In this document: positions 1 to 64,000 of the stretch, one piece after another
Position numbering within the stretch: position 1 is the first letter of the stretch
How the letters are laid out: each line of letters begins with the position of its first letter
Origin: Bdellovibrionales bacterium
GTDB taxonomy: Bacteria > Bdellovibrionota > Bdellovibrionia > Bdellovibrionales > UBA1609
NCBI GenBank assembly: GCA_965199825.1
Contig: OZ241329.1
Coordinates: forward strand, 160,001-224,000
Reading direction: 5' to 3'
DNA length: 64,000 nt
Notes under the pieces: generated by a model
Told to the model about the DNA's origin: nothing
Database searches by the model: none
The model's input: the letters and a program-made list of their open reading frames with translations, nothing else
Program-made: the position numbers and the translations under genes

Positions 1-1
1 C

Positions 2-547
2 GGAGCCTTTGATATCTCAAATGTTATCGAATCACTCAATCGCAAGATGCTGCGACGTCATCCTCATGTTTTTGGCACCACAAAGGCCACATCGATTGAT
101 GAAATCCAAAAAAATTGGGATGAAATCAAAAAGGTCGAAAAACCAAAAGAGTCTATTTTTAGTTTTCCAAAGTCCCTTTCGGCACTGATCGTGTCACAAA
201 AAATTGGTGAAAAAAGTGGAAATTACAAATTCGATTGGTCAACAAGCTCAGAGGTTTTTGAAAAAGTGCGCGAAGAATTTTTGGAACTCGAAGAGGCCTT
301 GGCCGCAAACGATCAACAGCATCAGGGCGAAGAGATCGGAGATCTTTTGTTTACCCTGACCCAACTTGCGCGACACTCAAAACTTGATGGTGAAACTGTT
401 TTAAGACAAACCAATCAACGATTTGAAAAACGGTTTTTAAAATTGCTTGAGCTCCAAAAACTAGATCCCAATCAAAATCTTGAAGTGTTGTGGCAAAGAT
501 CAAAAAAAATTATTGCCGACGAAAGCGCCTCGTTAACAACGAAGTAA
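2..547 (+). CDS. mazG: Nucleoside triphosphate pyrophosphohydrolase MazG, 3' part (5' end outside window)
   Basis: Frame open from base 2; motifs KMLRRHPHVFG, KVREEFLEL, EEIGDLLF, NQRFEKRF. Confidence 0.88.
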   Translation, partial: GAFDISNVIESLNRKMLRRHPHVFGTTKATSIDEIQKNWDEIKKVEKPKESIFSFPKSLSALIVSQKIGEKSGNYKFDWSTSSEVFEKVREEFLELEEALAANDQQHQGEEIGDLLFTLTQLARHSKLDGETVLRQTNQRFEKRFLKLLELQKLDPNQNLEVLWQRSKKIIADESASLTTK

Positions 548-2117
548 ATTGTTGGGCTTCGTTTGAGCGCAGCAACAGTGTTACCCCGATATAAACAAAA
601 CCACCGACGATCACTGTCACCGTCAGCCCAAAAACCTGGGCAATATTTAAACTCACAAAAGCTTTAAACTGGGCAAAACAAAACTGATAAATCGGATCAA
701 GACAAAGTGCCATCAAAGCTGCAGCAGGTAGCATGGGCAAAAGACTCTTAATTAATCTCACCAGAGGAAGTTTTCCGATCATAAATCGAAATGCAAAAAT
801 CAAAAGCAGCAGATTGACCGCGGCCGAAAGTGTGGTCGAAGACATCAACCCAGGAAGCCCATAGAGCTCGACAAAATACTGCGCCAAAAAATAATGAATA
901 ATCAAACTCACGGCGCCTGCAAGCGCAGGATACCAGGTGTTTTGAACCGCATAAAATCCAGGAACAATGAGGCGCGCCACACTCGAGATCAATAGCAACA
1001 CCGAATAAATTTGCGAAATTTGTGCGGTTGCGATTGCCTCGGTCAAGCGATCGGGCCCACGGTAAAAAAGCACCTGCACCAAAGGAAGTGCCAGAAAATA
1101 CATTCCTACCGCAGAAGGAATAGACAAAAATAAAAGAAAGCTCAAATTTTTGGAAAGCACTTGAAGCATCTCTTCTTTTTTACCCACACTCCAGAGTTGC
1201 GAAAGTGTGGGCAAAAGGGCTGCACCCAAACTGATTGCGATCAAACTTTGTGGGAGCTCCAGCAATCGATCCGCCGCATACACAAAAGAATGGGATCCTT
1301 CTTTGAGGCGCGAGGCAAAACTCATATTGACCAAGGTGGTCAGCTGCAAAACTCCCAATCCTAAAATTCCGGGAGCCATATTCCTTAAAACTTTCCACAC
1401 TCCAGGAAGGCGAGTTTTTAAAGTCAGCCGCGGCAAATAGCCGAGTCGGTACAATTGAACTGCAACCATCACCGCTTGGCCAAACCCGCCGGCGATCACT
1501 CCCCACGCCAAAATATCTCCGGGTCGCCCCCAAGTTTGGGGAAGGAGCGATGAAATAATGCAGATCAAATTAAAAAGAGCAGGAGCAAGAGCCGCGATCA
1601 GGAATTTTTTAAGCGCATTGGCGATCGCCATATAATAGGCATAGGTCGTCACCAAAAAAAGATAGCCAAACATAATCTGGCTTAAAGCGACCGTCTGCTC
1701 AAATTTCCCGGGGACTGACAAATAGCCTTCGCCACTGAGCAAAAATCCTAATATCTCGCGCATATAGAGAATACCTAGGACCGATAAAGTCGAGGTCACA
1801 ATCCACAGCACCGTATTGATTGCTGAGGATAAGGCCTTGGCGCGGGCTTCTCGAACCTCTTTAGGAAAACTTTCGGGGCTTGAAAGTTGCTCGATAAAAA
1901 TCGGAATAAAGCTAACCGAAAGCGAGCCCTCACCCAAGAGCCTGCGAAACATATTGGGGAGTCGAAACGAAACCACAAAGGCATCGGTGATGGTCTTCGA
2001 GAAGAAGGCAAATAAGATTTGATCGCGAATCATGCCCAAAATGCGGCTAGCGAGGGTTCCCAAGGACATCAGTGCGGCTGAACGCACCACCGAGGAGCTT
2101 TTATTCGACTCGGACAA
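510..2117 (-). CDS. murJ: Lipid II flippase MurJ (MviN)
   Basis: SRILGMIRD, DAFVVSFRLPNMFRRLLGEGSLS, ADRLLELP; many transmembrane segments; divergent from rpsT. Confidence 0.95.
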   Translation of the reverse strand: MSESNKSSSVVRSAALMSLGTLASRILGMIRDQILFAFFSKTITDAFVVSFRLPNMFRRLLGEGSLSVSFIPIFIEQLSSPESFPKEVREARAKALSSAINTVLWIVTSTLSVLGILYMREILGFLLSGEGYLSVPGKFEQTVALSQIMFGYLFLVTTYAYYMAIANALKKFLIAALAPALFNLICIISSLLPQTWGRPGDILAWGVIAGGFGQAVMVAVQLYRLGYLPRLTLKTRLPGVWKVLRNMAPGILGLGVLQLTTLVNMSFASRLKEGSHSFVYAADRLLELPQSLIAISLGAALLPTLSQLWSVGKKEEMLQVLSKNLSFLLFLSIPSAVGMYFLALPLVQVLFYRGPDRLTEAIATAQISQIYSVLLLISSVARLIVPGFYAVQNTWYPALAGAVSLIIHYFLAQYFVELYGLPGLMSSTTLSAAVNLLLLIFAFRFMIGKLPLVRLIKSLLPMLPAAALMALCLDPIYQFCFAQFKAFVSLNIAQVFGLTVTVIVGGFVYIGVTLLLRSNEAQQFTSLLTRRFRRQ

Positions 2118-2189
2118 GGGACTCCTTGAAACACATGTGGAATGAGGTTATAGGTTCAGGCTTTAAAGTAAATCATTGGAGGTTCTCAC

Positions 2190-2456
2190 TTGGCAAATTT
2201 AAAGTCGGCAGCAAAGCGCGCGCGCCAGTCGCCAAAAAAACAGGCGACAAATATGAAAACAAAAAACTCTGTCCGCACATTTGAAAAAAAATTGCGTGTT
2301 GCAATCGCTGCTAAGGACATGACCACATCTCAAACTTTACTGAAAGATGTGGCATCCAAACTCGATAAAGCAGCCACCAAAGGTGTGATCCATAGAAAAA
2401 CTGCGGCTCGAAAAGTGTCTCGCCTTGCTACCCAGGTCAAAAGCCTTCAAGCCTAA
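2190..2456 (+). CDS. rpsT: 30S ribosomal protein S20
   Basis: MANLKSAAKRARQ and LDKAATKGVIHRKTAARKVSRL; TTG start with GGAGG upstream. Confidence 0.96.
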   Translation: MANLKSAAKRARQSPKKQATNMKTKNSVRTFEKKLRVAIAAKDMTTSQTLLKDVASKLDKAATKGVIHRKTAARKVSRLATQVKSLQA

Positions 2457-2466
2457 ATCAACTCGA

Positions 2467-2500
2467 TGAGCTTTTTTCTTTTTTGATGAGGAAAAGCTCA
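2467..2500. terminator. Hairpin between convergent rpsT and PilZ genes
   Basis: TGAGCTTTT...AAAAGCTCA inverted repeat. Confidence 0.5.
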
Positions 2501-2518
2501 CGACCGAAATTACTTGAA

Positions 2519-2827
2519 TTAGCGCGCGGATGACGAAACGAAGTTTCTAACTGCCCGTTTTGCCGGAAAATCAAGATTCTGAAATCCAATTCCATAGAGT
2601 TGTTCTTTTTGATTATAAAGAACTTCGGATCGCACCACGAGTTGGGCTCCCTCAGGCAATCGAAACGTAACTAAGATCAACTGACCCACCAAAAGTTTTT
2701 GTTGGGTAAAAATCAACATCCCGCCTTCGCCCAATTGAAGTGAACTGCACACCTCATAATGGCCTTCACACAAGAGACCGACCTTGGCTTTTAATTTTCG
2801 ACGTGGAACTTTGCGATGCGCAGACAT
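2519..2827 (-). CDS. Single-domain PilZ protein
   Basis: RKVPR (RxxxR), QLGEGGM (degenerate D/NxSxxG), YGIGF; about 100 aa. Confidence 0.75.
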   Translation of the reverse strand: MSAHRKVPRRKLKAKVGLLCEGHYEVCSSLQLGEGGMLIFTQQKLLVGQLILVTFRLPEGAQLVVRSEVLYNQKEQLYGIGFQNLDFPAKRAVRNFVSSSAR

Positions 2828-2864
2828 AAGGCCTTTTCGGTGCATCGTCCAACAAGCTCGAGTC

Positions 2865-3869
2865 CTAGAGATCGCGGCAGGTTTGCAAAATAAAATTCTC
2901 GAGCCAAATATGGGGCGAGATGGGTGAGCTTTTGAGCGCTCGATCGGTCTCGAGCAAAGAATGAAGGGTTTGCTTAATCTTTGGCTGCTTCCAGCGTTTG
3001 GCTTGCGATAAATATTCGGTTAAAAAAAACTGCGGGATCCCGGCCTTGGTCGCAAGCTTGATTCCGCTTAGTCCTTGGTCGAGTCCATCATTTAAGTTGG
3101 CGATGATCCGAATATGTCTGGTGATCAAAGCAAGAGCGCCCACCTCGTTTTGACCTTGCTCAAGCAAATGGGCAAGTGACGTCAAAGCCTGAGCCCGATC
3201 ATTTTTGCCAATCGCATTTGCAAGTTCAAACACACTCTCAACCCGTGACTGCGACACCACTTGCATCACATCTTCGGCCCGAATTTCGGTGCGATCTCCG
3301 AGATAAGCTTGGAGTTTTACGATTTCATTATTGATCTCTGCGAGATTGATTCCGACAAATTGTTCGATCAGCTCGATGGCTTCTTTATGAATGGTCAAAC
3401 CCGATTTTCGTGCGATGTAGTCAATCCACATGGGCATTTGATTTTCAAAAGGTCGTTTGAGTTCAACGATCACGCCATTGTCGTAAATTTTTTTGTAGTA
3501 CTTTTTTCGTTTATCGATTTTTTCGGCAACCAAAATAAATGTGGTCGACTCCACTGGCGAATCAAATAATGGAAATAAAACTTCCCAATCTTTTTCTTTG
3601 AGCACATCCACATTGCGATAAATCACCACGCGGCGCGGACTCATCATCGGCAGCATCTCGGCGGTGTCGCGCACATGGGAGGCTTGAGTGTCAGGGGCAA
3701 AAAATGAATCCGAATTAAAATCGAGATTCACATCTTGGAGAGCTGCGGTCTTAAGAGCGCTCAAGGCCTCTTGAATCAAAAAAAGATCTTCGCTTGCAAT
3801 CAAGTAAAGGGTTTGAACCGTTTTACTTTCGCAGTTGAGCTGAAGCTTTCGTAAATCCCAAACCGCCAC
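2865..3869 (-). CDS. holA: DNA polymerase III delta subunit
   Basis: LPMMSPRRVV, KIDKRKK, NEIVKL, SVFELANAI, LLETDRALKSS; follows lptE. Confidence 0.92.
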   Translation of the reverse strand: MAVWDLRKLQLNCESKTVQTLYLIASEDLFLIQEALSALKTAALQDVNLDFNSDSFFAPDTQASHVRDTAEMLPMMSPRRVVIYRNVDVLKEKDWEVLFPLFDSPVESTTFILVAEKIDKRKKYYKKIYDNGVIVELKRPFENQMPMWIDYIARKSGLTIHKEAIELIEQFVGINLAEINNEIVKLQAYLGDRTEIRAEDVMQVVSQSRVESVFELANAIGKNDRAQALTSLAHLLEQGQNEVGALALITRHIRIIANLNDGLDQGLSGIKLATKAGIPQFFLTEYLSQAKRWKQPKIKQTLHSLLETDRALKSSPISPHIWLENFILQTCRDL

Positions 3870-3872
3870 GTT

Positions 3873-4430
3873 TTAAAAATTCTCCGTGAGCGAATCGTGG
3901 GCCTCTTCCATCATTTCATCAGCGAGGCGCGAAATTGTTTGGAGCCGGCTGCTTTGATTGTAAAGAGGGTCCGCCGAATTAATAAACGGCAGGGTCACTC
4001 GAGGAGCCGAATACACACGCTCGCGGCTAAACGCTTGCTCCCAAATGATGCGTTGATCTGATTTTCTACGCAGGCGCAAATTCACAGTGAGAGTGATTCG
4101 ATTTTCGGTATTTAAAACGGTGTCCACCGGAAAATCGGGTGATGTCGAGTTGCCTTGAATAATCTGAACCGAAGGCAAAACATCGACCCTGCGGATTTCA
4201 CCCTCAAGGGTGAGGGGCGAATCATCTTTGCTCATCAGTTTTGCAACACGCGAGCGTTCGAATTCACGGCGCAAGGCATTCGTAAAATAAGTCTCGATAC
4301 TGACTTCATCACTGCGGTTTGAAAAAACTGGGATCGCCAATTGATCATAGCCGCCAGGCAACGCCCGACCGCGATCACCGAGGTGATAGGCGCATGAGGT
4401 TAAAACAAAAATCATCCAAATCCATTTCAT
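3873..4430 (-). CDS. lptE: LptE-family lipoprotein
   Basis: Lipobox LTSC-AY, IPVFSNRS; conserved lptE-holA order. Confidence 0.8.
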   Translation of the reverse strand: MKWIWMIFVLTSCAYHLGDRGRALPGGYDQLAIPVFSNRSDEVSIETYFTNALRREFERSRVAKLMSKDDSPLTLEGEIRRVDVLPSVQIIQGNSTSPDFPVDTVLNTENRITLTVNLRLRRKSDQRIIWEQAFSRERVYSAPRVTLPFINSADPLYNQSSRLQTISRLADEMMEEAHDSLTENF

Positions 4431-4503
4431 CGAATAATAAACTAGCGATGCCACTTCAAAAATTCAACTTCTGCCTGAATGCCTTTTGCACTATAGCTAA
4501 TTT

Positions 4504-5661
4504 ATGTCGAATCCCTATCTTTTGATGGCCCCTGGCCCTGTTCAACTCGCCCCTGAAGTTCTTGAAGCGCTGGCGGAGCCGATGATTCACCATCGAACAC
4601 CTGAATTTGATCAGATTCTAAAGCGGGTGCTCGAGCGCTTGCCCGCGGTTTTTAAAACTTCTGAGCCGGTGATGATGATTTCATCCACAGGTTCGGGCGC
4701 AATGGAGGCGGCCCTTATCAATACTCTCTCCACAGGAGACGAAGTTCTGGCGATCGTGTCGGGTAAATTTGGCGAGCGTTGGAGTCAGATGGCTCAACGT
4801 TTTGGACTCAAAGTCCATGAGCTCCAAGTGCCGTGGGGTGAGGCGGTGGATCTTTCGATATTAGAAAAAAAAATGCGCGCGCATCCCCGGCTCAAAGCGG
4901 TGCTCACCCAGGCCTGTGAGACCAGTACGGCGACTTTGCACCCGGTCCAAAAAATTTCTGAGTTGGTTCAGCGCTTAACTCCAGAGGCTCTGCTGATGGT
5001 CGATGCGATCACCGCTATTGGTGCAACCCCATTACCAATGGATGAGTGGCAACTCGATGTGGTGGTTGCAGGATCGCAAAAAGCTTTTATGTTACCCACG
5101 GGTTTGAGTTTTGTGGCGCTTTCAAAAAAAGCCTGGAAGGCCAACGCGAGTGCCAATCTGCCGCGCTTTTATTTTGATTTATTATTTGAAAAAAACAGCA
5201 ATCAAAAAGGTGAAACCTATTTTAGTTCGAATGTGGTCTTGATTAAAGCTTTGGATCGAGTGCTTCATCGATTTGAAAATCTCGAAGTCTCAATCCATCG
5301 CTGTCAGGCCTATGCCGAATTTACCCGCCAAGTGGCAAGCGAGCTTTTGCGCATGGACACGTATTCTCGCTCACCTGCTCCATCGGTCACCGCACTCAAA
5401 GTCCCAAGTGTTGTTGATGGAAAAAAACTGCGCCTCCAACTTGAGAGCAAATACAATGTCACCGTGATGGGTGGCCAAGATCAGCTGCAAGGAAAAATTT
5501 TGCGGATTGGACATCTTGGTTATGTGCAAAAAAAAGATCTGGTTGATACCCTAACCTATTTAGGAATGAGTTTTAATGATCTCGGATATGCGGTTGAAAA
5601 ATCGGCACTCGCCCGTATCGCTCCTGCCGCCGAGACCTTTTTAAAAGATGTGACGTTATGA
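4504..5661 (+). CDS. Class V PLP aminotransferase (serine/alanine-glyoxylate type)
   Basis: PGPV, HHRTPEF, SGAMEAA, ETST, DAIT, GSQKAFMLPTG, LRIGHLG. Confidence 0.9.
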   Translation: MSNPYLLMAPGPVQLAPEVLEALAEPMIHHRTPEFDQILKRVLERLPAVFKTSEPVMMISSTGSGAMEAALINTLSTGDEVLAIVSGKFGERWSQMAQRFGLKVHELQVPWGEAVDLSILEKKMRAHPRLKAVLTQACETSTATLHPVQKISELVQRLTPEALLMVDAITAIGATPLPMDEWQLDVVVAGSQKAFMLPTGLSFVALSKKAWKANASANLPRFYFDLLFEKNSNQKGETYFSSNVVLIKALDRVLHRFENLEVSIHRCQAYAEFTRQVASELLRMDTYSRSPAPSVTALKVPSVVDGKKLRLQLESKYNVTVMGGQDQLQGKILRIGHLGYVQKKDLVDTLTYLGMSFNDLGYAVEKSALARIAPAAETFLKDVTL

Positions 5662-6638
5662 AAATTTTGGTTTCCGATTTATTCTCGAACACTGCGATCG
5701 CCCGCCTCAAAGCCAACCCAAAAATTGAACTGATTCAGTGCCTTCCAAAAGAGGTCACCACCGAAAAGCTCAAAGAGATTTCGATTTGGCTTTTGCGCTC
5801 GCGCACTCAAGTGCATAAAAAACTAATTGATGAGGCAAAGAATTTAAAGTTGGTGATCACATCCACAAGCGGATTTGATCATCTCGATATCGAAGAGCTC
5901 AAAAAAAGAAATATTATTGCGGCCTACACCCCTGATGCAAATGTTGAGAGTGCGGCTTCACACACGTGGACCTTACTTTTAGCTCTCACTCGACATTTAA
6001 ATATGGGATTTGAAGCGATCAAAAAACAAGAATGGCGCGAGAGTGTTCCTCGCGGCGAATTGCTCAAAGGAAAAACTTTGGGCTTGATGGGACTTGGACG
6101 GATCGGTCAGCGTGTGGCCCAAATGGGATTGGCTTTTGGAATGGACGTGATCGCGTTTGATCCTTATCAGTCTGACGAAGTTTTTAAAAACATCGAGCGC
6201 TCGGGACAAGCCGAAGTTTTTAGGGCGAGTGATGTGTTGTCGCTTCATGTGCCGCTCACAAAAGAAACTTTTAGAATGATTAATCATGCGACCCTTCATA
6301 ATCTCAATCCCGATGCCTATCTGATCAACACGTCGCGGGGTTCGGTGATTGAAGAAACCGAATTGTGCGAGGCTTTAGATGAAGGCATTTTGCGCGGTGT
6401 TGCTCTTGATGTTTTCGAGCGCGAGCCATTGGTCAAAACCTCAAAATTACGAGGACGAAAAAATGTGATTTTATCTCCGCATCTTGGTGCCTACACCGCA
6501 GAGGCTTTGGAATCTGCAAGTCATCAAGCGGTCGATCAGGTGGAGCAATTTTTGAGTGAGAAACCGGTGGCAAATACTTTGCCTTTAACGGCTCCCTGGT
6601 ATGAACTCATTGGCCATTGGCCAGGAAAGGAAATGTAA
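5658..6638 (+). CDS. D-2-hydroxyacid / phosphoglycerate dehydrogenase (short SerA-like, no ACT domain)
   Basis: GKTLGLMGLGRIG, LHVPLT, INTSRG, LDVFEREP, SPHLGAYT; ATGA overlap with upstream gene. Confidence 0.87.
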   Translation: MKILVSDLFSNTAIARLKANPKIELIQCLPKEVTTEKLKEISIWLLRSRTQVHKKLIDEAKNLKLVITSTSGFDHLDIEELKKRNIIAAYTPDANVESAASHTWTLLLALTRHLNMGFEAIKKQEWRESVPRGELLKGKTLGLMGLGRIGQRVAQMGLAFGMDVIAFDPYQSDEVFKNIERSGQAEVFRASDVLSLHVPLTKETFRMINHATLHNLNPDAYLINTSRGSVIEETELCEALDEGILRGVALDVFEREPLVKTSKLRGRKNVILSPHLGAYTAEALESASHQAVDQVEQFLSEKPVANTLPLTAPWYELIGHWPGKEM

Positions 6639-7930
6639 TGCCCGGAATTATTGTTGTTGGTGCTCAGTGGGGCGATGAGGGGAAAGGCAAGGTCGTCGAT
6701 ATCTTTTCGGCCCAGGCCGATTTTGTGGTGCGCTATCAAGGCGGCGCCAATGCCGGTCACACGTTGATGGTCGAAGGCAAAAAAACGATTCTCCATCTTG
6801 TGCCTTCGGGCGTTTTGCATCCTCACACCACTTGTGTCATTGCAGCCGGCGTGGTTTTGGATGTCGAAAAAATTGTTGAAGAGATTCAAGCTCTGAAGCA
6901 AGCCGGTCTACTTAAAAATTCAAAGCAATTGATGATTTCAGATTCGTGCACATTGATTTTGCCCTATCATCGCGTGCTCGATCAAATGCGCGAGCAAGCG
7001 GCCAAGACCGAAAAAATCGGAACTACCGGCAAAGGCATAGGCCCCGCCTACGAAGACCGCGCTTCGCGCACCGCAATTTTGTTTGGTGATTTGTTTTCGC
7101 GCGACACATTAAAAGCAAAACTCGAAGCGTCTTTAAGAGAAAAAAACTTTTTGCTCGAACGCTTTTATCAACACGAACCTTTCTCAGTAAATGAATTGAT
7201 GGAGCAGCTTGGTCCCTTAACCGAGGAGCTTTTGCCCTATCGTTGCAAAGACACTTCGCTGGCGATTTATCGCGCGCTTAAATCAGGGCGCAAAGTTTTG
7301 TTCGAAGGTGCTCAAGGAAGTTTGCTTGATCTGTTGCATGGCACTTATCCCTTTGTAACGAGCTCTTCGACACTTGCGGGCTCTGCCCTGATCGGCTCAG
7401 GCATTGGGCCCACCCTCGTCCAAAAAGTTGTGGCCATTGCCAAAGGCTACACCACACGCGTGGGCTCAGGTCCTTTTCCCACCGAGTGCATGGATCAAGA
7501 GGGTGTCGAGATGCAAACCCGCGGGGCCGAGTTTGGTGCAACCACCGGCCGCCCAAGGCGTTGTGGATGGCTCGACTTAGTTGCTCTAAAATATGCGATT
7601 CGTTTGAATGGCATCACCAATATTGCGTTGATGAAAATTGATGTCTTGAGTGGTTTTGAAAAATTAAAAGTCTGCACCTCGTATGAGCTCGATGGACAAA
7701 TCATTAGTGAATACCCGGTCAGTCCCGGTGATCTTGCCAAGTGCAAACCGGTCTATGAAACCTTGAGCGGTTGGAAAGAGGATTTGTCGCAAGCAAAATC
7801 GATGAAGGATCTTCCGCGCAACGCTCAGGAGTATGTCAATTTTGTGGGTGCAGAGTTGGGAATTCCGATCGATGTGGTTTCAATTGGACCCGGTCGCGAC
7901 CAAACTTTGTGGATAAAACCATTATTCTGA
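6638..7930 (+). CDS. purA: Adenylosuccinate synthetase
   Basis: GAQWGDEGKGK, GGANAGHT, IGTTGKGIGPAY, GATTGRPRRCGW. Confidence 0.98.
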   Translation: MPGIIVVGAQWGDEGKGKVVDIFSAQADFVVRYQGGANAGHTLMVEGKKTILHLVPSGVLHPHTTCVIAAGVVLDVEKIVEEIQALKQAGLLKNSKQLMISDSCTLILPYHRVLDQMREQAAKTEKIGTTGKGIGPAYEDRASRTAILFGDLFSRDTLKAKLEASLREKNFLLERFYQHEPFSVNELMEQLGPLTEELLPYRCKDTSLAIYRALKSGRKVLFEGAQGSLLDLLHGTYPFVTSSSTLAGSALIGSGIGPTLVQKVVAIAKGYTTRVGSGPFPTECMDQEGVEMQTRGAEFGATTGRPRRCGWLDLVALKYAIRLNGITNIALMKIDVLSGFEKLKVCTSYELDGQIISEYPVSPGDLAKCKPVYETLSGWKEDLSQAKSMKDLPRNAQEYVNFVGAELGIPIDVVSIGPGRDQTLWIKPLF

Positions 7931-8016
7931 CTTAAAGGGTCAGATTTCTCATTCGAAGGTTGACTTAAAAGTCGCCGTAATTGAAATAGAATGCTCTTTT
8001 AAAATGTTTCCATAGT

Positions 8017-8092
8017 GATCCGCTAGCTCAGCTGGTAGAGCATCTCCCTTTTAAGGAGAGGGTCGATGGTTCGAGTCCATCGCGGGTCACCA
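8017..8092 (+). tRNA. tRNA-Lys (anticodon TTT)
   Basis: Acceptor GATCCGC/GCGGGTC, anticodon arm TCTCC-CTTTTAA-GGAGA, TTCGAGT T-loop, encoded CCA. Confidence 0.97.
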
Positions 8093-8104
8093 ACTTTTTT
8101 TCTT

Positions 8105-8180
8105 GTCCCTTTCGTCTAGAGGCCTAGGACAACCCCCTTTCACGGGGTAGACACGAGTTCGAATCTCGTAAGGGACGCCA
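8105..8180 (+). tRNA. tRNA-Glu (anticodon TTC)
   Basis: Acceptor GTCCCTT/AAGGGAC, anticodon arm ACCCC-CTTTCAC-GGGGT, TTCGAAT T-loop, encoded CCA. Confidence 0.97.
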
Positions 8181-8185
8181 ACATC

Positions 8186-8260
8186 GAATTCAATATTAAA
8201 ACTGCTCAGACATTCGTTCGCCAGTAGGCGAGCCGAACTCGCATTTTTAATATTGAATTC
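8186..8260 (+). repeat. Palindromic interspersed element, copy 1
   Basis: 16-bp perfect arms GAATTCAATATTAAAA/TTTTAATATTGAATTC around core TGCTCAGACATTCGTTCGCC-AGTA-GGCGAGCCGAACTCGCA. Confidence 0.85.
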
Positions 8261-8438
8261 TCTTACCCTTGGAAACGGGAATACCTTCGTTCGCATTTTA
8301 TATATTTCTGCTAACTCACCTATATAAATATTAAATTTTTAGACAGGAGATTTACTACAAAGCGTTGGCTCTTGGAGCATATGGAAACATGAGGTTGAAA
8401 TGAGTTGCGTGCTTACCAAGATGCCACTGCACACTTCA

Positions 8439-8465
8439 GTAGAGCGACTGCCGAAAGGCAGTCGC
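8439..8465 (+). repeat. GTAG-preceded perfect hairpin (REP-like or terminator)
   Basis: GTAGA-GCGACTGCC-GAAA-GGCAGTCGC. Confidence 0.45.
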
Positions 8466-8476
8466 AAAGAAAAATC

Positions 8477-9061
8477 CTAGTTTGTAACGCCGGAAATAAA
8501 CTGGAGCGAGTTGCCGAATTCCGCGGAGATGTCACCAAAAGTCATTGTTGAACCAAGCTTTGCTTCGCACTGGACAGTGATCTCGAATCCATCTTTAAAA
8601 TTCTTGTCGGTATTCAATTTAAACATGGTGTAAGCTAAACCAGCAAATGTAACGCCTTGCTTGTGTTTTCGAATGTACAATACAGCAGTGTAAGGCCTTG
8701 CATTCGAAATGGTTTCTAAAATTTTGCACTGGCGATCGTTCTTTTCTTGCTGTGCCAAACTTATCAGTCCTGGCAAGCCATTTAGATTTGTAATCAAAAC
8801 TTGTGGCTGCAGTTCCCCTATTTTTTTTCTCAGGTCTTTGGCACTTTGCCCATAAAGTTCTGATCCGACTGCGATCAATTGGTTGAGTTCGGCAGTTTGT
8901 GCTGAATCCCTAGGGTCAACGAGAGAAGGGCTCTCCGCAATTACAGATTCGGCAACTTTTGCTCCTGCAGCGGTTGTAACAGGGGGATGATTCGAAGCGC
9001 TGTGACACGCAATTTGGGCTATTGTAGCGAGAACACTGCTGAGGATCCGGATCGATTTCAT
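8477..9061 (-). CDS. Putative lipoprotein, paralogue of the C-terminal domain of 20963..21892
   Basis: Signal peptide ending QIAC; shares QPQxLI, CxIL and GFxxxxxCExxxGxxMTF...LQFISG with 20963..21892. Confidence 0.7.
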   Translation of the reverse strand: MKSIRILSSVLATIAQIACHSASNHPPVTTAAGAKVAESVIAESPSLVDPRDSAQTAELNQLIAVGSELYGQSAKDLRKKIGELQPQVLITNLNGLPGLISLAQQEKNDRQCKILETISNARPYTAVLYIRKHKQGVTFAGLAYTMFKLNTDKNFKDGFEITVQCEAKLGSTMTFGDISAEFGNSLQFISGVTN

Positions 9062-9109
9062 TTCTACTCCTTGAACGTGAAGGCGGCGTCATTGCCACCG
9101 CGTTGGAAG

Positions 9110-9125
9110 AGCACGACGTATGCCG
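9110..9125 (-). promoter_or_regulatory. sigma54-like -24/-12 element
   Basis: CGGCATACGTCGTGCT = GG-N10-GC, about 50 nt upstream of the ATG at 9061. Confidence 0.5.
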
Positions 9126-9310
9126 ATCGAGTATGAGGTTGATTGGTTTTGTGGTATAAAAAACCGATAATTTTTTCATGAATACAAAGACTATCCTCAA
9201 TTTTAAATCATATTTTATTTATAAATAATTTTTAATAATGCAGGAGTTGAATCGCAACACGGCACCAATTCAGTATTGGTTGGAGAGGTTTGTCCGCCCT
9301 TTTTTCTGAT

Positions 9311-9757
9311 TCATTGCAAAGAAATAACTGGAACGACTTTGAAAAGTTCTTCTCCACCGAAACCGGTTTTAATTGCAGGAATATCAGCGACAATGAGTGG
9401 ACCCGATACACCGAATTTTGAAAGATAAACGCCATCACCAATATAAATCGCAAGATGAGTAAAAGACCGAACGTCATGTCCAGTCATAATGGTGTCGCCA
9501 ATTTTAACGGAAGATTCATCGGCCAATTTTTCAACTTGCCACTCTCGTAGGTCAAATCTAGCGAAGGGAAAATCAAGACCATTCAAAGAATGCACAAAAC
9601 AGAAGCAGTCGAATGGAGAACTCGCTGGACCTCCCACTCTCAAATAGTCCAAGATTCTTTCATTCATTTCACTTGATAATTTTACGGCCTTTTGTGCGCC
9701 TCTCTTAACGGTCGAGATATGAAGAGTTGCGTGTGGCGGAATATCGATTGGAACCAA
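9311..9757 (-). CDS. Hypothetical protein with NlpC/P60- or papain-like Cys/His motifs; start uncertain
   Basis: FDCFCFV, GDTI, THLAIYIGDGVYLSKFG. Confidence 0.5.
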   Translation of the reverse strand: MVPIDIPPHATLHISTVKRGAQKAVKLSSEMNERILDYLRVGGPASSPFDCFCFVHSLNGLDFPFARFDLREWQVEKLADESSVKIGDTIMTGHDVRSFTHLAIYIGDGVYLSKFGVSGPLIVADIPAIKTGFGGEELFKVVPVISLQ

Positions 9758-9820
9758 TGCGTCGATGTATCAAGATTGTTTCCCTGGGATAGCCGTCCGA
9801 ATTGCTTAAACCACATCTCA

Positions 9821-9892
9821 ATTTCAATATTAAAAATGCTCAGACATCCGTTCGCCTTTGGCGAGCCGAACTCGCATTTTAATTAGTGATTT
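9821..9892 (+). repeat. Palindromic interspersed element, copy 2
   Basis: TTCAATATTAAAAATGCTCAGACATCCGTTCGCC-TTT-GGCGAGCCGAACTCGCATTTT; same orientation as copy 1. Confidence 0.85.
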
Positions 9893-9962
9893 CTCTACCG
9901 GTTGGAGTTGGGGAGTGAGTTGATCCTTGAAGTAGTATTTTGAGTTGAAGCTACAATTTTAA

Positions 9963-10685
9963 GTGGGTATTTGGGTCGGAGTGCTCAATAAATTTATTTG
10001 TATTATCTTAGTTGCGCTGATTTGTCTCAGGCAAAATTCAGTAGAAGCAAAAGATGTTTTAATTTTTGGTAAAACTATTAAGCCTGCGCATATGAATATT
10101 ATCCCGACAGCAGGTAAGTCTCTAGAGCTTTTTTTATCGCAGAATGGATTTAATGCGAAGTTCATCCAAAATTTAAATTTTGCTCAAACTCTAGAAATTA
10201 AAAATTATGATGCGTTGATTTTTTTAGACACTTCAGAAGGAATTTTAACTCTCTACCAAAAAAAGAAAATTGAATCTTACTTTAAAAACGGTTTAGGCAT
10301 CCTAGCTATTCATTCGTCGGTCGCATTAGGTAATGATTGGATTTGGTTTAAATCTCTCATCGGCGCCACATTCAAAAATCATCCGCCAATTCATTCCGAA
10401 ACAGTAAGGCGAGTTGAACCTTTACACCCATCAATCAAACACTTGCCGAGAACATGGACACAGGAGGATGAATGGTATGAATTTGCTAGCAAGTGAGATG
10501 ATTCAGCACAAATTCTAATAACTTTAAATTCAGATCCTATATCCTGGTGTCGCGAGGTCGCTGGTGCAGGCCGATTTTGGTATACGTCTATGGGTCACTC
10601 CGAAAGCCTTTACACAGATCAAGCCGGTCAAAATTTTAGGAGGCATCTGCTAGACGGATTAAAATGGTTAACAGAAACGCATTAG
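9963..10685 (+). pseudogene. ThuA-like (class I glutamine amidotransferase-fold) protein interrupted by in-frame TGA at 10494-10496
   Basis: GILAIHS, GATFKNHP, DEWY, then TGA; the same frame continues PISWCREVAGAGRFWYTSMGH...FRRHLLDGLKWL to TAG at 10685. Confidence 0.8.
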
Positions 10686-10986
10686 ACAAACAATTTAATG
10701 GCAGAAATTAAATTGTGTTTACCGGTGCACGTATTTGGGACAAATGAACCAGCTTCTCAAGAAAATATAATATATATCAATCGTCTGTATTTGAATACCC
10801 AAACATCGGGCTCTGCTCCATTTTTCAACTCGGCGGCCGACCACTGCGCATAAACATATTCAATAGTAGACGAGAAAATGGCACCACCCATTCAAAATCT
10901 TATTCGATCTATCAATATAAATTGATGCGACATTTTTATAGCGCGTGCTATGGCAATCCATCGGCAGATTTGCCAAAGGAGAAATT

Positions 10987-11412
10987 TTGCGAAATCTTTT
11001 TAGCTTGTTTGTTTTTGTGAGCTTACTTTTCTTTGCGGCTCCACAAAGTCACGCCACAGTTTGCAATGCCGCTTTAAATCCGAATCTGACAGCTAGCTAT
11101 CGTTTGCTCACCTGGCTTAATGATCGAGCCCGATGTGTCCCGCAATTTGGAACGCTGATCAAGATGCACTCCGGGTCTTTGGAGGACGTGGTCCGAGCAA
11201 TCCATTCTGTCTTGAGCAGTCAAGAGACTGATGATCCTGGGCCCTACAATAGTTTTGATCAATGGTGTGAAGGTGTTGAGACCAATCGACAGGCTTTATT
11301 AGCTGAGCTCAAACAAGCCTTGCCTGATCAGTACAAAGACCAGACGGAGCAGGGTTTGGACAAATTGCTCGAGATCATATCCAAAAGAAATTCTTGGGCT
11401 CGTCCCAAATAA
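10987..11412 (+). CDS. Exported hypothetical protein
   Basis: TTG start after AAGGAGA; signal peptide ending SHA. Confidence 0.65.
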   Translation: MRNLFSLFVFVSLLFFAAPQSHATVCNAALNPNLTASYRLLTWLNDRARCVPQFGTLIKMHSGSLEDVVRAIHSVLSSQETDDPGPYNSFDQWCEGVETNRQALLAELKQALPDQYKDQTEQGLDKLLEIISKRNSWARPK

Positions 11413-11651
11413 GTTTTTTGTCGAAGCTTTACTGCTGCTCCAACCATTAGTTATTTTTGAATCGTCCAACATGGATACTTCGATGTTGATGAATCAAACC
11501 CAGTTTTGGCAGAACCTTTAAACCCCGCCAGTCTCAACCGAATCACAAGGGGTTTCATTCGACCATGCGTTTGCATCTGCTATGGCCGAACAGAATAGGC
11601 TAAAAGAAGTCTTCGCAGAAACCGACGAATTTTTTAGAATCGTCGATTCAT

Positions 11652-13961
11652 TTACCGTTCATTCTCGTTCGTTGGGATCCGAACGAAATTTTTGAGATTG
11701 AGAATCACGCCTGCTTTTGGCGCAGCCGACGAAGGCTTTTGGAGATAAAGATCTGTCAAACGAGTGGCGATAAATTTCCAGCTCGGTTTTACCCCTGCGG
11801 GAAGTTTGTAAATAGATTGAATCTTATTTTCAAAAACGGGGTCATTTAGAAGAATCGATGCGGCAGTTTTAAAAAGTATATTCCGTTCAGCCTCACTCTC
11901 TGTGTTTCTTAACGAGATCAGAGTTTTTGCAAACTCTGGATACTTCGCTTGGGCGGGATTAAAAACCTCACGCTCTAAGTCTGCCAATGCAGGGTCTTGG
12001 GGAGCGTTGGTAAGCTTAAGGAGGCCCGGATCTTCTTCCGCTTCAAAATCACCAACACCCTCTTCTTGAACTTCATCTTCGTCGAACTGACCAACAGCAT
12101 CTTCCTGCGCCCCGCGCTCGACACTTTGGTAATAGGGTTGGAGATTAAAATCTTTTGAGAACTGAAGGCTTCGACGAATCGGATCTTCGTCCAATGGAAA
12201 CTGGAAAAAACCTTTTTTACTTAGCCATTTGTTATTGCCTCGGCTGATCAGAATCTGATTTGCTTCGGTTGAGTTTGATGCCGTCAAAGCCACAAGATCT
12301 CGCCCCTCAGATTGAGCAAATTTTTTGACGAACTCAAGAGCGGAATCAAAAGCCTCACGGGCATCTTCATGGTAGGGCAAGCCCTCATGAGCTTGAGGAT
12401 TAAACTCGAGCGCATCGATCAGCACAATAGGTCGATGATTGAGATCGGCTAAAGACAAATGCATTTTGCCTAAAAATCTTTTGCCCTTTGAAAAAGTCAA
12501 AATTTGATAATGAGGATTGTAGAGCCAAGTGGAAGATCGACCAAAGTTGATGCTTCCGACCGCGGTACAGTCACCACAATCCGAACCCAATTCCAAATCA
12601 CCGAGGGTTCTGGCGACATAGCGAAGCACCACTCGATTTTTGTTTTGATCAGGATTGAGTGCTTCGATATTTTTAAGAAGATCATCTGCATACATAGCAA
12701 ACACCGAGTCATGTGTTTCTGGATTATTCAAAGAAATATTGAGTGCACGACCCACGTCCTCTTGTTGCTTCTTACTTAATGCTTCAAATTTGTTTTTGAC
12801 TGCTTTGGGATTAGCAACTGTTATCCATTTTTGAGCCGTTCTTAATTCTTTAACAACACTCGAGTTGTCAAATAATTTAAGTTTGAAATAAGGATCGGCG
12901 GCGATGGACTTAACAACCGCTTGCTGATCTTTTGCGTCCTGATCCAGATGCAAAAGATACTTTTTAGTATCGCTGTTTTTTGCAAGATTCGAAAATAAAC
13001 TTTGATAGTAATTGATGCTCTCCTCAAATGCGACGAGGGCCTGGGTTGGCGTCAAATCGGAATTAAGATTTTTTAATAAGCGATATTTAAAAACGAAATC
13101 TGAAAGTTGAACCATTGGATCTCGTTGAGTCACACTGATAACTTTTTGGTCTTCTAGAATCTTTATTATTTTTTGAGCCGAATTTTTTTTGATTGATTTT
13201 AATTCTAGATAATCAAATAGGTTTGGCGAGCCAAGATTACGTGTGATCTCTGCCACAAGGTCTTTAAGTTCAGACAGATCGCGACGCAAATCAGAACGAA
13301 ATCTACGCTGACCTGGTTCGGCAGCCGCAGCCTGAAAAACACTTTTACTGCGCGATAAAAGGTCTGAGAATTCGATGAGCTCTCTATCTCCGAGGCCAAC
13401 AAGATGCAGGTCTAACTCAGGCAGCAACTTTGTTTGAAATTGTTCAGGATGCTGCTTTTTGACTTCCATTAAGCGAGAAAACAATGACTGGACACTGAGC
13501 TTGATATCGTCTGAAAATTGAAGTGGGTAAGTTTGATCTTCAAAACTGATGACGGTGGTTAATACATCAAATATTGAGGACCCTTGTTCAAATAAAATTT
13601 CCTCATTTCGTTTTTGAATCAAGTAGTGACCAATCGCCAAATTGATTTTGGCACGTATCGAAAATTCGTCTTGCGAGAAATCGACCAAGAGATCCAAAAT
13701 TATTGCAGATTTTTTGTTTTGTTTGAGAATGCGATCGATAATGGCTTGGTGATCTTGATCAATGTTCACCTGTCGACGAATATCAAGCCGAAGATCTTGC
13801 GTATCTTCGTCGGTAAATTCCTCACCTGAAATCAATTTCTGATTCAGACGAGTCATGTTGGGGCCTTTTAAAATGTCATCACAAATAGGGTCTGAGCAAA
13901 AGCCTGTTGTGCTGATCATTAAGGCCACTAACAACAAACTAAATTTAATTTTAAAAATCAT
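11652..13961 (-). CDS. Large exported hypothetical protein with a GSDCGDC motif domain
   Basis: About 770-codon ORF; signal peptide; helical N-half; DLELGSDCGDCTA...NPHYQIL...LIDALEF. Confidence 0.8.
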   Translation of the reverse strand: MIFKIKFSLLLVALMISTTGFCSDPICDDILKGPNMTRLNQKLISGEEFTDEDTQDLRLDIRRQVNIDQDHQAIIDRILKQNKKSAIILDLLVDFSQDEFSIRAKINLAIGHYLIQKRNEEILFEQGSSIFDVLTTVISFEDQTYPLQFSDDIKLSVQSLFSRLMEVKKQHPEQFQTKLLPELDLHLVGLGDRELIEFSDLLSRSKSVFQAAAAEPGQRRFRSDLRRDLSELKDLVAEITRNLGSPNLFDYLELKSIKKNSAQKIIKILEDQKVISVTQRDPMVQLSDFVFKYRLLKNLNSDLTPTQALVAFEESINYYQSLFSNLAKNSDTKKYLLHLDQDAKDQQAVVKSIAADPYFKLKLFDNSSVVKELRTAQKWITVANPKAVKNKFEALSKKQQEDVGRALNISLNNPETHDSVFAMYADDLLKNIEALNPDQNKNRVVLRYVARTLGDLELGSDCGDCTAVGSINFGRSSTWLYNPHYQILTFSKGKRFLGKMHLSLADLNHRPIVLIDALEFNPQAHEGLPYHEDAREAFDSALEFVKKFAQSEGRDLVALTASNSTEANQILISRGNNKWLSKKGFFQFPLDEDPIRRSLQFSKDFNLQPYYQSVERGAQEDAVGQFDEDEVQEEGVGDFEAEEDPGLLKLTNAPQDPALADLEREVFNPAQAKYPEFAKTLISLRNTESEAERNILFKTAASILLNDPVFENKIQSIYKLPAGVKPSWKFIATRLTDLYLQKPSSAAPKAGVILNLKNFVRIPTNENER

Positions 13962-14064
13962 TTGGCTTTTATAAGTTGGGAGCTGCCGGACGCTCAAGAG
14001 CTAAAAAACTCAACAAAATATCTTCTTTGGCATTAGGATGATTATCCCGCAACGGCAGAGCCGT

Positions 14065-14391
14065 CTATTGGCAAACCAGATTCACCGAATCCAATTCCCA
14101 TCTTTCGAATGTGATTTTTTTTGGCATAGTGCTGCGAGCGGCTTTAAACCAACCAGCCTTTGCTATTACTAAACCAATATATTTTACGTAACTTCCATCC
14201 TTAAGAGCACAGTCTACCTCAAGGGTATAATAACGAGCCTCAAGGGTATAATAGAGCGAATCATTGTGGGCGTCAAATTTTGAACTCTGGATTTCATAGT
14301 CATTGGGAATTGTAGCAACACAAGATTCTAACCCGTAAGCTAAACTGGACACCGATATCAACAAGGCAAAAAATATGGATTTTGCTTTCAT
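14065..14391 (-). CDS. Small exported hypothetical protein
   Basis: AAGGAGA RBS; signal peptide ending AYG. Confidence 0.7.
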   Translation of the reverse strand: MKAKSIFFALLISVSSLAYGLESCVATIPNDYEIQSSKFDAHNDSLYYTLEARYYTLEVDCALKDGSYVKYIGLVIAKAGWFKAARSTMPKKITFERWELDSVNLVCQ

Positions 14392-14529
14392 TATTATTTC
14401 TCCTTCGAACCAACTAAAAATAAAAATGATTTAGTGGCTTCCATGTTGGATTAATTAAGGCTCTTGGGAAAGTCTAATAAATTGAGTAGATGAAAACCAA
14501 AGCATGATCGGCGACCCGGTTGATGAGTC

Positions 14530-15234
14530 TCAGAGTCCTTTTTCATTAAGCCATGCCGACACAACGGCTCGACGGGTCTGAACGTCTGTAGATGGGTCGT
14601 GTTTGAATTCGGCTAAGAGGGCTTGGACCGTGGAAAGCAAAACGTCATAAGCCTCACCGATTTCGGCTGGTGTATAGCCTGCTCGTACGAGCAATTCGAC
14701 CGAAAATCCCTCGACATTCGCGTGTTCGTAATCAGCAAAAGCAATATTGATCCCATGAATAAATATGGGTGAGGGCCCGAGTGGCCCGTCATGGTTTGGA
14801 TAATCATTCATCGAAAGATCGAATAAATAATGTGAAATTTCATGAGACAAAACGGCTGCGATGACAAGGTTTGGATGTTGAGCATGCGTTGTAAATCTTT
14901 TGATCATATCTAGATCGACTAAGATAAATTTACGAGTCGAATCGCAGCTGACATTAAAGTGCTTTGAAAGTTTAAGTTGAAAGTCATCGGCTGCGGGATG
15001 GATAGCAGATTTAATTTTCGCAAAAATCAGGTTGAGTTTTGCATCAGGATTTTTATTTAAAACTTTCACCGTCGAATTTTCTGAAACAAATCTCGGGAAA
15101 TTTGGTTTTTTTAAAATCATCTCTAAGGCTTCAGTGAAGGTGGCGCTGAGCGATTGCGCCTCGGCATGCGGGCCAGTTGCGACGAGCGCGATTGCAATAG
15201 TAAATAAACACAATTTAATAAAAAGTTGTTTCAT
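14530..15234 (-). CDS. Exported zinc metallopeptidase (HExxH, M48-like)
   Basis: Signal peptide ending AEA; AAVLSHEISHY; downstream E...LLVRAGY. Confidence 0.65.
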   Translation of the reverse strand: MKQLFIKLCLFTIAIALVATGPHAEAQSLSATFTEALEMILKKPNFPRFVSENSTVKVLNKNPDAKLNLIFAKIKSAIHPAADDFQLKLSKHFNVSCDSTRKFILVDLDMIKRFTTHAQHPNLVIAAVLSHEISHYLFDLSMNDYPNHDGPLGPSPIFIHGINIAFADYEHANVEGFSVELLVRAGYTPAEIGEAYDVLLSTVQALLAEFKHDPSTDVQTRRAVVSAWLNEKGL

Positions 15235-15250
15235 CCAGATTCTAAACCAT

Positions 15251-15266
15251 AGCAAACGACAAGCCA
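15251..15266 (-). promoter_or_regulatory. sigma54-like -24/-12 element
   Basis: TGGCTTGTCGTTTGCT, close to consensus TGGCACG-N4-TTGC. Confidence 0.65.
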
Positions 15267-15273
15267 ATAGCAC

Positions 15274-16398
15274 CTACCGCGCGGATTGAGCGCTGCGCGA
15301 CGAGGATGTCATCGAAGAACCGGCAACCCCTTCGCTAAAGGTGCCCGAGGCTTGTTGCAAAGGATCTGCGAGTGCGAGCTTGTTGAGGCGAATGGCTTCA
15401 CTCAGCATAGAGTTGCTCGGTCGTAATCTTGTGATCGAAACAACGTTGTCGGGAGCTGCATAACTTGAGGGTCGCACGTTGACGTTGGCAATCAAATCTG
15501 AGGCGATCTCGACGTTTTTTGCACCGCCTGATAAAGAATAGGGTCTGATCACAAAAATTTCGTTTGGGGTTCCGGAGTTTTGGATTCCAACCACGCGGCC
15601 TGTGACATTTTCGCCAAAGGTTGTGGTCATCTCAACGTAGCGATTTGCTTCCCATTGAATTTTTGATCCGTTGACCCCTTCAACCTTTACGATGCCCTCC
15701 ACCGGGCGAGCTAAAGTTTGATCCGCGGCAGTCTTAATTTTAAATTCTGAGGCTGAGCCTTCCACATGGGCACGTTGCAGAGTTTCTAAATTTATTTTGT
15801 TTTCGAAAATTCGATCGGTCACGCTAAATGAACTTCTACTAAACGCACTGTCTTTGGCGCCGAGCACATCTTCGATTTTGAGGAAGTTTCTTGATGCGAA
15901 AGATCGAATGGCATTGGCTTCGTCGAGAGCTCGCTTGCCTTCTTTTTCTAACATGGCTTGGGTTTCAGACATCTGCCCGCGAATTTCATTCCAGCGCAAA
16001 ACATTTGGAGCAACACCGTCATTCGGGTGAACCGCCAAATTCGATTGAACACTTTTACCAAGCGCTTGAAATTCTGAATTGAGTTTTTGCAGACGCGCAC
16101 TTTGTTTATTGACATAGTCTAATCGCTCTTCAATGCGTCTAATTTTATTTTGTACGGTTGTGATGGCTTCGGATCGAGGTTGGAGTTTGATGTTTGGCGT
16201 TGGGTTGAAGCTTTGGCCTTGGACTCGATTCAACACAGCGTCATCTCGCAGCCGACGATCGTAAGAATAGTGATCGTTATTTTCTATGGCCCTTGAGACC
16301 GGATCACGAAACAGATCTGTAAATGTCCCCAAAGCTTCTTCTGCTGAGGCGGATGTACTTAAGAGCAAATACAAACTAATGCCAATCATGGTTTTCAT
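15274..16398 (-). CDS. Exported hypothetical protein (coiled-coil N-half)
   Basis: 374-codon ORF; signal peptide ending ASA. Confidence 0.75.
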   Translation of the reverse strand: MKTMIGISLYLLLSTSASAEEALGTFTDLFRDPVSRAIENNDHYSYDRRLRDDAVLNRVQGQSFNPTPNIKLQPRSEAITTVQNKIRRIEERLDYVNKQSARLQKLNSEFQALGKSVQSNLAVHPNDGVAPNVLRWNEIRGQMSETQAMLEKEGKRALDEANAIRSFASRNFLKIEDVLGAKDSAFSRSSFSVTDRIFENKINLETLQRAHVEGSASEFKIKTAADQTLARPVEGIVKVEGVNGSKIQWEANRYVEMTTTFGENVTGRVVGIQNSGTPNEIFVIRPYSLSGGAKNVEIASDLIANVNVRPSSYAAPDNVVSITRLRPSNSMLSEAIRLNKLALADPLQQASGTFSEGVAGSSMTSSSRSAQSAR

Positions 16399-16523
16399 AT
16401 GCTTTTAAAATGCAAATTCTGCGTCTGACTAAATTCTTTATATTTGAGCTTGTTGTTAAAATCTCAAACAGTCTGTTAAAAATTAAACATCAATCTCATA
16501 GTGAGATGTTTTATTTTGAAACA

Positions 16524-16940
16524 TCAATGAGCCGATAACGATATTAAAAGCCGCTTTGCGCTTTCACCATCGAGAGTATACGGATCAAAGTCTCCGTCGG
16601 GTGAAAACTCCAAGGTCAGATGCTTTTGGAGGTGACCAATAAAAACCACATCCTTCATCGACCAATTTGGAAAAAGTCTTTTTTCAATCTTTTGATCTTC
16701 CAAAAGGACAGCATCAAAGTGGCGTGGATCTTTACGAATCTTGTCATAAAGAGAATTGATATGGGTTTGATCGCCTTCAAGAAGTTGCAAAAAAAAGTCT
16801 TCACCAAAAACTAATATTCCGGTGATTTCATTTTTAAGATTATTTTTTTGTGACACCTCAATAATACGTGTGACTTCAGAGCTGTTGCAAACGGCGTCAT
16901 TATATTTACTCACATAAATAATATTAAATAGATTCATCAT
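16524..16940 (-). CDS. Stand-alone BLUF blue-light sensor
   Basis: IIYVS, SQKNN, ITGIL, FLQLLEG, IRKDPRH, RLFPNWSM. Confidence 0.9.
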   Translation of the reverse strand: MMNLFNIIYVSKYNDAVCNSSEVTRIIEVSQKNNLKNEITGILVFGEDFFLQLLEGDQTHINSLYDKIRKDPRHFDAVLLEDQKIEKRLFPNWSMKDVVFIGHLQKHLTLEFSPDGDFDPYTLDGESAKRLLISLSAH

Positions 16941-17074
16941 ATCAATGTAAGTACAACCGATCTTGGTGTCCATTCTCATTAGACTAAAGTGTGAGGGATG
17001 ATTGCGCATTTTCGGCTTTAGAGACAATTTTTGGCGCTCCAGGGCTTACAGCACAAATCAGTTAACAGAGTCTA

Positions 17075-17090
17075 AGGCATCAAAACTGCA
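17075..17090 (+). promoter_or_regulatory. sigma54-like -24/-12 element
   Basis: AGGCATCAAAACTGCA, 50 nt upstream of 17141. Confidence 0.5.
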
Positions 17091-17140
17091 AACAGAGTTT
17101 GACCAACCACCGCTCCAATTTCCAATAAGGCACTGTTAAA

Positions 17141-17833
17141 ATGAAAACCTTTTTTGTATCGCTGGCAGCATGTTTGATCGTTGTAGGTTGTGGGTCATCT
17201 CATCAGTCCGAAAGCGGCAATGTGTTCTCAAAAGAAAATCCAAAACCGAGTAAGTTTAGTACAACAATGAAAACCACTCAGTCCGACAAAAACAATCAAC
17301 CCATCCCATCTTCGGAACGAATTATTAATATTGTTTATCAATTTCATCCTACCGAACAAGGGATCAATTGGCGTCGCACCATGAAGATTGATTATCAGCA
17401 TCGAATTCAATCGATGTTTCAAGAGGGCGTGATTTCGGAGATGGATAATCAAAAGATGCTTCTTACTGTGAAAAGGTCTTCTTGCGACGATGCCGAGGGC
17501 ATACGCGTTGCTCCATCAAGTGATGTTGTTTACTACCAGGCTTCACCCTCCGTTTTAAAATTGGATACAACACCCATCCCTCCCCCAGCAAAAGGATTTA
17601 CCGACATCATGGGACAGATCATTGGAGGCATAATGGTGGACTCAATGCGGATGATGCTCGAGCAAGCGTTTAGCTTTGGCAGTGCCCGTACTTTTTTGAC
17701 AAGTGGCCATGGTAGCTTTCAACAAGATAATGATCTGCAAATCTTGTCCGAGGATTTAGGAGAAGTCGGTTGTTTTAATGTTTTCGGGCGTGATTTCGTC
17801 GCATCAAAACTACATCCATCTAACGAATTTTAA
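17141..17833 (+). CDS. Lipoprotein of unknown function
   Basis: Lipobox VVGC. Confidence 0.75.
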   Translation: MKTFFVSLAACLIVVGCGSSHQSESGNVFSKENPKPSKFSTTMKTTQSDKNNQPIPSSERIINIVYQFHPTEQGINWRRTMKIDYQHRIQSMFQEGVISEMDNQKMLLTVKRSSCDDAEGIRVAPSSDVVYYQASPSVLKLDTTPIPPPAKGFTDIMGQIIGGIMVDSMRMMLEQAFSFGSARTFLTSGHGSFQQDNDLQILSEDLGEVGCFNVFGRDFVASKLHPSNEF

Positions 17834-17900
17834 TTTCAAAATGCCAGTTCGGCTCGCCTACTGGCGAACGAATGTCTGAGCATTTTAAAATTAAAATTCG
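17824..17900 (-). repeat. Palindromic interspersed element, copy 3 (inverted)
   Basis: Reverse complement has core TGCTCAGACATTCGTTCGCCAGTAGGCGAGCCGAACTGGCA with arms CGAATTTTAATTTTAAAA/TTTTGAAATTAAAATTCG; lies between convergent genes. Confidence 0.85.
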
Positions 17901-17907
17901 GAAGCGT

Positions 17908-20829
17908 TTAAGTGGTTTGAGTTTTTATGTTTCGTTTTAGGACTTGGGCGACTTCGTCGATTTTTGCGGGCTTTGAGATATAGTCGTTCATCCCGCAAGA
18001 TAAACACTTTTCTTTATCACCCGCTAAGGCATTCGCGGTCATCGCAATGATAACGAGCGAGGGATTAAAGGAATCATTTTGGCGAATGATTCGGGTGGCC
18101 TCGTAGCCATCGAGCTCGGGCATGTGACAATCCATCAATACGACATCATAAGGCCATTTTTTAAGAGCGTGCACAGCCTCACGGCCATTGCCTACCGCAT
18201 CGGCGCGACAACCCAATTTTTCGAGCATCTTGACCGAGATGGTTTGATTAACCGCATTGTCTTCGGCAACAAGAACTCTCAGTCCGTTGCCTTCAAAAAT
18301 TGGTGCTCGAATTTCAAATTTTTGTTGAGGTGTGATGGCACTTTTTTCTAGATCAAGCTCAAACCAAAAAGTCGATCCTTTGGATTCAGTGCTCTCAACC
18401 CCAATTTTTCCGCTCATCAAGCCAACTAATTTTTTTGATATCGAAAGGCCAAGGCCTGTACCACCAAAGCGTCTTGAGGTTGAGGTGTCGGCCTGGCTAA
18501 AGGGCTGAAACATTCTTGCAGCAACTTGCTTTGAAAGCCCCGAGCCTGAATCAATTACCTCAAAGCGATAGGTGTTTTTTTGTTCAACCCGAATTTTGAT
18601 GGTGCCTCTATCGGTAAATTTCACTGCGTTCCCGATGAGATTGATGAGCACTTGCCGAATGCGACTGGGGTCACCTTTAACCAGATTGTTCTTGAGTTTT
18701 GAAAGATCGACCTCAAGCTTTAAACCTTTTTTGGCAATCGGATATTCAAAAGGTTTAATCAAATCGAGAAGCACTTGTTGCAAGTTAAAATCAATAATTT
18801 CAAGATCGAGTTTACCCGCCTCAACTTTTGAAAAATCCAAGATATCGTTAACCACTGAAAGTAAAGAATCGGCACTCAACCGAATATTTTCGGCATACTC
18901 GAGTTGCTCACTCGATAATTTTGTATCAAGCAAAAGGCTTGTCATCCCGAGCACACCATTGATCGGAGTGCGAATTTCGTGGCTCATGTTGGCCAAAAAT
19001 TCTGACTTTGAACGGGTGGCTGCGGCGGCGAGTTCTGAGGCGGCCTTCAGATCTTTTTCGGCTTTTGCCCGCTCGCTCACATCAATAATCACCGCAATCA
19101 TACCACTCACTTGGCCGCGCTCGTCATAAGTTGAGAGAACTCCCGAATGAACTTGTATGCGTGTGCCGTCTTTTTTAACACGCTCCACATCCACAAAAAT
19201 CGGTTTGCCACCCTCAAGAGCCGTTTCAACAATTTTTAACGACTCATGCCGTTTTTCGAGAGGAACAAATGGCATAAATTGTCCGATCGCTTCTTTTGCA
19301 GACCAGCCAAACATGCGCTCGCATGCAGGATTCCAGTGAGTCACAGTTAGGTTATTATCAGTGGCCAAAATCGGAGCGGGACTTGAATCAATCAAAGCCT
19401 GAAGTTTTCGAGTGGTTTCGCGTAAAATCACTTCGGATTGTTTACGCTCTGACATGTTGATCACTTGGGTCATCAAAAGGCGATTATGGCCTGATTGATC
19501 TTTGATCACACTACTTGTCAGCCAAACCGGAATGGGCTCACCTGATTTATGAATCAATGTGGTTTCAATATTTAATTCATGTCTTCGACCCGCAAAAAAA
19601 TCATTGCGTGCCTTTACAATATTCTGACGATCGTCAACCGGAGATAAATAACGAATGGGGACCTTTATTATTTCTTCACGCGTGTAGCCGAGCATCTCGC
19701 AAAAAGCCGAGTTGCATTCGTGCCAACTGTCATCTGATTTTAAGAGAAAAAATCCTATGGGTGAATAATCAAATGCTTTTTTAAACATTTGCTCGCTCTC
19801 GGTCGCAAGCCGTGCAGTTTCGTTTTGTGAACGAAGGTTTGAAAGCTCTTGTTCGGTTTTTTTAAATTCGGTAATATCACGAACAATTTTTGAGATCCCT
19901 ACCACACGCCCCAATTTATCAGATATCGGAGAAACAGAGATATTCACATGTAAAGGCTCACCCGTTTTTTTAACTCTTATGGTCTCAAGATTTTGGATGA
20001 TTTGGCCTTTTTTAATTTTGGCCAAGATGTTTGATTCTTCGTGATATCGATCATGCGGAAATATTCGCAAGATCGATTGTCCAATCATTTCATCAGCGCT
20101 GAAACCAAAAAGGTTTTTGGCGGCACTATTCCAACTTGTGACAGTTCCGTTTAGATCTTCGCTAATGATGGCATCAATCGAAGATTCAACCAGCGCCACC
20201 ATTTGGGCTGCCGTTTTCTCAGCCATTTTTTGATCATCAATATCGGTCAGAGTGCCAAACCACTTGATCCCATTTTTGCCATCAGGGGCTGGTATGGCAC
20301 GCACCAAAAACCAGCGATAGCTTCCGCTGTGATGACGCAGGCGATACTCCACATTGAATTCAACTTTGTTGAGCATCGAAGCTTCCCATGCGGCCTTGGC
20401 TTGAGCGACATCCTCAATATGAACAAGTTCATCCCAATTGTCTTTTTCGGGATCGTGCCCGGTATACTCTTTCCACTTTGAATTGGTAAATAGGGTGCGA
20501 AAATCAGCAGCGATTTCAAAAACAATTTGGGGAATCGATTCAGCAAGAATTCTAAAATTATTTTCGGTTTTCTCGACCACATATCCGATTAAACCGGATT
20601 CAGAAATTTTGAGCAGAATTGTTGATAAATCTTTTTTTAAAAATTTTTCGTAACGGGTTTCTTGGGAGTTAGAGATGAACCATGGGATGATGCCGGCCTC
20701 AAGCTCTGAGCGCGAATATCCAATTATTCGCAAAAACTCGTTGTTGGCTTCAATAAGAAACCCAAGGTCGTTTCGTTGAAAAACGCCTATAAGGTTGGAT
20801 TTAAAAATGCTGTCGTCTTGAATGCCCAT
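17908..20829 (-). CDS. Cytoplasmic multi-PAS hybrid histidine kinase with receiver domain
   Basis: About 5 PAS/PAC repeats; H-box FLANMSHEIRTP; NLIGNAVKFT; GGTGLGL; receiver LMDCHMPELDG. Confidence 0.93.
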   Translation of the reverse strand: MGIQDDSIFKSNLIGVFQRNDLGFLIEANNEFLRIIGYSRSELEAGIIPWFISNSQETRYEKFLKKDLSTILLKISESGLIGYVVEKTENNFRILAESIPQIVFEIAADFRTLFTNSKWKEYTGHDPEKDNWDELVHIEDVAQAKAAWEASMLNKVEFNVEYRLRHHSGSYRWFLVRAIPAPDGKNGIKWFGTLTDIDDQKMAEKTAAQMVALVESSIDAIISEDLNGTVTSWNSAAKNLFGFSADEMIGQSILRIFPHDRYHEESNILAKIKKGQIIQNLETIRVKKTGEPLHVNISVSPISDKLGRVVGISKIVRDITEFKKTEQELSNLRSQNETARLATESEQMFKKAFDYSPIGFFLLKSDDSWHECNSAFCEMLGYTREEIIKVPIRYLSPVDDRQNIVKARNDFFAGRRHELNIETTLIHKSGEPIPVWLTSSVIKDQSGHNRLLMTQVINMSERKQSEVILRETTRKLQALIDSSPAPILATDNNLTVTHWNPACERMFGWSAKEAIGQFMPFVPLEKRHESLKIVETALEGGKPIFVDVERVKKDGTRIQVHSGVLSTYDERGQVSGMIAVIIDVSERAKAEKDLKAASELAAAATRSKSEFLANMSHEIRTPINGVLGMTSLLLDTKLSSEQLEYAENIRLSADSLLSVVNDILDFSKVEAGKLDLEIIDFNLQQVLLDLIKPFEYPIAKKGLKLEVDLSKLKNNLVKGDPSRIRQVLINLIGNAVKFTDRGTIKIRVEQKNTYRFEVIDSGSGLSKQVAARMFQPFSQADTSTSRRFGGTGLGLSISKKLVGLMSGKIGVESTESKGSTFWFELDLEKSAITPQQKFEIRAPIFEGNGLRVLVAEDNAVNQTISVKMLEKLGCRADAVGNGREAVHALKKWPYDVVLMDCHMPELDGYEATRIIRQNDSFNPSLVIIAMTANALAGDKEKCLSCGMNDYISKPAKIDEVAQVLKRNIKTQTT

Positions 20830-20962
20830 GCTTATATTTCGGTTAAAGATAAGAGGGTCTACAACAAGTGAGGATCTTTTGACACAGATTGAGCTCACGT
20901 TTCGAATTGAGAACATCCCAGTGTCTTGAGATCGTCTCTGGAAGATCTCAACTTAATTCAAT

Positions 20963-21892
20963 TTATTTACCCGAAATAAACTGTAATGTGCCCTCTAAAT
21001 CCTTTGCTACTTCAGCAAAAGTCATCGGGACTCCATAAGAGGATTCACAGCGTATTTTGAATTGAAATCCATAATTCAAATTTTTGGCATCTGTAAAACT
21101 CAAAATTGTAAATACCTTGTGAGATAAAAATGCGCGAGAACCAGAATGCATATAGAGGTGCATTTTTTGGGACCGCTTTAAGTCTTCGGGTACCGATCCC
21201 AAAATTTCGCAGCGATGATCGCCTTTTTCACGAAGGTTCAAAACAATGAGGTGATTGATATCAAGGATAAGCGCTTGAGGGCGCAAAACATTTTCGTTTC
21301 TTGCGTTTTCTTGAGCGATTGATCCGTAATAAGCAGGAGCAAAAACGTCCAGTTGATTTAGCTCAACTGTTTCTTCAGATTGAATTTGGTCTTTAAAATC
21401 TTTTGAAAAATCGCTTGCTACAACCACATCGGAATAAAAACTGATCGCGTCGTTGAGGTCTTTTGTAACCTCCGAAAAAGTCTTTGAAGTGCCTCGATCG
21501 TATTCACAAATAAGTTCAACGCTCTCATCTAAATTTGTAAGCGATCCAAATCTGAAAAACGAAATCGTGTGATGCGCATCCGTCATCAACTGCTGCTTGA
21601 CCAAGGTGAGCCGCTGTTTGTTTGCAATGTTCTTCCCTACCGAGGGTGTGCAATGTTCAGAAACAGATAGAGCGTTTAAGTTTTTTATGACTAAGACCGG
21701 CTTAATTTCTTTCAAATTTTGCTCGAGCTGAAGAGCTTCTTTTTTATCCTCAAGATTAAAATTGATCGAATTTAAGATCCTAGTTGCGGACGTCGAAGTG
21801 CGAGGGTCTTTGATGTTTTGAACATCTTTAAAAGAAGAGGGGCTGCAAGCCGCCAATACAAAAAGGGCTATGACGAGACGAAAAGGTTTCAT
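20963..21892 (-). CDS. Lipoprotein with two tandem copies of the domain found once in 8477..9061
   Basis: Lipobox LAAC; internal repeat ICEYDRG..KTFSEVTKDL..ISFYS / RCESSYG..MTFAEVAKDL..LQFISG. Confidence 0.75.
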   Translation of the reverse strand: MKPFRLVIALFVLAACSPSSFKDVQNIKDPRTSTSATRILNSINFNLEDKKEALQLEQNLKEIKPVLVIKNLNALSVSEHCTPSVGKNIANKQRLTLVKQQLMTDAHHTISFFRFGSLTNLDESVELICEYDRGTSKTFSEVTKDLNDAISFYSDVVVASDFSKDFKDQIQSEETVELNQLDVFAPAYYGSIAQENARNENVLRPQALILDINHLIVLNLREKGDHRCEILGSVPEDLKRSQKMHLYMHSGSRAFLSHKVFTILSFTDAKNLNYGFQFKIRCESSYGVPMTFAEVAKDLEGTLQFISGK

Positions 21893-21943
21893 AAGACATC
21901 CCTCAAAAAAATCGATTGCGTTACTTGACCGTACTGGAGACTT

Positions 21944-21959
21944 AGCAAGGCCGAGGCCG
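21944..21959 (-). promoter_or_regulatory. sigma54-like -24/-12 element
   Basis: CGGCCTCGGCCTTGCT, about 50 nt upstream of the ATG at 21892. Confidence 0.55.
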
Positions 21960-22063
21960 GATCAGTTGCGATTGAGCGGCTGGAGTGTTGTTTTATTTAT
22001 AATTTATAACAGATCCTAAACACTATAAATTGAGCCCAATTGAATTTCCGGCTAGACAGACCC

Positions 22064-22651
22064 ATGCATAAAGGTCGGCTCGAAGCTTTTAGTGATGGCG
22101 TGTTCGCAATATTAATCACAATTATGGTGCTCGAACTCAAAGCCCCCCATGGCGATGGCTTTACGGCTCTCTTGACCATCTTTCCCAATTTTGCGGTCTA
22201 TGCTTTAAGTTTTATTTATCTTGGGATTTATTGGAATAATCATCATCACCTCATGCAAGCCGCAGCCAAGGTCAATGGCACTGTCTTATGGGCAAACCTT
22301 CATCTTTTGTTTTGGCTCTCGCTTTTGCCATTTGCAACTTCATGGATTAATGAAGCTCATTTTGCTCCGCTCCCTGTTGCCCTCTACGGCGCAGTTCTCT
22401 TAGCCTGCAGTGGTGCTTATTTTGTGCTCGCGCGCTCGCTTATCCGCATGCAAAGCAAAACTTTAGAGAGTGCGATCAAAGATGGTCGTAAAGAAAAAAT
22501 CTCAAGCGGTGCCTATGCGGTTGCGATGCTGACCGCATTTTTTAAAATTGAAGTTTCGATTGCGATCTATATTGGTGTGGCAACAATGTGGTTGGTTCCC
22601 GATCGACGCATCGAAAAAAAAATTATCAATACTATAAAGGAGGATTTATGA
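22064..22651 (+). CDS. TMEM175-family (DUF1211) potassium channel
   Basis: RLEAFSDGVFAILITIMVLEL, YWNNHHH, LSLLPF. Confidence 0.92.
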   Translation: MHKGRLEAFSDGVFAILITIMVLELKAPHGDGFTALLTIFPNFAVYALSFIYLGIYWNNHHHLMQAAAKVNGTVLWANLHLLFWLSLLPFATSWINEAHFAPLPVALYGAVLLACSGAYFVLARSLIRMQSKTLESAIKDGRKEKISSGAYAVAMLTAFFKIEVSIAIYIGVATMWLVPDRRIEKKIINTIKEDL

Positions 22652-23168
22652 AAAAACTGATTTTCTTGATGATCTTAACAGCTCAGGCCCAAGCCGAGGT
22701 CTGCCAACAATTTAGATCCAAAGGTCGCTTTGAAAACCTCGCCGATCACAATCATGACAAGTCGAAATTTTAAACAACAACGAATGTGCAAGCCTTACTC
22801 TTATTGATATTGATGATATCGCTTGGTCGATTGATTTGACTGGAGCACCAACACCACTGCCAGAAAAATTTTTGAAAAACGAAGGCGTTCATATGAGCGA
22901 TGCCTTTTACACCGCCAAGCTCAATCAAAACGATCAAATCGAATTGAGCTTTGAAGGCAACACCGAACTTTCAGGCCCTGCAGGAATCAAAATCAACGCA
23001 AGAATTTCTTATAGCTCACTTGCCACCGCACTTCCTTCTTACGATCAAACCCCACAAGCCATTCAGCTCAACACCCAATCACTCAAATTGATTTCGGTGA
23101 GGGGATCATTATCGAGCAAAGCGAAGAATCCGGATTTATTAAGGGCGCAAATTTTATGTTGGATATGA
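22648..23168 (+). pseudogene. Exported hypothetical protein split by a probable 1-nt frameshift near 22757
   Basis: AGGAGG-ATG and a signal peptide (MKKLIFLMILTAQAQA) stop at 22773; a second frame is open from about 22758 (QVEILNNNECASL) to 23168. Confidence 0.6.
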
Positions 23169-23209
23169 TTAAAAATATGTTGGATTTGGAATTAAAACCG
23201 CTCTGAAGA

Positions 23210-23238
23210 AAACGCCCGATGGAACATCGGGCGCTTTT
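23210..23238. terminator. Bidirectional intrinsic terminator
   Basis: AAA-CGCCCGATG-GAA-CATCGGGCG-CTTTT between convergent genes. Confidence 0.75.
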
Positions 23239-23247
23239 AAAATGCAA

Positions 23248-24768
23248 TTATTGAGGAGTTGGTAAAAATGGTGCGGCTTGAAGGCCTGCACTTGCACGGT
23301 CAGCAAATGTTTTGTTGTTTGCGCCGTTAGTTAACATGTCAGCATTATCCATTGGTGGGCCAACAATGATGTTGTCATGAAAATTCATGGTGCCACCGGG
23401 GCCATCCATAAAACGAGCATTGCCATCATTGATCACGATATTGTTTTTGAATTCATATGTGTTCACGCGGCCATCATTTGCGATTCCTTCTTCACCGTAA
23501 CCAAACGATCCACGTTGTGAAGCCGAACCTTTAACAAATACAGAATTTTTAACTACGACATTGCCACCATTAGGAATATCGATGGAGTACGATCCGTCAT
23601 CTGTATTTTCAAACTGTGTGTTGGTGATAAAAGTATTTTTAGCACGTGATTTTACCAAATGCGCTGGAGTGACGTGTCCAAAATAGCTGTTCGAAATATT
23701 CAGAGTGTCTGTGTAAGCCGAGATGTAGATGTTGTGCACGTTTGCATATCCACCTGAATTCACACCGTCATGATCAAATTTTGAATTGGTGATGTTCACA
23801 GTTTTTGCACCACCCAAAATTCCGTCGTTACAGTTTGTGAATGTCACGCCATCAAAGCTTGCAACTGGCATTGTGTCGTTTAAACGAACACATGATGCGT
23901 TTCCACCATCGGGACCATTGAGAACTGCGCCATCAATCGCACAACCTGTCATTGCAAAACTTTTTGCTTGGCCTTCAACGTCGAAAATCCCTTTGCCCCA
24001 AGCCACACGTTTGCCAAGACCAGCTGACCAAGAGAGTTTCACTCCAGCATCACATTTGACCACATAATCAAATGCGCCAACTAGTGCTACAGAATCATTG
24101 TCGCGAGATTTTGTGATGTGCATCACATCGCCTTGTTTATAAGCCGCTGCTGCATCACCCAAAGAAGTGTACTCGGTTGAACCCAAAAAGATTCCGCCCG
24201 TTCCTGCTGCGGGAGCTTGGGTCGGAGTGGGTGCAGGGGTTGTTGCTACGGGAGTTGAAGCTGCAGGTTGAGGAGTTTGTGTTGCAGGCGCTTGCGTGCT
24301 GATTGTTTGCACAGTTGTTTTTAGGTCTGCAATTTGACTTTTAAGATCAGCAATTGCTGCAGAGATTGCGGTTGCTTCAGTGGACTGAATTGTACTTTTA
24401 AGATCACTGATTTGCGATTTGAGATCAGAGATTGCTGTAGTGACCGCACTTTGATCTTGTGAAGGTTGAATCGCAGTAATTTGAGTTTTTAGATCACTAA
24501 ATTGAGCTTTGATTTCGTTGACTGCTGTAGAAATCGCGGCTTGGTCTTGCGAAGGTTGAATGTTTGCAATTTGAGTTTTTAAATCTGCAAGTGCCGATGT
24601 CACCGCGGTCAATTGAGCGTTTAAAGTCGCAGATGTTAAAATTTGTGCTTTAAGATCATTCACTGCTGCGGTGATTGCATCCACAGATGGGTTTGAGTCT
24701 GTCATAACGGTTTGTGCTTGAGTGGCCCAAGCGCTAAAAATTAAAAGCCCGATGATAATACGTTTCAT
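23248..24768 (-). CDS. Exported protein: coiled-coil stalk, Pro/Thr linker, right-handed beta-helix (pectate-lyase-like) domain
   Basis: Repeats DLKxQI and QPSQDQ; linker TPAPTPTQAP; NDGIL, HNIYI, HLVKSRA, YSIDIPNGG. Confidence 0.8.
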   Translation of the reverse strand: MKRIIIGLLIFSAWATQAQTVMTDSNPSVDAITAAVNDLKAQILTSATLNAQLTAVTSALADLKTQIANIQPSQDQAAISTAVNEIKAQFSDLKTQITAIQPSQDQSAVTTAISDLKSQISDLKSTIQSTEATAISAAIADLKSQIADLKTTVQTISTQAPATQTPQPAASTPVATTPAPTPTQAPAAGTGGIFLGSTEYTSLGDAAAAYKQGDVMHITKSRDNDSVALVGAFDYVVKCDAGVKLSWSAGLGKRVAWGKGIFDVEGQAKSFAMTGCAIDGAVLNGPDGGNASCVRLNDTMPVASFDGVTFTNCNDGILGGAKTVNITNSKFDHDGVNSGGYANVHNIYISAYTDTLNISNSYFGHVTPAHLVKSRAKNTFITNTQFENTDDGSYSIDIPNGGNVVVKNSVFVKGSASQRGSFGYGEEGIANDGRVNTYEFKNNIVINDGNARFMDGPGGTMNFHDNIIVGPPMDNADMLTNGANNKTFADRASAGLQAAPFLPTPQ

Positions 24769-25086
24769 AAATCAAAATCCTCCATTGGATTTTTTGATGT
24801 TGTTGATACTTAAGGCGTCATCACATCTACCAAAAAAATTACAATGATGGTGCTAAAAAATGATCACTTAATCAAATCCTAACCTTCGCTCACCGCGACA
24901 AAAGGTCTAAAGGGCTTACCCACCCGATGATCTAAATGAACTGCATAAATTCAAAAATTAAGTCGGCCTGTGTCAAATTCTGGGTGAACGAAGGTACCAA
25001 AAGCTAGCCCCTCTGATTGTTTGGTCCTTCGAAAGGACAAATGCATGAAGCGCATTGCTCACCCAAACAATTAAAGTAGCCATTTT

Positions 25087-26130
25087 TTAAAGTTTTTGAA
25101 TGTCGATCACAAAACGGTATTTCACATCACTCTTGATCACCCGCTCATACGCCTTATTGATCTCTTTGGGGGTGATCAACTCGATATCCGGAGTGATATG
25201 GTGTTGAGCACAAAAGTCGAGCATCTCTTGAGTCTCCTTGATCGATCCAATCAAAGATCCAGCGTAGGTGCGACGCATGGCAACCAATGGAAATGGATGA
25301 ATCGATAATGGAGATTCGGGAAGACCTACCACAACCAGTGCTCCATCTAATTTCAAAAGATTAAAATAGTTTTGCATATCGATGTCGGCCGAAATCGTAT
25401 TAATGATCAGGTCGAATTGGCCTTGGTTTTCGTCAAAAACTGTTTCGTTATGAGTGCACAAAAAATGATGGGCACCCATGCGCTTTGCATCTTCGCGTTT
25501 TTTTTCTGAATGACTGATCACTGTGACATCGGCGCCGAGTGCGCGAGCGATTTTAACACCGACGTGTCCTAAGCCGCCAAGACCCATGATGCCCACTTTT
25601 TTGTTTGGTCCAGCCTGCCAATGTTTAAGGGGCGAATACAGTGTGATGCCCGCACACAAAAGAGGTGCGGCTTTTTCGAGTGAGATGGAGTCGGGAATTT
25701 TTAAGACATAGTTTTCATCAACCACAATCACATCGGAGTATCCGCCTTGAGTGGGCGTGACGCCGTCTTTTTCTAAACCGTTATAGGTCGAATTCATTCC
25801 CTTTAAGCAATATTGTTCGAGATCTTGTTTGCAGTGGGAGCACTCTCGACAGGAATCAACGAAACAGCCCACCCCCACCCGATCACCAACTTTGTAGCGC
25901 GAGACCTTTGCTCCAACTTGTGCGACGAGGCCCGCAATTTCGTGCCCCGGCACAACCGGAAAATTGGCTTCGCCCCATTCGCTTCGTACGGTGTGGATAT
26001 CAGAATGGCAGATCCCACAAAACTGAATGTCGATGAGCACATCGTTGTCTTTAAGGTCTCGACGCTCAAACGAAAATGGTTTGAGTGGTTCCTCTGCAGA
26101 AAATGCTGCAATTCCTTTTGCCTGAATCAT
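25087..26130 (-). CDS. Zn-dependent NAD(P)H alcohol/aldehyde dehydrogenase (cinnamyl alcohol dehydrogenase/YahK-like)
   Basis: [44 protein letters not shown]. Confidence 0.93.
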
Positions 26131-26203
26131 TGATGCTCCCTTGGTGTTGCCTCAAGGCTTACTTCAGGGAGTTAAAAAAAGAACGGTTATATTTTTTTAA
26201 GAT

Positions 26204-27034
26204 TTAATAAAGATGACGAAGCAGACCTTCACAGGTCCAGCGTTTGCTCAAATCCAGAGGCTCGAGATAATGAACAATGGGATCCATCAACAGTTGTGTC
26301 GATTTTGGTGCGATATATTCGCGTTCAATATTTTCGGTCAGAACAAAAAACTGTTCGCCCTCGCCAATCTTAACCACATGGCGATTTTGATCTTTTAAAA
26401 GTTTGGGAAATAATTTTTTTTCATCCTCAGTGAGCTCACGAGGTTCGTGAGCAAAGGAGCGATTGGTGACAAAACCTTCATGATAAAGACTCACGAGAAG
26501 CAATTGGAAAAATGAAGACTGCTTTGGGTCTTCTGCCAGTTCAATATCAAAAGAGGGGTTGCGACGATTTATTAAACTTTTAATTAACGGTTTAAAATAG
26601 ATTTGCATGTCGGGGGCGGTTAAAAAATTGGTGAGGAAAACTTGTGAAAATCGATTCACACCATAAACCTCAATTTTATAAAATTCGGGATAGTTGGCCC
26701 GCAACTGCCGGATCAACTCGGCATCAAGCCAGAGGGATCGATCGGCAACACTTGAATTGTAATCGGCGATAGTTTTGAATTTTCGCGTGCGGGTTTCTGA
26801 TGGATAATTGGCTTCGCCACTAAATTGTACAAAAACGGTGCTGTCGCCTTCAATCCGGACATGATCGAAATAAAAAAGATGTGCAGATTGATCTTCGAAT
26901 AAATCGTGCAGATCAGGCTCAAAAAAGAATTCTTCAAGGGTGATAAATTTATTTCGATAAAGACTTAGCTCAACAGTTTGCTGAATCTCTTTGGCATTAA
27001 CGAGTGATAATAGAAGAGTGAATAAAAAAATCAT
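26204..27034 (-). CDS. Exported protein, unrecognised local paralogue family (member 1 of 4)
   Basis: Short signal peptide; YNSSVADRSL, NRFS, EDP, EGFVTNRSF; C-terminus CEGLL. Confidence 0.8.
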   Translation of the reverse strand: MIFLFTLLLSLVNAKEIQQTVELSLYRNKFITLEEFFFEPDLHDLFEDQSAHLFYFDHVRIEGDSTVFVQFSGEANYPSETRTRKFKTIADYNSSVADRSLWLDAELIRQLRANYPEFYKIEVYGVNRFSQVFLTNFLTAPDMQIYFKPLIKSLINRRNPSFDIELAEDPKQSSFFQLLLVSLYHEGFVTNRSFAHEPRELTEDEKKLFPKLLKDQNRHVVKIGEGEQFFVLTENIEREYIAPKSTQLLMDPIVHYLEPLDLSKRWTCEGLLRHLY

Positions 27035-27207
27035 GACCTCCGCTTATACCAAAATTATTTAAGGTTTAAAACGGAGGTGAAGATGATTGTATTTAATGCT
27101 TTTGGATGCTCGGAGCGGGTTTCTCGGAAGAAGGAGCTTTTTTGTCTACGGGTTGAACGTCCATTGCTAAAATCGAGTTCTAAATGATTGCGTACTGATT
27201 GCAGGTC

Positions 27208-28041
27208 CTATTGGACCGCTCGAACGAGCAATTGAAAACATGTTAAGCTTTGGTTGGGATGGTCCATAGGTTTAAAAAAATAGGGCTTCGGTGCGCTTAA
27301 CACCACAGGCCCGGTGGGAGTGATAAATATTTTTTGTTTTATTTGAGTAATAATATAAAACAATCCCGAATCACCAATTCGAGCGACAAAAACCTCATTC
27401 CCATCGGGGATTTTACCAAGCTTCGCTTTTTCTCTCTCGGTCATTGGGCGAGGAAGTGAGGCAACAGTCGAATCAGTGATAAATCCTAAATTAAAAAGTT
27501 GTAATCGCAAAAGTTGAAAGGGCGTGGCCACCGTTGGATCTTCGGGCAACAATATATCAAAAACTGGTTTTTTGGTTTGTAATCCCAGGCTTTGATATTT
27601 TTCCTTTATCAGATCGTCTTGTGAGCTCATCGTAGGGTTAAGCAAGCGCAACCTTGTAAATCGATTTGTTGCTTCTAAACTTAAGAGTTCAAGATCAGGA
27701 TAATTCGCACGAATGCGATTGAGAAAAGGGATACTGAGCTTTAATGAGTCGTCCGACACATTTAAATTGTAATCGTCAACAGCGTTGAATGAAAAACTCG
27801 AAGTGAACCGACCCGGCCTTAAAGGCTTTGCTAAATTCACGTAGACAGAATCTGAGGAATCGATTTCGATACTTGCAATTTGGAGTTCAAAATCATCGCG
27901 ATGTTGGCCATCCAAAAAATTTTCATTAAAAAAATTTTGGACCTTATTAAATTTTTGATTTTTAACCTTTATCCAAATACGCGCAGCTTGTGGGGATTGA
28001 GCTAAAGCAAAGTGGGCAGCCAATAAAAGTGAAAAGATCAA
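27208..28041 (-). CDS. Exported protein, paralogue family member 2
   Basis: YNLNVSDDSL, NRFT, PEDP, LGFITDST; C-terminus CFQLL. Confidence 0.8.
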   Translation of the reverse strand: MIFSLLLAAHFALAQSPQAARIWIKVKNQKFNKVQNFFNENFLDGQHRDDFELQIASIEIDSSDSVYVNLAKPLRPGRFTSSFSFNAVDDYNLNVSDDSLKLSIPFLNRIRANYPDLELLSLEATNRFTRLRLLNPTMSSQDDLIKEKYQSLGLQTKKPVFDILLPEDPTVATPFQLLRLQLFNLGFITDSTVASLPRPMTEREKAKLGKIPDGNEVFVARIGDSGLFYIITQIKQKIFITPTGPVVLSAPKPYFFKPMDHPNQSLTCFQLLVRAVQ

Positions 28042-28207
28042 TGTGCGGCTCTTGTTAGGAAAATAAAAATCAATTGGATAATTTTTGGCAAAATTTGGTT
28101 CCTCCCCTTTAGTCTTTTAGAGATCCTATGGAATACACCAAGATTGTTGATATGCACATCAGGGAATGGCTTGTTTGTTAGACTCGTTCACCAGAATTGG
28201 GTGACTC

Positions 28208-30292
28208 TTAGACGCGATTCAAGGTTTCAATTAAAAGCCTTGGATCAAGAGGTTTGGTTAAATGGGCATTGCACCCGAGTGCTAAACTGCGTGTGCGGTC
28301 CTCCACCATCCCATGCGCGGTCAATGCCACGATCGGTTTACTGTAACCATCGCTGCGCAATTGTTCTGTGGCCGCATAACCATCGAGCACTGGCATCTGC
28401 ATGTCCATGATGACCACATCGTAGTCGTTGGCTTCGGCCATCTCGACACCCTCGGCACCGTTGTTGGCGATGTCCACACTGATTCCGGCTTGAGTTAAAA
28501 ATGCTTTTACCAAAAGTTGATTGTCGGCTGAGTCTTCCACCAATAAAACGCGCGAAACATTTTCTACTTTTAATGTTTTATCAGACTTAGCGAATTCAAC
28601 TTTTTGCATCCTCTTTACAGCTCGGCGAGCTTCGACGGTTGCAATAAAAGTTGCACCTTGTCCAACTTTTGCTTGCACCAAAACATCGCCGCCCAAAGCA
28701 CGAGCCAGACGGCGCGAGAGTGCAAGGCCTAAGCCTGAACCGCCAAATTTTCGGGTCATGCTATTATCTGCTTGCGAGAAGGGAGCAAAAACTTTTTCGG
28801 TTTGCTCAAAGCTCATGCCGATACCGGTATCTTTTATTGTGAAACTCATCCCAATAACAGATTTCCCAAAAAAATTGGGCTCGGCAAAAACCGATACAGA
28901 ACCTTTTTTGGTAAATTTCAATGCGTTGCCAATAAGGTTAATGAGGATCTGCCGAATTCGGGTTGGATCTGATGTCACAAGATCTGGCATGCTGGGATCA
29001 ATATCGACATTCAATTTTAAATTTTTCTTTAAAGCAGCGTCTTCAAATAAATTGGTGATTTCAAAGATCAAGCTTCGGATATCAAACTCGATATGCTCAA
29101 GCTCCAATTTTCCGGCCTCGACTTTTGAGAGATCTAAAATATCGTTGATGATTTTAAGTAAGGCTTCCCCGTTACGTGCAACGATGCTGCCGTATTTTTC
29201 GCGTTCGGCTGCATCGTCGGATCTTTTGATAATATCGGTAAAACCTAGAATTGCACCAAGTGGTGTGCGAATCTCATGAGACATGTTGGCCAAAAATGCC
29301 GACTTCATATTTGTGGCGTTTTCGAGTTGTTGTCTTGTCAAAATTGATTCTGAAATGTCGTGATAAACCGCCATCACTCCAGTGATTCTGCCATTTTCGG
29401 CGCGGTCGGGATAGTAGGCCACATTAATCCAGCGCCTAGTTATTGAGCCACTCTCATCGGGCAATTCTAGCGGTAATTCTTGGCCGACATAAGGTTTGCC
29501 CGTTTTGTAAACCTCATCAAGTTGCGAAACAAAAAAGCGAAGTTCATCTTGAGAAAAAAGATCTCTGATTGTTTTATCAAGAGCGGGCCGTCCAATCATT
29601 TTTTCATATGGGGGGTTGGCGAGCACATGACGGTGATCACGACCCTCAAAAATAACCATAGGCGAGGGGGCTTGCATAAAAAAACCATAAAGCTGACTGC
29701 GTGAAGCTTCAATACGATTCAATAATTCTAAGCGCTCGCGCTCGGCTTGCATCTGATCTGTTAAATCGGTAATTGCGGTTCGAAAGGTAAGTATTCCTGA
29801 TTCACGTGCACGGCGACCAATAGTTGAAAATTGAATGTGCTTGATGGATTGGTCTGGGATAAGAATTTGAATTATTTCGCTCGTTTTCTTTTCGCCATCG
29901 CGACACAAAAGAATGTGATCTCGAAACTTCACTTGATCTGTTTTGCAGATTCTTGAGGATAACGAGCGTCCAATCATCCGTTGTCGCTCCAAACCAAAAA
30001 GTTCGGCCGCTGCAAAATTTAAATCGAGAATAGTTCCTAACTTATCGAGTGTCACATACGCGACTGGGGCAAAGTCATAAAGATTTAAGTACTTTTCATG
30101 CGATTCCTCTAAAAGGTTTTGTGAATCACGCAATTCGCGGTTTTGAACTTCGAGTTCGATTTGTAAAACTTCGAGTTCATGAACCAGATCAAGAAGCTCG
30201 GCCTTGCCGCTTGATTTTTGAAATTGATGAAGTCGAGTTTCGAGTTCCTCATTCGTCATCGTTCTTTTTTTAGTTTTGGTTTTAATACTCAT
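28208..30292 (-). CDS. PAS hybrid histidine kinase (CheBR-associated type)
   Basis: HELEVLQIELEVQNRELR...YLNLYDFAPVAY; FLANMSHEIRTP; receiver MDMQMPVLDG. Confidence 0.93.
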   Translation of the reverse strand: MSIKTKTKKRTMTNEELETRLHQFQKSSGKAELLDLVHELEVLQIELEVQNRELRDSQNLLEESHEKYLNLYDFAPVAYVTLDKLGTILDLNFAAAELFGLERQRMIGRSLSSRICKTDQVKFRDHILLCRDGEKKTSEIIQILIPDQSIKHIQFSTIGRRARESGILTFRTAITDLTDQMQAERERLELLNRIEASRSQLYGFFMQAPSPMVIFEGRDHRHVLANPPYEKMIGRPALDKTIRDLFSQDELRFFVSQLDEVYKTGKPYVGQELPLELPDESGSITRRWINVAYYPDRAENGRITGVMAVYHDISESILTRQQLENATNMKSAFLANMSHEIRTPLGAILGFTDIIKRSDDAAEREKYGSIVARNGEALLKIINDILDLSKVEAGKLELEHIEFDIRSLIFEITNLFEDAALKKNLKLNVDIDPSMPDLVTSDPTRIRQILINLIGNALKFTKKGSVSVFAEPNFFGKSVIGMSFTIKDTGIGMSFEQTEKVFAPFSQADNSMTRKFGGSGLGLALSRRLARALGGDVLVQAKVGQGATFIATVEARRAVKRMQKVEFAKSDKTLKVENVSRVLLVEDSADNQLLVKAFLTQAGISVDIANNGAEGVEMAEANDYDVVIMDMQMPVLDGYAATEQLRSDGYSKPIVALTAHGMVEDRTRSLALGCNAHLTKPLDPRLLIETLNRV

Positions 30293-30294
30293 GT

Positions 30295-33231
30295 TTAGTT
30301 CTCTTTTTCTTCATTTTGCAAATGAGTGATATCTCGGATCGCGAGTAAAATAAGGCTCTCACCGTTTTGTTCCCAAACAAGCTGTTGAGCATTCACGAGC
30401 ATCGTCCGCTGACCGATAGTCGAAAATTTATGACGGACTTCAAAATCGCGCACTTCGGTTTTTCGAGGTAAAATTTCTTGCACCAGATCTCTGAGTTTAG
30501 GAATATTCCATTGCCCATTTCCCAAATCGAAAAGTGAACGGCCCACCGTCTCTTCTGGATTGGAATGAAACGTTTTGTAAAATGCAGCATTCACACTCTT
30601 AACTGTGAGATGACGATCCATCACAATCAGTGGATCATGCATTGTTTCGAGTATCGCGTGCGAAATTTGTTCTTCTTTTTTTAACAGTTCGATATCTGAA
30701 AAGATGATCACAGCCCCGTCAACTTTTCGGTCGTGGGTTTTAAACGGACGAATCGAGACATAAAAATGCTGGCCTCTGAGATCTTGAGTTTCAAACTCGA
30801 GAGTTGTGATATTTTGAATCACATCGTTAAGCATTTCTTCAAAGTTAGGCATCAAAAAGCCCAAGCTAAAATCAGTGATTCGGCGTCCAAGATCATCAGA
30901 CGACAAGTTGAGCAACTTGCACGCGCCAGGTGTTAAGCGTCGAATAAACAGATCTGCATTGACCATTGCAACCGCAGCGCTTGCACTGCTTAAAAGATTG
31001 GAGAGGTCGTCATTTGTGAGTTTTAATTCGATATTACTTTGAGAGAGCTCTTCGTTCACGGTTACAAGCTCTTCATTTGTACTTTGAAGCTCTTCTTTTG
31101 CCGTTTCAAGTTCTTCGTTGGTACTTTGGAGTTCTTCGTTGGCAGAAAGAATTTCTTCATTCGAGCTTTGCAGTTCTTCATTTGCTGCACTCTGTTCGTC
31201 CAAAAGGGTCCGCAAAGACTTTTTTGTAGAATCGAGCTCCTCTTGAAGTCTAATCATATCCGAATTGTTGTTTTTAATCGGCTCTTTTCTTAAATCCAAG
31301 GTTTGAAGGCGTTCATGAAATAAAATTAAAAAATGGTGACTACTGCTATCGGTTTCAACCAAGACCGCTTTGACATCAATCACATAGGTGACCTTGCCGA
31401 TCACGATTGCGATATTATTTTTATTTACCGAACCCTTTTCTTTTTCTAACTTGTGAATAAGCACTCGAACATCCGACACCAACTCTTCGCGCAGCATCTT
31501 TGCAATATGTAAACTGGCTTGACCCGTTCGTGGTTTTATAAACGGCGTCATCTGACCGTTAAAATGCACAATATCCATCACCTGATTTACGAGAATCCAA
31601 GCAGGAGCGTAGTACTCGAGAACAAGTTTCTCGGCTTTAGCGACGATATCGGTTTGGAGTTCGGTTGAATTGTCGTTTTGAATTTGAACTGCGCCGCTTA
31701 AAACTTCGGAATCCCCGAATCTTTGCGATCTGAATGAGGATCGCTTTGGCGGGATCGCAGATACTCGTTTTAAAAAAACTTTGTTTCGTTCGTCGGCCAC
31801 CGAAAAATAAGACGAAGCAGAACCAACGCTTTCCGAAGATCCGAGGAGCAGAAAACCATTGGGATTTAATGCGTAATAAAAGGTCTGCATCAGATTCTTT
31901 TGGGCAGATGCCGACAGATAAATAATCAGATTTCGACAACTTAATAAATCTAACCGATGGATGGGTGGGTCGGTTGTGACATCTTGGACCGAAAAAATGC
32001 AGCAATCACGAACCACCTTGTTGATTCGGTATTGGTCATTATCTCTGGTGAAAAAGCGATCGAGTCGGTCTTTGGAAACATGTTTTTCGATACCCTTGGA
32101 AAAAAGTCCTGTGCGGGCTTTTTTGATGATCTCATCGCCAACATCGGTCCCATAAATTTTGATCGCGTATTTGGTTTTAGATTTTTGGAGGCATTCAAGA
32201 AGGCCGATTGCTATCGTGTAGACCTCTTCCCCAGTAGAACAACCTGGAACCCAAATACGAATCTGTAAATCCTCTGCGTGATTTTTTATAATTTCTGGAA
32301 AAACCTTGCTCTGCAAATATTCAAAAACTTCGGGGCCTCTAAAAAAATAAGTGACGTTAATAATAAAATCTTGAAAAAGCGCCTGCACCTCTTCGGGAGA
32401 ACTTAAAAGCAGAGAGAGATAGTCCTTCATGCTGTCCATACTGTTCAGGAGCATTCGTCTTTTAAGGCGGCGTAAAATTGTCGGATGTTTATAAACCGAG
32501 AAATCAGTACCTGTCTTTGATCGCACCGCCAAAAATATTTTTCTTAAGTGGCCTTCATCGTCTGGAGCTAGCTTTTCTGGATCTACAATTAGAAGCTTTT
32601 TAAAACGAGGATTTTTAGCGATTCGCACAATTTCATCGACGATTCCGGCAACCGACAAGATGCGATCAGGATGATCAATCTTAATCGCCATCTTGGGCAT
32701 ACCATCAAATTTTGCGGTTGGCGGATCTTGCACCAGTGAAATTCCTCCGGCCGCTTTGATTTCACAAATTCCTTGCGATCCGTCAGAGCCCGTCCCAGAA
32801 AGAACAACACCCACCGCTAAGTTCGAATGATCGCGTGCCAGCGAGGATAAAAAAGTATCGACCAGACGATTTGTGCTTTCTTGTTTAGTCATGGAACGCA
32901 GAGATAAAATACCGTTTAAGATTTCAAGAACCGAATTTGGCGGAATCACATAAATTTTGTTGGGCTCAACCTTCATTCCGTCTTCAATCTCTATGACGGG
33001 CATCTGAGTAGATCTTTGAAGTATAGCGGCCAACATACTCTCGTGCGTTGGCGAAAGGTGTTGAACCAAAACAAATGCACTTCCGGTATCGTCCGGCATG
33101 CGTTTGAAAAAATCAACGTAAGCCTCAAGTCCGCCAGCTGACGCGCCAATTCCAACGATCGGAAAATTGGTTACTTTAGAATCTGACTTCTTTTTAACGA
33201 TTCGCTTTTTCTTTTTGCTGGTTTTTTTCAA
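30295..33231 (-). CDS. CheB/CheR fusion protein with coiled coil and PAS domains
   Basis: CheB motifs GASAGG, VQHL, GTGSDG; CheR motifs WVPGCSTGEE, DLLSCRN; repeated EELQSxNEE. Confidence 0.93.
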   Translation of the reverse strand: MKKTSKKKKRIVKKKSDSKVTNFPIVGIGASAGGLEAYVDFFKRMPDDTGSAFVLVQHLSPTHESMLAAILQRSTQMPVIEIEDGMKVEPNKIYVIPPNSVLEILNGILSLRSMTKQESTNRLVDTFLSSLARDHSNLAVGVVLSGTGSDGSQGICEIKAAGGISLVQDPPTAKFDGMPKMAIKIDHPDRILSVAGIVDEIVRIAKNPRFKKLLIVDPEKLAPDDEGHLRKIFLAVRSKTGTDFSVYKHPTILRRLKRRMLLNSMDSMKDYLSLLLSSPEEVQALFQDFIINVTYFFRGPEVFEYLQSKVFPEIIKNHAEDLQIRIWVPGCSTGEEVYTIAIGLLECLQKSKTKYAIKIYGTDVGDEIIKKARTGLFSKGIEKHVSKDRLDRFFTRDNDQYRINKVVRDCCIFSVQDVTTDPPIHRLDLLSCRNLIIYLSASAQKNLMQTFYYALNPNGFLLLGSSESVGSASSYFSVADERNKVFLKRVSAIPPKRSSFRSQRFGDSEVLSGAVQIQNDNSTELQTDIVAKAEKLVLEYYAPAWILVNQVMDIVHFNGQMTPFIKPRTGQASLHIAKMLREELVSDVRVLIHKLEKEKGSVNKNNIAIVIGKVTYVIDVKAVLVETDSSSHHFLILFHERLQTLDLRKEPIKNNNSDMIRLQEELDSTKKSLRTLLDEQSAANEELQSSNEEILSANEELQSTNEELETAKEELQSTNEELVTVNEELSQSNIELKLTNDDLSNLLSSASAAVAMVNADLFIRRLTPGACKLLNLSSDDLGRRITDFSLGFLMPNFEEMLNDVIQNITTLEFETQDLRGQHFYVSIRPFKTHDRKVDGAVIIFSDIELLKKEEQISHAILETMHDPLIVMDRHLTVKSVNAAFYKTFHSNPEETVGRSLFDLGNGQWNIPKLRDLVQEILPRKTEVRDFEVRHKFSTIGQRTMLVNAQQLVWEQNGESLILLAIRDITHLQNEEKEN

Positions 33232-33539
33232 AATGACCTTTTCTGTGCTTCGGTGCTGAACTCCAAAGTATTAAACTGACAATACATTTAACGATAGAGT
33301 GTGTTACGATAAAATCAAATGAAAGAGCTCAAATCAAAGGTGCATCTTGAGACGATGCGTTTGAGCTGTTCAATCTTTGGTAACTTGGTTCGATTTGTTA
33401 TAATAAATTCAATTTATACAGCAAAAAAATTTGAAAACTAAGATGCTTCAGATCAAAAACGACAAATCAAGTACTTAAAATTTATTTACAAACAAATTTT
33501 ATATTAATTGCCGGCTAGAGTGTGCGATGGGATTAAGAA

Positions 33540-34262
33540 TTACTGAATTGCCCTGATCAAGAGACGCTCACACTGCAAAACTTTGTTTGAGCGGAAATCT
33601 ATAAAGTGAAGAATTTTTGGAAAAAGACCTTTTGTTTTTTGAGTGATCACATCAAACTCACCCATTCCACCAAGCTGAACCCTGTATTGATGAGGAGTCG
33701 CGGTTGGCTTGGGAAGTTGTGCAAAAGAGCGATCGGTGACAAAGCCCTCATCAAACAAACTGATCCGAACGAGTTCACGATCAGAAGCTTTTTGTGGATC
33801 AGAAGGTAAAAAGGCATCAAAGATCAGCTCCTCAGATGAGCCGCCTAAATCCATAAATTTGAGCTGTGATAATCGGTTTTTTGCTGAAAATTTGAGGTTC
33901 ATGGTGTTTTGAAATTTTGTGCGGATTCGGTCAATAAGACTCCAATCTAATCGAAGCGAACCGTCTGCAACATTGTCATTGTAGTTTGCAACCGAACTAA
34001 ATTCTTCGACGGCTATGTCATTATAATCTTGAGGTCCTGCGCTCATCAGAACAAGAACTCGGTTCGACTGAAGGACCATCAGTTTTAAAAAATATTTCGA
34101 TTGAACGCCCGATAAAGCGTTGGACTGAAATATATAATTTTCTTTAAAAAAAGATCGGATCACCGAATATCTTGTGGAATTCATTGTGATGTTGATGGTC
34201 GTTTCGCCTACCGAATTTTGGGCAAATCCAAACGTTAAAAAAAAACAAAAAAAATTGATCAC
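33540..34262 (-). CDS. Exported protein, paralogue family member 3
   Basis: GTG start overlapping upstream TGA (GTGA); YNDNVADGSL, NRLS, PSDP, EGFVTDRSF; C-terminus CERLL. Confidence 0.78.
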   Translation of the reverse strand: MINFFCFFLTFGFAQNSVGETTINITMNSTRYSVIRSFFKENYIFQSNALSGVQSKYFLKLMVLQSNRVLVLMSAGPQDYNDIAVEEFSSVANYNDNVADGSLRLDWSLIDRIRTKFQNTMNLKFSAKNRLSQLKFMDLGGSSEELIFDAFLPSDPQKASDRELVRISLFDEGFVTDRSFAQLPKPTATPHQYRVQLGGMGEFDVITQKTKGLFPKILHFIDFRSNKVLQCERLLIRAIQ

Positions 34263-36175
34263 CGAATTTGTCCAAGTAAGTTGGAACAGCTGTCGGGATC
34301 TTCGAATAAAGCCAAATAAACTGCGGGGGTGATCTTTTCTTTTGCAAAAACTTGTTTGTCTTTCTTTTTCCAATTCTCAAAAAGTTCATCGGTTTTAGAG
34401 TTTAATATCTTTGCACTGACAAGGCCCTGATAAGCACGCAGAACGTAGTCGCTGTCATCGAGCAATTTGATATATTCCGCTTGGAGAAATTCGTTATTCT
34501 TTACCAGCGAACGACTCAAATAAAAGCGATATTCAAAATTGGGTTGACCACTGTTAACCAATCTTTGAGCGTCCACTGCTCGAAGAGGTTTTTTTTGGTA
34601 GTACCAGTTCATGTATTTGATCACCTGAACTAACACCTGCTCGTGCATTTCAAAAAGTTCATCCTGGGGTTGTGTTTGCAGGAGTCGAAAGCCCAGCTCC
34701 AATAATTTTTGATCATAAATACGATAATCTTGGGCGTAGCTTAAAAGATGAGCGAACAAGGCAAAGTCTTCTTTAGTTCCGGGCTCAAGCTGTTGGTTCA
34801 CGAGATCCTCAAAGTTTTTTTCATCCTCGTAGTCGAGCGACCGACGCTCACCCTTATTATCCCTAATCGCATTGAGCCGCTGACGGTTTAGTCGCAACGC
34901 TTGGGACAGTTTTTTATCTAAGTTTTCTTTGGTGTAAAGTTGCAAGGAAAGATTTGGGGCAAAAATAGTCGATGTTGAGAGGAGCTGCACATTATCCAGA
35001 ATTTTTTTTCGTTTATACATGTCCAGCTTAAGTCCTTTGACCAAATCTAGAGAGGCTAAAGCAGCAGGATCAAAGTTATTTAGATTTAAATTTGCCAATA
35101 CAAGAGGATGCACTTCCTTGTTCCGAGCAATAATATGATTCAAAAGTATTTGCCTAAAATCGAGCACCGAATCATCAACGTTTGAGAAAATATCTTTGGT
35201 GGTAGTAAGAAAATATTTAAAGTTGGGATACGTAGGCTCAACTTTCAAGAGCAAAATGCCTACTTCCTTTCGTAAAACTTGAAGCGCAATTTTTACCTTT
35301 AAGGATGCCCGCTTGATGGGGGTAAAATAAAGAACCGAAACCAAGCCGCGTAAAAAAGAGGAATCGACCGATACTAAAGTCTTATCAGCAACTCTTACCA
35401 AATTTGTTAGCTGTTCAATTTTTGATGCAGTACTCAATTCTAATTTCAGCTCAGGACCCAAAATATCGCGCAAATATTGAGAAATCACCGAAGGCTTATT
35501 CAATTGCTTTTCTGTGTTCAGAAATTTTTTAGAGCACTCCTCAATCAATTGGTCTGCCAGGCTCGGCGGAGGATTTTCGAGTCGGCGCTTCACTTCAGGT
35601 TTGAGATCATAAATATCAAAGTTGGTTTGAATCTTTAAAAGATACTGACCCAGTTTAAAGCGTTGATCCTGGTCAGATGGTGAAATTAAACATAAGGCAT
35701 CGCGCACCCTTGGATACTCAGGATTGAGCAACTGCAAAAAGGCATTGACCAAATCGAGATCCCGAAGTGCGGTGACTCGATAATATAAAACGGGTCCGGG
35801 ATTGTCATTGTGGGCGGTGAATTTAGGATTGCTCCGAGGTTTATCGGTAAAAACACCGGTCACATATTTTGAAGGTATGTCACCGCGATTTTTTGCATTT
35901 ATTCTGAGGTGAGGTGCTGCAAGTGATATTGAAAGCATCTCAACAATGTCGACTAAAGCCTGATTTCCATCACCTTCATAGAGTTCATCAATTAAGTGCC
36001 AAATATATGCGGGCTTATTTAAAGGCCCAACATATTTTCGATCGATCGAATTTGCACGGCGAACCATTGCGAGAGGCGAACGTTTGAGCTGTTCTTGTTG
36101 GAAGACACCAACATTTGTGGCGTTGGCAAAAAAGCAAAACACGAAAAGCGGCAGAAACTTAAATTGTGATGGCAT
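34259..36175 (-). CDS. Exported alpha-helical hypothetical protein
   Basis: 638-codon ORF; signal peptide ending ANA; C-terminus SCSNLL. Confidence 0.78.
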   Translation of the reverse strand: MPSQFKFLPLFVFCFFANATNVGVFQQEQLKRSPLAMVRRANSIDRKYVGPLNKPAYIWHLIDELYEGDGNQALVDIVEMLSISLAAPHLRINAKNRGDIPSKYVTGVFTDKPRSNPKFTAHNDNPGPVLYYRVTALRDLDLVNAFLQLLNPEYPRVRDALCLISPSDQDQRFKLGQYLLKIQTNFDIYDLKPEVKRRLENPPPSLADQLIEECSKKFLNTEKQLNKPSVISQYLRDILGPELKLELSTASKIEQLTNLVRVADKTLVSVDSSFLRGLVSVLYFTPIKRASLKVKIALQVLRKEVGILLLKVEPTYPNFKYFLTTTKDIFSNVDDSVLDFRQILLNHIIARNKEVHPLVLANLNLNNFDPAALASLDLVKGLKLDMYKRKKILDNVQLLSTSTIFAPNLSLQLYTKENLDKKLSQALRLNRQRLNAIRDNKGERRSLDYEDEKNFEDLVNQQLEPGTKEDFALFAHLLSYAQDYRIYDQKLLELGFRLLQTQPQDELFEMHEQVLVQVIKYMNWYYQKKPLRAVDAQRLVNSGQPNFEYRFYLSRSLVKNNEFLQAEYIKLLDDSDYVLRAYQGLVSAKILNSKTDELFENWKKKDKQVFAKEKITPAVYLALFEDPDSCSNLLGQIR

Positions 36176-36186
36176 AGAGGGGGTTT

Positions 36187-36202
36187 AGCAAACAACGTGC
36201 CT
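36187..36202 (-). promoter_or_regulatory. sigma54 -24/-12 element, predicted leaderless transcript
   Basis: AGGCACGTTGTTTGCT near-consensus; the GC lies 12 nt from the ATG at 36175. Confidence 0.7.
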
Positions 36203-36959
36203 AACGGTTTAAGATTTGTTCGCAGATAAAAACACTGCTGTTATCGACAGTTTTAAAGAACAAAACATCTGGAATATTAATCCGAATTTTCTCGCCCAGT
36301 GACGAAAAATAATGCTCCGATTGATTTTTAAAAATGACCACAAACTCGCCAATCCGCGAGAATTTTACAAGGTAGCGTTGATCGTGCTCAAGGGGTCCGT
36401 GGAGGTTATTTTCTTCCGGGGTGAGCTCACGAATCGATTCGACAAAGTTATGATCTCTAAAAAATCCCGCATTTAAGAGTCCTAAGCGAGCAAGCTCTAA
36501 GGGTGAGGCTTGGGTGGGATCACCTTTCATAAAGGCATCATAAATACGTAACTGGGGATTTAAAACTTTAAGTTGAGAAAATCGTTTTAAGGCAACCGCT
36601 TGAATTTGTTTTTGTGATGGATGTGTTTCACGGATTTGGTCAATCAAATCATAATCAATTCTGAGAGACCGATCGCTCACAGTTTTATTGTATTCATACA
36701 TATTATTAAAATTGATCTCAAAGAATCCAGGCTTTTGGCTTATAAAAATGATCCGAACTTTATTGTCTGGAAAGATAATCACACGTTCAAATTCTCGAGA
36801 TGGAACAGAGGCTTCTTTTAAAAATGTATCACTCAAAAAAGTTTTTGTGTGATGATAAGCGAGTCGCTCCCCACGAATTTCAATCTTGGGTTGGTCATCA
36901 ATTTCGTTCGGCAACAAACCAAAACAAAAATTTAAGAAGAGAAAAAGCAAAGTGCTCAT
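36201..36959 (-). CDS. Exported protein, paralogue family member 4
   Basis: YNKTVSDRSL, KRFS, GDP, AGFFRD; C-terminus CEQIL. Confidence 0.8.
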   Translation of the reverse strand: MSTLLFLFLNFCFGLLPNEIDDQPKIEIRGERLAYHHTKTFLSDTFLKEASVPSREFERVIIFPDNKVRIIFISQKPGFFEINFNNMYEYNKTVSDRSLRIDYDLIDQIRETHPSQKQIQAVALKRFSQLKVLNPQLRIYDAFMKGDPTQASPLELARLGLLNAGFFRDHNFVESIRELTPEENNLHGPLEHDQRYLVKFSRIGEFVVIFKNQSEHYFSSLGEKIRINIPDVLFFKTVDNSSVFICEQILNR

Positions 36960-36964
36960 TGGCG

Positions 36965-37447
36965 TTAGAGATCAATGGTGTTGTCGGGAGAAATTCGGCG
37001 CTCAAAATTTTCGCGATAAAAATGTGTCATACGATTCACCAGCTCCAACGCATGTTGATCAAAAGTTTTTTTGCTGTTTTTAATCGTGTACTCGATTTTT
37101 TGCAAACAACTCAAATCTAAACACAATATGACACCAATTGTTGTTCGCGAATTCAAAGCAATCGTGAGCAAATCAATCTGATCGGCGGGCCCGTAGGCAT
37201 GACACCAATCACAAAGCCTCCCTGTTTGGGTGTCCTTTTGATGATGGTTTCGTTTAAACACGATCCCGCAAAGTTGATTTTCATGAGGAAAAACCAAATA
37301 GCGATGGGCTCCCGAAGGCTCGCTCCAAGTGAGGTAGTATTCGAATTCAAAGGGGAATATGAATTTCTTGGGCAGTTCGACATGCTTTCGGTCGCGCAGT
37401 CGAAAAGCTTTGATTAAGGCTCTATCAGATAAAATCCGAGTGATCAT
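36965..37447 (-). CDS. FBP/FusB C-terminal-like treble-clef zinc-finger protein
   Basis: YLTW, GIVF, LCDWCH, TIGVILCLDLSC. Confidence 0.72.
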   Translation of the reverse strand: MITRILSDRALIKAFRLRDRKHVELPKKFIFPFEFEYYLTWSEPSGAHRYLVFPHENQLCGIVFKRNHHQKDTQTGRLCDWCHAYGPADQIDLLTIALNSRTTIGVILCLDLSCLQKIEYTIKNSKKTFDQHALELVNRMTHFYRENFERRISPDNTIDL

Positions 37448-37473
37448 AAACTGCAGTTTTACATAAAAAACTT

Positions 37474-38643
37474 TTATACGACAGAAAAGTTTGGCAACTG
37501 GAGTTGCCTTTGTTTTGCCAAGTTTTGGGCCGCCACACTGTAGCCGCCGTCGCTCCCATCAATCAGATGGATATGGCCACCCTGGTTAAGATTTTCAACC
37601 AAACAGGTCATCAACGCATGCGACGAAACAAAAGTGCCGTAGAAAATTTCTCCCCGCTCGTACAAAACATGAAGAAGAGTTTCGACCGCCACAATTTCGT
37701 TCTTTGAGCAATCCAGCACCAAGCGCAATGTGTCGTCGTACTTTCGATAATCAGAATGGTTTGAAAGTCCATTGATATAGGCCTTGGCATCAAATGGAAC
37801 AGGTAAACCAAAACGAAATGCCCATTGGCACACCAAAATTTGGGTCAGTCGACCCAATGCCTGCATCGAAAATTTATTTTCGATCAATCTCCATTCTTTG
37901 CGAATCGATGCGAAGAAACCCTGATAACGAAAACTTTTTTGCGAAACTGGGTTGGCAATATCGAGATCGCCACCAAATATTTTTTTAAACTCTAAAAGTA
38001 AATTTTCAAAAATTTTTGTGCTGTCAAAAAGTCGGGGCTGTACAAGTAATGACAACATCTGCCCCCGTTGCGAGGCCAGCGGCTGCCAACGACAAGATAA
38101 GGAGTTTAATGCGAGCCCCGAAATTTCTTGAGCTGCTTTGATGCTGTATTTTCGTGGGCTGGATTTAATTGTGTATTCGGCCCAGGCAAGCCCACCCCCA
38201 CGAATAAAGGCGGTGCACTTTCCACTGGCGCCATCAAATTTTGCGACCTCGAGCTTTGATCCTGAACTTTTGATTTCTTGTACACTCACCACACCAACAC
38301 GAAGTTCGATATCAAATTGCTTGATACAAAACAGTTTGTATTGAGCCAATTTTTTTTTGATTTCATCGATCTGACTGGGAGCGATCAAAAAGCTTGCACC
38401 GTCGCCACCAAACACAAAGGCCAATTCGTCAGAGGGCATTACAGATTGGACAACCACAATTGCGCCCGCACCAATGGTGTTGACGTCGCGATATTTTCCT
38501 AAGGAAATATGCTGAGTCGATTTTTCGACATCACAGATCACCACGAACCAATCGTTTGGGACCTCAGTATAAATACGGTCTGTTGAGAGAAGATCAAAAT
38601 TAGAAAAAGATTTTAAATTTTTATAAAAATCATTAAGGCCCAA
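37474..38643 (-). CDS. DUF3095 family protein (nucleotide-cyclase-like); start uncertain
   Basis: WFVVICDVEKST, FVFGGDGAS, LSCRWQP, SDYRKYDDTLR, HLIDGSDGGY. Confidence 0.82.
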   Translation of the reverse strand: MGLNDFYKNLKSFSNFDLLSTDRIYTEVPNDWFVVICDVEKSTQHISLGKYRDVNTIGAGAIVVVQSVMPSDELAFVFGGDGASFLIAPSQIDEIKKKLAQYKLFCIKQFDIELRVGVVSVQEIKSSGSKLEVAKFDGASGKCTAFIRGGGLAWAEYTIKSSPRKYSIKAAQEISGLALNSLSCRWQPLASQRGQMLSLLVQPRLFDSTKIFENLLLEFKKIFGGDLDIANPVSQKSFRYQGFFASIRKEWRLIENKFSMQALGRLTQILVCQWAFRFGLPVPFDAKAYINGLSNHSDYRKYDDTLRLVLDCSKNEIVAVETLLHVLYERGEIFYGTFVSSHALMTCLVENLNQGGHIHLIDGSDGGYSVAAQNLAKQRQLQLPNFSVV

Positions 38644-41074
38644 CCGTTCCCCCGTATGCTGATCCGTTAGCAACTGGACTTCCTCCAACATACAAAGTTC
38701 CAGCCGATCCTGATGTGGATGTGTCTTGAGTGTGTACCGTGTTGCTATTTAAGGAAAGGCTAGAAGTGTAAAGGGAATAACCGCTAAGATAAATTGATCC
38801 AGCCGCTAAAACAAAGGGCGTATTGTTTGCGGTCACATCACTGGTCAAAACAACTTGTGAACTTAAATTGTTCACTGTTAGTGTTCCCGTCGGAACGTTG
38901 TTCGAATACACTGCACTAAAATTTTGCACTCCGCTGCCAACAAAGATTAAATTGCTTGAGCTCTGAATTGTGCCACCAATGCTGACATCTTTGGAAACCT
39001 GAATGGTTCCACCATTGAGGTATGGACCATAATTTCCACTGGTCAGAGCAAGATTTCCCGCCACATTTAGGGTTCCGCTCAAGCTTATTGCTGAGCAATA
39101 CGACCCGTCCACTGAGACATTGTTATAGATCTGGTTACCAGGATTGAAGGTGATGTAACCGGAGTTTAAATAACAACCGCCGAATTTGAGAGTGGACCCC
39201 GCAGCACTAATTGTTCCCGATGTGTAGGTAAACCCATCAGTCACTGCGACAGTTCCAGACAAAGTTGTGGTTCCTGAAGAAGCCACTTCTAAATTAGGGA
39301 AGGACCCATTTCCCGAAATGGTTTGGTTCACACCGATTGCGCGAACTAAACCACTTCCGCCATTGAGTGCATAACCCAAAAACGAGATATTGCCCTTCAC
39401 ATTGACGGTGCCACTATTCAATTTGGGAAAAAAATTACTTCCATCCACATTGAAGTCTCCATCGATTGCCCAAGTGTTCACAATGTCGGCCTGGCCTCCG
39501 TAGCTAAGATCAAGATGAACATTGTTAAATACATTATTTGCAACATCATACGTGTGAGCAACCGGCCCATTAGGAACATTGAATAAACAAGAATTATTTG
39601 TGAAAGTTGAATTTGCAAATGTCACACTCCCGCCAACCTGCAGAGTGCCACTCGACGCCTTGTAGCTCCCGCCTCTTACACGTAAATCCCTATTCATCGT
39701 GGTGTTAAATCCAGTTGCACCAATATAATTTCCTGAGAGCTGCACCCAGTCGGTTTCGATCGTGGAGGAGAAATTTCCCTGAGTGATTGTTCCTGAATAA
39801 TTTGAGGCCATGCGAACACCACCCACATCGATCGCCGAATCAATCGTTGGTGAACAATTAGAAACGCAAGTTCCATCAAACAAAGCGACAGCCGAAGAAT
39901 TCGGAGGGTTCCCTCCCGACCAGTTTGCTCCTACTCCCCACCCAGGAGTGCCACTCCCCCCTGTCCAAACAAAGGGGTTGGTCGTGATGTTTTCGGTTTG
40001 AGTGCCTGGGACATAACCCGACATTGCAGCTGTGACAGTGAGAGGTCCTGTGGACGATGGTAGAAAATAAAACGGTGCCGATGAAGTCGACCGAGCAGCT
40101 ATGGAAAGATTGCTTATCGAGTTGTTGCAATCCGAATCAGAATAAAATGAAAGACCTGACCCACTGAGATTCAAGGTCTGTGGACTTGCAGAAGTGACAT
40201 TGACACTCGCAGAAATGGCACCTGAGCATAAACCGTTCGCAACGGTTTGCGGTGCTCCAGTTAATTTCACCGCGGCAACTGGAGGTACAAAAATTCCGCA
40301 AGAGGTCCCAATACCAAAGAGCTGCTGCATTTGTGAAAGGGTAAGAGCCTGAGTGACTGACACCGCAACTTCGGCAATCGACCCGCCAAAATAATTACTT
40401 GAAGGCTGATTGGGCCAACTGCCGATGTTGTCGTATCCGATATGAAGATACCCAGTATAGTTCTGTCCAGTGGTCACAGAGTTTGTACTGACGTCACTTC
40501 CGTCGATACTTAAAAGCATACCGGAGGGTCCCATGCTTGCGGCCACCATGTGCCAATTGTTATCATTGTAAGTTAAGCTCGAGCTCAAAGTCGTAACGTT
40601 ACCATCGTACACGCCAAACAAAATGTTGCCATTGTTTGTCATATAGATGTGTCGATCATAGTTGCTGGAACTTATGATCCCATCTCCATAGCCGATTATT
40701 TTTCCACCATTTGTGGTCGATGTTTTAAACCACATGACAAAGCTAAATACGTTTGGCGCCTGATAGGCAGAAAATGTCGGAACAAAACTCGCTGACCCAT
40801 CCAATAAAATTGATTCGGACGGCATAACCAATGGCCCCGGCAGATGACGAATGATGGAATTGTAATAAAACCCTTGAGTTACTCCTAAGAGATCTGATGC
40901 AAAGGGTGGCGAAGGGTCTGAAAATCGCCAATAACTAGTAAATCCTAAAGAAGGGATAAGGCCTTGATAGGAGTTGCACACATTTTGTGAGAGGTTCAGG
41001 CTTGCGCCTGGTCCCGCATAAACAAATTGAGTTGATGTGAATAGGGCAAGCGCTATCAGTGATTTACGAAGCAT
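38633..41074 (-). CDS. Exported LamG/concanavalin-like plus beta-helix-like adhesin; partner of fibre C
   Basis: TAATG overlap with the fibre stop; signal peptide; YWRF, WFKT, YDRHIYM, NDNNWHMV; WTGG...NWSG then Gly/Asn/Ser-rich strands. Confidence 0.8.
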   Translation of the reverse strand: MLRKSLIALALFTSTQFVYAGPGASLNLSQNVCNSYQGLIPSLGFTSYWRFSDPSPPFASDLLGVTQGFYYNSIIRHLPGPLVMPSESILLDGSASFVPTFSAYQAPNVFSFVMWFKTSTTNGGKIIGYGDGIISSSNYDRHIYMTNNGNILFGVYDGNVTTLSSSLTYNDNNWHMVAASMGPSGMLLSIDGSDVSTNSVTTGQNYTGYLHIGYDNIGSWPNQPSSNYFGGSIAEVAVSVTQALTLSQMQQLFGIGTSCGIFVPPVAAVKLTGAPQTVANGLCSGAISASVNVTSASPQTLNLSGSGLSFYSDSDCNNSISNLSIAARSTSSAPFYFLPSSTGPLTVTAAMSGYVPGTQTENITTNPFVWTGGSGTPGWGVGANWSGGNPPNSSAVALFDGTCVSNCSPTIDSAIDVGGVRMASNYSGTITQGNFSSTIETDWVQLSGNYIGATGFNTTMNRDLRVRGGSYKASSGTLQVGGSVTFANSTFTNNSCLFNVPNGPVAHTYDVANNVFNNVHLDLSYGGQADIVNTWAIDGDFNVDGSNFFPKLNSGTVNVKGNISFLGYALNGGSGLVRAIGVNQTISGNGSFPNLEVASSGTTTLSGTVAVTDGFTYTSGTISAAGSTLKFGGCYLNSGYITFNPGNQIYNNVSVDGSYCSAISLSGTLNVAGNLALTSGNYGPYLNGGTIQVSKDVSIGGTIQSSSNLIFVGSGVQNFSAVYSNNVPTGTLTVNNLSSQVVLTSDVTANNTPFVLAAGSIYLSGYSLYTSSLSLNSNTVHTQDTSTSGSAGTLYVGGSPVANGSAYGGTVGP

Positions 41075-44000
41075 TAGGGCCAACCTGTGGACCATGAAAC
41101 ATAGCAATAACTGCCAACACGTTGAATATTATAAATAGAACCTGTTGCTGCTCGATTTGATGATACCGGCATCATCGATGTTGTTAAAGAAGTTGATCCA
41201 TTATCAGAATAACAATTTACAGTGGTTGTTCCAGCCGCAGATCCGCGCACGGCAACTGTATACGACCCACCATTAGTTAAATTGTTTATATTCAGAGTGA
41301 TGTTTGTTTGTGAACCAACATTCCACTCCAGCGCTGAATTCGAACTTGTATCAAACGTTAATGGCGAAGTTGCCGATGAACTGGTTGCTGTGGTAGTCGA
41401 TCCGCCTCCGCTTGCGGGAGTTGACCAAGATAAAACTCCGCTGCCGTTGGTGGTGAGCACTTGGTTTGCTGCTCCATCAGCGGTGGGCAATGTCCAAATT
41501 GTGTTTCCGGCATATGCGGCAGATTGAAAACCAGAATATCCATTTGCAGAGCCAGAAAGTCGCATTGTGCCTTTAACATCGAGAGCTGCACCCGGCGTTG
41601 TTGTGCCGATGCCTACGTTACCCGACGAATCAATCCGCATCCGTTCTTGGATACCAGTGCGATTATTTGCGGCGGTATGAAAGGCCAACGCACCGGCACG
41701 CCAATTGTTATCAAGGCCAGGCCCTGCATCCACCGCATCGATTGCTGCGAGTGAATCGACATTTCCACTGATGGTTAAGCCTGAAAATGTTAAGGCAGGA
41801 ACTCTCTGGCCAGTTTGAACACTCGCATTGTTATGAATATTTATTCCAATGACAGAGGTGTAAGCACTTGAATCCGAATTTGTACTCGTCACATTGACTT
41901 GCGGAACTCCAGCATAAAGAGGCGCATCGGGATATTCAAGTTGAACCCCACCCGACGTCCCAGACCAACTTCCGACTTGAAGTGCAGCCATGGGCGCAGT
42001 TGTTCCGATCCCTACATTGCCGTTGGCCAATATTCGAACTGCCTCTGAACCATTTGTTGATAAACCAATTGTGTTTGTAGCAGGCGAAAACATTCCGGTG
42101 TTTGTATTTCCATTAAATGCATAACCAGGAGCAGCGGCTGTTCCTGTAGATGCAGGTAATCCTCCGCTTGCTGAAGCCCATGAGGGAAGCCCACTTGCCA
42201 CAGTTAAAACTTGTCCGTTTGTGCCTGCAGGCAATCTTGAAAGTCCGGTGGTTGAAGAAGCGTAGAGTATGTCGCCGACTGAGTAAGAGGATTGCCCAGT
42301 TCCACCATTTGCAGCGGTGACGCTGCCGCTGATCTGCGATGATGGTAAACTAATATTTGTGCACGACATCACATCGCCCACAGAATTGTAAGTCAGAGTC
42401 TGATTACTCAAACAGGAATTTGCAAATTGATTGGTGCCCGTGACTGTGGATCGCAAATCTGTCATTGCGGTAAATCCAGGCGACCAAGCAGAACCATTCC
42501 ATCTTAGGGCTTGCCCTGCGGTTGTTGGTGCACTTGCGCTGACTGCACTTCCTTGAAGTTTGGTGACCGTGAACGCACCAGCGTCGGTCATTGTTGCATC
42601 ACCTGAAGGTGTGACCGCTGCGGCTGTTCCGCCGCTGTTACCAACGAGTATTTTGCCGTCGGCAAGTGTGTTACTCAATTTGTTATTAAAGGTTGTGTAG
42701 TCCGAATTTGAGAGGAGACCCGCAGTCACCGACGCTGCCGAAGCCATTGGAATATTTAATGTGTGGGTGCTTGATCCGCTTACGAATGCAGGAGTCGTTC
42801 CTGTCGTGCCCGTCGCAAAATTTTGCGAAGTGGTTGTTAAACCATTGAGCGACGATATTCCAGTCCCTGCAGGTGTCGACCATGCCAGCACTCCGCTGCC
42901 GTTGGTGGTGAGCACTTGATTGGCGCTACCATCGTTCGCAGGCAAGGTCCAAATGGTTGAGCCAGCTACAGCTGCGGGTTGAAATCCTGCGTAGCCGCTT
43001 GTTGATCCCAACATGCGAATCGATCCATTGACATCCAAAGCAGCGCCGGGAGTGGCGGTTCCAATGCCCACATTTCCACCTGCGGGATTGAGGGTGAGGG
43101 GAAATGATGTTCCATAGGTGTTGTGGGACTGAATCCACTGCGCGTAATTTGTTGATGCGGTTCCGAGTCCAAAACTCAATATTTGATTGCCTGATTCAAA
43201 TGACACTGCCCCAAGGCTTGATGCGCTCAACGACGGATCAGATGAGATCACAGCACCTTGTGTTCCAACCTGAAGACGAGCTCCTGGATTTGTTGATCCG
43301 ATACCGACGTTGCCATTCGCATCGATTCTCATCTGTTCTTTGTTGACCCCAGCACCAATTGAATTTCCGCTTGTTGAAAACAAGAGCGCCGTATTGTCAT
43401 CGGTATATCCTGGTTTTCTTTGTGCGGTGATGGAGGCCCATGTTGAACTGGTACTCGCAGCTGAGCTAAATGCAATCGTTCCAAGATTGGAATTGTCCGA
43501 TGGATTCGATTGCGAATCATGAAACCAAAATGTTGGAGCCGTAGCCGCAATATCTAATCGACCTTGTGGATTTGTTGTTCCAACCCCAATATTTCCGGAA
43601 CTGTCGATGCGCATCCGCTCAACAGAATTTGTTGAGAAGCCTAAAGTGGCGGTTGACGCGAGATACATTCCATCATTTGCTTCATTCGAAAATGAGTAAG
43701 AAGGCGCTGACGGACTTCCGTTACTTGCCAAAACAGAGGACGAAGTTTGAATGTAACCCACAACATCGAGTGGGCGCACTGGAGCAGTTGTGCCAATGCC
43801 CACATTTCCAAAAGCATCCATTCGCATGCGCTCTAAACCACCCGTACTCGCCGCAAGTGTCGAAGCCAAAGGCCTAAACCAGCCGGTGCCCGCATCGCCG
43901 GAAAAAGAATATGTTGGAGCTGCAGCAGTTCCTGCAGCAGAAGTCATATTTGCTCCACCGGTCACGGGCGAAACCATACCCGCGCTTGATAAATTAAATA

Positions 44001-46302
44001 TGTTTGTGCCTTCAGCTGCAATACCGATCACATCATTTGAGCCTGAGTCAAAAAATCCGGTGTTGGTGTCGCCCGAAAATGTCAACGACGGCGCGCTCGA
44101 GGATCCTGCACCCACTCCCACCGAACTGTAGCTACTCGTCCCGCCACTCAAAGGGATGGGTGTTCGTGTGGTGCCCACTGTTAAATAATAATTTGTCCCA
44201 TCGTACTCGACTGAACCATCTTCGGCAGTTGTGACTAAGGGACCAGCTGAAAATTTAAGAGGAGCAGCGCCCGCACTTGTCGTGCCCGCCTTCAATTGCA
44301 AAACAGCGCTAGGACTGGTCGTGCCCACTCCCACTTTTCCAGAAGGAAGAACAGTCAGACCAACCACATTATTTGCTTTTAACGAAAAACTTGTCGCATC
44401 GGTCGTGCCCACCGATGCGCTCACGCCAAACGCATTGCCACCATTTTTAAAATAAGTCGTGTCGTATCCCCCAGAAGGCAGATCACTCGAAGCCAAAGCA
44501 CGAAATGTTGCAGCACCGGCTCCACCGCTGGATGGACCCGCAAGTACCGCATTCTGCGCTTGCGACCCAAAGCTTGAAGCTCCAACCGAAATTGTGGCGC
44601 AAGAATATGTATCAGTCACAGCAGAGTAAGTCAGAGTTTGTGATGAGGTGCAATTGGTTGGAAACAGCGGAGCACTTCCGGCAAGCGAAGAGCGCAAATC
44701 GGCAACGCCTAAAAATGCCGGCGCATATTGTGTTGAGCCATCATAGCGGAGCACTTGTCCAGCCGATGTGGGAGTGCTCGAAGAAATTGGTGTCGATTGA
44801 ATTCCTGCGACTCGTGGAGCTGGATAATTTCCGGAAAGATCACCACTCGCGGCGCCCGTACTCCCAGTTGATGAAATCGTTATTAATCCCGCACCATTCG
44901 TAATCGCAACACCAGTCCCCGCGGTTAAACTGGCGGCAACAGGTGCAGCACCGGTTGAGCCCACAAAAACTTGACCGTTGGTCAAAGGTGAAGCTTCAAC
45001 AATTGCACCGCCACTCGATATCATCAAACGATTATTATTTAGAGCTACAGTCGAGTTGGTCCCCCCGTTGGCCACGGCTAATGTGCCCAACGACAAAACT
45101 CCAGATCCTGAGTTATAAATTAATGGCGCAGTTGCCGAAATTGATGCACGCGCATTGGTATCGCTGTAAGGAGTGGTCCAAGATAAAATTCCCGCAGTGG
45201 TGCTGGTCAAGACCTGACCGTTCGAAACTGGCGCAGCGGTTGGCCATGTTAATGTGTAAGAGGCAGACACCGTCGATGGAGCTTGCAGAGTTACCGAATT
45301 TGAGGCGCTATCGCGAGCAACAATTGAACTGGTCGAAACGCTGCTTGCCGAAAAACCACCCGATGAATCCCGCTTGACGATCATGCTGTTCGTATCAAGG
45401 GGTGTGGCCGCATTACTCAACAATTCTGCAGAGTGCACATTCGCAGCTGTTGATCCGCCAACACTCGACACGGTGGTCGCAGCGAGACTTCCAGTCACAT
45501 CACCCGAAAGCGATCCACTCGCGGTGCTTAAAACTTGGGTTGTAGAACCGTTATAATATTTGACCATGTTTGAGGTCGAATCGTACCAAACGCTTCCTGC
45601 AGCTGGCGATGTTGGTGGACTCGATGTGGAATAACTGGGAAGTGAAGCCCCACTTGATGTGGTTGATGAAACATAGTTTCCACCACCCGCAAGCAATGAA
45701 GTCAGCTTTGGGTAATTGGTATTTGAAAATACCGAAGACAAAGAAGTTTGATTGAGTTGTGTTGTGGAGTCAGCTTGAAGAATATTTCCGGTGGTGATGC
45801 CGTTTAAACTTTCGGCCACGAGTGCTGAGGGCACCGAATTCAATTTCATATCGGGTGACAGTGTCACTTGCACATTTGTGGACGAAGGTAAGACCACAAC
45901 TCTCAAATAGCGTTGATCTCCTGCGGTGGGCACATAAGTACAAGCAGCCCCATTGATGGCAGAGCGCCCATTGATAACGCTTAAATTTTGATAAACGCTT
46001 GCCATGTAATTGCCAGAATCAATCGACGAACGCTTCACATCCGTTGGGCTTGAGCCCACCGAAATATTGAAATACCCATTGCTCGAACTGGTGTTGATAT
46101 TTTGGGTTTCTTCATAAAGTATACAAGATTTGTTTGGATCTAAAACCTGGAGTCTTAAATTAACAGAATTATCTAAGAGCGGATTTGATCCACTTGAAGA
46201 ATTGTAGAGCCGGCCATCGAGGGTAAAGCTTTGTGAAGCTTCTCCTAGACCAAAAGACTGCGTGCTGATTAAAAAAATGAATAACCCAACAATACGTACC
46301 AC
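41074..46302 (-). CDS. Fibre C: phage-tail-fibre-like mosaic trimeric adhesin (MAT-like), 1742 aa, non-S74 C-terminal cap
   Basis: Signal peptide; DGRLYN/CILYEETQ N-domain; GDVTG; many GNVGIGTT repeats; ends QRVGSYCYVSWSTGWP. Confidence 0.85.
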   Translation of the reverse strand: MVRIVGLFIFLISTQSFGLGEASQSFTLDGRLYNSSSGSNPLLDNSVNLRLQVLDPNKSCILYEETQNINTSSSNGYFNISVGSSPTDVKRSSIDSGNYMASVYQNLSVINGRSAINGAACTYVPTAGDQRYLRVVVLPSSTNVQVTLSPDMKLNSVPSALVAESLNGITTGNILQADSTTQLNQTSLSSVFSNTNYPKLTSLLAGGGNYVSSTTSSGASLPSYSTSSPPTSPAAGSVWYDSTSNMVKYYNGSTTQVLSTASGSLSGDVTGSLAATTVSSVGGSTAANVHSAELLSNAATPLDTNSMIVKRDSSGGFSASSVSTSSIVARDSASNSVTLQAPSTVSASYTLTWPTAAPVSNGQVLTSTTAGILSWTTPYSDTNARASISATAPLIYNSGSGVLSLGTLAVANGGTNSTVALNNNRLMISSGGAIVEASPLTNGQVFVGSTGAAPVAASLTAGTGVAITNGAGLITISSTGSTGAASGDLSGNYPAPRVAGIQSTPISSSTPTSAGQVLRYDGSTQYAPAFLGVADLRSSLAGSAPLFPTNCTSSQTLTYSAVTDTYSCATISVGASSFGSQAQNAVLAGPSSGGAGAATFRALASSDLPSGGYDTTYFKNGGNAFGVSASVGTTDATSFSLKANNVVGLTVLPSGKVGVGTTSPSAVLQLKAGTTSAGAAPLKFSAGPLVTTAEDGSVEYDGTNYYLTVGTTRTPIPLSGGTSSYSSVGVGAGSSSAPSLTFSGDTNTGFFDSGSNDVIGIAAEGTNIFNLSSAGMVSPVTGGANMTSAAGTAAAPTYSFSGDAGTGWFRPLASTLAASTGGLERMRMDAFGNVGIGTTAPVRPLDVVGYIQTSSSVLASNGSPSAPSYSFSNEANDGMYLASTATLGFSTNSVERMRIDSSGNIGVGTTNPQGRLDIAATAPTFWFHDSQSNPSDNSNLGTIAFSSAASTSSTWASITAQRKPGYTDDNTALLFSTSGNSIGAGVNKEQMRIDANGNVGIGSTNPGARLQVGTQGAVISSDPSLSASSLGAVSFESGNQILSFGLGTASTNYAQWIQSHNTYGTSFPLTLNPAGGNVGIGTATPGAALDVNGSIRMLGSTSGYAGFQPAAVAGSTIWTLPANDGSANQVLTTNGSGVLAWSTPAGTGISSLNGLTTTSQNFATGTTGTTPAFVSGSSTHTLNIPMASAASVTAGLLSNSDYTTFNNKLSNTLADGKILVGNSGGTAAAVTPSGDATMTDAGAFTVTKLQGSAVSASAPTTAGQALRWNGSAWSPGFTAMTDLRSTVTGTNQFANSCLSNQTLTYNSVGDVMSCTNISLPSSQISGSVTAANGGTGQSSYSVGDILYASSTTGLSRLPAGTNGQVLTVASGLPSWASASGGLPASTGTAAAPGYAFNGNTNTGMFSPATNTIGLSTNGSEAVRILANGNVGIGTTAPMAALQVGSWSGTSGGVQLEYPDAPLYAGVPQVNVTSTNSDSSAYTSVIGINIHNNASVQTGQRVPALTFSGLTISGNVDSLAAIDAVDAGPGLDNNWRAGALAFHTAANNRTGIQERMRIDSSGNVGIGTTTPGAALDVKGTMRLSGSANGYSGFQSAAYAGNTIWTLPTADGAANQVLTTNGSGVLSWSTPASGGGSTTTATSSSATSPLTFDTSSNSALEWNVGSQTNITLNINNLTNGGSYTVAVRGSAAGTTTVNCYSDNGSTSLTTSMMPVSSNRAATGSIYNIQRVGSYCYVSWSTGWP
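42000..43050 (-). repeat. ~1.05-kb fibre shaft block, copy 1 (fibre C)
   Basis: Encodes LDVxGxIRM...WTLPANDG...FANSCLSNQTLTYNSVGDVMSC...GYAFxGNTNTGMF...GNVGIGTT; boundaries approximate. Confidence 0.85.
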
Positions 46303-46309
46303 GACTAAG

Positions 46310-46337
46310 GTATCGACAGATTGAGCTAATTTTTTGA
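46310..46337 (-). promoter_or_regulatory. sigma28 (FliA)-like promoter of fibre C
   Basis: (T)CAAA-N15-GTCGATAC ending 7 nt before the GTG start; no SD. Confidence 0.55.
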
Positions 46338-46484
46338 GTAATACTTAAGGTTTGTTTCAAATTGAGGCGCGGAAGACAAATATTTGAAACGTATTGGACC
46401 TGGGCGAGCAAGTTTTCTAAATTAACTGAATCCGCACTTCAACAATTTTCCGAGATGGTAAAATCAGACTTTCAAGGTCTTTCA

Positions 46485-48563
46485 TCAAAATAAGAGATTA
46501 AAGGTTTTGAGGACCGCATTGTCGTTGGTGATAAAAAGTGAAGATCCACTTACGGCGATTGCGGTCGGATAAATGAGCGCTCCCGGCAAAGCTCCAAGTA
46601 AAAAACCCATCTTCGTTCGACTCCCCAAAATTGTAGACACAACTCCTGCAGGAGTAATCTTACGAATCAGATTATTATTGGTGTCTGCAACATAGAGATT
46701 TCCTGCAGAGTCGACAGCGATGCCTTGAGGCAAATTAAAAGATGCCGCTGTTCCTTGGCCATCGTCAAACCCTGCTGTTTGAGTTCCAGCAAGAGTTGTG
46801 ACTTCTCCACTTGGAGAAATTTTTCGGATGGTTTGATTTCCGGCGTCGGTAACATACAAGATGTTAGAAGAATCAATTGCGATATAAGCTGGTGAACCAA
46901 AACTTGCCGCTGCTCCGTTTGCATCTGTAGATCCAAAATTGCCGGCAGTGCCGGCAAAAGTTGAGACATATCCAGTTGGAGTAATTTTCCGAATCGTAAA
47001 GTTGTATGAGTCAGCAACAAAAACATTGCCAAAAGAATCACATGCCAATCCCACAGGATTATTAAAACTTGCAGAAGCGCCCTGCCCATCATTTGATCCA
47101 GAAACTCCATCGCTCCCAGCAAAAGTCGTTACCACACCCGCTGGAGAAATTTTTCGAATTGTAAAACGATTTTGATCCGAAACAAAAAGGTTCCCATCTT
47201 TATCCAAGGCTATACCTGTTGGAACTGAAAATCGGGCGCTAGTTCCAACGCCGTCAGCAGAGCCGGAGTTGGTGGAACTTCCTGCAAACGTTGATACATT
47301 TCCCGCTGAATCGATTTTTCGAATATCGGAATTGTTCTGTTCGGTGACGTACGCATTATTTAAACTATCGACCACAATTCCGTAGGGGTGGGCAAACGTG
47401 GCCGCAGCGCCTTGCCCATCGTCTGAACCAAAAACGATGTTAGATCCAGCAATCGTGCTCACTATGTTTGAGGTGTTTATTTTTCGAATTTTGAAATTTC
47501 CAAGATCCGAAATATAGAGATTTCCATTAGTATCGATTGTAATTCCAAAGGGAAAATAAAACCTCGCATCACTGCCATGTCCATCGACATCTTGATACTG
47601 TCCAGCAGCGCCTGCCAAAGTTGACACAACCCCTGAGCTGGTGATTTTTCGAATGGTGCTATTAAAACTGTCGACTACATAAACATTTTTTAAACTATCA
47701 ACTGTAATACCTGAGGGATTGTTGAAAGTCGCAGCAGCGCCTGTTCCATCATTCGACCCATTGAAACCAGGCGAACCTGCGAGAGTGCTTACTAAACCTG
47801 AGGGAGTGATCATCCGAATTGTTGAGTTCACGGTATCGGTGACATAAATTTGATCCATATTATCAATTGCAATCCCTTGAGGGAAATAAAATTGTGCGGC
47901 ATTACCTAAGCCATCAGACGATCCTGAATTGCCCGTCGAGCCAGCAAATGTGCTAACAGTACCAGAGGATGTAATCTTCCGAATTGTGCTATTAAAGGCG
48001 TCAGCAACGTATAAATTTCCGGAGCTATCGATAGCAATTCCAGTTGGAAAATTAAATGTTGCAGCAGACCCGACTCCGTCATCAGACCCAAGTACTCCGG
48101 GCGTTCCAGCAAAGGTGGTGACCACTCCAGTAGCGGAGATTTTTCGGATTGTTTGATTTAATGAATCGACAACAAATACATTTCCGCTTGAGTCACCTGC
48201 TATACCTCTAGGACTATTGAACTGTGCAGCTGATCCAATCCCATCAGCAGAGCCTTTAACAAAACTGCCAGCAAATGTGGTAACACTTCCACTAAGAGTC
48301 ATCTTGCGAATCGAATTGGTACCAACGTCAGTAATCAAAATATTGCCCGAAGCATCTACAGCAAGAGAATAAGGCTGATAAAAACTAGCTCCACTGCCGA
48401 CTCCATCGATGTTTCCGGGACCGTAGACTGAGCCTGCAAGTAAAAGAATTTGATTCAAAAGAGTCGCTTTAAAAAATCCAAAAGGTATTTGAGCAACCGC
48501 AGCTGCTACAAATGTGAATTGAAAAACCAAAATTGAAACAGCAAAAACTTTTATAAATTTCAT
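46485..48563 (-). CDS. Exported NHL-repeat beta-propeller protein (about 12 repeats); partner of fibre B
   Basis: ATG 4 nt after the fibre B stop; signal peptide then QIPFGFFK; 11 full and 1 degenerate GSxDGxGxxAxFxxPxGIAxD repeats. Confidence 0.88.
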   Translation of the reverse strand: MKFIKVFAVSILVFQFTFVAAAVAQIPFGFFKATLLNQILLLAGSVYGPGNIDGVGSGASFYQPYSLAVDASGNILITDVGTNSIRKMTLSGSVTTFAGSFVKGSADGIGSAAQFNSPRGIAGDSSGNVFVVDSLNQTIRKISATGVVTTFAGTPGVLGSDDGVGSAATFNFPTGIAIDSSGNLYVADAFNSTIRKITSSGTVSTFAGSTGNSGSSDGLGNAAQFYFPQGIAIDNMDQIYVTDTVNSTIRMITPSGLVSTLAGSPGFNGSNDGTGAAATFNNPSGITVDSLKNVYVVDSFNSTIRKITSSGVVSTLAGAAGQYQDVDGHGSDARFYFPFGITIDTNGNLYISDLGNFKIRKINTSNIVSTIAGSNIVFGSDDGQGAAATFAHPYGIVVDSLNNAYVTEQNNSDIRKIDSAGNVSTFAGSSTNSGSADGVGTSARFSVPTGIALDKDGNLFVSDQNRFTIRKISPAGVVTTFAGSDGVSGSNDGQGASASFNNPVGLACDSFGNVFVADSYNFTIRKITPTGYVSTFAGTAGNFGSTDANGAAASFGSPAYIAIDSSNILYVTDAGNQTIRKISPSGEVTTLAGTQTAGFDDGQGTAASFNLPQGIAVDSAGNLYVADTNNNLIRKITPAGVVSTILGSRTKMGFLLGALPGALIYPTAIAVSGSSLFITNDNAVLKTFNLLF

Positions 48564-48567
48564 TTGT

Positions 48568-51500
48568 TTATTGAAATCCTGCGATCCATGAGACGTACAC
48601 GGTCGTGCCAATGCGTTGAAAGCTATATACGGTTTGTTGACCCGCGCTACGGCTGCCATTGGCAGGGCTGTAAAGAAACGTGAGTCCCGATTGTGCAAAC
48701 ACACATTGAGTCGCCGTAGTTTCGGTAACTGCCAAAATGTACGTGCCCCCATCAAGCATATTTGCAAAAGTGGTGTTTGTACACGCCACACTCATGGATT
48801 GAGCATTGCCATTATTCCAATCTACGCTAGACGAAGAATTGATTTTTGTCGCTCCACCACTGCCGGTCGATCGCGTTTGACCGCGAACTTCTAAAGCCGC
48901 CTGTGGGTTTGTTGTTCCAATCCCAACATTGCCGTTGGTGTGCAGTCGCATCAGCTCGCTGCCGCTCATCAAAAACATGAGTGCGCGACTCGATCCGGAG
49001 CCGTTTTTTTCGGTGCCAATAAAAGCATCTGATCCAACACCCGAATACTGGTTAAAACCAAAAGTCAGACGTTCATAATCGCTGGGATTATTCGCGAGAG
49101 TGTTAGTGGTGCGGTAAACTTCAACCACCGCAGTCTGATCGGTTTGACCACCGATTTTTAAATCTGTCGCCGCAGTTGAGCTCTGAATAATTGCGGTTGC
49201 TCCTCCAGGTCCAACAACGTGGAGTCCTCCGAGTGGCGCAGTTGTTCCGATCCCAACACTTCCGCTGGGAAGAATACGCATCGCTTCTGCACCATTGGTA
49301 GCTAAACCAATTGTGTTTGTGTCCGCACCAAACATTCCGGTATTTGTATTTCCTAAAAATGCATACCCAGGTGCAGCCGCCGTTCCTGGTGCAGCCGGAA
49401 GTCCGCCACCCCCACTTGCAGCCGACCACGAGGGAATTCCGCTTGCTAATGTTAAGACTTGCCCGTTCGCGCCTGCAGGCAATCGCGAAAGTGCGCTTGT
49501 AGATGAGGCATAGAGCAAATCACCCACGGCATAGTTGGATTGGCCCGTTCCGCCGTTGGCCGTTGCAACACTGCCAGTAATTTGCGACGTCGGTAAACTG
49601 ATGTTTGCACACGACATCACATCGCCCACCGAGTTGTAGGTCAGGGTTTGATTGTTCAAACACGATGAAGCAAATTGGTTTGTTCCAGTTACTTTTGATC
49701 TTAAGTCCGTCATGGCGATAAAGCCGGGCGCCCACGCAGAACCGCTCCATCTTAGAGCTTGTCCTGCGGTTGTTGGTGCAGTGGCGCTAACTGTTGTGCC
49801 TTGAAGTTTTCCGACGGTGAACGCACCAGCGTCGGTCATTGTTGCATCACCTGAAGGTGTTACTGCTGCGGCTGTTCCGCCGCTGTTACCAACAAATATT
49901 TTTCCATCAGCAAGAGTGCTGGTGAGTTTGTTTGTGAAAGTAGTGTAGTCCGAATTTGAGAGGAGACCCGCAGTCACCAAAGCCGTTGAGGCTAAAGGAA
50001 TATTTAAGGTGTGAGTGCTTGTTGCTGAAGTGAACGAAGGTGCAGTGCCGGTTGTGCCCGTTGCAAAGGTTTGCGAAGTGGTGGTTAAACCATTGAGTGA
50101 CGATATCCCAGTCCCTGCAGGTGTCGACCATGCCAGCACTCCACTGCCATTGGTGGTGAGCACTTGGTTGGCGCTACCATCGTTCGCAGGCAAGGTCCAA
50201 ATGGTTGAGCCAGCTACAGCTGCGGGTTGAAATCCTGTATAACCGCTTGTGGAGCCCGACATGCGGATCGCGCCATTAACATCCAAAGCCGCGCCGGGAG
50301 TAGCGGTGCCGATACCGACATTTCCACCGGCTGCATTGAGCACGAGAGGAAAGGATGACCCATAGGCATTATGTGATTGGATCCACTGGGCATAATTTGT
50401 TGATCCAGTACCAAGTCCAAAACTTAATATCTGATTGCCCGATTCAAACGACACTGCCCCAAGGTTTGATGCGCTGAGCGACGGATCAGATGAAATGACC
50501 ACGCCTTGTGTTCCAACTTGAAGTCGAGCACCTGGGCTTGTTGTTCCGATTCCGACATTACCGGAAGCATCGACCGTCATCCTTGCCGTATTATTAGTCT
50601 GTAAGGTTAGAGGAAGACTATTGTAGGTTCCAACTTGCAGACCGTTTGTCGTCTCGATGATTTGGGCCTGATTTGTTCCCCCACCAGAATTATTAAATAA
50701 AGCAATACTCGAATAGTTGGCTGTTCCAGATGGATAAATATTAAGAGAGGTTGCGTAATTCAAGATCGAAGATTGCAGCATGGTATCACCATTGCCGTAC
50801 AAAGTTGAAAATGTACCGCCTGTTGGGATTATGACTGACCCAGACACTCGAGCGTTTCCAACAATGTCTAAAGCTTGAGCTGGCGCAGTTGTTCCAATAC
50901 CCACTTGTCCGCTGGCTGTTACACGGACTACCTCTGCACCATTGGTAGATAAACCAATTGTGTTTGTAGCTGGAGAAAACATTCCGGTATTTGTATTTCC
51001 CGAAAATGCATACCCAGGAGCTGCAGCCGTTCCGGCAGACGCAGGTAAGCCTCCGCCCGATGAAGCCCATGAGGGCAATCCACTTGCGACTGTTAAAACT
51101 TGTCCGTTCGTGCCCGCTGGCAATCGTGAAAGAGCAGTCGTTGACGAAGCGTAAAGCACATCACCAACCGCATAAATGGTTTGGCCCGTTCCACCGTTTG
51201 CGGGCGTGATCGATCCCGTTAATTGTGAAGAAGGTAAACTAATGTTTGTGCACGCCATCACATCGCCCACAGAGTTGTAAGTCAGCGTTTGATTGCTCAA
51301 ACATGAATTTGCAAATTGATTAGTGCCTGTGACTGTTGAACGAAGATCAGTCATTGCGATAAAGCCTGGCGACCAACTTGAGCCGCTCCATCTGAGAGCT
51401 TGGCCTGCGGTTGTTGGGGCAGTGGCACTGACGGCGCTGCCTTGCATTTTTGCAACTGTCAATGCACCCGTGTCGGCCATTGTGACATCGCCTGAAGGTG

Positions 51501-54500
51501 TAACGGCTGTAGCTGTACCGCCGCTATTGCCGACAAATATTTTTCCATCAGCAAGAGTGCTGGTGAGTTTGTTTGTAAAGCTTGTGTAGTCCGTATTGCT
51601 GAGGAGACCCGCAGTCACCGAGGCTGATGATGCGAGAGGAATATTTAAGGTGTGAGTGCTCGTTGCAGAAACAAAAGCAGGTGCGGTACCGGTCGTGCCC
51701 GTTGCAAAATTTTGTGATGTTGAATTAAGGCCATTTAAGCTCGAGATGCCCGTGCCTGAAGGTGTCGACCAAGTGAGTATACCGCTACCATTTGTTGTCA
51801 AGGTTTGGTTCGCTGTACCATCGTTCGCAGGCAAGGTCCAAACAGTGCTGCCGGCTGCAGCCGCGGGTTGAAATCCTGTGTAGCCGCTTGTTGATCCCGA
51901 CATGCGGATTGCACCTTTAACGTCTAGGGCCGCGCCGGGTGATGTCGTGCCGATGCCGACATTGCCTTGAACTATCAATCCATCAGCTGGAGCAATCGTG
52001 TTATAGCCGTAGCCATTCCCACTGCCGACTGCGGCTCCGCTTGATGTCACCGAAAATCGAGCGGTTCCAGTCCCAGTACCACTTGAACCACTTCCATCTA
52101 CTAATACTCTAAAATTACCTTGATTCAATGCCATGATCGTTGATGGCCCTGTGCCAAGACGGTAAAATCCATCTGCTTTTACATATTCCGCATTAGCTCC
52201 GATGCTCACAGTGGGATCGAATGAATCGCCAGCAAAAAAATTCAGTGAGGAACTGTTGCTTCCGTTATTGAGCGACGCTGTTGGACCGCTGACGTAGAGA
52301 CCGCTGAGGCGTGCACTTCCAGAAACATCGAGACTATAAAGAGGCGTAGTCGTTCCGATTCCAACTTTGCCACTCGCAAGTATCCGCATCGCTTCTACAC
52401 CGTTGGTTGAAAATCCAACCGAATTTGTGATTGGAGAAAACATTCCGGTGTTCGTGTTGCCAACAAAAGCATATCCAGGAGCAGCGGCGGTTCCTGCAGC
52501 AGCAGGGAGGCCACTGACTGAAGCGGTCCAAGCAGGCAGTCCACTCGACACAGACAGCACTTGTCCGTTCGTGCCCGCAGGCAATCGCGAAAGCGCAGTG
52601 GTGGACGAAGCATAAAGCACATCGCCAACAGCATAAGTAGTCTGACCTGTTCCACCATTTGCGGGCGTGACTGATCCGGTGATTTGTGAAGAAGGTAAAC
52701 TGATATTTGTACACGACATCACATCGCCCACAGAATTGTAAGTTAGCGTTTGATTACTCAAACATGAATTTGCAAATTGGTTCGTGCCCGTCACTGTGGA
52801 CCGCAAATCTGTCATTGCGATAAAGCCGGGCGCCCAAGCAGAGCCGCTCCATCTTAAAGCTTGTCCTGCGGTGGTTGGTGCGGTTGCGCTCACAGGTGAT
52901 CCTTGAAGTTTTGCAACTGTGAATGCGCCGGTATCGGCCATTGTGACATCACCAGATGGTGTCACAGCGGTTGCAACGCTTGACCCGTTACCAACAAAAA
53001 TCTTTCCATCAGCAAGTATGCTGGTCAGTTTATTTGTGAAATTTGTGTAATCGGAATTTGAGAGGAGACCTGCAGTCACCGACGTCGTTGAGGCTAAAGG
53101 AATATTTAATGTGTGGGTACTTGTCGCACTGACGAATGCTGGTGCCGTTCCTGTCGTGCCCGTCGCAAAACTTTGTGAAGTTGATGTGAGTCCATTTAAG
53201 GAGGATAAGCCAGTACCTGCTGGTGTGGACCAAGTAAGTATTCCGCTCCCATTAGTTGTCAAAGTTTGGTTTGCTGTACCATCGTTCGCAGGCAAAGTCC
53301 AAACGGTGCCGCCTGCTGCGGCTGCGGGTTGAAAACCCGTGTAGCCGCTTGTCGATCCCGACATGCGGATCGCACCTTTGACGTCGAGAGGGGCGCCTGG
53401 TGTGGTTGTGCCGATGCCGACGTTACCGGCATTGGTCACCGTCATGCTGTATCCGCCACCTGAGCTTGCAGTTTGAAAGGTGTAATAGCTATTGCTAGTT
53501 CCAGAAGTTTCAACAAACAAACCTGTGTTGTAATTGGCACCTTTGCCTGATGAGCCTGCAGCAATGTGCAAACGTGCACCAGGATTAGTTGTTCCGATTC
53601 CTACACTGGCATTTGAACCATTGGTTGAGTTACCCGGCATAAGGATAATATTGCCGCCATTGTTTGATCCTCCAGCGCCTGCATTTTGAGAGTAAAGGTA
53701 AAGATTTCCGCCATCGGTACTTGCTGCTGCGGTTCCGGCGCGAACGTCGAATGCACCCTGCGGAGTTGTAGTTCCAATGCCGAAATTTCCGCCTTTGAAA
53801 AAAGTTGGAGTTCCTTGGCTTGCTGATATTTGAACATTGGTAGTTCCGTTCGCTCCAAGTGAAAATCGTCCCGTTGCACTGCCTTCATCAGTAAGCATTC
53901 CATAATTGGTTGCACCATTTGTAAGTGCAAACCCATCGAAAGCAGCGGATGTATTTAAGGTTAGCTTTGAAGAGGGATTTGTCGTCCCAATCCCAACATT
54001 CCCACCAAAAGCGTTGAGTACTAGAGGTCTGGTAGAAACTAAATATTTATCCGCCTGAATGTAGCCCGCATCAATGCTCATGTCATAACCCATGCGGAGT
54101 CCGTAATTGGCTCCTCCGCCTCCTGGATTACTCACCCGAAAACCACCTAACGAACTTGAATAAGATGCGGTGGAATCTTGAATTTCGGTTTTGGAAATTG
54201 GAGTTGTAGTTCCAATCCCCACATTCCCCGAAGCATCCACCCGCATTCGCTCTACACCACCCGTACTCGCCGCAAGAGTCGAAGCAAGTGGTCGAAACCA
54301 ACCCGTCCCCGCATCTCCCGCAAAAGAATACGTTGGAGCCGCAGCAGTTCCTGCAGCAGAAGTCACGGACGCTCCACCCGTCACAGGTGAAACCATCCCG
54401 GCCGAAGATAAATTAAATATGTTTGTACCACCGGCCGCCACACCGATCACATCATTCGAGCCTGAATCAAAAAATCCAGTATTAGTGTCGCCTGAAAATG

Positions 54501-56676
54501 TGAGCGAAGGTGCGCTTGAAGATCCCATACCTGCGCCAACAGTGCTGTAACTTGTAGCTCCACCGCTCAATGGAATCGGAGTTCTTGCTGTACCAACTGT
54601 TAAATAATAATTTGTACCATCGTACTCAATCGCGCCGTCTTCGGCTGTGGACATTAATGGACCACTAGTTAATTTGAGAGGAGCACTGCTTACGGCTGTT
54701 GTTCCCGCTTTGAGTTGCAAAACTGCAGAAGGTGTTGTTGTACCGATACCCACATTTCCGGTGGGACTTACAATCAGGCGTTCTCCGCCAGTATTATCGT
54801 AAATGTGAAGACCATATTGGTTGTTGTAGAGAGATCTCATCGCTCCAGTATCTCGAGGCATCAACTGTATTTCAGAACTGCCTCCGGATGTTCGAATGGG
54901 CCCGACAACTTCAAGAGGTGCAAGAGGATTGGTCGTCCCAATCCCAACACTTCCTGTAGGAAGCACCGTCATCGCAACATTATTATTTGCCTTTAACGAC
55001 AAAGGAAAATTATCCGCAGTACCGAGAGAAGCTGCAGCACCAAAACTATTTCCACCATTTTTAAAATAAGTGGTGTCATATGCACCAACAGGTAAATCAC
55101 TCGAAGCCAAAGGACGAAATGTAGGCGCACCCGCACCGCCCGAAGAAGGACCAGCAAGCACAGCGTTCTGTGCCTGGCTTCCAAAATTAGACGCTCCAAC
55201 CGAAATTGTGGCGCATGAAAATGTATCGCTCACTGCAGAGTAAGTTAAGGTTTGTGATGACGTGCAATTCGTAGGAAATAATTGAGCACTGCCCGCAAGC
55301 GAAGATCGCAAATCAGCAACGCCTAAAAATGCGGGAGCATATTGAGAAGACCCATTATATCGCAGAACTTGGCCACCCGCGGTTGGCGTTGCCGAAGATA
55401 CAGGCGTCCCCTGCAATCCCGAAACTTTTGGACTGGGATAATTGGCTGACAAATCTCCAGAGGCTGCACCATTGAGACTCAAAACTCCCGAGCTGTAACT
55501 TAAAGGTGCGGTTGCAGAAATCGCTGCTCTCGCATTGGCATCACTATATGGTGTAGTCCACGACAACACGCCCGCCGTTGTCCCCGTCAAAACCTGTCCG
55601 TTTGAAACTGGTGCAGCGGTTGGCCATGTTAAAGTGTACGACGCCGACACTGTCGAAGGCGCTTGAAGAGTGACCGAATTCGATGCGCCGTCGCGAGCAA
55701 CAATCGAACTTGTCGAAACACTGCCTGCCGAAAATCCACCGGAAGAATCTCGACGAACAATCATATTGTTGGTGTTATTTGAAGTTGCCGAATTGGCCAA
55801 CAGCTCAGCCGCATGAACATTCGAAGCCGATGAGCCACCCACCGTTGCAACCGTAGTCGCACTCAAAGTTCCGGTGACATCACCTGAAAGTGCGCCGGTT
55901 GCTGAACTTAAAACTTGAGTGGTTGATCCATTAAAATATTTTACTGTGCCTGAGGTCGAATCAAACCAGACACTTCCGGCAAGGGGGGATGCCGGTGGGG
56001 TGGAAGTTGAAAAACTGGGAAGTGATGCTCCACTTGATGTGGTTGATGAAACATAGTTTCCACCACCCGCGAGCAGTGATGTCAGCTTTGGATAATTGGT
56101 ATTTGAAAATACCGACGACAAACTCGATTGATTAAGCTGTGTTGTCGAATCGGCTTGGAGAATATTTCCGGTAGAGATTCCATTTAAACTTTCGGCCACC
56201 ACTGCCGAAGGCACCGAATTTAATTTCATATCGGGCGCAAGTGTCACTTGCACATTGGTTGAAGACGGAAGAACAACCACACGCAAAAATCTTTGATCTC
56301 CAGCGACAGGCAAATAGCTACAAGCTCCACCACTGGTGACCGAACGACCATTGATGGTGCTCAAGTTTTGAAAAACCCCGGCCATGTAATTGCCAGAGTC
56401 GATGCTTGTACGTTTTGAATCTGTGGTTGCAGAGCCGACCGAGATATTAAAATATCCATTACTGGCACTGGTGCTGACGTTTTGAGTCTCTTCATAAAGT
56501 ATACAATTTTTGTTTGTATCAAGAATCTGAAGACGAAGATTGACCGAGTTGTCTAATAAAGGGTTTGATCCGACCGAAGAATTATACAATCGTCCATCAA
56601 GTGTAAAGCCTTGTGGTCCCTCACTTAAACCAAATGAGTTTATACAATAAAAAACGAAAAGAATAAAACGTGTCAC
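48568..56676 (-). CDS. Fibre B: mosaic tail-fibre-like adhesin (MAT-like), 2702 aa, non-S74 C-terminal cap
   Basis: Same N-domain as fibre C; three shaft blocks; ends QRIGTTVYVSWIAGFQ. Confidence 0.87.
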   Translation of the reverse strand: MTRFILFVFYCINSFGLSEGPQGFTLDGRLYNSSVGSNPLLDNSVNLRLQILDTNKNCILYEETQNVSTSASNGYFNISVGSATTDSKRTSIDSGNYMAGVFQNLSTINGRSVTSGGACSYLPVAGDQRFLRVVVLPSSTNVQVTLAPDMKLNSVPSAVVAESLNGISTGNILQADSTTQLNQSSLSSVFSNTNYPKLTSLLAGGGNYVSSTTSSGASLPSFSTSTPPASPLAGSVWFDSTSGTVKYFNGSTTQVLSSATGALSGDVTGTLSATTVATVGGSSASNVHAAELLANSATSNNTNNMIVRRDSSGGFSAGSVSTSSIVARDGASNSVTLQAPSTVSASYTLTWPTAAPVSNGQVLTGTTAGVLSWTTPYSDANARAAISATAPLSYSSGVLSLNGAASGDLSANYPSPKVSGLQGTPVSSATPTAGGQVLRYNGSSQYAPAFLGVADLRSSLAGSAQLFPTNCTSSQTLTYSAVSDTFSCATISVGASNFGSQAQNAVLAGPSSGGAGAPTFRPLASSDLPVGAYDTTYFKNGGNSFGAAASLGTADNFPLSLKANNNVAMTVLPTGSVGIGTTNPLAPLEVVGPIRTSGGSSEIQLMPRDTGAMRSLYNNQYGLHIYDNTGGERLIVSPTGNVGIGTTTPSAVLQLKAGTTAVSSAPLKLTSGPLMSTAEDGAIEYDGTNYYLTVGTARTPIPLSGGATSYSTVGAGMGSSSAPSLTFSGDTNTGFFDSGSNDVIGVAAGGTNIFNLSSAGMVSPVTGGASVTSAAGTAAAPTYSFAGDAGTGWFRPLASTLAASTGGVERMRVDASGNVGIGTTTPISKTEIQDSTASYSSSLGGFRVSNPGGGGANYGLRMGYDMSIDAGYIQADKYLVSTRPLVLNAFGGNVGIGTTNPSSKLTLNTSAAFDGFALTNGATNYGMLTDEGSATGRFSLGANGTTNVQISASQGTPTFFKGGNFGIGTTTPQGAFDVRAGTAAASTDGGNLYLYSQNAGAGGSNNGGNIILMPGNSTNGSNASVGIGTTNPGARLHIAAGSSGKGANYNTGLFVETSGTSNSYYTFQTASSGGGYSMTVTNAGNVGIGTTTPGAPLDVKGAIRMSGSTSGYTGFQPAAAAGGTVWTLPANDGTANQTLTTNGSGILTWSTPAGTGLSSLNGLTSTSQSFATGTTGTAPAFVSATSTHTLNIPLASTTSVTAGLLSNSDYTNFTNKLTSILADGKIFVGNGSSVATAVTPSGDVTMADTGAFTVAKLQGSPVSATAPTTAGQALRWSGSAWAPGFIAMTDLRSTVTGTNQFANSCLSNQTLTYNSVGDVMSCTNISLPSSQITGSVTPANGGTGQTTYAVGDVLYASSTTALSRLPAGTNGQVLSVSSGLPAWTASVSGLPAAAGTAAAPGYAFVGNTNTGMFSPITNSVGFSTNGVEAMRILASGKVGIGTTTPLYSLDVSGSARLSGLYVSGPTASLNNGSNSSSLNFFAGDSFDPTVSIGANAEYVKADGFYRLGTGPSTIMALNQGNFRVLVDGSGSSGTGTGTARFSVTSSGAAVGSGNGYGYNTIAPADGLIVQGNVGIGTTSPGAALDVKGAIRMSGSTSGYTGFQPAAAAGSTVWTLPANDGTANQTLTTNGSGILTWSTPSGTGISSLNGLNSTSQNFATGTTGTAPAFVSATSTHTLNIPLASSASVTAGLLSNTDYTSFTNKLTSTLADGKIFVGNSGGTATAVTPSGDVTMADTGALTVAKMQGSAVSATAPTTAGQALRWSGSSWSPGFIAMTDLRSTVTGTNQFANSCLSNQTLTYNSVGDVMACTNISLPSSQLTGSITPANGGTGQTIYAVGDVLYASSTTALSRLPAGTNGQVLTVASGLPSWASSGGGLPASAGTAAAPGYAFSGNTNTGMFSPATNTIGLSTNGAEVVRVTASGQVGIGTTAPAQALDIVGNARVSGSVIIPTGGTFSTLYGNGDTMLQSSILNYATSLNIYPSGTANYSSIALFNNSGGGTNQAQIIETTNGLQVGTYNSLPLTLQTNNTARMTVDASGNVGIGTTSPGARLQVGTQGVVISSDPSLSASNLGAVSFESGNQILSFGLGTGSTNYAQWIQSHNAYGSSFPLVLNAAGGNVGIGTATPGAALDVNGAIRMSGSTSGYTGFQPAAVAGSTIWTLPANDGSANQVLTTNGSGVLAWSTPAGTGISSLNGLTTTSQTFATGTTGTAPSFTSATSTHTLNIPLASTALVTAGLLSNSDYTTFTNKLTSTLADGKIFVGNSGGTAAAVTPSGDATMTDAGAFTVGKLQGTTVSATAPTTAGQALRWSGSAWAPGFIAMTDLRSKVTGTNQFASSCLNNQTLTYNSVGDVMSCANISLPTSQITGSVATANGGTGQSNYAVGDLLYASSTSALSRLPAGANGQVLTLASGIPSWSAASGGGGLPAAPGTAAAPGYAFLGNTNTGMFGADTNTIGLATNGAEAMRILPSGSVGIGTTAPLGGLHVVGPGGATAIIQSSTAATDLKIGGQTDQTAVVEVYRTTNTLANNPSDYERLTFGFNQYSGVGSDAFIGTEKNGSGSSRALMFLMSGSELMRLHTNGNVGIGTTNPQAALEVRGQTRSTGSGGATKINSSSSVDWNNGNAQSMSVACTNTTFANMLDGGTYILAVTETTATQCVFAQSGLTFLYSPANGSRSAGQQTVYSFQRIGTTVYVSWIAGFQ
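49245..50300 (-). repeat. ~1.05-kb shaft block, copy 2 (fibre B)
   Basis: Same translated block; boundaries approximate. Confidence 0.85.
50890..51940 (-). repeat. ~1.05-kb shaft block, copy 3 (fibre B)
   Basis: Same translated block; boundaries approximate. Confidence 0.85.
52350..53400 (-). repeat. ~1.05-kb shaft block, copy 4 (fibre B)
   Basis: Same translated block; boundaries approximate. Confidence 0.85.
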
Positions 56677-56683
56677 GTCTAAC

Positions 56684-56710
56684 TTATCGACAATTTTTTG
56701 GTATTATTAA
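56684..56710 (-). promoter_or_regulatory. sigma28 (FliA)-like promoter of fibre B
   Basis: TTAA-N15-GTCGATAA ending 7 nt before the GTG start; no SD. Confidence 0.6.
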
Positions 56711-56779
56711 GCAGTTCAGTTCGAACTCATAAAAACACGTCCAAAGGTCTTGATACGACAAGACGATGGTCAAGCCCAT

Positions 56780-57230
56780 TTATTTTGAACGAAACGAAGC
56801 CATGACCATGTCATAACAACTTGCGGGCGAAAACGTATTCACAATTAAAGTTGAACCCATATTATTTTGAATTTTATATTCAACAGTATTTCCGTTTTGT
56901 GTCGAAATTGATGTAAATGGTCCACTTGGCGTCGCGTGTTGAAATGCGTTGATGTAAAAAAAGATCATCGCTTTGTTTTCATTCTCAACCAGTCATGAAG
57001 CAAACGAAATGTCATTCGCCGCATTAAAATAACCGTTGCTGCACTTGTACAAAGGTTTTGAGTCTCATATTCGATAAAAAAATTTTTGTCTGTATCAAAA
57101 ATCTGTAAACGCAGATTAACAGGATTATCTAGTAATGGGTTTGGCCCTGAAGAGGAGATGTTAAAGCATTCATCAAATATAATTTTTTGCAGCACATCAA
57201 ATAAACACAAATAGTTTATAAGCAGTAATG
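56780..57230 (-). pseudogene. Decayed remnant of another fibre gene 5' end joined to an unrelated short 3' fragment
   Basis: SSGPNPLLDNPVNLRLQIFDTDKNFFIEYETQN matches the fibre N-terminus GSNPLLDNSVNLRLQILDTNKNCILYEETQN, then frameshifts near 57040. Confidence 0.75.
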
Positions 57231-57269
57231 TTAGGGCAATTAAGACACCATCAATTAACCCTAGAGAAA

Positions 57270-60200
57270 TTAATTGCAGAATGGGGCGTTCGAATCTTTA
57301 GCGCAAAGATAAGCTTTTAGCTTTTCATTTTCAGCTTTCAGCGCCGCGATCTCACGCTCTTCACTTTTAAACTTCGCATAGAGCTCTTTAACAGCGTTAA
57401 CAATAGTCCAAATAATAGAATCATTCGTAAGATGCAAAAAGCCTTTATCGTCAGTACTCACCGCTTCGGGAATTACCTTAAGTGCATCTTGGGCTTTTAC
57501 TCCAACAAATTCTTTATCAGATGGAAGCTGCAAAGGATTATTATTTTTGTATTTAAAATAAATTGTGTTTAATCCATTGAGAGCATCAAGCCCTCGAGTG
57601 AATGGAGCACGAATCTCTTTTAGACGCTCGTCAGATGCAATTGTCCATGTGCTGGTGCCAGGTTTTGCTGCTGAGTCGGTACCAAGCTGAAGTAAGTATG
57701 TTGGATTTGTTGTACCAATCCCAACTTTTCCAGAACCGCTTGGTTTTATGATAATGTTTTGACTAGTAGAATTGTTAAAACCCGAAGTGATGAATAAATC
57801 TTGGCCTGTAGGAGACGTGATAGACTGATGTAGAATATTGCTATCATATCCCATTGCTATGTTACCGTTGAAATCTATATTGCCATACTCGTCGAGACGA
57901 AAGTAATTTCCATTTGAGGCTTCAACTTTAAATCCCGGAACTCCACTGTTGTAGGGGTAAACAACATGAAGCTTAGCACTCGGCGCACTTGTACCAATGC
58001 CAACGTTGCCAGTTGTTGCGTCGATTCGCATCTTCTCGATGCCAGCCTGTTGAAATAGCAATGGAACATTCAAAGTGTATGTATTTATAAAAGTGTTTGG
58101 AGAGGTGGTAGAGCCTTGAGAACCAACTCGTAAGGTTGCTCCATAAGAAGAAAATGATGTTTGTGCACTTCCCGCGGTATTTAAATTTTCAATCGTTTCT
58201 TGAATAACACTTCCGCTATTTCCAGAGACGTGGAACAAGCTGTTCGGCGCCGTTGTTCCAATCCCAACATTACCGCCCGAAGAATTGATCGCAAGTGGCG
58301 CAGGGCCCACCGCCCCATAGAATGCCCTGATCTCACCGTATCCTGAATTCGAGTTCGTACCATGTGCAAACATCGCAATATTAGCGTTGCCACCGCCAGT
58401 AACTCCTGACCCGTCCGCCGATGTTGCGATAATCCCATTGGCGTTATCCGCGACGATATTGCCGTTGACCTCTAGTGAATTGAGCGGATTTGTTGTGCCG
58501 ATACCAACGTTGCCTGCGTCGGTAATACGCAAGCGCTCGTTATTGCCACCGCCGACGTTAAAAGCGAGATCACTCACAGCACCGCTAGGATTAAGCAAAA
58601 TGTTGCGAATCGTGGCCGTCGCACCATAAGTGTTGGCAGTTGAAAAAATAAGATCGGCTTCGTTGCCGGCTGCCTGTGTTGCCGAGTTGACCAAAGCTAG
58701 AGCATTTGTGGCGCCTCCGGAATTCGATTTGCCAAATGAAACAAGTGGAGAATACGCAGGTAGCGAAGTCGAACTTGATCCGACTTGGAAAGCAAATGAC
58801 GGTGATGTTGTCCCGATGCCGACGGCGCCATTCGCTAGAACTCGCATCGCCTCAACTCCATTCGTTGATAAACCAACTTGATTTGTAGCGGGTGAAAAGA
58901 TACCTGTATTTGTATTACCTGAAAATGCATATCCCGGAGCTGCAGCGGATCCTGCCGAAGCAGGTAAGCCTCCACTCGCCGATGCCCACGAAGGCATTCC
59001 ACTTGAAACCGTTAAGACTTGTCCGTTCGTGCCCGCAGGAAGTCGTGAAAGCGCAGTCGTCGATGAAGCATAAAGCACATCCCCAACTGCGTAGCTAGTT
59101 TGCCCTGTTCCACCATTCGTAGGCGTCACACTGCCGGTGATTTGTGAGGATGGTAAACTAATATTTGTGCACGACATGACGTCGCCCACAGAATTGTAGG
59201 TCAAAGTTTGATTGCTCAAACATGAATTTGCGAATTGATTTGTGCCGGTCACCGTTGAACGAAGATCAGTGATTGCAATAAAATTCGGCGTCCATGCAGA
59301 GCCACTCCATCTGAGTGCTTGCCCCGCAGTTGTAGGTGATGTCGCACTCACAGGCGATCCTTGAAGTTTTGCAACCGTAAATGCACCGCTGTCACTTATT
59401 GTTGCATCGCCTGAAGGTGTGACTGCTGTTGCTGCTCCGCCGCTGTTGCCGACAAAGATTTTTCCATCAGCAAGAGCGCTGGTGAGTTTATTTGTGAATG
59501 TTGTGTAATCGGTATTACTGAGGAGACCCGCAGTCACCGAGGTTGCTGAAGCTAACGGAATATTTAATGTGTGAATACTTATTCCACTCACGAAAGCGGG
59601 AGCTGTTCCTGTTGTGCCCGTTGCAAAACTTTGTGATGTCGCAGTTAACCCATTTAAGCTTGTTATTCCAGTTCCTGCAGGAGTTGACCATGCGAGTATT
59701 CCACTACCGTTTGTAGTAAGAACTTGGTTTGCGCTACCATCGTTCACAGGTAAAGTCCAAACTGTGCTACCCGCAGCAGCTGCGGGTTGAAATCCTGTGT
59801 AGCCGCTGGTTGATCCCGACATGCGGATCGCACCTTTGACGTCAAGAAGAGCTCCGGGATTTGTTGTTCCGATACCAACTTTCCCGCTAACACTTGGCTT
59901 TAAAATAATATTGTAACCTGTAACAGTGTTTCCAAGTCCAGAGGTGATATATGTGTTTCCTGCGGAGGTAAACGCAGCGCTGTTTACATTACTGTCATAA
60001 GGAGCCAAGGTAAGATTAGATCCTGCTCCGCCATTAACAAAAAGTTGACCAGCGCTATCGACATAAAGATTCGATGTGCCATCACTAGCTTGCCATTCCT
60101 GAAGATTCCCAGTTTGGCTTGCGGCTCCTTGTATCACCAAGCCCTTATTAGCGACCGCACCGGTATTAAGAAAAAGCTGAGCTGTGATGTCCGTCGTTAC

Positions 60201-63200
60201 GTGAGTATTGATTTCAAGCTTTGATACGGGCGCAGTCGTTCCTATCCCAACATTTCCATTTGCAAGAACTCGCATCGCCTCAACACCATTTGTTGATAAA
60301 CCAATTTGATTTGTAGAGGGCGAAAACATTCCAGTATTTAAATTGCCTACAAAAGCGTAACCAGGAGTAGCCGCAGTACCCGCAACTGCAGGCAGTGCGC
60401 TTGCTGAAGGACCCCAACTTGGAAGTCCACTTGCAACTGTCAGTACTTGGCCATTTACTCCTGCAGGCAAACGTGAAAGTGCGGTTGTTGATGAAGCATA
60501 GAGCACATCACCAACGGCATAGGTCGACTGACCTGTTCCACCATTTGCAGGCGTCACACTGCCAGTGATTTGTGAGGATGGAAGACTGATGTTCGTACAC
60601 GACATCACATCGCCTACCGAATTGTAAGTGAGAGTTTGATTACTCAAACATGAATTTGCAAATTGATTAGTGCCTGTGACCGTTGATCGCAGATCTGTCA
60701 TCGCGATAAAACCTGGAGACCAATTTGATCCGCTCCATCTTAAAGCTTGTCCTGCAGTTGCTGGTGCTGTTGCACTTACAGGTGATCCCTGAAGCTTAGT
60801 CACCGTAATTGCACCTGTGTCATTCATTGTTGCATCACCAGAAGGTGTGACTGCTGTTGCAACGCTTGACCCGTTACCAACAAAAATCTTTCCGTCAGCC
60901 AGTGTGCTGGTCAGTTTATTTGTGAAGTTTGTGTAATCCGAATTGCTAAGGAGACCTGCAGTCACTGACGCAGACGAAGCCATTGGAATATTTAAGGTGT
61001 GAGTACTCGTCCCACTAACGAATGCTGGTGCCGTTCCTGTCGTGCCCGTCGCAAATGTTTGTGAAGTTGATGTGAGGCCATTCAAGGAGGATAAGCCAGT
61101 ACCTGCTGGTGTGGACCAAGTAAGTATTCCGCTCCCATTAGTTGTCAAAGTTTGGTTTGCTGTACCATCGTTCGCAGGCAAAGTCCAAATGGTGCTGCCT
61201 GCTGCGGCTGCGGGTTGAAATCCTGTATAGCCGCTTGTTGAACCCGACATGCGGATCGCACCTTTAACGTCGAGCAGTGCACCTGGGGTGGTTGTGCCGA
61301 TGCCGACATTGCCATTTTTCAAAACTGTAAATGCCGTCGAAGGGGAGGTAAACCCGTTACCGACTCTAAAGATTGGATCCGTTGCCACCCAGGAGCTCGA
61401 ATTCTCTCCGCCAGTGGCATTGTAAGAACCAACGACGGTTTCGTAAGCAGAGATCGCCTTAACATTCGAGCCGAATGCATTTGTGGTGTTGCCAATCGAC
61501 AAAGCGTTGTAACCGATAGCAACTGCGGACTGCGAAGTTGAAGTCGCTCCTTGACCGATCGCGACTGAATAATTATTGGCAGCTACGGCACTCGGACCTA
61601 AAGCAATTGCGGCTGCGCCCGATGCCTGGGCGTTGACTGACTGGATCGAGCCGGAGTTCAGAACAACGAAATTAGAAGCGTTACCCGAATTGATATCAAA
61701 CGCCGCCACCTGTGCATTGGCGGTATTGTGCGAAGTAGCCGTTGTGCCAAAAGCTCCGCGAGTCAAACCGGTGAAAGTTGTTCCCGTTAAACCTGTATAG
61801 GTGATGGCTTCACGTTCCAGCCAAAGTGTTCCAGATGGTGGATATCCCGACGTTGAGACAACGGACAATGTCGTTGCTGAGTTATCGATCGTTGCGTACT
61901 GATTAGTTGATAAGGTTGTCGGCGTATTGAAACGGCCCGTCCCTGCAACTTCTAAACGCTGTAATGGATTGGTCGTTCCGATACCAACGTTGCCGCCAGG
62001 AGCAATTCGCATATACTCAGAGGTTAAATTAGCGTTCACTGAAGGTGCAGCCGCAAATGCCAAAAAGTTATAGTTGTCACTTAAGGTCGTGCCAAGAGCA
62101 TCGTTTTGCTGAATCTTAAATGTGGCTGATCCAACTGTATTATTTCGAAAATAAAATCCGTTCGATCCTCGAACATCAAGAGTTCCAGCTGGGGCTGTCG
62201 TTCCAATTCCAACATTGCCAGAAGCATCAACACGAATGCGCTCCACACCGCCCGTACTCGCCGCAAGCGTCGAAGCCAAAGGCCGAAACCAACCTGTACC
62301 AGTATCTCCCGCAAAAGAATAAGTTGGAGCTGCAGCAGTTCCTGCAGCTGAAGTCATATTCGCGCCGCCGGTTGTGGGTGAAACAATACCGCTCGAAGAT
62401 AAATTAAATATGTTTGTACCACCGGCTGCCACACCGATCGCATCATTTGAGCCTGAATTAAAAAATCCAGTATTGGTATCACCAGAAAACGTAAGCGAAG
62501 GTGCACTCGAGGATCCTGCACCAGCACCGACCGTGCTATAACTTGTTGCTCCACCACTCAAAGGAATCGGAGTTCGTGTTGCGCCAACTGTGAGGAAGTA
62601 ATTTGTTCCATCGTACTCAATTGCGCCGTCTTCGGCTGATGTCATCAGTGGGCCAGAGGTGAGTTTTAATGGAGCCGTTCCTGCTGTTGTACTGCCTGCT
62701 TTAATTTGCAAAGCTGCGCTAGGTGAATTCAAACCGACGCCTACATTTCCTTTAACGTAGAGATCTCCCGTACTTCCAAGCCCCATCAAAAAGGTGCCAC
62801 CATTATAAAAACGATAACCCGATAAAACGTGATCGTTTCCAAAATAAAAATTTCCACCATTAGTATTTATAAAAGTGTCGTTACCATTACTTGCAAACTC
62901 GGTCCCTGTTACGCCTGCACTCTGCAAAAGAATTTGTGATCCGCTGCTAGGAGCAGCGTTTGTGTTATTAACGAGTAATGCAATTGGCGACGTGCTTGCG
63001 CCGTTGACGTCAATTTCGAGTGAAGCTTGCGGCGCCGTTGTGCCAATCCCAACATTGCCCGAAGGCAACACAGTCATCGCAACATTATTATTTGCCTTTA
63101 ACAACAACGGAAAATTATCCGCAGTACCGAGGGAAGCTGCAGCACCGAAACTATTTCCACCATTTTTAAAATAAGTAGAATCAAAAACACCTGCTGGTAA

Positions 63201-64000
63201 ATCACTCGCAGCCAAAGCACGAAATGTCGGAGCACCCGTGCCACCAGTTGACGGTCCTGCAAGTACAGCATTCTGCGCTTGGTTTCCAAAGTTCGAAGCA
63301 CTTACAGAAATTGTGGCGCAAGAAAATGTATCGCTAACTGCAGAATACGTCAGCGTTTGCGAGGACGTGCAGTTCGTAGGAAACATTTGTGCATTGCCAA
63401 CAAGGCTTGAGCGCAAATCGGCGATACCTAAAAATACTGGTGCATATTGTGAAGACCCATTGTAACGCATCACTTGGCCCGCAGTTGTAGGTGCACTTGC
63501 AGATATTGGAACACCTTGAAGACCTGCAACTTTTGGAGCCGGATAAGTTGCTGACAAATCCCCCGAAGCCGCACCACTCAAAGCCAAAACTCCAGTCCCC
63601 GAATTATAATTTAAAGGTGCAGTTGCCGAAATCGCCGCTCTCGCATTGGTATCACCATAAGGTGTGGTCCACGATAAAACGCCCGCAGTGGTGCTTATCA
63701 AAACTTGGCCATTTGAAACAGGAGCTGCGGTTGGCCATGTTAAAGTGTACGACGCCGACACGGTGGAAGGCGCTTGAAGGGTCACCGAATTTGCGGCGCC
63801 GTCGCGAGCAACAATCGAACTTGTTGAAACACTGCCTGCTGAAAATCCACCAGATGAATCTCGGCGAACAATCATGTTATGTGTATTGGAAGAAGTAGCC
63901 GAATTGGCCAACAGCTCAGCCGCATGAACATTTGATGCCGATGATCCACCCACTGTCGAAACCGTAGTTGCACCCAAAGTTCCGGTGACATCACCAGAAA
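57270..64000 (-). CDS. Fibre A: mosaic tail-fibre-like adhesin with YadA-like head repeats and C-terminal S74 chaperone/autoprotease (5' end outside window)
   Basis: Frame open to window edge (SGDVTGTL); AIALG/SVAIG repeats; ASDERLK...GVKAQD...NAVKEL, coiled coil, ends LCAKDSNAPFCN. Confidence 0.9.
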   Translation of the reverse strand, partial: SGDVTGTLGATTVSTVGGSSASNVHAAELLANSATSSNTHNMIVRRDSSGGFSAGSVSTSSIVARDGAANSVTLQAPSTVSASYTLTWPTAAPVSNGQVLISTTAGVLSWTTPYGDTNARAAISATAPLNYNSGTGVLALSGAASGDLSATYPAPKVAGLQGVPISASAPTTAGQVMRYNGSSQYAPVFLGIADLRSSLVGNAQMFPTNCTSSQTLTYSAVSDTFSCATISVSASNFGNQAQNAVLAGPSTGGTGAPTFRALAASDLPAGVFDSTYFKNGGNSFGAAASLGTADNFPLLLKANNNVAMTVLPSGNVGIGTTAPQASLEIDVNGASTSPIALLVNNTNAAPSSGSQILLQSAGVTGTEFASNGNDTFINTNGGNFYFGNDHVLSGYRFYNGGTFLMGLGSTGDLYVKGNVGVGLNSPSAALQIKAGSTTAGTAPLKLTSGPLMTSAEDGAIEYDGTNYFLTVGATRTPIPLSGGATSYSTVGAGAGSSSAPSLTFSGDTNTGFFNSGSNDAIGVAAGGTNIFNLSSSGIVSPTTGGANMTSAAGTAAAPTYSFAGDTGTGWFRPLASTLAASTGGVERIRVDASGNVGIGTTAPAGTLDVRGSNGFYFRNNTVGSATFKIQQNDALGTTLSDNYNFLAFAAAPSVNANLTSEYMRIAPGGNVGIGTTNPLQRLEVAGTGRFNTPTTLSTNQYATIDNSATTLSVVSTSGYPPSGTLWLEREAITYTGLTGTTFTGLTRGAFGTTATSHNTANAQVAAFDINSGNASNFVVLNSGSIQSVNAQASGAAAIALGPSAVAANNYSVAIGQGATSTSQSAVAIGYNALSIGNTTNAFGSNVKAISAYETVVGSYNATGGENSSSWVATDPIFRVGNGFTSPSTAFTVLKNGNVGIGTTTPGALLDVKGAIRMSGSTSGYTGFQPAAAAGSTIWTLPANDGTANQTLTTNGSGILTWSTPAGTGLSSLNGLTSTSQTFATGTTGTAPAFVSGTSTHTLNIPMASSASVTAGLLSNSDYTNFTNKLTSTLADGKIFVGNGSSVATAVTPSGDATMNDTGAITVTKLQGSPVSATAPATAGQALRWSGSNWSPGFIAMTDLRSTVTGTNQFANSCLSNQTLTYNSVGDVMSCTNISLPSSQITGSVTPANGGTGQSTYAVGDVLYASSTTALSRLPAGVNGQVLTVASGLPSWGPSASALPAVAGTAATPGYAFVGNLNTGMFSPSTNQIGLSTNGVEAMRVLANGNVGIGTTAPVSKLEINTHVTTDITAQLFLNTGAVANKGLVIQGAASQTGNLQEWQASDGTSNLYVDSAGQLFVNGGAGSNLTLAPYDSNVNSAAFTSAGNTYITSGLGNTVTGYNIILKPSVSGKVGIGTTNPGALLDVKGAIRMSGSTSGYTGFQPAAAAGSTVWTLPVNDGSANQVLTTNGSGILAWSTPAGTGITSLNGLTATSQSFATGTTGTAPAFVSGISIHTLNIPLASATSVTAGLLSNTDYTTFTNKLTSALADGKIFVGNSGGAATAVTPSGDATISDSGAFTVAKLQGSPVSATSPTTAGQALRWSGSAWTPNFIAITDLRSTVTGTNQFANSCLSNQTLTYNSVGDVMSCTNISLPSSQITGSVTPTNGGTGQTSYAVGDVLYASSTTALSRLPAGTNGQVLTVSSGMPSWASASGGLPASAGSAAAPGYAFSGNTNTGIFSPATNQVGLSTNGVEAMRVLANGAVGIGTTSPSFAFQVGSSSTSLPAYSPLVSFGKSNSGGATNALALVNSATQAAGNEADLIFSTANTYGATATIRNILLNPSGAVSDLAFNVGGGNNERLRITDAGNVGIGTTNPLNSLEVNGNIVADNANGIIATSADGSGVTGGGNANIAMFAHGTNSNSGYGEIRAFYGAVGPAPLAINSSGGNVGIGTTAPNSLFHVSGNSGSVIQETIENLNTAGSAQTSFSSYGATLRVGSQGSTTSPNTFINTYTLNVPLLFQQAGIEKMRIDATTGNVGIGTSAPSAKLHVVYPYNSGVPGFKVEASNGNYFRLDEYGNIDFNGNIAMGYDSNILHQSITSPTGQDLFITSGFNNSTSQNIIIKPSGSGKVGIGTTNPTYLLQLGTDSAAKPGTSTWTIASDERLKEIRAPFTRGLDALNGLNTIYFKYKNNNPLQLPSDKEFVGVKAQDALKVIPEAVSTDDKGFLHLTNDSIIWTIVNAVKELYAKFKSEEREIAALKAENEKLKAYLCAKDSNAPFCN
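58810..59860 (-). repeat. ~1.05-kb shaft block, copy 5 (fibre A)
   Basis: Same translated block; boundaries approximate. Confidence 0.85.
60235..61285 (-). repeat. ~1.05-kb shaft block, copy 6 (fibre A)
   Basis: Same translated block; boundaries approximate. Confidence 0.85.

What the first reader, a model, noticed from the sequence alone, without database searches (positions are those of the whole stretch)
38633..57635. Candidate two-gene fibre plus exchangeable tip-adhesin system: non-S74 fibres share a cap domain and each has a coupled exported partner
Seen: fibre A ends in an S74 chaperone and has no intact partner gene after it. Fibres B and C lack S74 and end in a related ~90-aa domain (NMLDGGTYILAV...YSFQRIGTTVYVSWIAGFQ vs NLTNGGSYTVAV...YNIQRVGSYCYVSWSTGWP). 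Each is followed at once (4-nt gap; TAATG overlap) by a signal-peptide protein with a different binding-type fold: a 12-repeat NHL propeller whose mature N-terminus is QIPFGFFK, or a LamG plus beta-helix protein. Known: Bdellovibrio MAT fibres are prey-recognition trimers, many matured by S74, and some T-even phage fibres carry a separately encoded tip adhesin (gp38 on gp37). Inference: the cap is a docking socket for the partner's N-terminus, giving a modular prey-recognition tip. I do not recall this being described for predator fibres.
Basis: partly seen in the sequence, partly recalled or inferred. Interest (0 to 1): 0.82.

Follow-up and report, generated by a model that had tools for sequence, protein, structure and literature searches.

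The report
Fibre socket with tagged swappable heads
Surface fibres of Bdellovibrio-like predatory bacteria, and some viral fibre-like genes, end in one small conserved domain and come with unrelated binding-type proteins that all start with the same short aromatic tag, so the domain is likely a socket into which separately made, exchangeable heads would plug.

Summary
Observation confirmed and much extended. Fibres B and C are MAT-type fibres ending in a ~95-aa cap (predicted XD1/T4-gp9 beta-sandwich). All 5 cap fibres of this genome are followed within -4..+10 nt by a signal-peptide gene; its 6 S74 fibres are not. The cap occurs in 144 of 301 genomes of the order. 73 of 121 terminal caps have an adjacent Sec/Tat-type gene, against 5 of 25 S74 proteins (non-fibre neighbours). 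The partner bodies are unrelated (NHL, Kelch, RCC1, LamG, Gly-rich), but a de novo search finds a shared mature N-terminal tag (Q-h-h-P-F-G/A/S-F-W-K; B's partner: QIPFGFFK). Tagged genes also lie in trans, almost only in cap-bearing genomes. One genome has 20 stand-alone tagged genes for 4 cap fibres. In viral contigs the tag follows Met directly, with no signal peptide, behind cap-ended genes. Best reading (0.7): tag-in-socket docking of exchangeable heads. Binding is not shown. C's own partner has a divergent N-terminus. Not found in the papers searched. New variant of MAT fibres that likely works like gp37-gp38 but is not of that family.

The parts
57270..63977 (-). Fibre A, MAT-type, S74-ended; 3' part only (start at window position 64787, outside the window); comparison case without a partner
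57459..57635 (-). S74 chaperone/autoprotease domain of fibre A (SDERLK at 57635)
   Evidence: Pfam PF13884 E 2e-8
57023..57143 (-). Decayed fibre 5' remnant
   Evidence: 76% to the start of B; phmmer E 1.6e-11
56565..56989 (-). Remnant: 88% copy of the 3' end of the upstream tagged partner gene, its spacer and the fibre start; trace of a tandem duplication
   Evidence: blastn
48568..56676 (-). Fibre B, 2702 aa: signal-peptide-like start, MAT-type N-terminal domain, repeated shaft, C-terminal cap
48571..48858 (-). Cap B (aa 2607-2702), predicted XD1/gp9-type beta-sandwich; proposed socket
46485..48563 (-). Partner of B, 692 aa: signal peptide, tag, 11 full NHL repeats plus a partial twelfth (probably two beta-propellers)
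48468..48491 (-). Tag QIPFGFFK (aa 25-32), predicted mature N-terminus
41074..46302 (-). Fibre C, 1742 aa, MAT-type, cap-ended
41077..41364 (-). Cap C (aa 1647-1742), divergent cap subtype (46% to the cap in L018)
38633..41074 (-). Partner of C, 813 aa: signal peptide, divergent N-terminus without the canonical tag, LamG (about 40358-40762), C-terminal beta-solenoid-like region (38636-39967) whose homologues are mostly tagged by eye

Best explanation
The cap-ended fibres and their tagged partner proteins likely form a two-part adhesin, in which the C-terminal cap of the likely trimeric fibre is predicted to act as a socket and the short aromatic tag that would be exposed at the partner's N-terminus after signal-peptide removal likely plugs into it, so that one fibre would display separately encoded, exchangeable binding heads. 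Shown here: the cap family, its terminal position, the coupling of genes, the tag, the unrelated bodies, the trans copies and the signal-less viral form. Inferred: trimer formation and surface display (from MAT fibres, PMC10769870), Sec/Tat export and cleavage (sequence heuristic), cap-tag binding, and prey or surface binding by the heads. Caps also occur inside fibres or ahead of a further domain, so the tag more likely binds a side or inter-subunit groove, up to three per trimer, than across the threefold axis (inference).
For: Own genome: 5 of 5 cap fibres are coupled to a signal-peptide gene and 0 of 6 S74 fibres to a non-fibre partner. Order: 73 of 121 against 5 of 25 (Fisher p 3e-4, overstated because kin are not independent); held-out 24 of 30. 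De novo motif: score >=8 bits in 42 of 73 partners (leave-one-out), 2.2% of 1460 shuffles, 21 of 1273 export-like ORFs of this genome, and 0 of 8 genes after S74. The tag sits right after AxA-type sites with both Sec- and Tat-type signals. 44 tagged bodies fall into 22 homology clusters and many Pfam folds. Tag similarity rises with cap identity among pairs with non-homologous bodies (rho 0.16; 8 of 300 permutations as high), while the signal and post-tag segments show none. Tag-profile hits lie in 34 of 112 cap-positive against 5 of 157 cap-negative genomes after removing the 32 training genomes (tallied by hand). Caps without a neighbour have tagged genes convergently, as second gene or elsewhere. 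G167 has 20 stand-alone hits, 19 of the [IL]PF-x-F-[WFM] type, for 4 cap fibres. In viral contigs, 5 of 19 gene starts M-x(2-3)-PFAF that have an upstream gene follow a cap-ended gene and have no signal peptide. Homologues of the body of C's partner, found without reference to cap or tag, are tagged in 19 of 29 by eye and 6 of 29 by the ungapped score.
Against: 48 of 121 terminal caps have no adjacent exported gene and are as conserved as the others; partner presence is scattered over the quick cap tree. The fold is XD1-like, and XD1 is described as a spacer in TSP4/gp9/gp10 and as a glycan-binding fold in CpaA and StcE (PMC8825819, passages). The closest solved fold, the Pa223 capsid-spike knob, is described without a bound partner (bioRxiv 2025.06.11.659172, passages). 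C's partner and two other partners in this genome score low for the tag. Cap-tag co-variation is modest and could come from linkage. About five of the 42 motif hits (L134, L136, L149, L103, L116) look spurious. The loci were drawn from the best-scoring matches.
Confidence: 0.7

Rival explanations
1. The cap is itself the binding tip (a glycan-binding XD1/CpaA/StcE-type domain). The tag is a sorting or anchoring signal read by other machinery, and the partner genes are merely co-transcribed.
For: The fold is shared with the CpaA and StcE domains (Z 5.3 and 4.1; glycan binding per PMC8825819). The solved NS74 MAT tips are stand-alone binding domains (PMC10769870). 40% of caps lack a neighbour. 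Many tagged genes are far from any cap.
Against: Tagged genes are nearly confined to cap-bearing genomes. The tag does not follow S74 fibres, which use the same envelope. In viral contigs the tag has no signal peptide yet still follows the cap gene. Tag type tracks cap type.
Confidence: 0.14
2. The tag binds the fibre, but elsewhere than the cap (shaft or MAT N-terminal domain), or it binds a shared third protein that travels with cap fibres.
For: The genomic data cannot place the binding site. A crystal contact in Bd2133 shows that MAT domains can hold short peptides (PMC10769870).
Against: S74 fibres share the N-terminal domain and shaft motifs but lack tagged partners. In the two viral cases viewed (248-aa L276 gene; L407 3' part) the cap is the only evident common element.
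Confidence: 0.1
3. The partner is a trans-acting folding chaperone that replaces the missing S74 domain, as T4 gp38 or Tfa proteins do.
For: Partners follow only non-S74 fibres and are translationally coupled.
Against: The bodies are 130 to over 900 aa, mutually unrelated and of binding-type folds. One genome holds about 20 of them for 4 cap fibres.
Confidence: 0.06

Closest known systems
Bdellovibrio bacteriovorus MAT (mosaic adhesive trimer) fibres, non-S74 group, especially Bd0726 (Caulton et al. 2024, PMC10769870)
   Same: Signal peptide, conserved N-terminal domain, G-N-V-G-I-G shaft motif with sequence hits to Bd2133, Bd2439 and Bd1334, S74 or non-S74 ends. Supplementary Table S1 lists the tip of Bd0726 as similar to TSP4 XD1, the fold predicted for this cap. 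A named B. bacteriovorus Bd5 record has a cap fibre followed by a tagged NHL protein.
   Different: The paper treats each tip as the binding domain of a single-gene fibre; its main text has no operon or partner-gene discussion. None of the five solved NS74 tips matches the cap beyond the shared shaft motif. That Bd0726 is a cap fibre is inferred; its sequence was not fetched.
T-even long tail fibre tip gp37(3)-gp38 (phage S16, PDB 6F45; PMC6851490 passages)
   Same: A separately encoded, variable adhesin is held on the fibre tip by N-terminal aromatic residues in hydrophobic pockets. Some partners here carry Gly-rich domains (PF21722/PF12810; their likeness to the gp38 polyglycine sandwich is recalled, not tested).
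   Different: gp37 ends in a beta-helix and gp38 docks through three Trp on a helical domain, one per trimer. Here the socket is a predicted XD1 beta-sandwich, the plug is a linear tag of about 8-10 aa, the bodies belong to many unrelated folds, they are Sec/Tat-type proteins, and many are encoded in trans.
XD1 / T4 gp9-gp10 domain fold (CBA120 TSP4 XD1, Pa223 capsid-spike knob, CpaA and StcE domains); Pfam 38 PF26209 Phage_phiTE_241_C-like phage fibre C-termini
   Same: VIA-align: 9ny6 Z 8.2 (rmsd 2.7, 93 aligned), 24qj Z 6.9, 9f4a Z 6.8, 7rfv Z 6.6. 146 predicted viral structures at E<=1e-3, many annotated as fibres. Atlas clusters at 0.96-0.97, partly PF26209.
   Different: XD1 is described as a spacer, with docking assigned to XD2/XD3 jelly rolls and trimeric partners. 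No N-terminal peptide ligand is described for it in the passages read.

Membership tests
MAT fibres | Signal peptide followed by the conserved ~130-aa N-terminal domain | tested here: inconclusive
   A shared N-terminal domain is present in B, C, A and three more fibres, and a similar-looking one in a named B. bacteriovorus fibre; not aligned to the HD100 N-terminal domain itself
MAT fibres | Beta-helix shaft with the V-G-G/N capping-loop (GNVGIG) motif | tested here: met
   phmmer hits to Bd2133 (E 1.4e-6) and Bd2439 (E 4e-4) through this motif
MAT fibres | Variable C-terminal tip, S74 or non-S74 | tested here: met
   A has S74; B and C have the cap
MAT fibres | Homotrimer displayed on the predator surface | not testable with these tools
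   Inferred from PMC10769870
T-even gp37-gp38 adhesin tip | Separate adhesin gene directly after the fibre gene | tested here: met
T-even gp37-gp38 adhesin tip | gp37-type beta-helix tip and helical gp38 attachment domain with three Trp | tested here: not met
   The cap model is an all-beta sandwich matching XD1, and the tag is a short linear motif directly followed by unrelated domains
T-even gp37-gp38 adhesin tip | Physical attachment of the adhesin to the fibre tip | not testable with these tools
   Needs a binding assay or a solved structure
XD1 / gp9-type domain fold | Mixed beta-sandwich superposable on TSP4 residues 80-178 and the matching gp9/gp10 domain | tested here: met
   Top five VIA rows are all phage spike, tailspike or baseplate proteins, Z 6.2-8.2, rmsd 2.7-3.1, 81-93 aligned; Foldseek gp9 prob 0.87 but E 0.15; Z is middling, so same fold, not shown function
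Pfam PF26209 Phage_phiTE_241_C | HMM match over the curated cut-off | not testable with these tools
   Family absent from the Pfam copy held; Atlas feature likeness only, 47% and 12% of cluster members

The most novel reading that the evidence does not exclude
A general 'one socket, many heads' adhesin system shared by phages and predatory bacteria: an XD1-fold cap on a fibre binds a ~10-residue N-terminal tag, and a genome keeps a dispersed library of tagged lectin-like or propeller heads (20 hits for 4 fibres in G167) that are loaded combinatorially at the protein level, setting prey or host range without changing the fibre gene.
Probability: 0.4. Interest if true: 0.92.

Novelty: new variant of a known kind. 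Interest (0 to 1): 0.82.

Why it matters
How Bdellovibrio-like predators recognise many different prey is a long-standing question, and MAT tips are so far treated as single-gene devices. A socket-and-tag layer would add a second, larger set of recognition proteins that can now be listed from a 10-residue signature. It would explain an uncharacterised MAT tip of the model species (the XD1-like one) and give a function to a very common unannotated C-terminal domain (1518 clusters at 50% identity; 146 viral structural matches). It is directly testable in B. bacteriovorus, where the fibre-NHL pair is present. A natural peptide-socket pair would also be a usable surface-display tool.

Tried and rejected
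Complex prediction of cap B x3 (123-row alignment) with the first 45 mature residues of B's partner gave no verdict (0.02, mark 0.32), which counts neither way. A loose regular expression for the tag was dropped because it matched 246 of 1191 background ORFs; it was replaced by the de novo profile. The script stopped on an error in its last line after printing the figures used. Pfam, PHROGs and PDB sequence searches gave no family for the cap. tblastn of two caps against GenBank phages found nothing significant. No column separates caps with a neighbour from caps without one. The careful tree did not finish; the quick tree was used. A second group of five viral upstream domains (L264, L274, L286, L308, L316) resembles the cap by eye but scored only 17.8% probability against the first viral group (four aligned) and is not counted. 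Cap V of this genome is missed by the profile built without own rows and scores only with profiles that contain it. No orphan tagged gene stood out in this genome. The phiTE cryo-EM paper does not mention gp241. The chaperone reading was considered and given low odds.
Full report
Locus. The window is G000:C1:160001-224000. On the minus strand it holds the 3' part of fibre A, fibre B (2702 aa), a 692-aa NHL protein, fibre C (1742 aa) and an 813-aa LamG protein.

The cap. B and C end in ~95-aa domains that are 27% identical. A profile built without this genome's rows finds caps B, C, Z and W (E 1e-39 to 1e-14), but not the divergent cap V and no S74 fibre. A five-row profile matched 1518 of 1.84 billion cluster representatives at E<=1e-3; in the 150 listed, 148 of the 149 re-detected caps are terminal. 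The cap was found in 144 of 301 genomes of the order and in 36 of 201 of the phylum sample, 10 of them outside the order. It has no Pfam, PHROG or PDB sequence family in the copies held. The AF2 model (pLDDT 92) is a beta-sandwich whose best structural matches are the Pa223 capsid-spike knob (Z 8.2), a tailspike domain (6.9), a KP1 baseplate protein (6.8; gp10-like by my reading) and TSP4 XD1 (6.6). Foldseek adds T4 gp9 at a non-significant E and 146 predicted viral proteins, many of them fibres. The Atlas points to PF26209-like phage fibre C-termini.

Coupling. In this genome all 5 cap fibres are followed within -4..+10 nt by a signal-peptide gene. The 6 S74 fibres are followed by another fibre or by nothing. 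I inspected 123 cap-bearing frames: 18 and 105 from the top-scoring of about 300 matches, after dropping 5 duplicate loci. 121 caps are terminal; 73 of these have an export-like gene starting within 80 nt and 48 do not. Of 30 S74 loci, 25 could be located; 8 have such a gene, 3 of them the next fibre. Of 30 held-out caps, 24 have one (six of the 30 are near-copies of one locus type). Export signals were called with a hydropathy/RR heuristic.

The tag. Gibbs sampling on the N-termini of the 73 partners gave Q-h-h-[PS]-[FG]-[SAG]-F-W-[KQ]. It sits right after AxA-type sites of Sec- and Tat-type signals. Leave-one-out scores of 8 bits or more: 42 of 73 (about five look spurious), against 2.2% of shuffles, 21 of 1273 export-like ORFs of this genome and 0 of 8 genes after S74; held-out 9 of 24, more by eye because the ungapped profile misses one-residue shifts. 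51 of the 73 partners were scanned with Pfam: NHL, SBBP, Kelch, RCC1, DUF5122, LamG, PA14, Gly-rich, DUF285, GLUG, TSP1 and Ig hits, and many with none. 44 tagged bodies form 22 BLAST clusters. Among 894 pairs with non-homologous bodies, tag similarity correlates with cap identity (rho 0.16, 8 of 300 permutations as high), while the signal (-0.04) and post-tag (0.00) segments do not. B's closest caps (75% and 66% identical) carry QFIPFGFFK and SQIPFGFFK on different bodies. C's partner lacks the canonical tag, but its N-terminus resembles that of the partner of the cap nearest to C (L018), and 19 of 29 homologues of its C-terminal region start with signal plus tag by eye (6 of 29 by score).

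Partners in trans. Caps without a neighbour are as conserved as the rest and are scattered over the tree. In five genomes that have such caps the tag profile found tagged genes convergent to the fibre, as the second gene, or elsewhere. Over the order sample, 66 of 301 genomes hit the tag profile, 61 of them cap-positive; without the 32 training genomes this is 34 of 112 against 5 of 157, and within the largest family 27 of 79 against 4 of 32 (hand tally; tests; kin are not independent). Of three exceptions re-searched, one has a weak cap hit and two incomplete genomes have none. G167 has 20 hits, 19 with nearly the same tag on RCC1, Gly-rich, LamG and unannotated bodies, with no cap hit in the fetched regions (about 700 nt upstream), while it has 5 strong cap domains on 4 fibres, one of them internal.

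Viral form. 5 of those upstream genes end in the cap (E 4e-8 to 6e-5 among the 19; profile-profile probability 96%, not independent as they were picked with the same profile), 5 end in a weakly similar domain, 5 look like terminase-portal junctions and 4 are unrelated. These tagged proteins have no signal peptide. This is the main argument against the tag being a cell-envelope sorting signal, and it points to a phage origin (direction not tested; the contigs are predicted viral).

Mechanism and rivals. The simplest account is that the tag plugs into the cap (0.7). Against it stand the description of XD1 as a spacer or glycan binder, the Pa223 knob described without a partner, and the 40% of caps without a neighbour. 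Rivals are a stand-alone glycan-binding cap with a sorting tag (0.14), binding elsewhere on the fibre or through a third protein (0.10), and a chaperone role (0.06).

What is known. PMC10769870: parts 2-4 of 8 of the main text, a term search of the whole main text, part 4 of 7 of supplement 1 and two supplement searches; supplement file 2 could not be read. It lists Bd0726 with an XD1-like tip and has no partner-gene text. A named B. bacteriovorus Bd5 record carries a cap fibre plus a tagged NHL protein. PMC8825819, PMC6851490, PMC13689555, PMC11972413 and bioRxiv 2025.06.11.659172 were seen as passages; other papers only as search listings. Searches for bd0725-bd0728, Bdellovibrio with MAT, fibre, NHL and adhesin, tag strings and tip terms and Bdellovibrionota with tail fiber, adhesin and secreted partner found no description of this system; subscription papers are not covered. 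Two earlier notes of this scan reached the same idea in other genomes; they are not independent evidence.

Verdict. A real, widespread feature. The fibres are MAT-type; the cap-tag pairing is a new variant that likely works like gp37-gp38 without belonging to that family. Interest 0.82.

Noticed in passing
G000:C1:224891-240933 (L001), just upstream of the window: The array continues with S74 fibre Y, cap fibre Z and Z's tagged 233-aa partner (GVIPAAMWK); five fibres in tandem in all.
   Followed up: yes
L020, L241, L248, L253, L255, L258, L259: Caps ending C-Y-[VI]-T-W-x-[ST]-[GD] go with partners whose N-termini are poor in aromatic residues (such as LTAMIG, QMTGLL, NQMLG), several followed by LamG-like sequence: a possible second tag subtype.
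   Followed up: partly
L151 (G167:C12:345292-346896); L016; L160: One fibre has an internal and a terminal cap; two caps are followed by 119-169 further residues. This suggests side-on rather than axial binding.
   Followed up: partly
L067, L075, L076, L114, L118, L125: A TPR/glycosyltransferase-looking gene (read by eye) directly follows the cap fibre; in L067, L075 and L076 the tagged gene comes next.
   Followed up: partly
L008, L064, L083, L098, L107: A clade of caps without a neighbour lies before an oligopeptide-transporter-looking gene (by eye); two such genomes searched hold tagged genes elsewhere.
   Followed up: partly
L027, L032: Two S74 proteins have an exported, untagged, non-fibre gene overlapping their stop (-4 nt).
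   Followed up: no
L186 (G133:C1:156577): A tag-like stretch (QSIPFGSW) lies inside a 1607-aa frame, not at an N-terminus.
   Followed up: no
L276: In this viral contig the 248-aa cap protein has a signal-peptide-like start while its tagged RCC1-like partner has none.
   Followed up: no
window 41074-63977: The shafts of A, B and C repeat a long module (SGYxGFQ...TGTNQFA...GYAFxGN) in one (C), two (A, within the window) and three (B) copies, read by eye.
   Followed up: no
window 37474-38691: A DUF3095 gene starts at or overlaps the 3' end of C's partner; no link to the system was tested.
   Followed up: no
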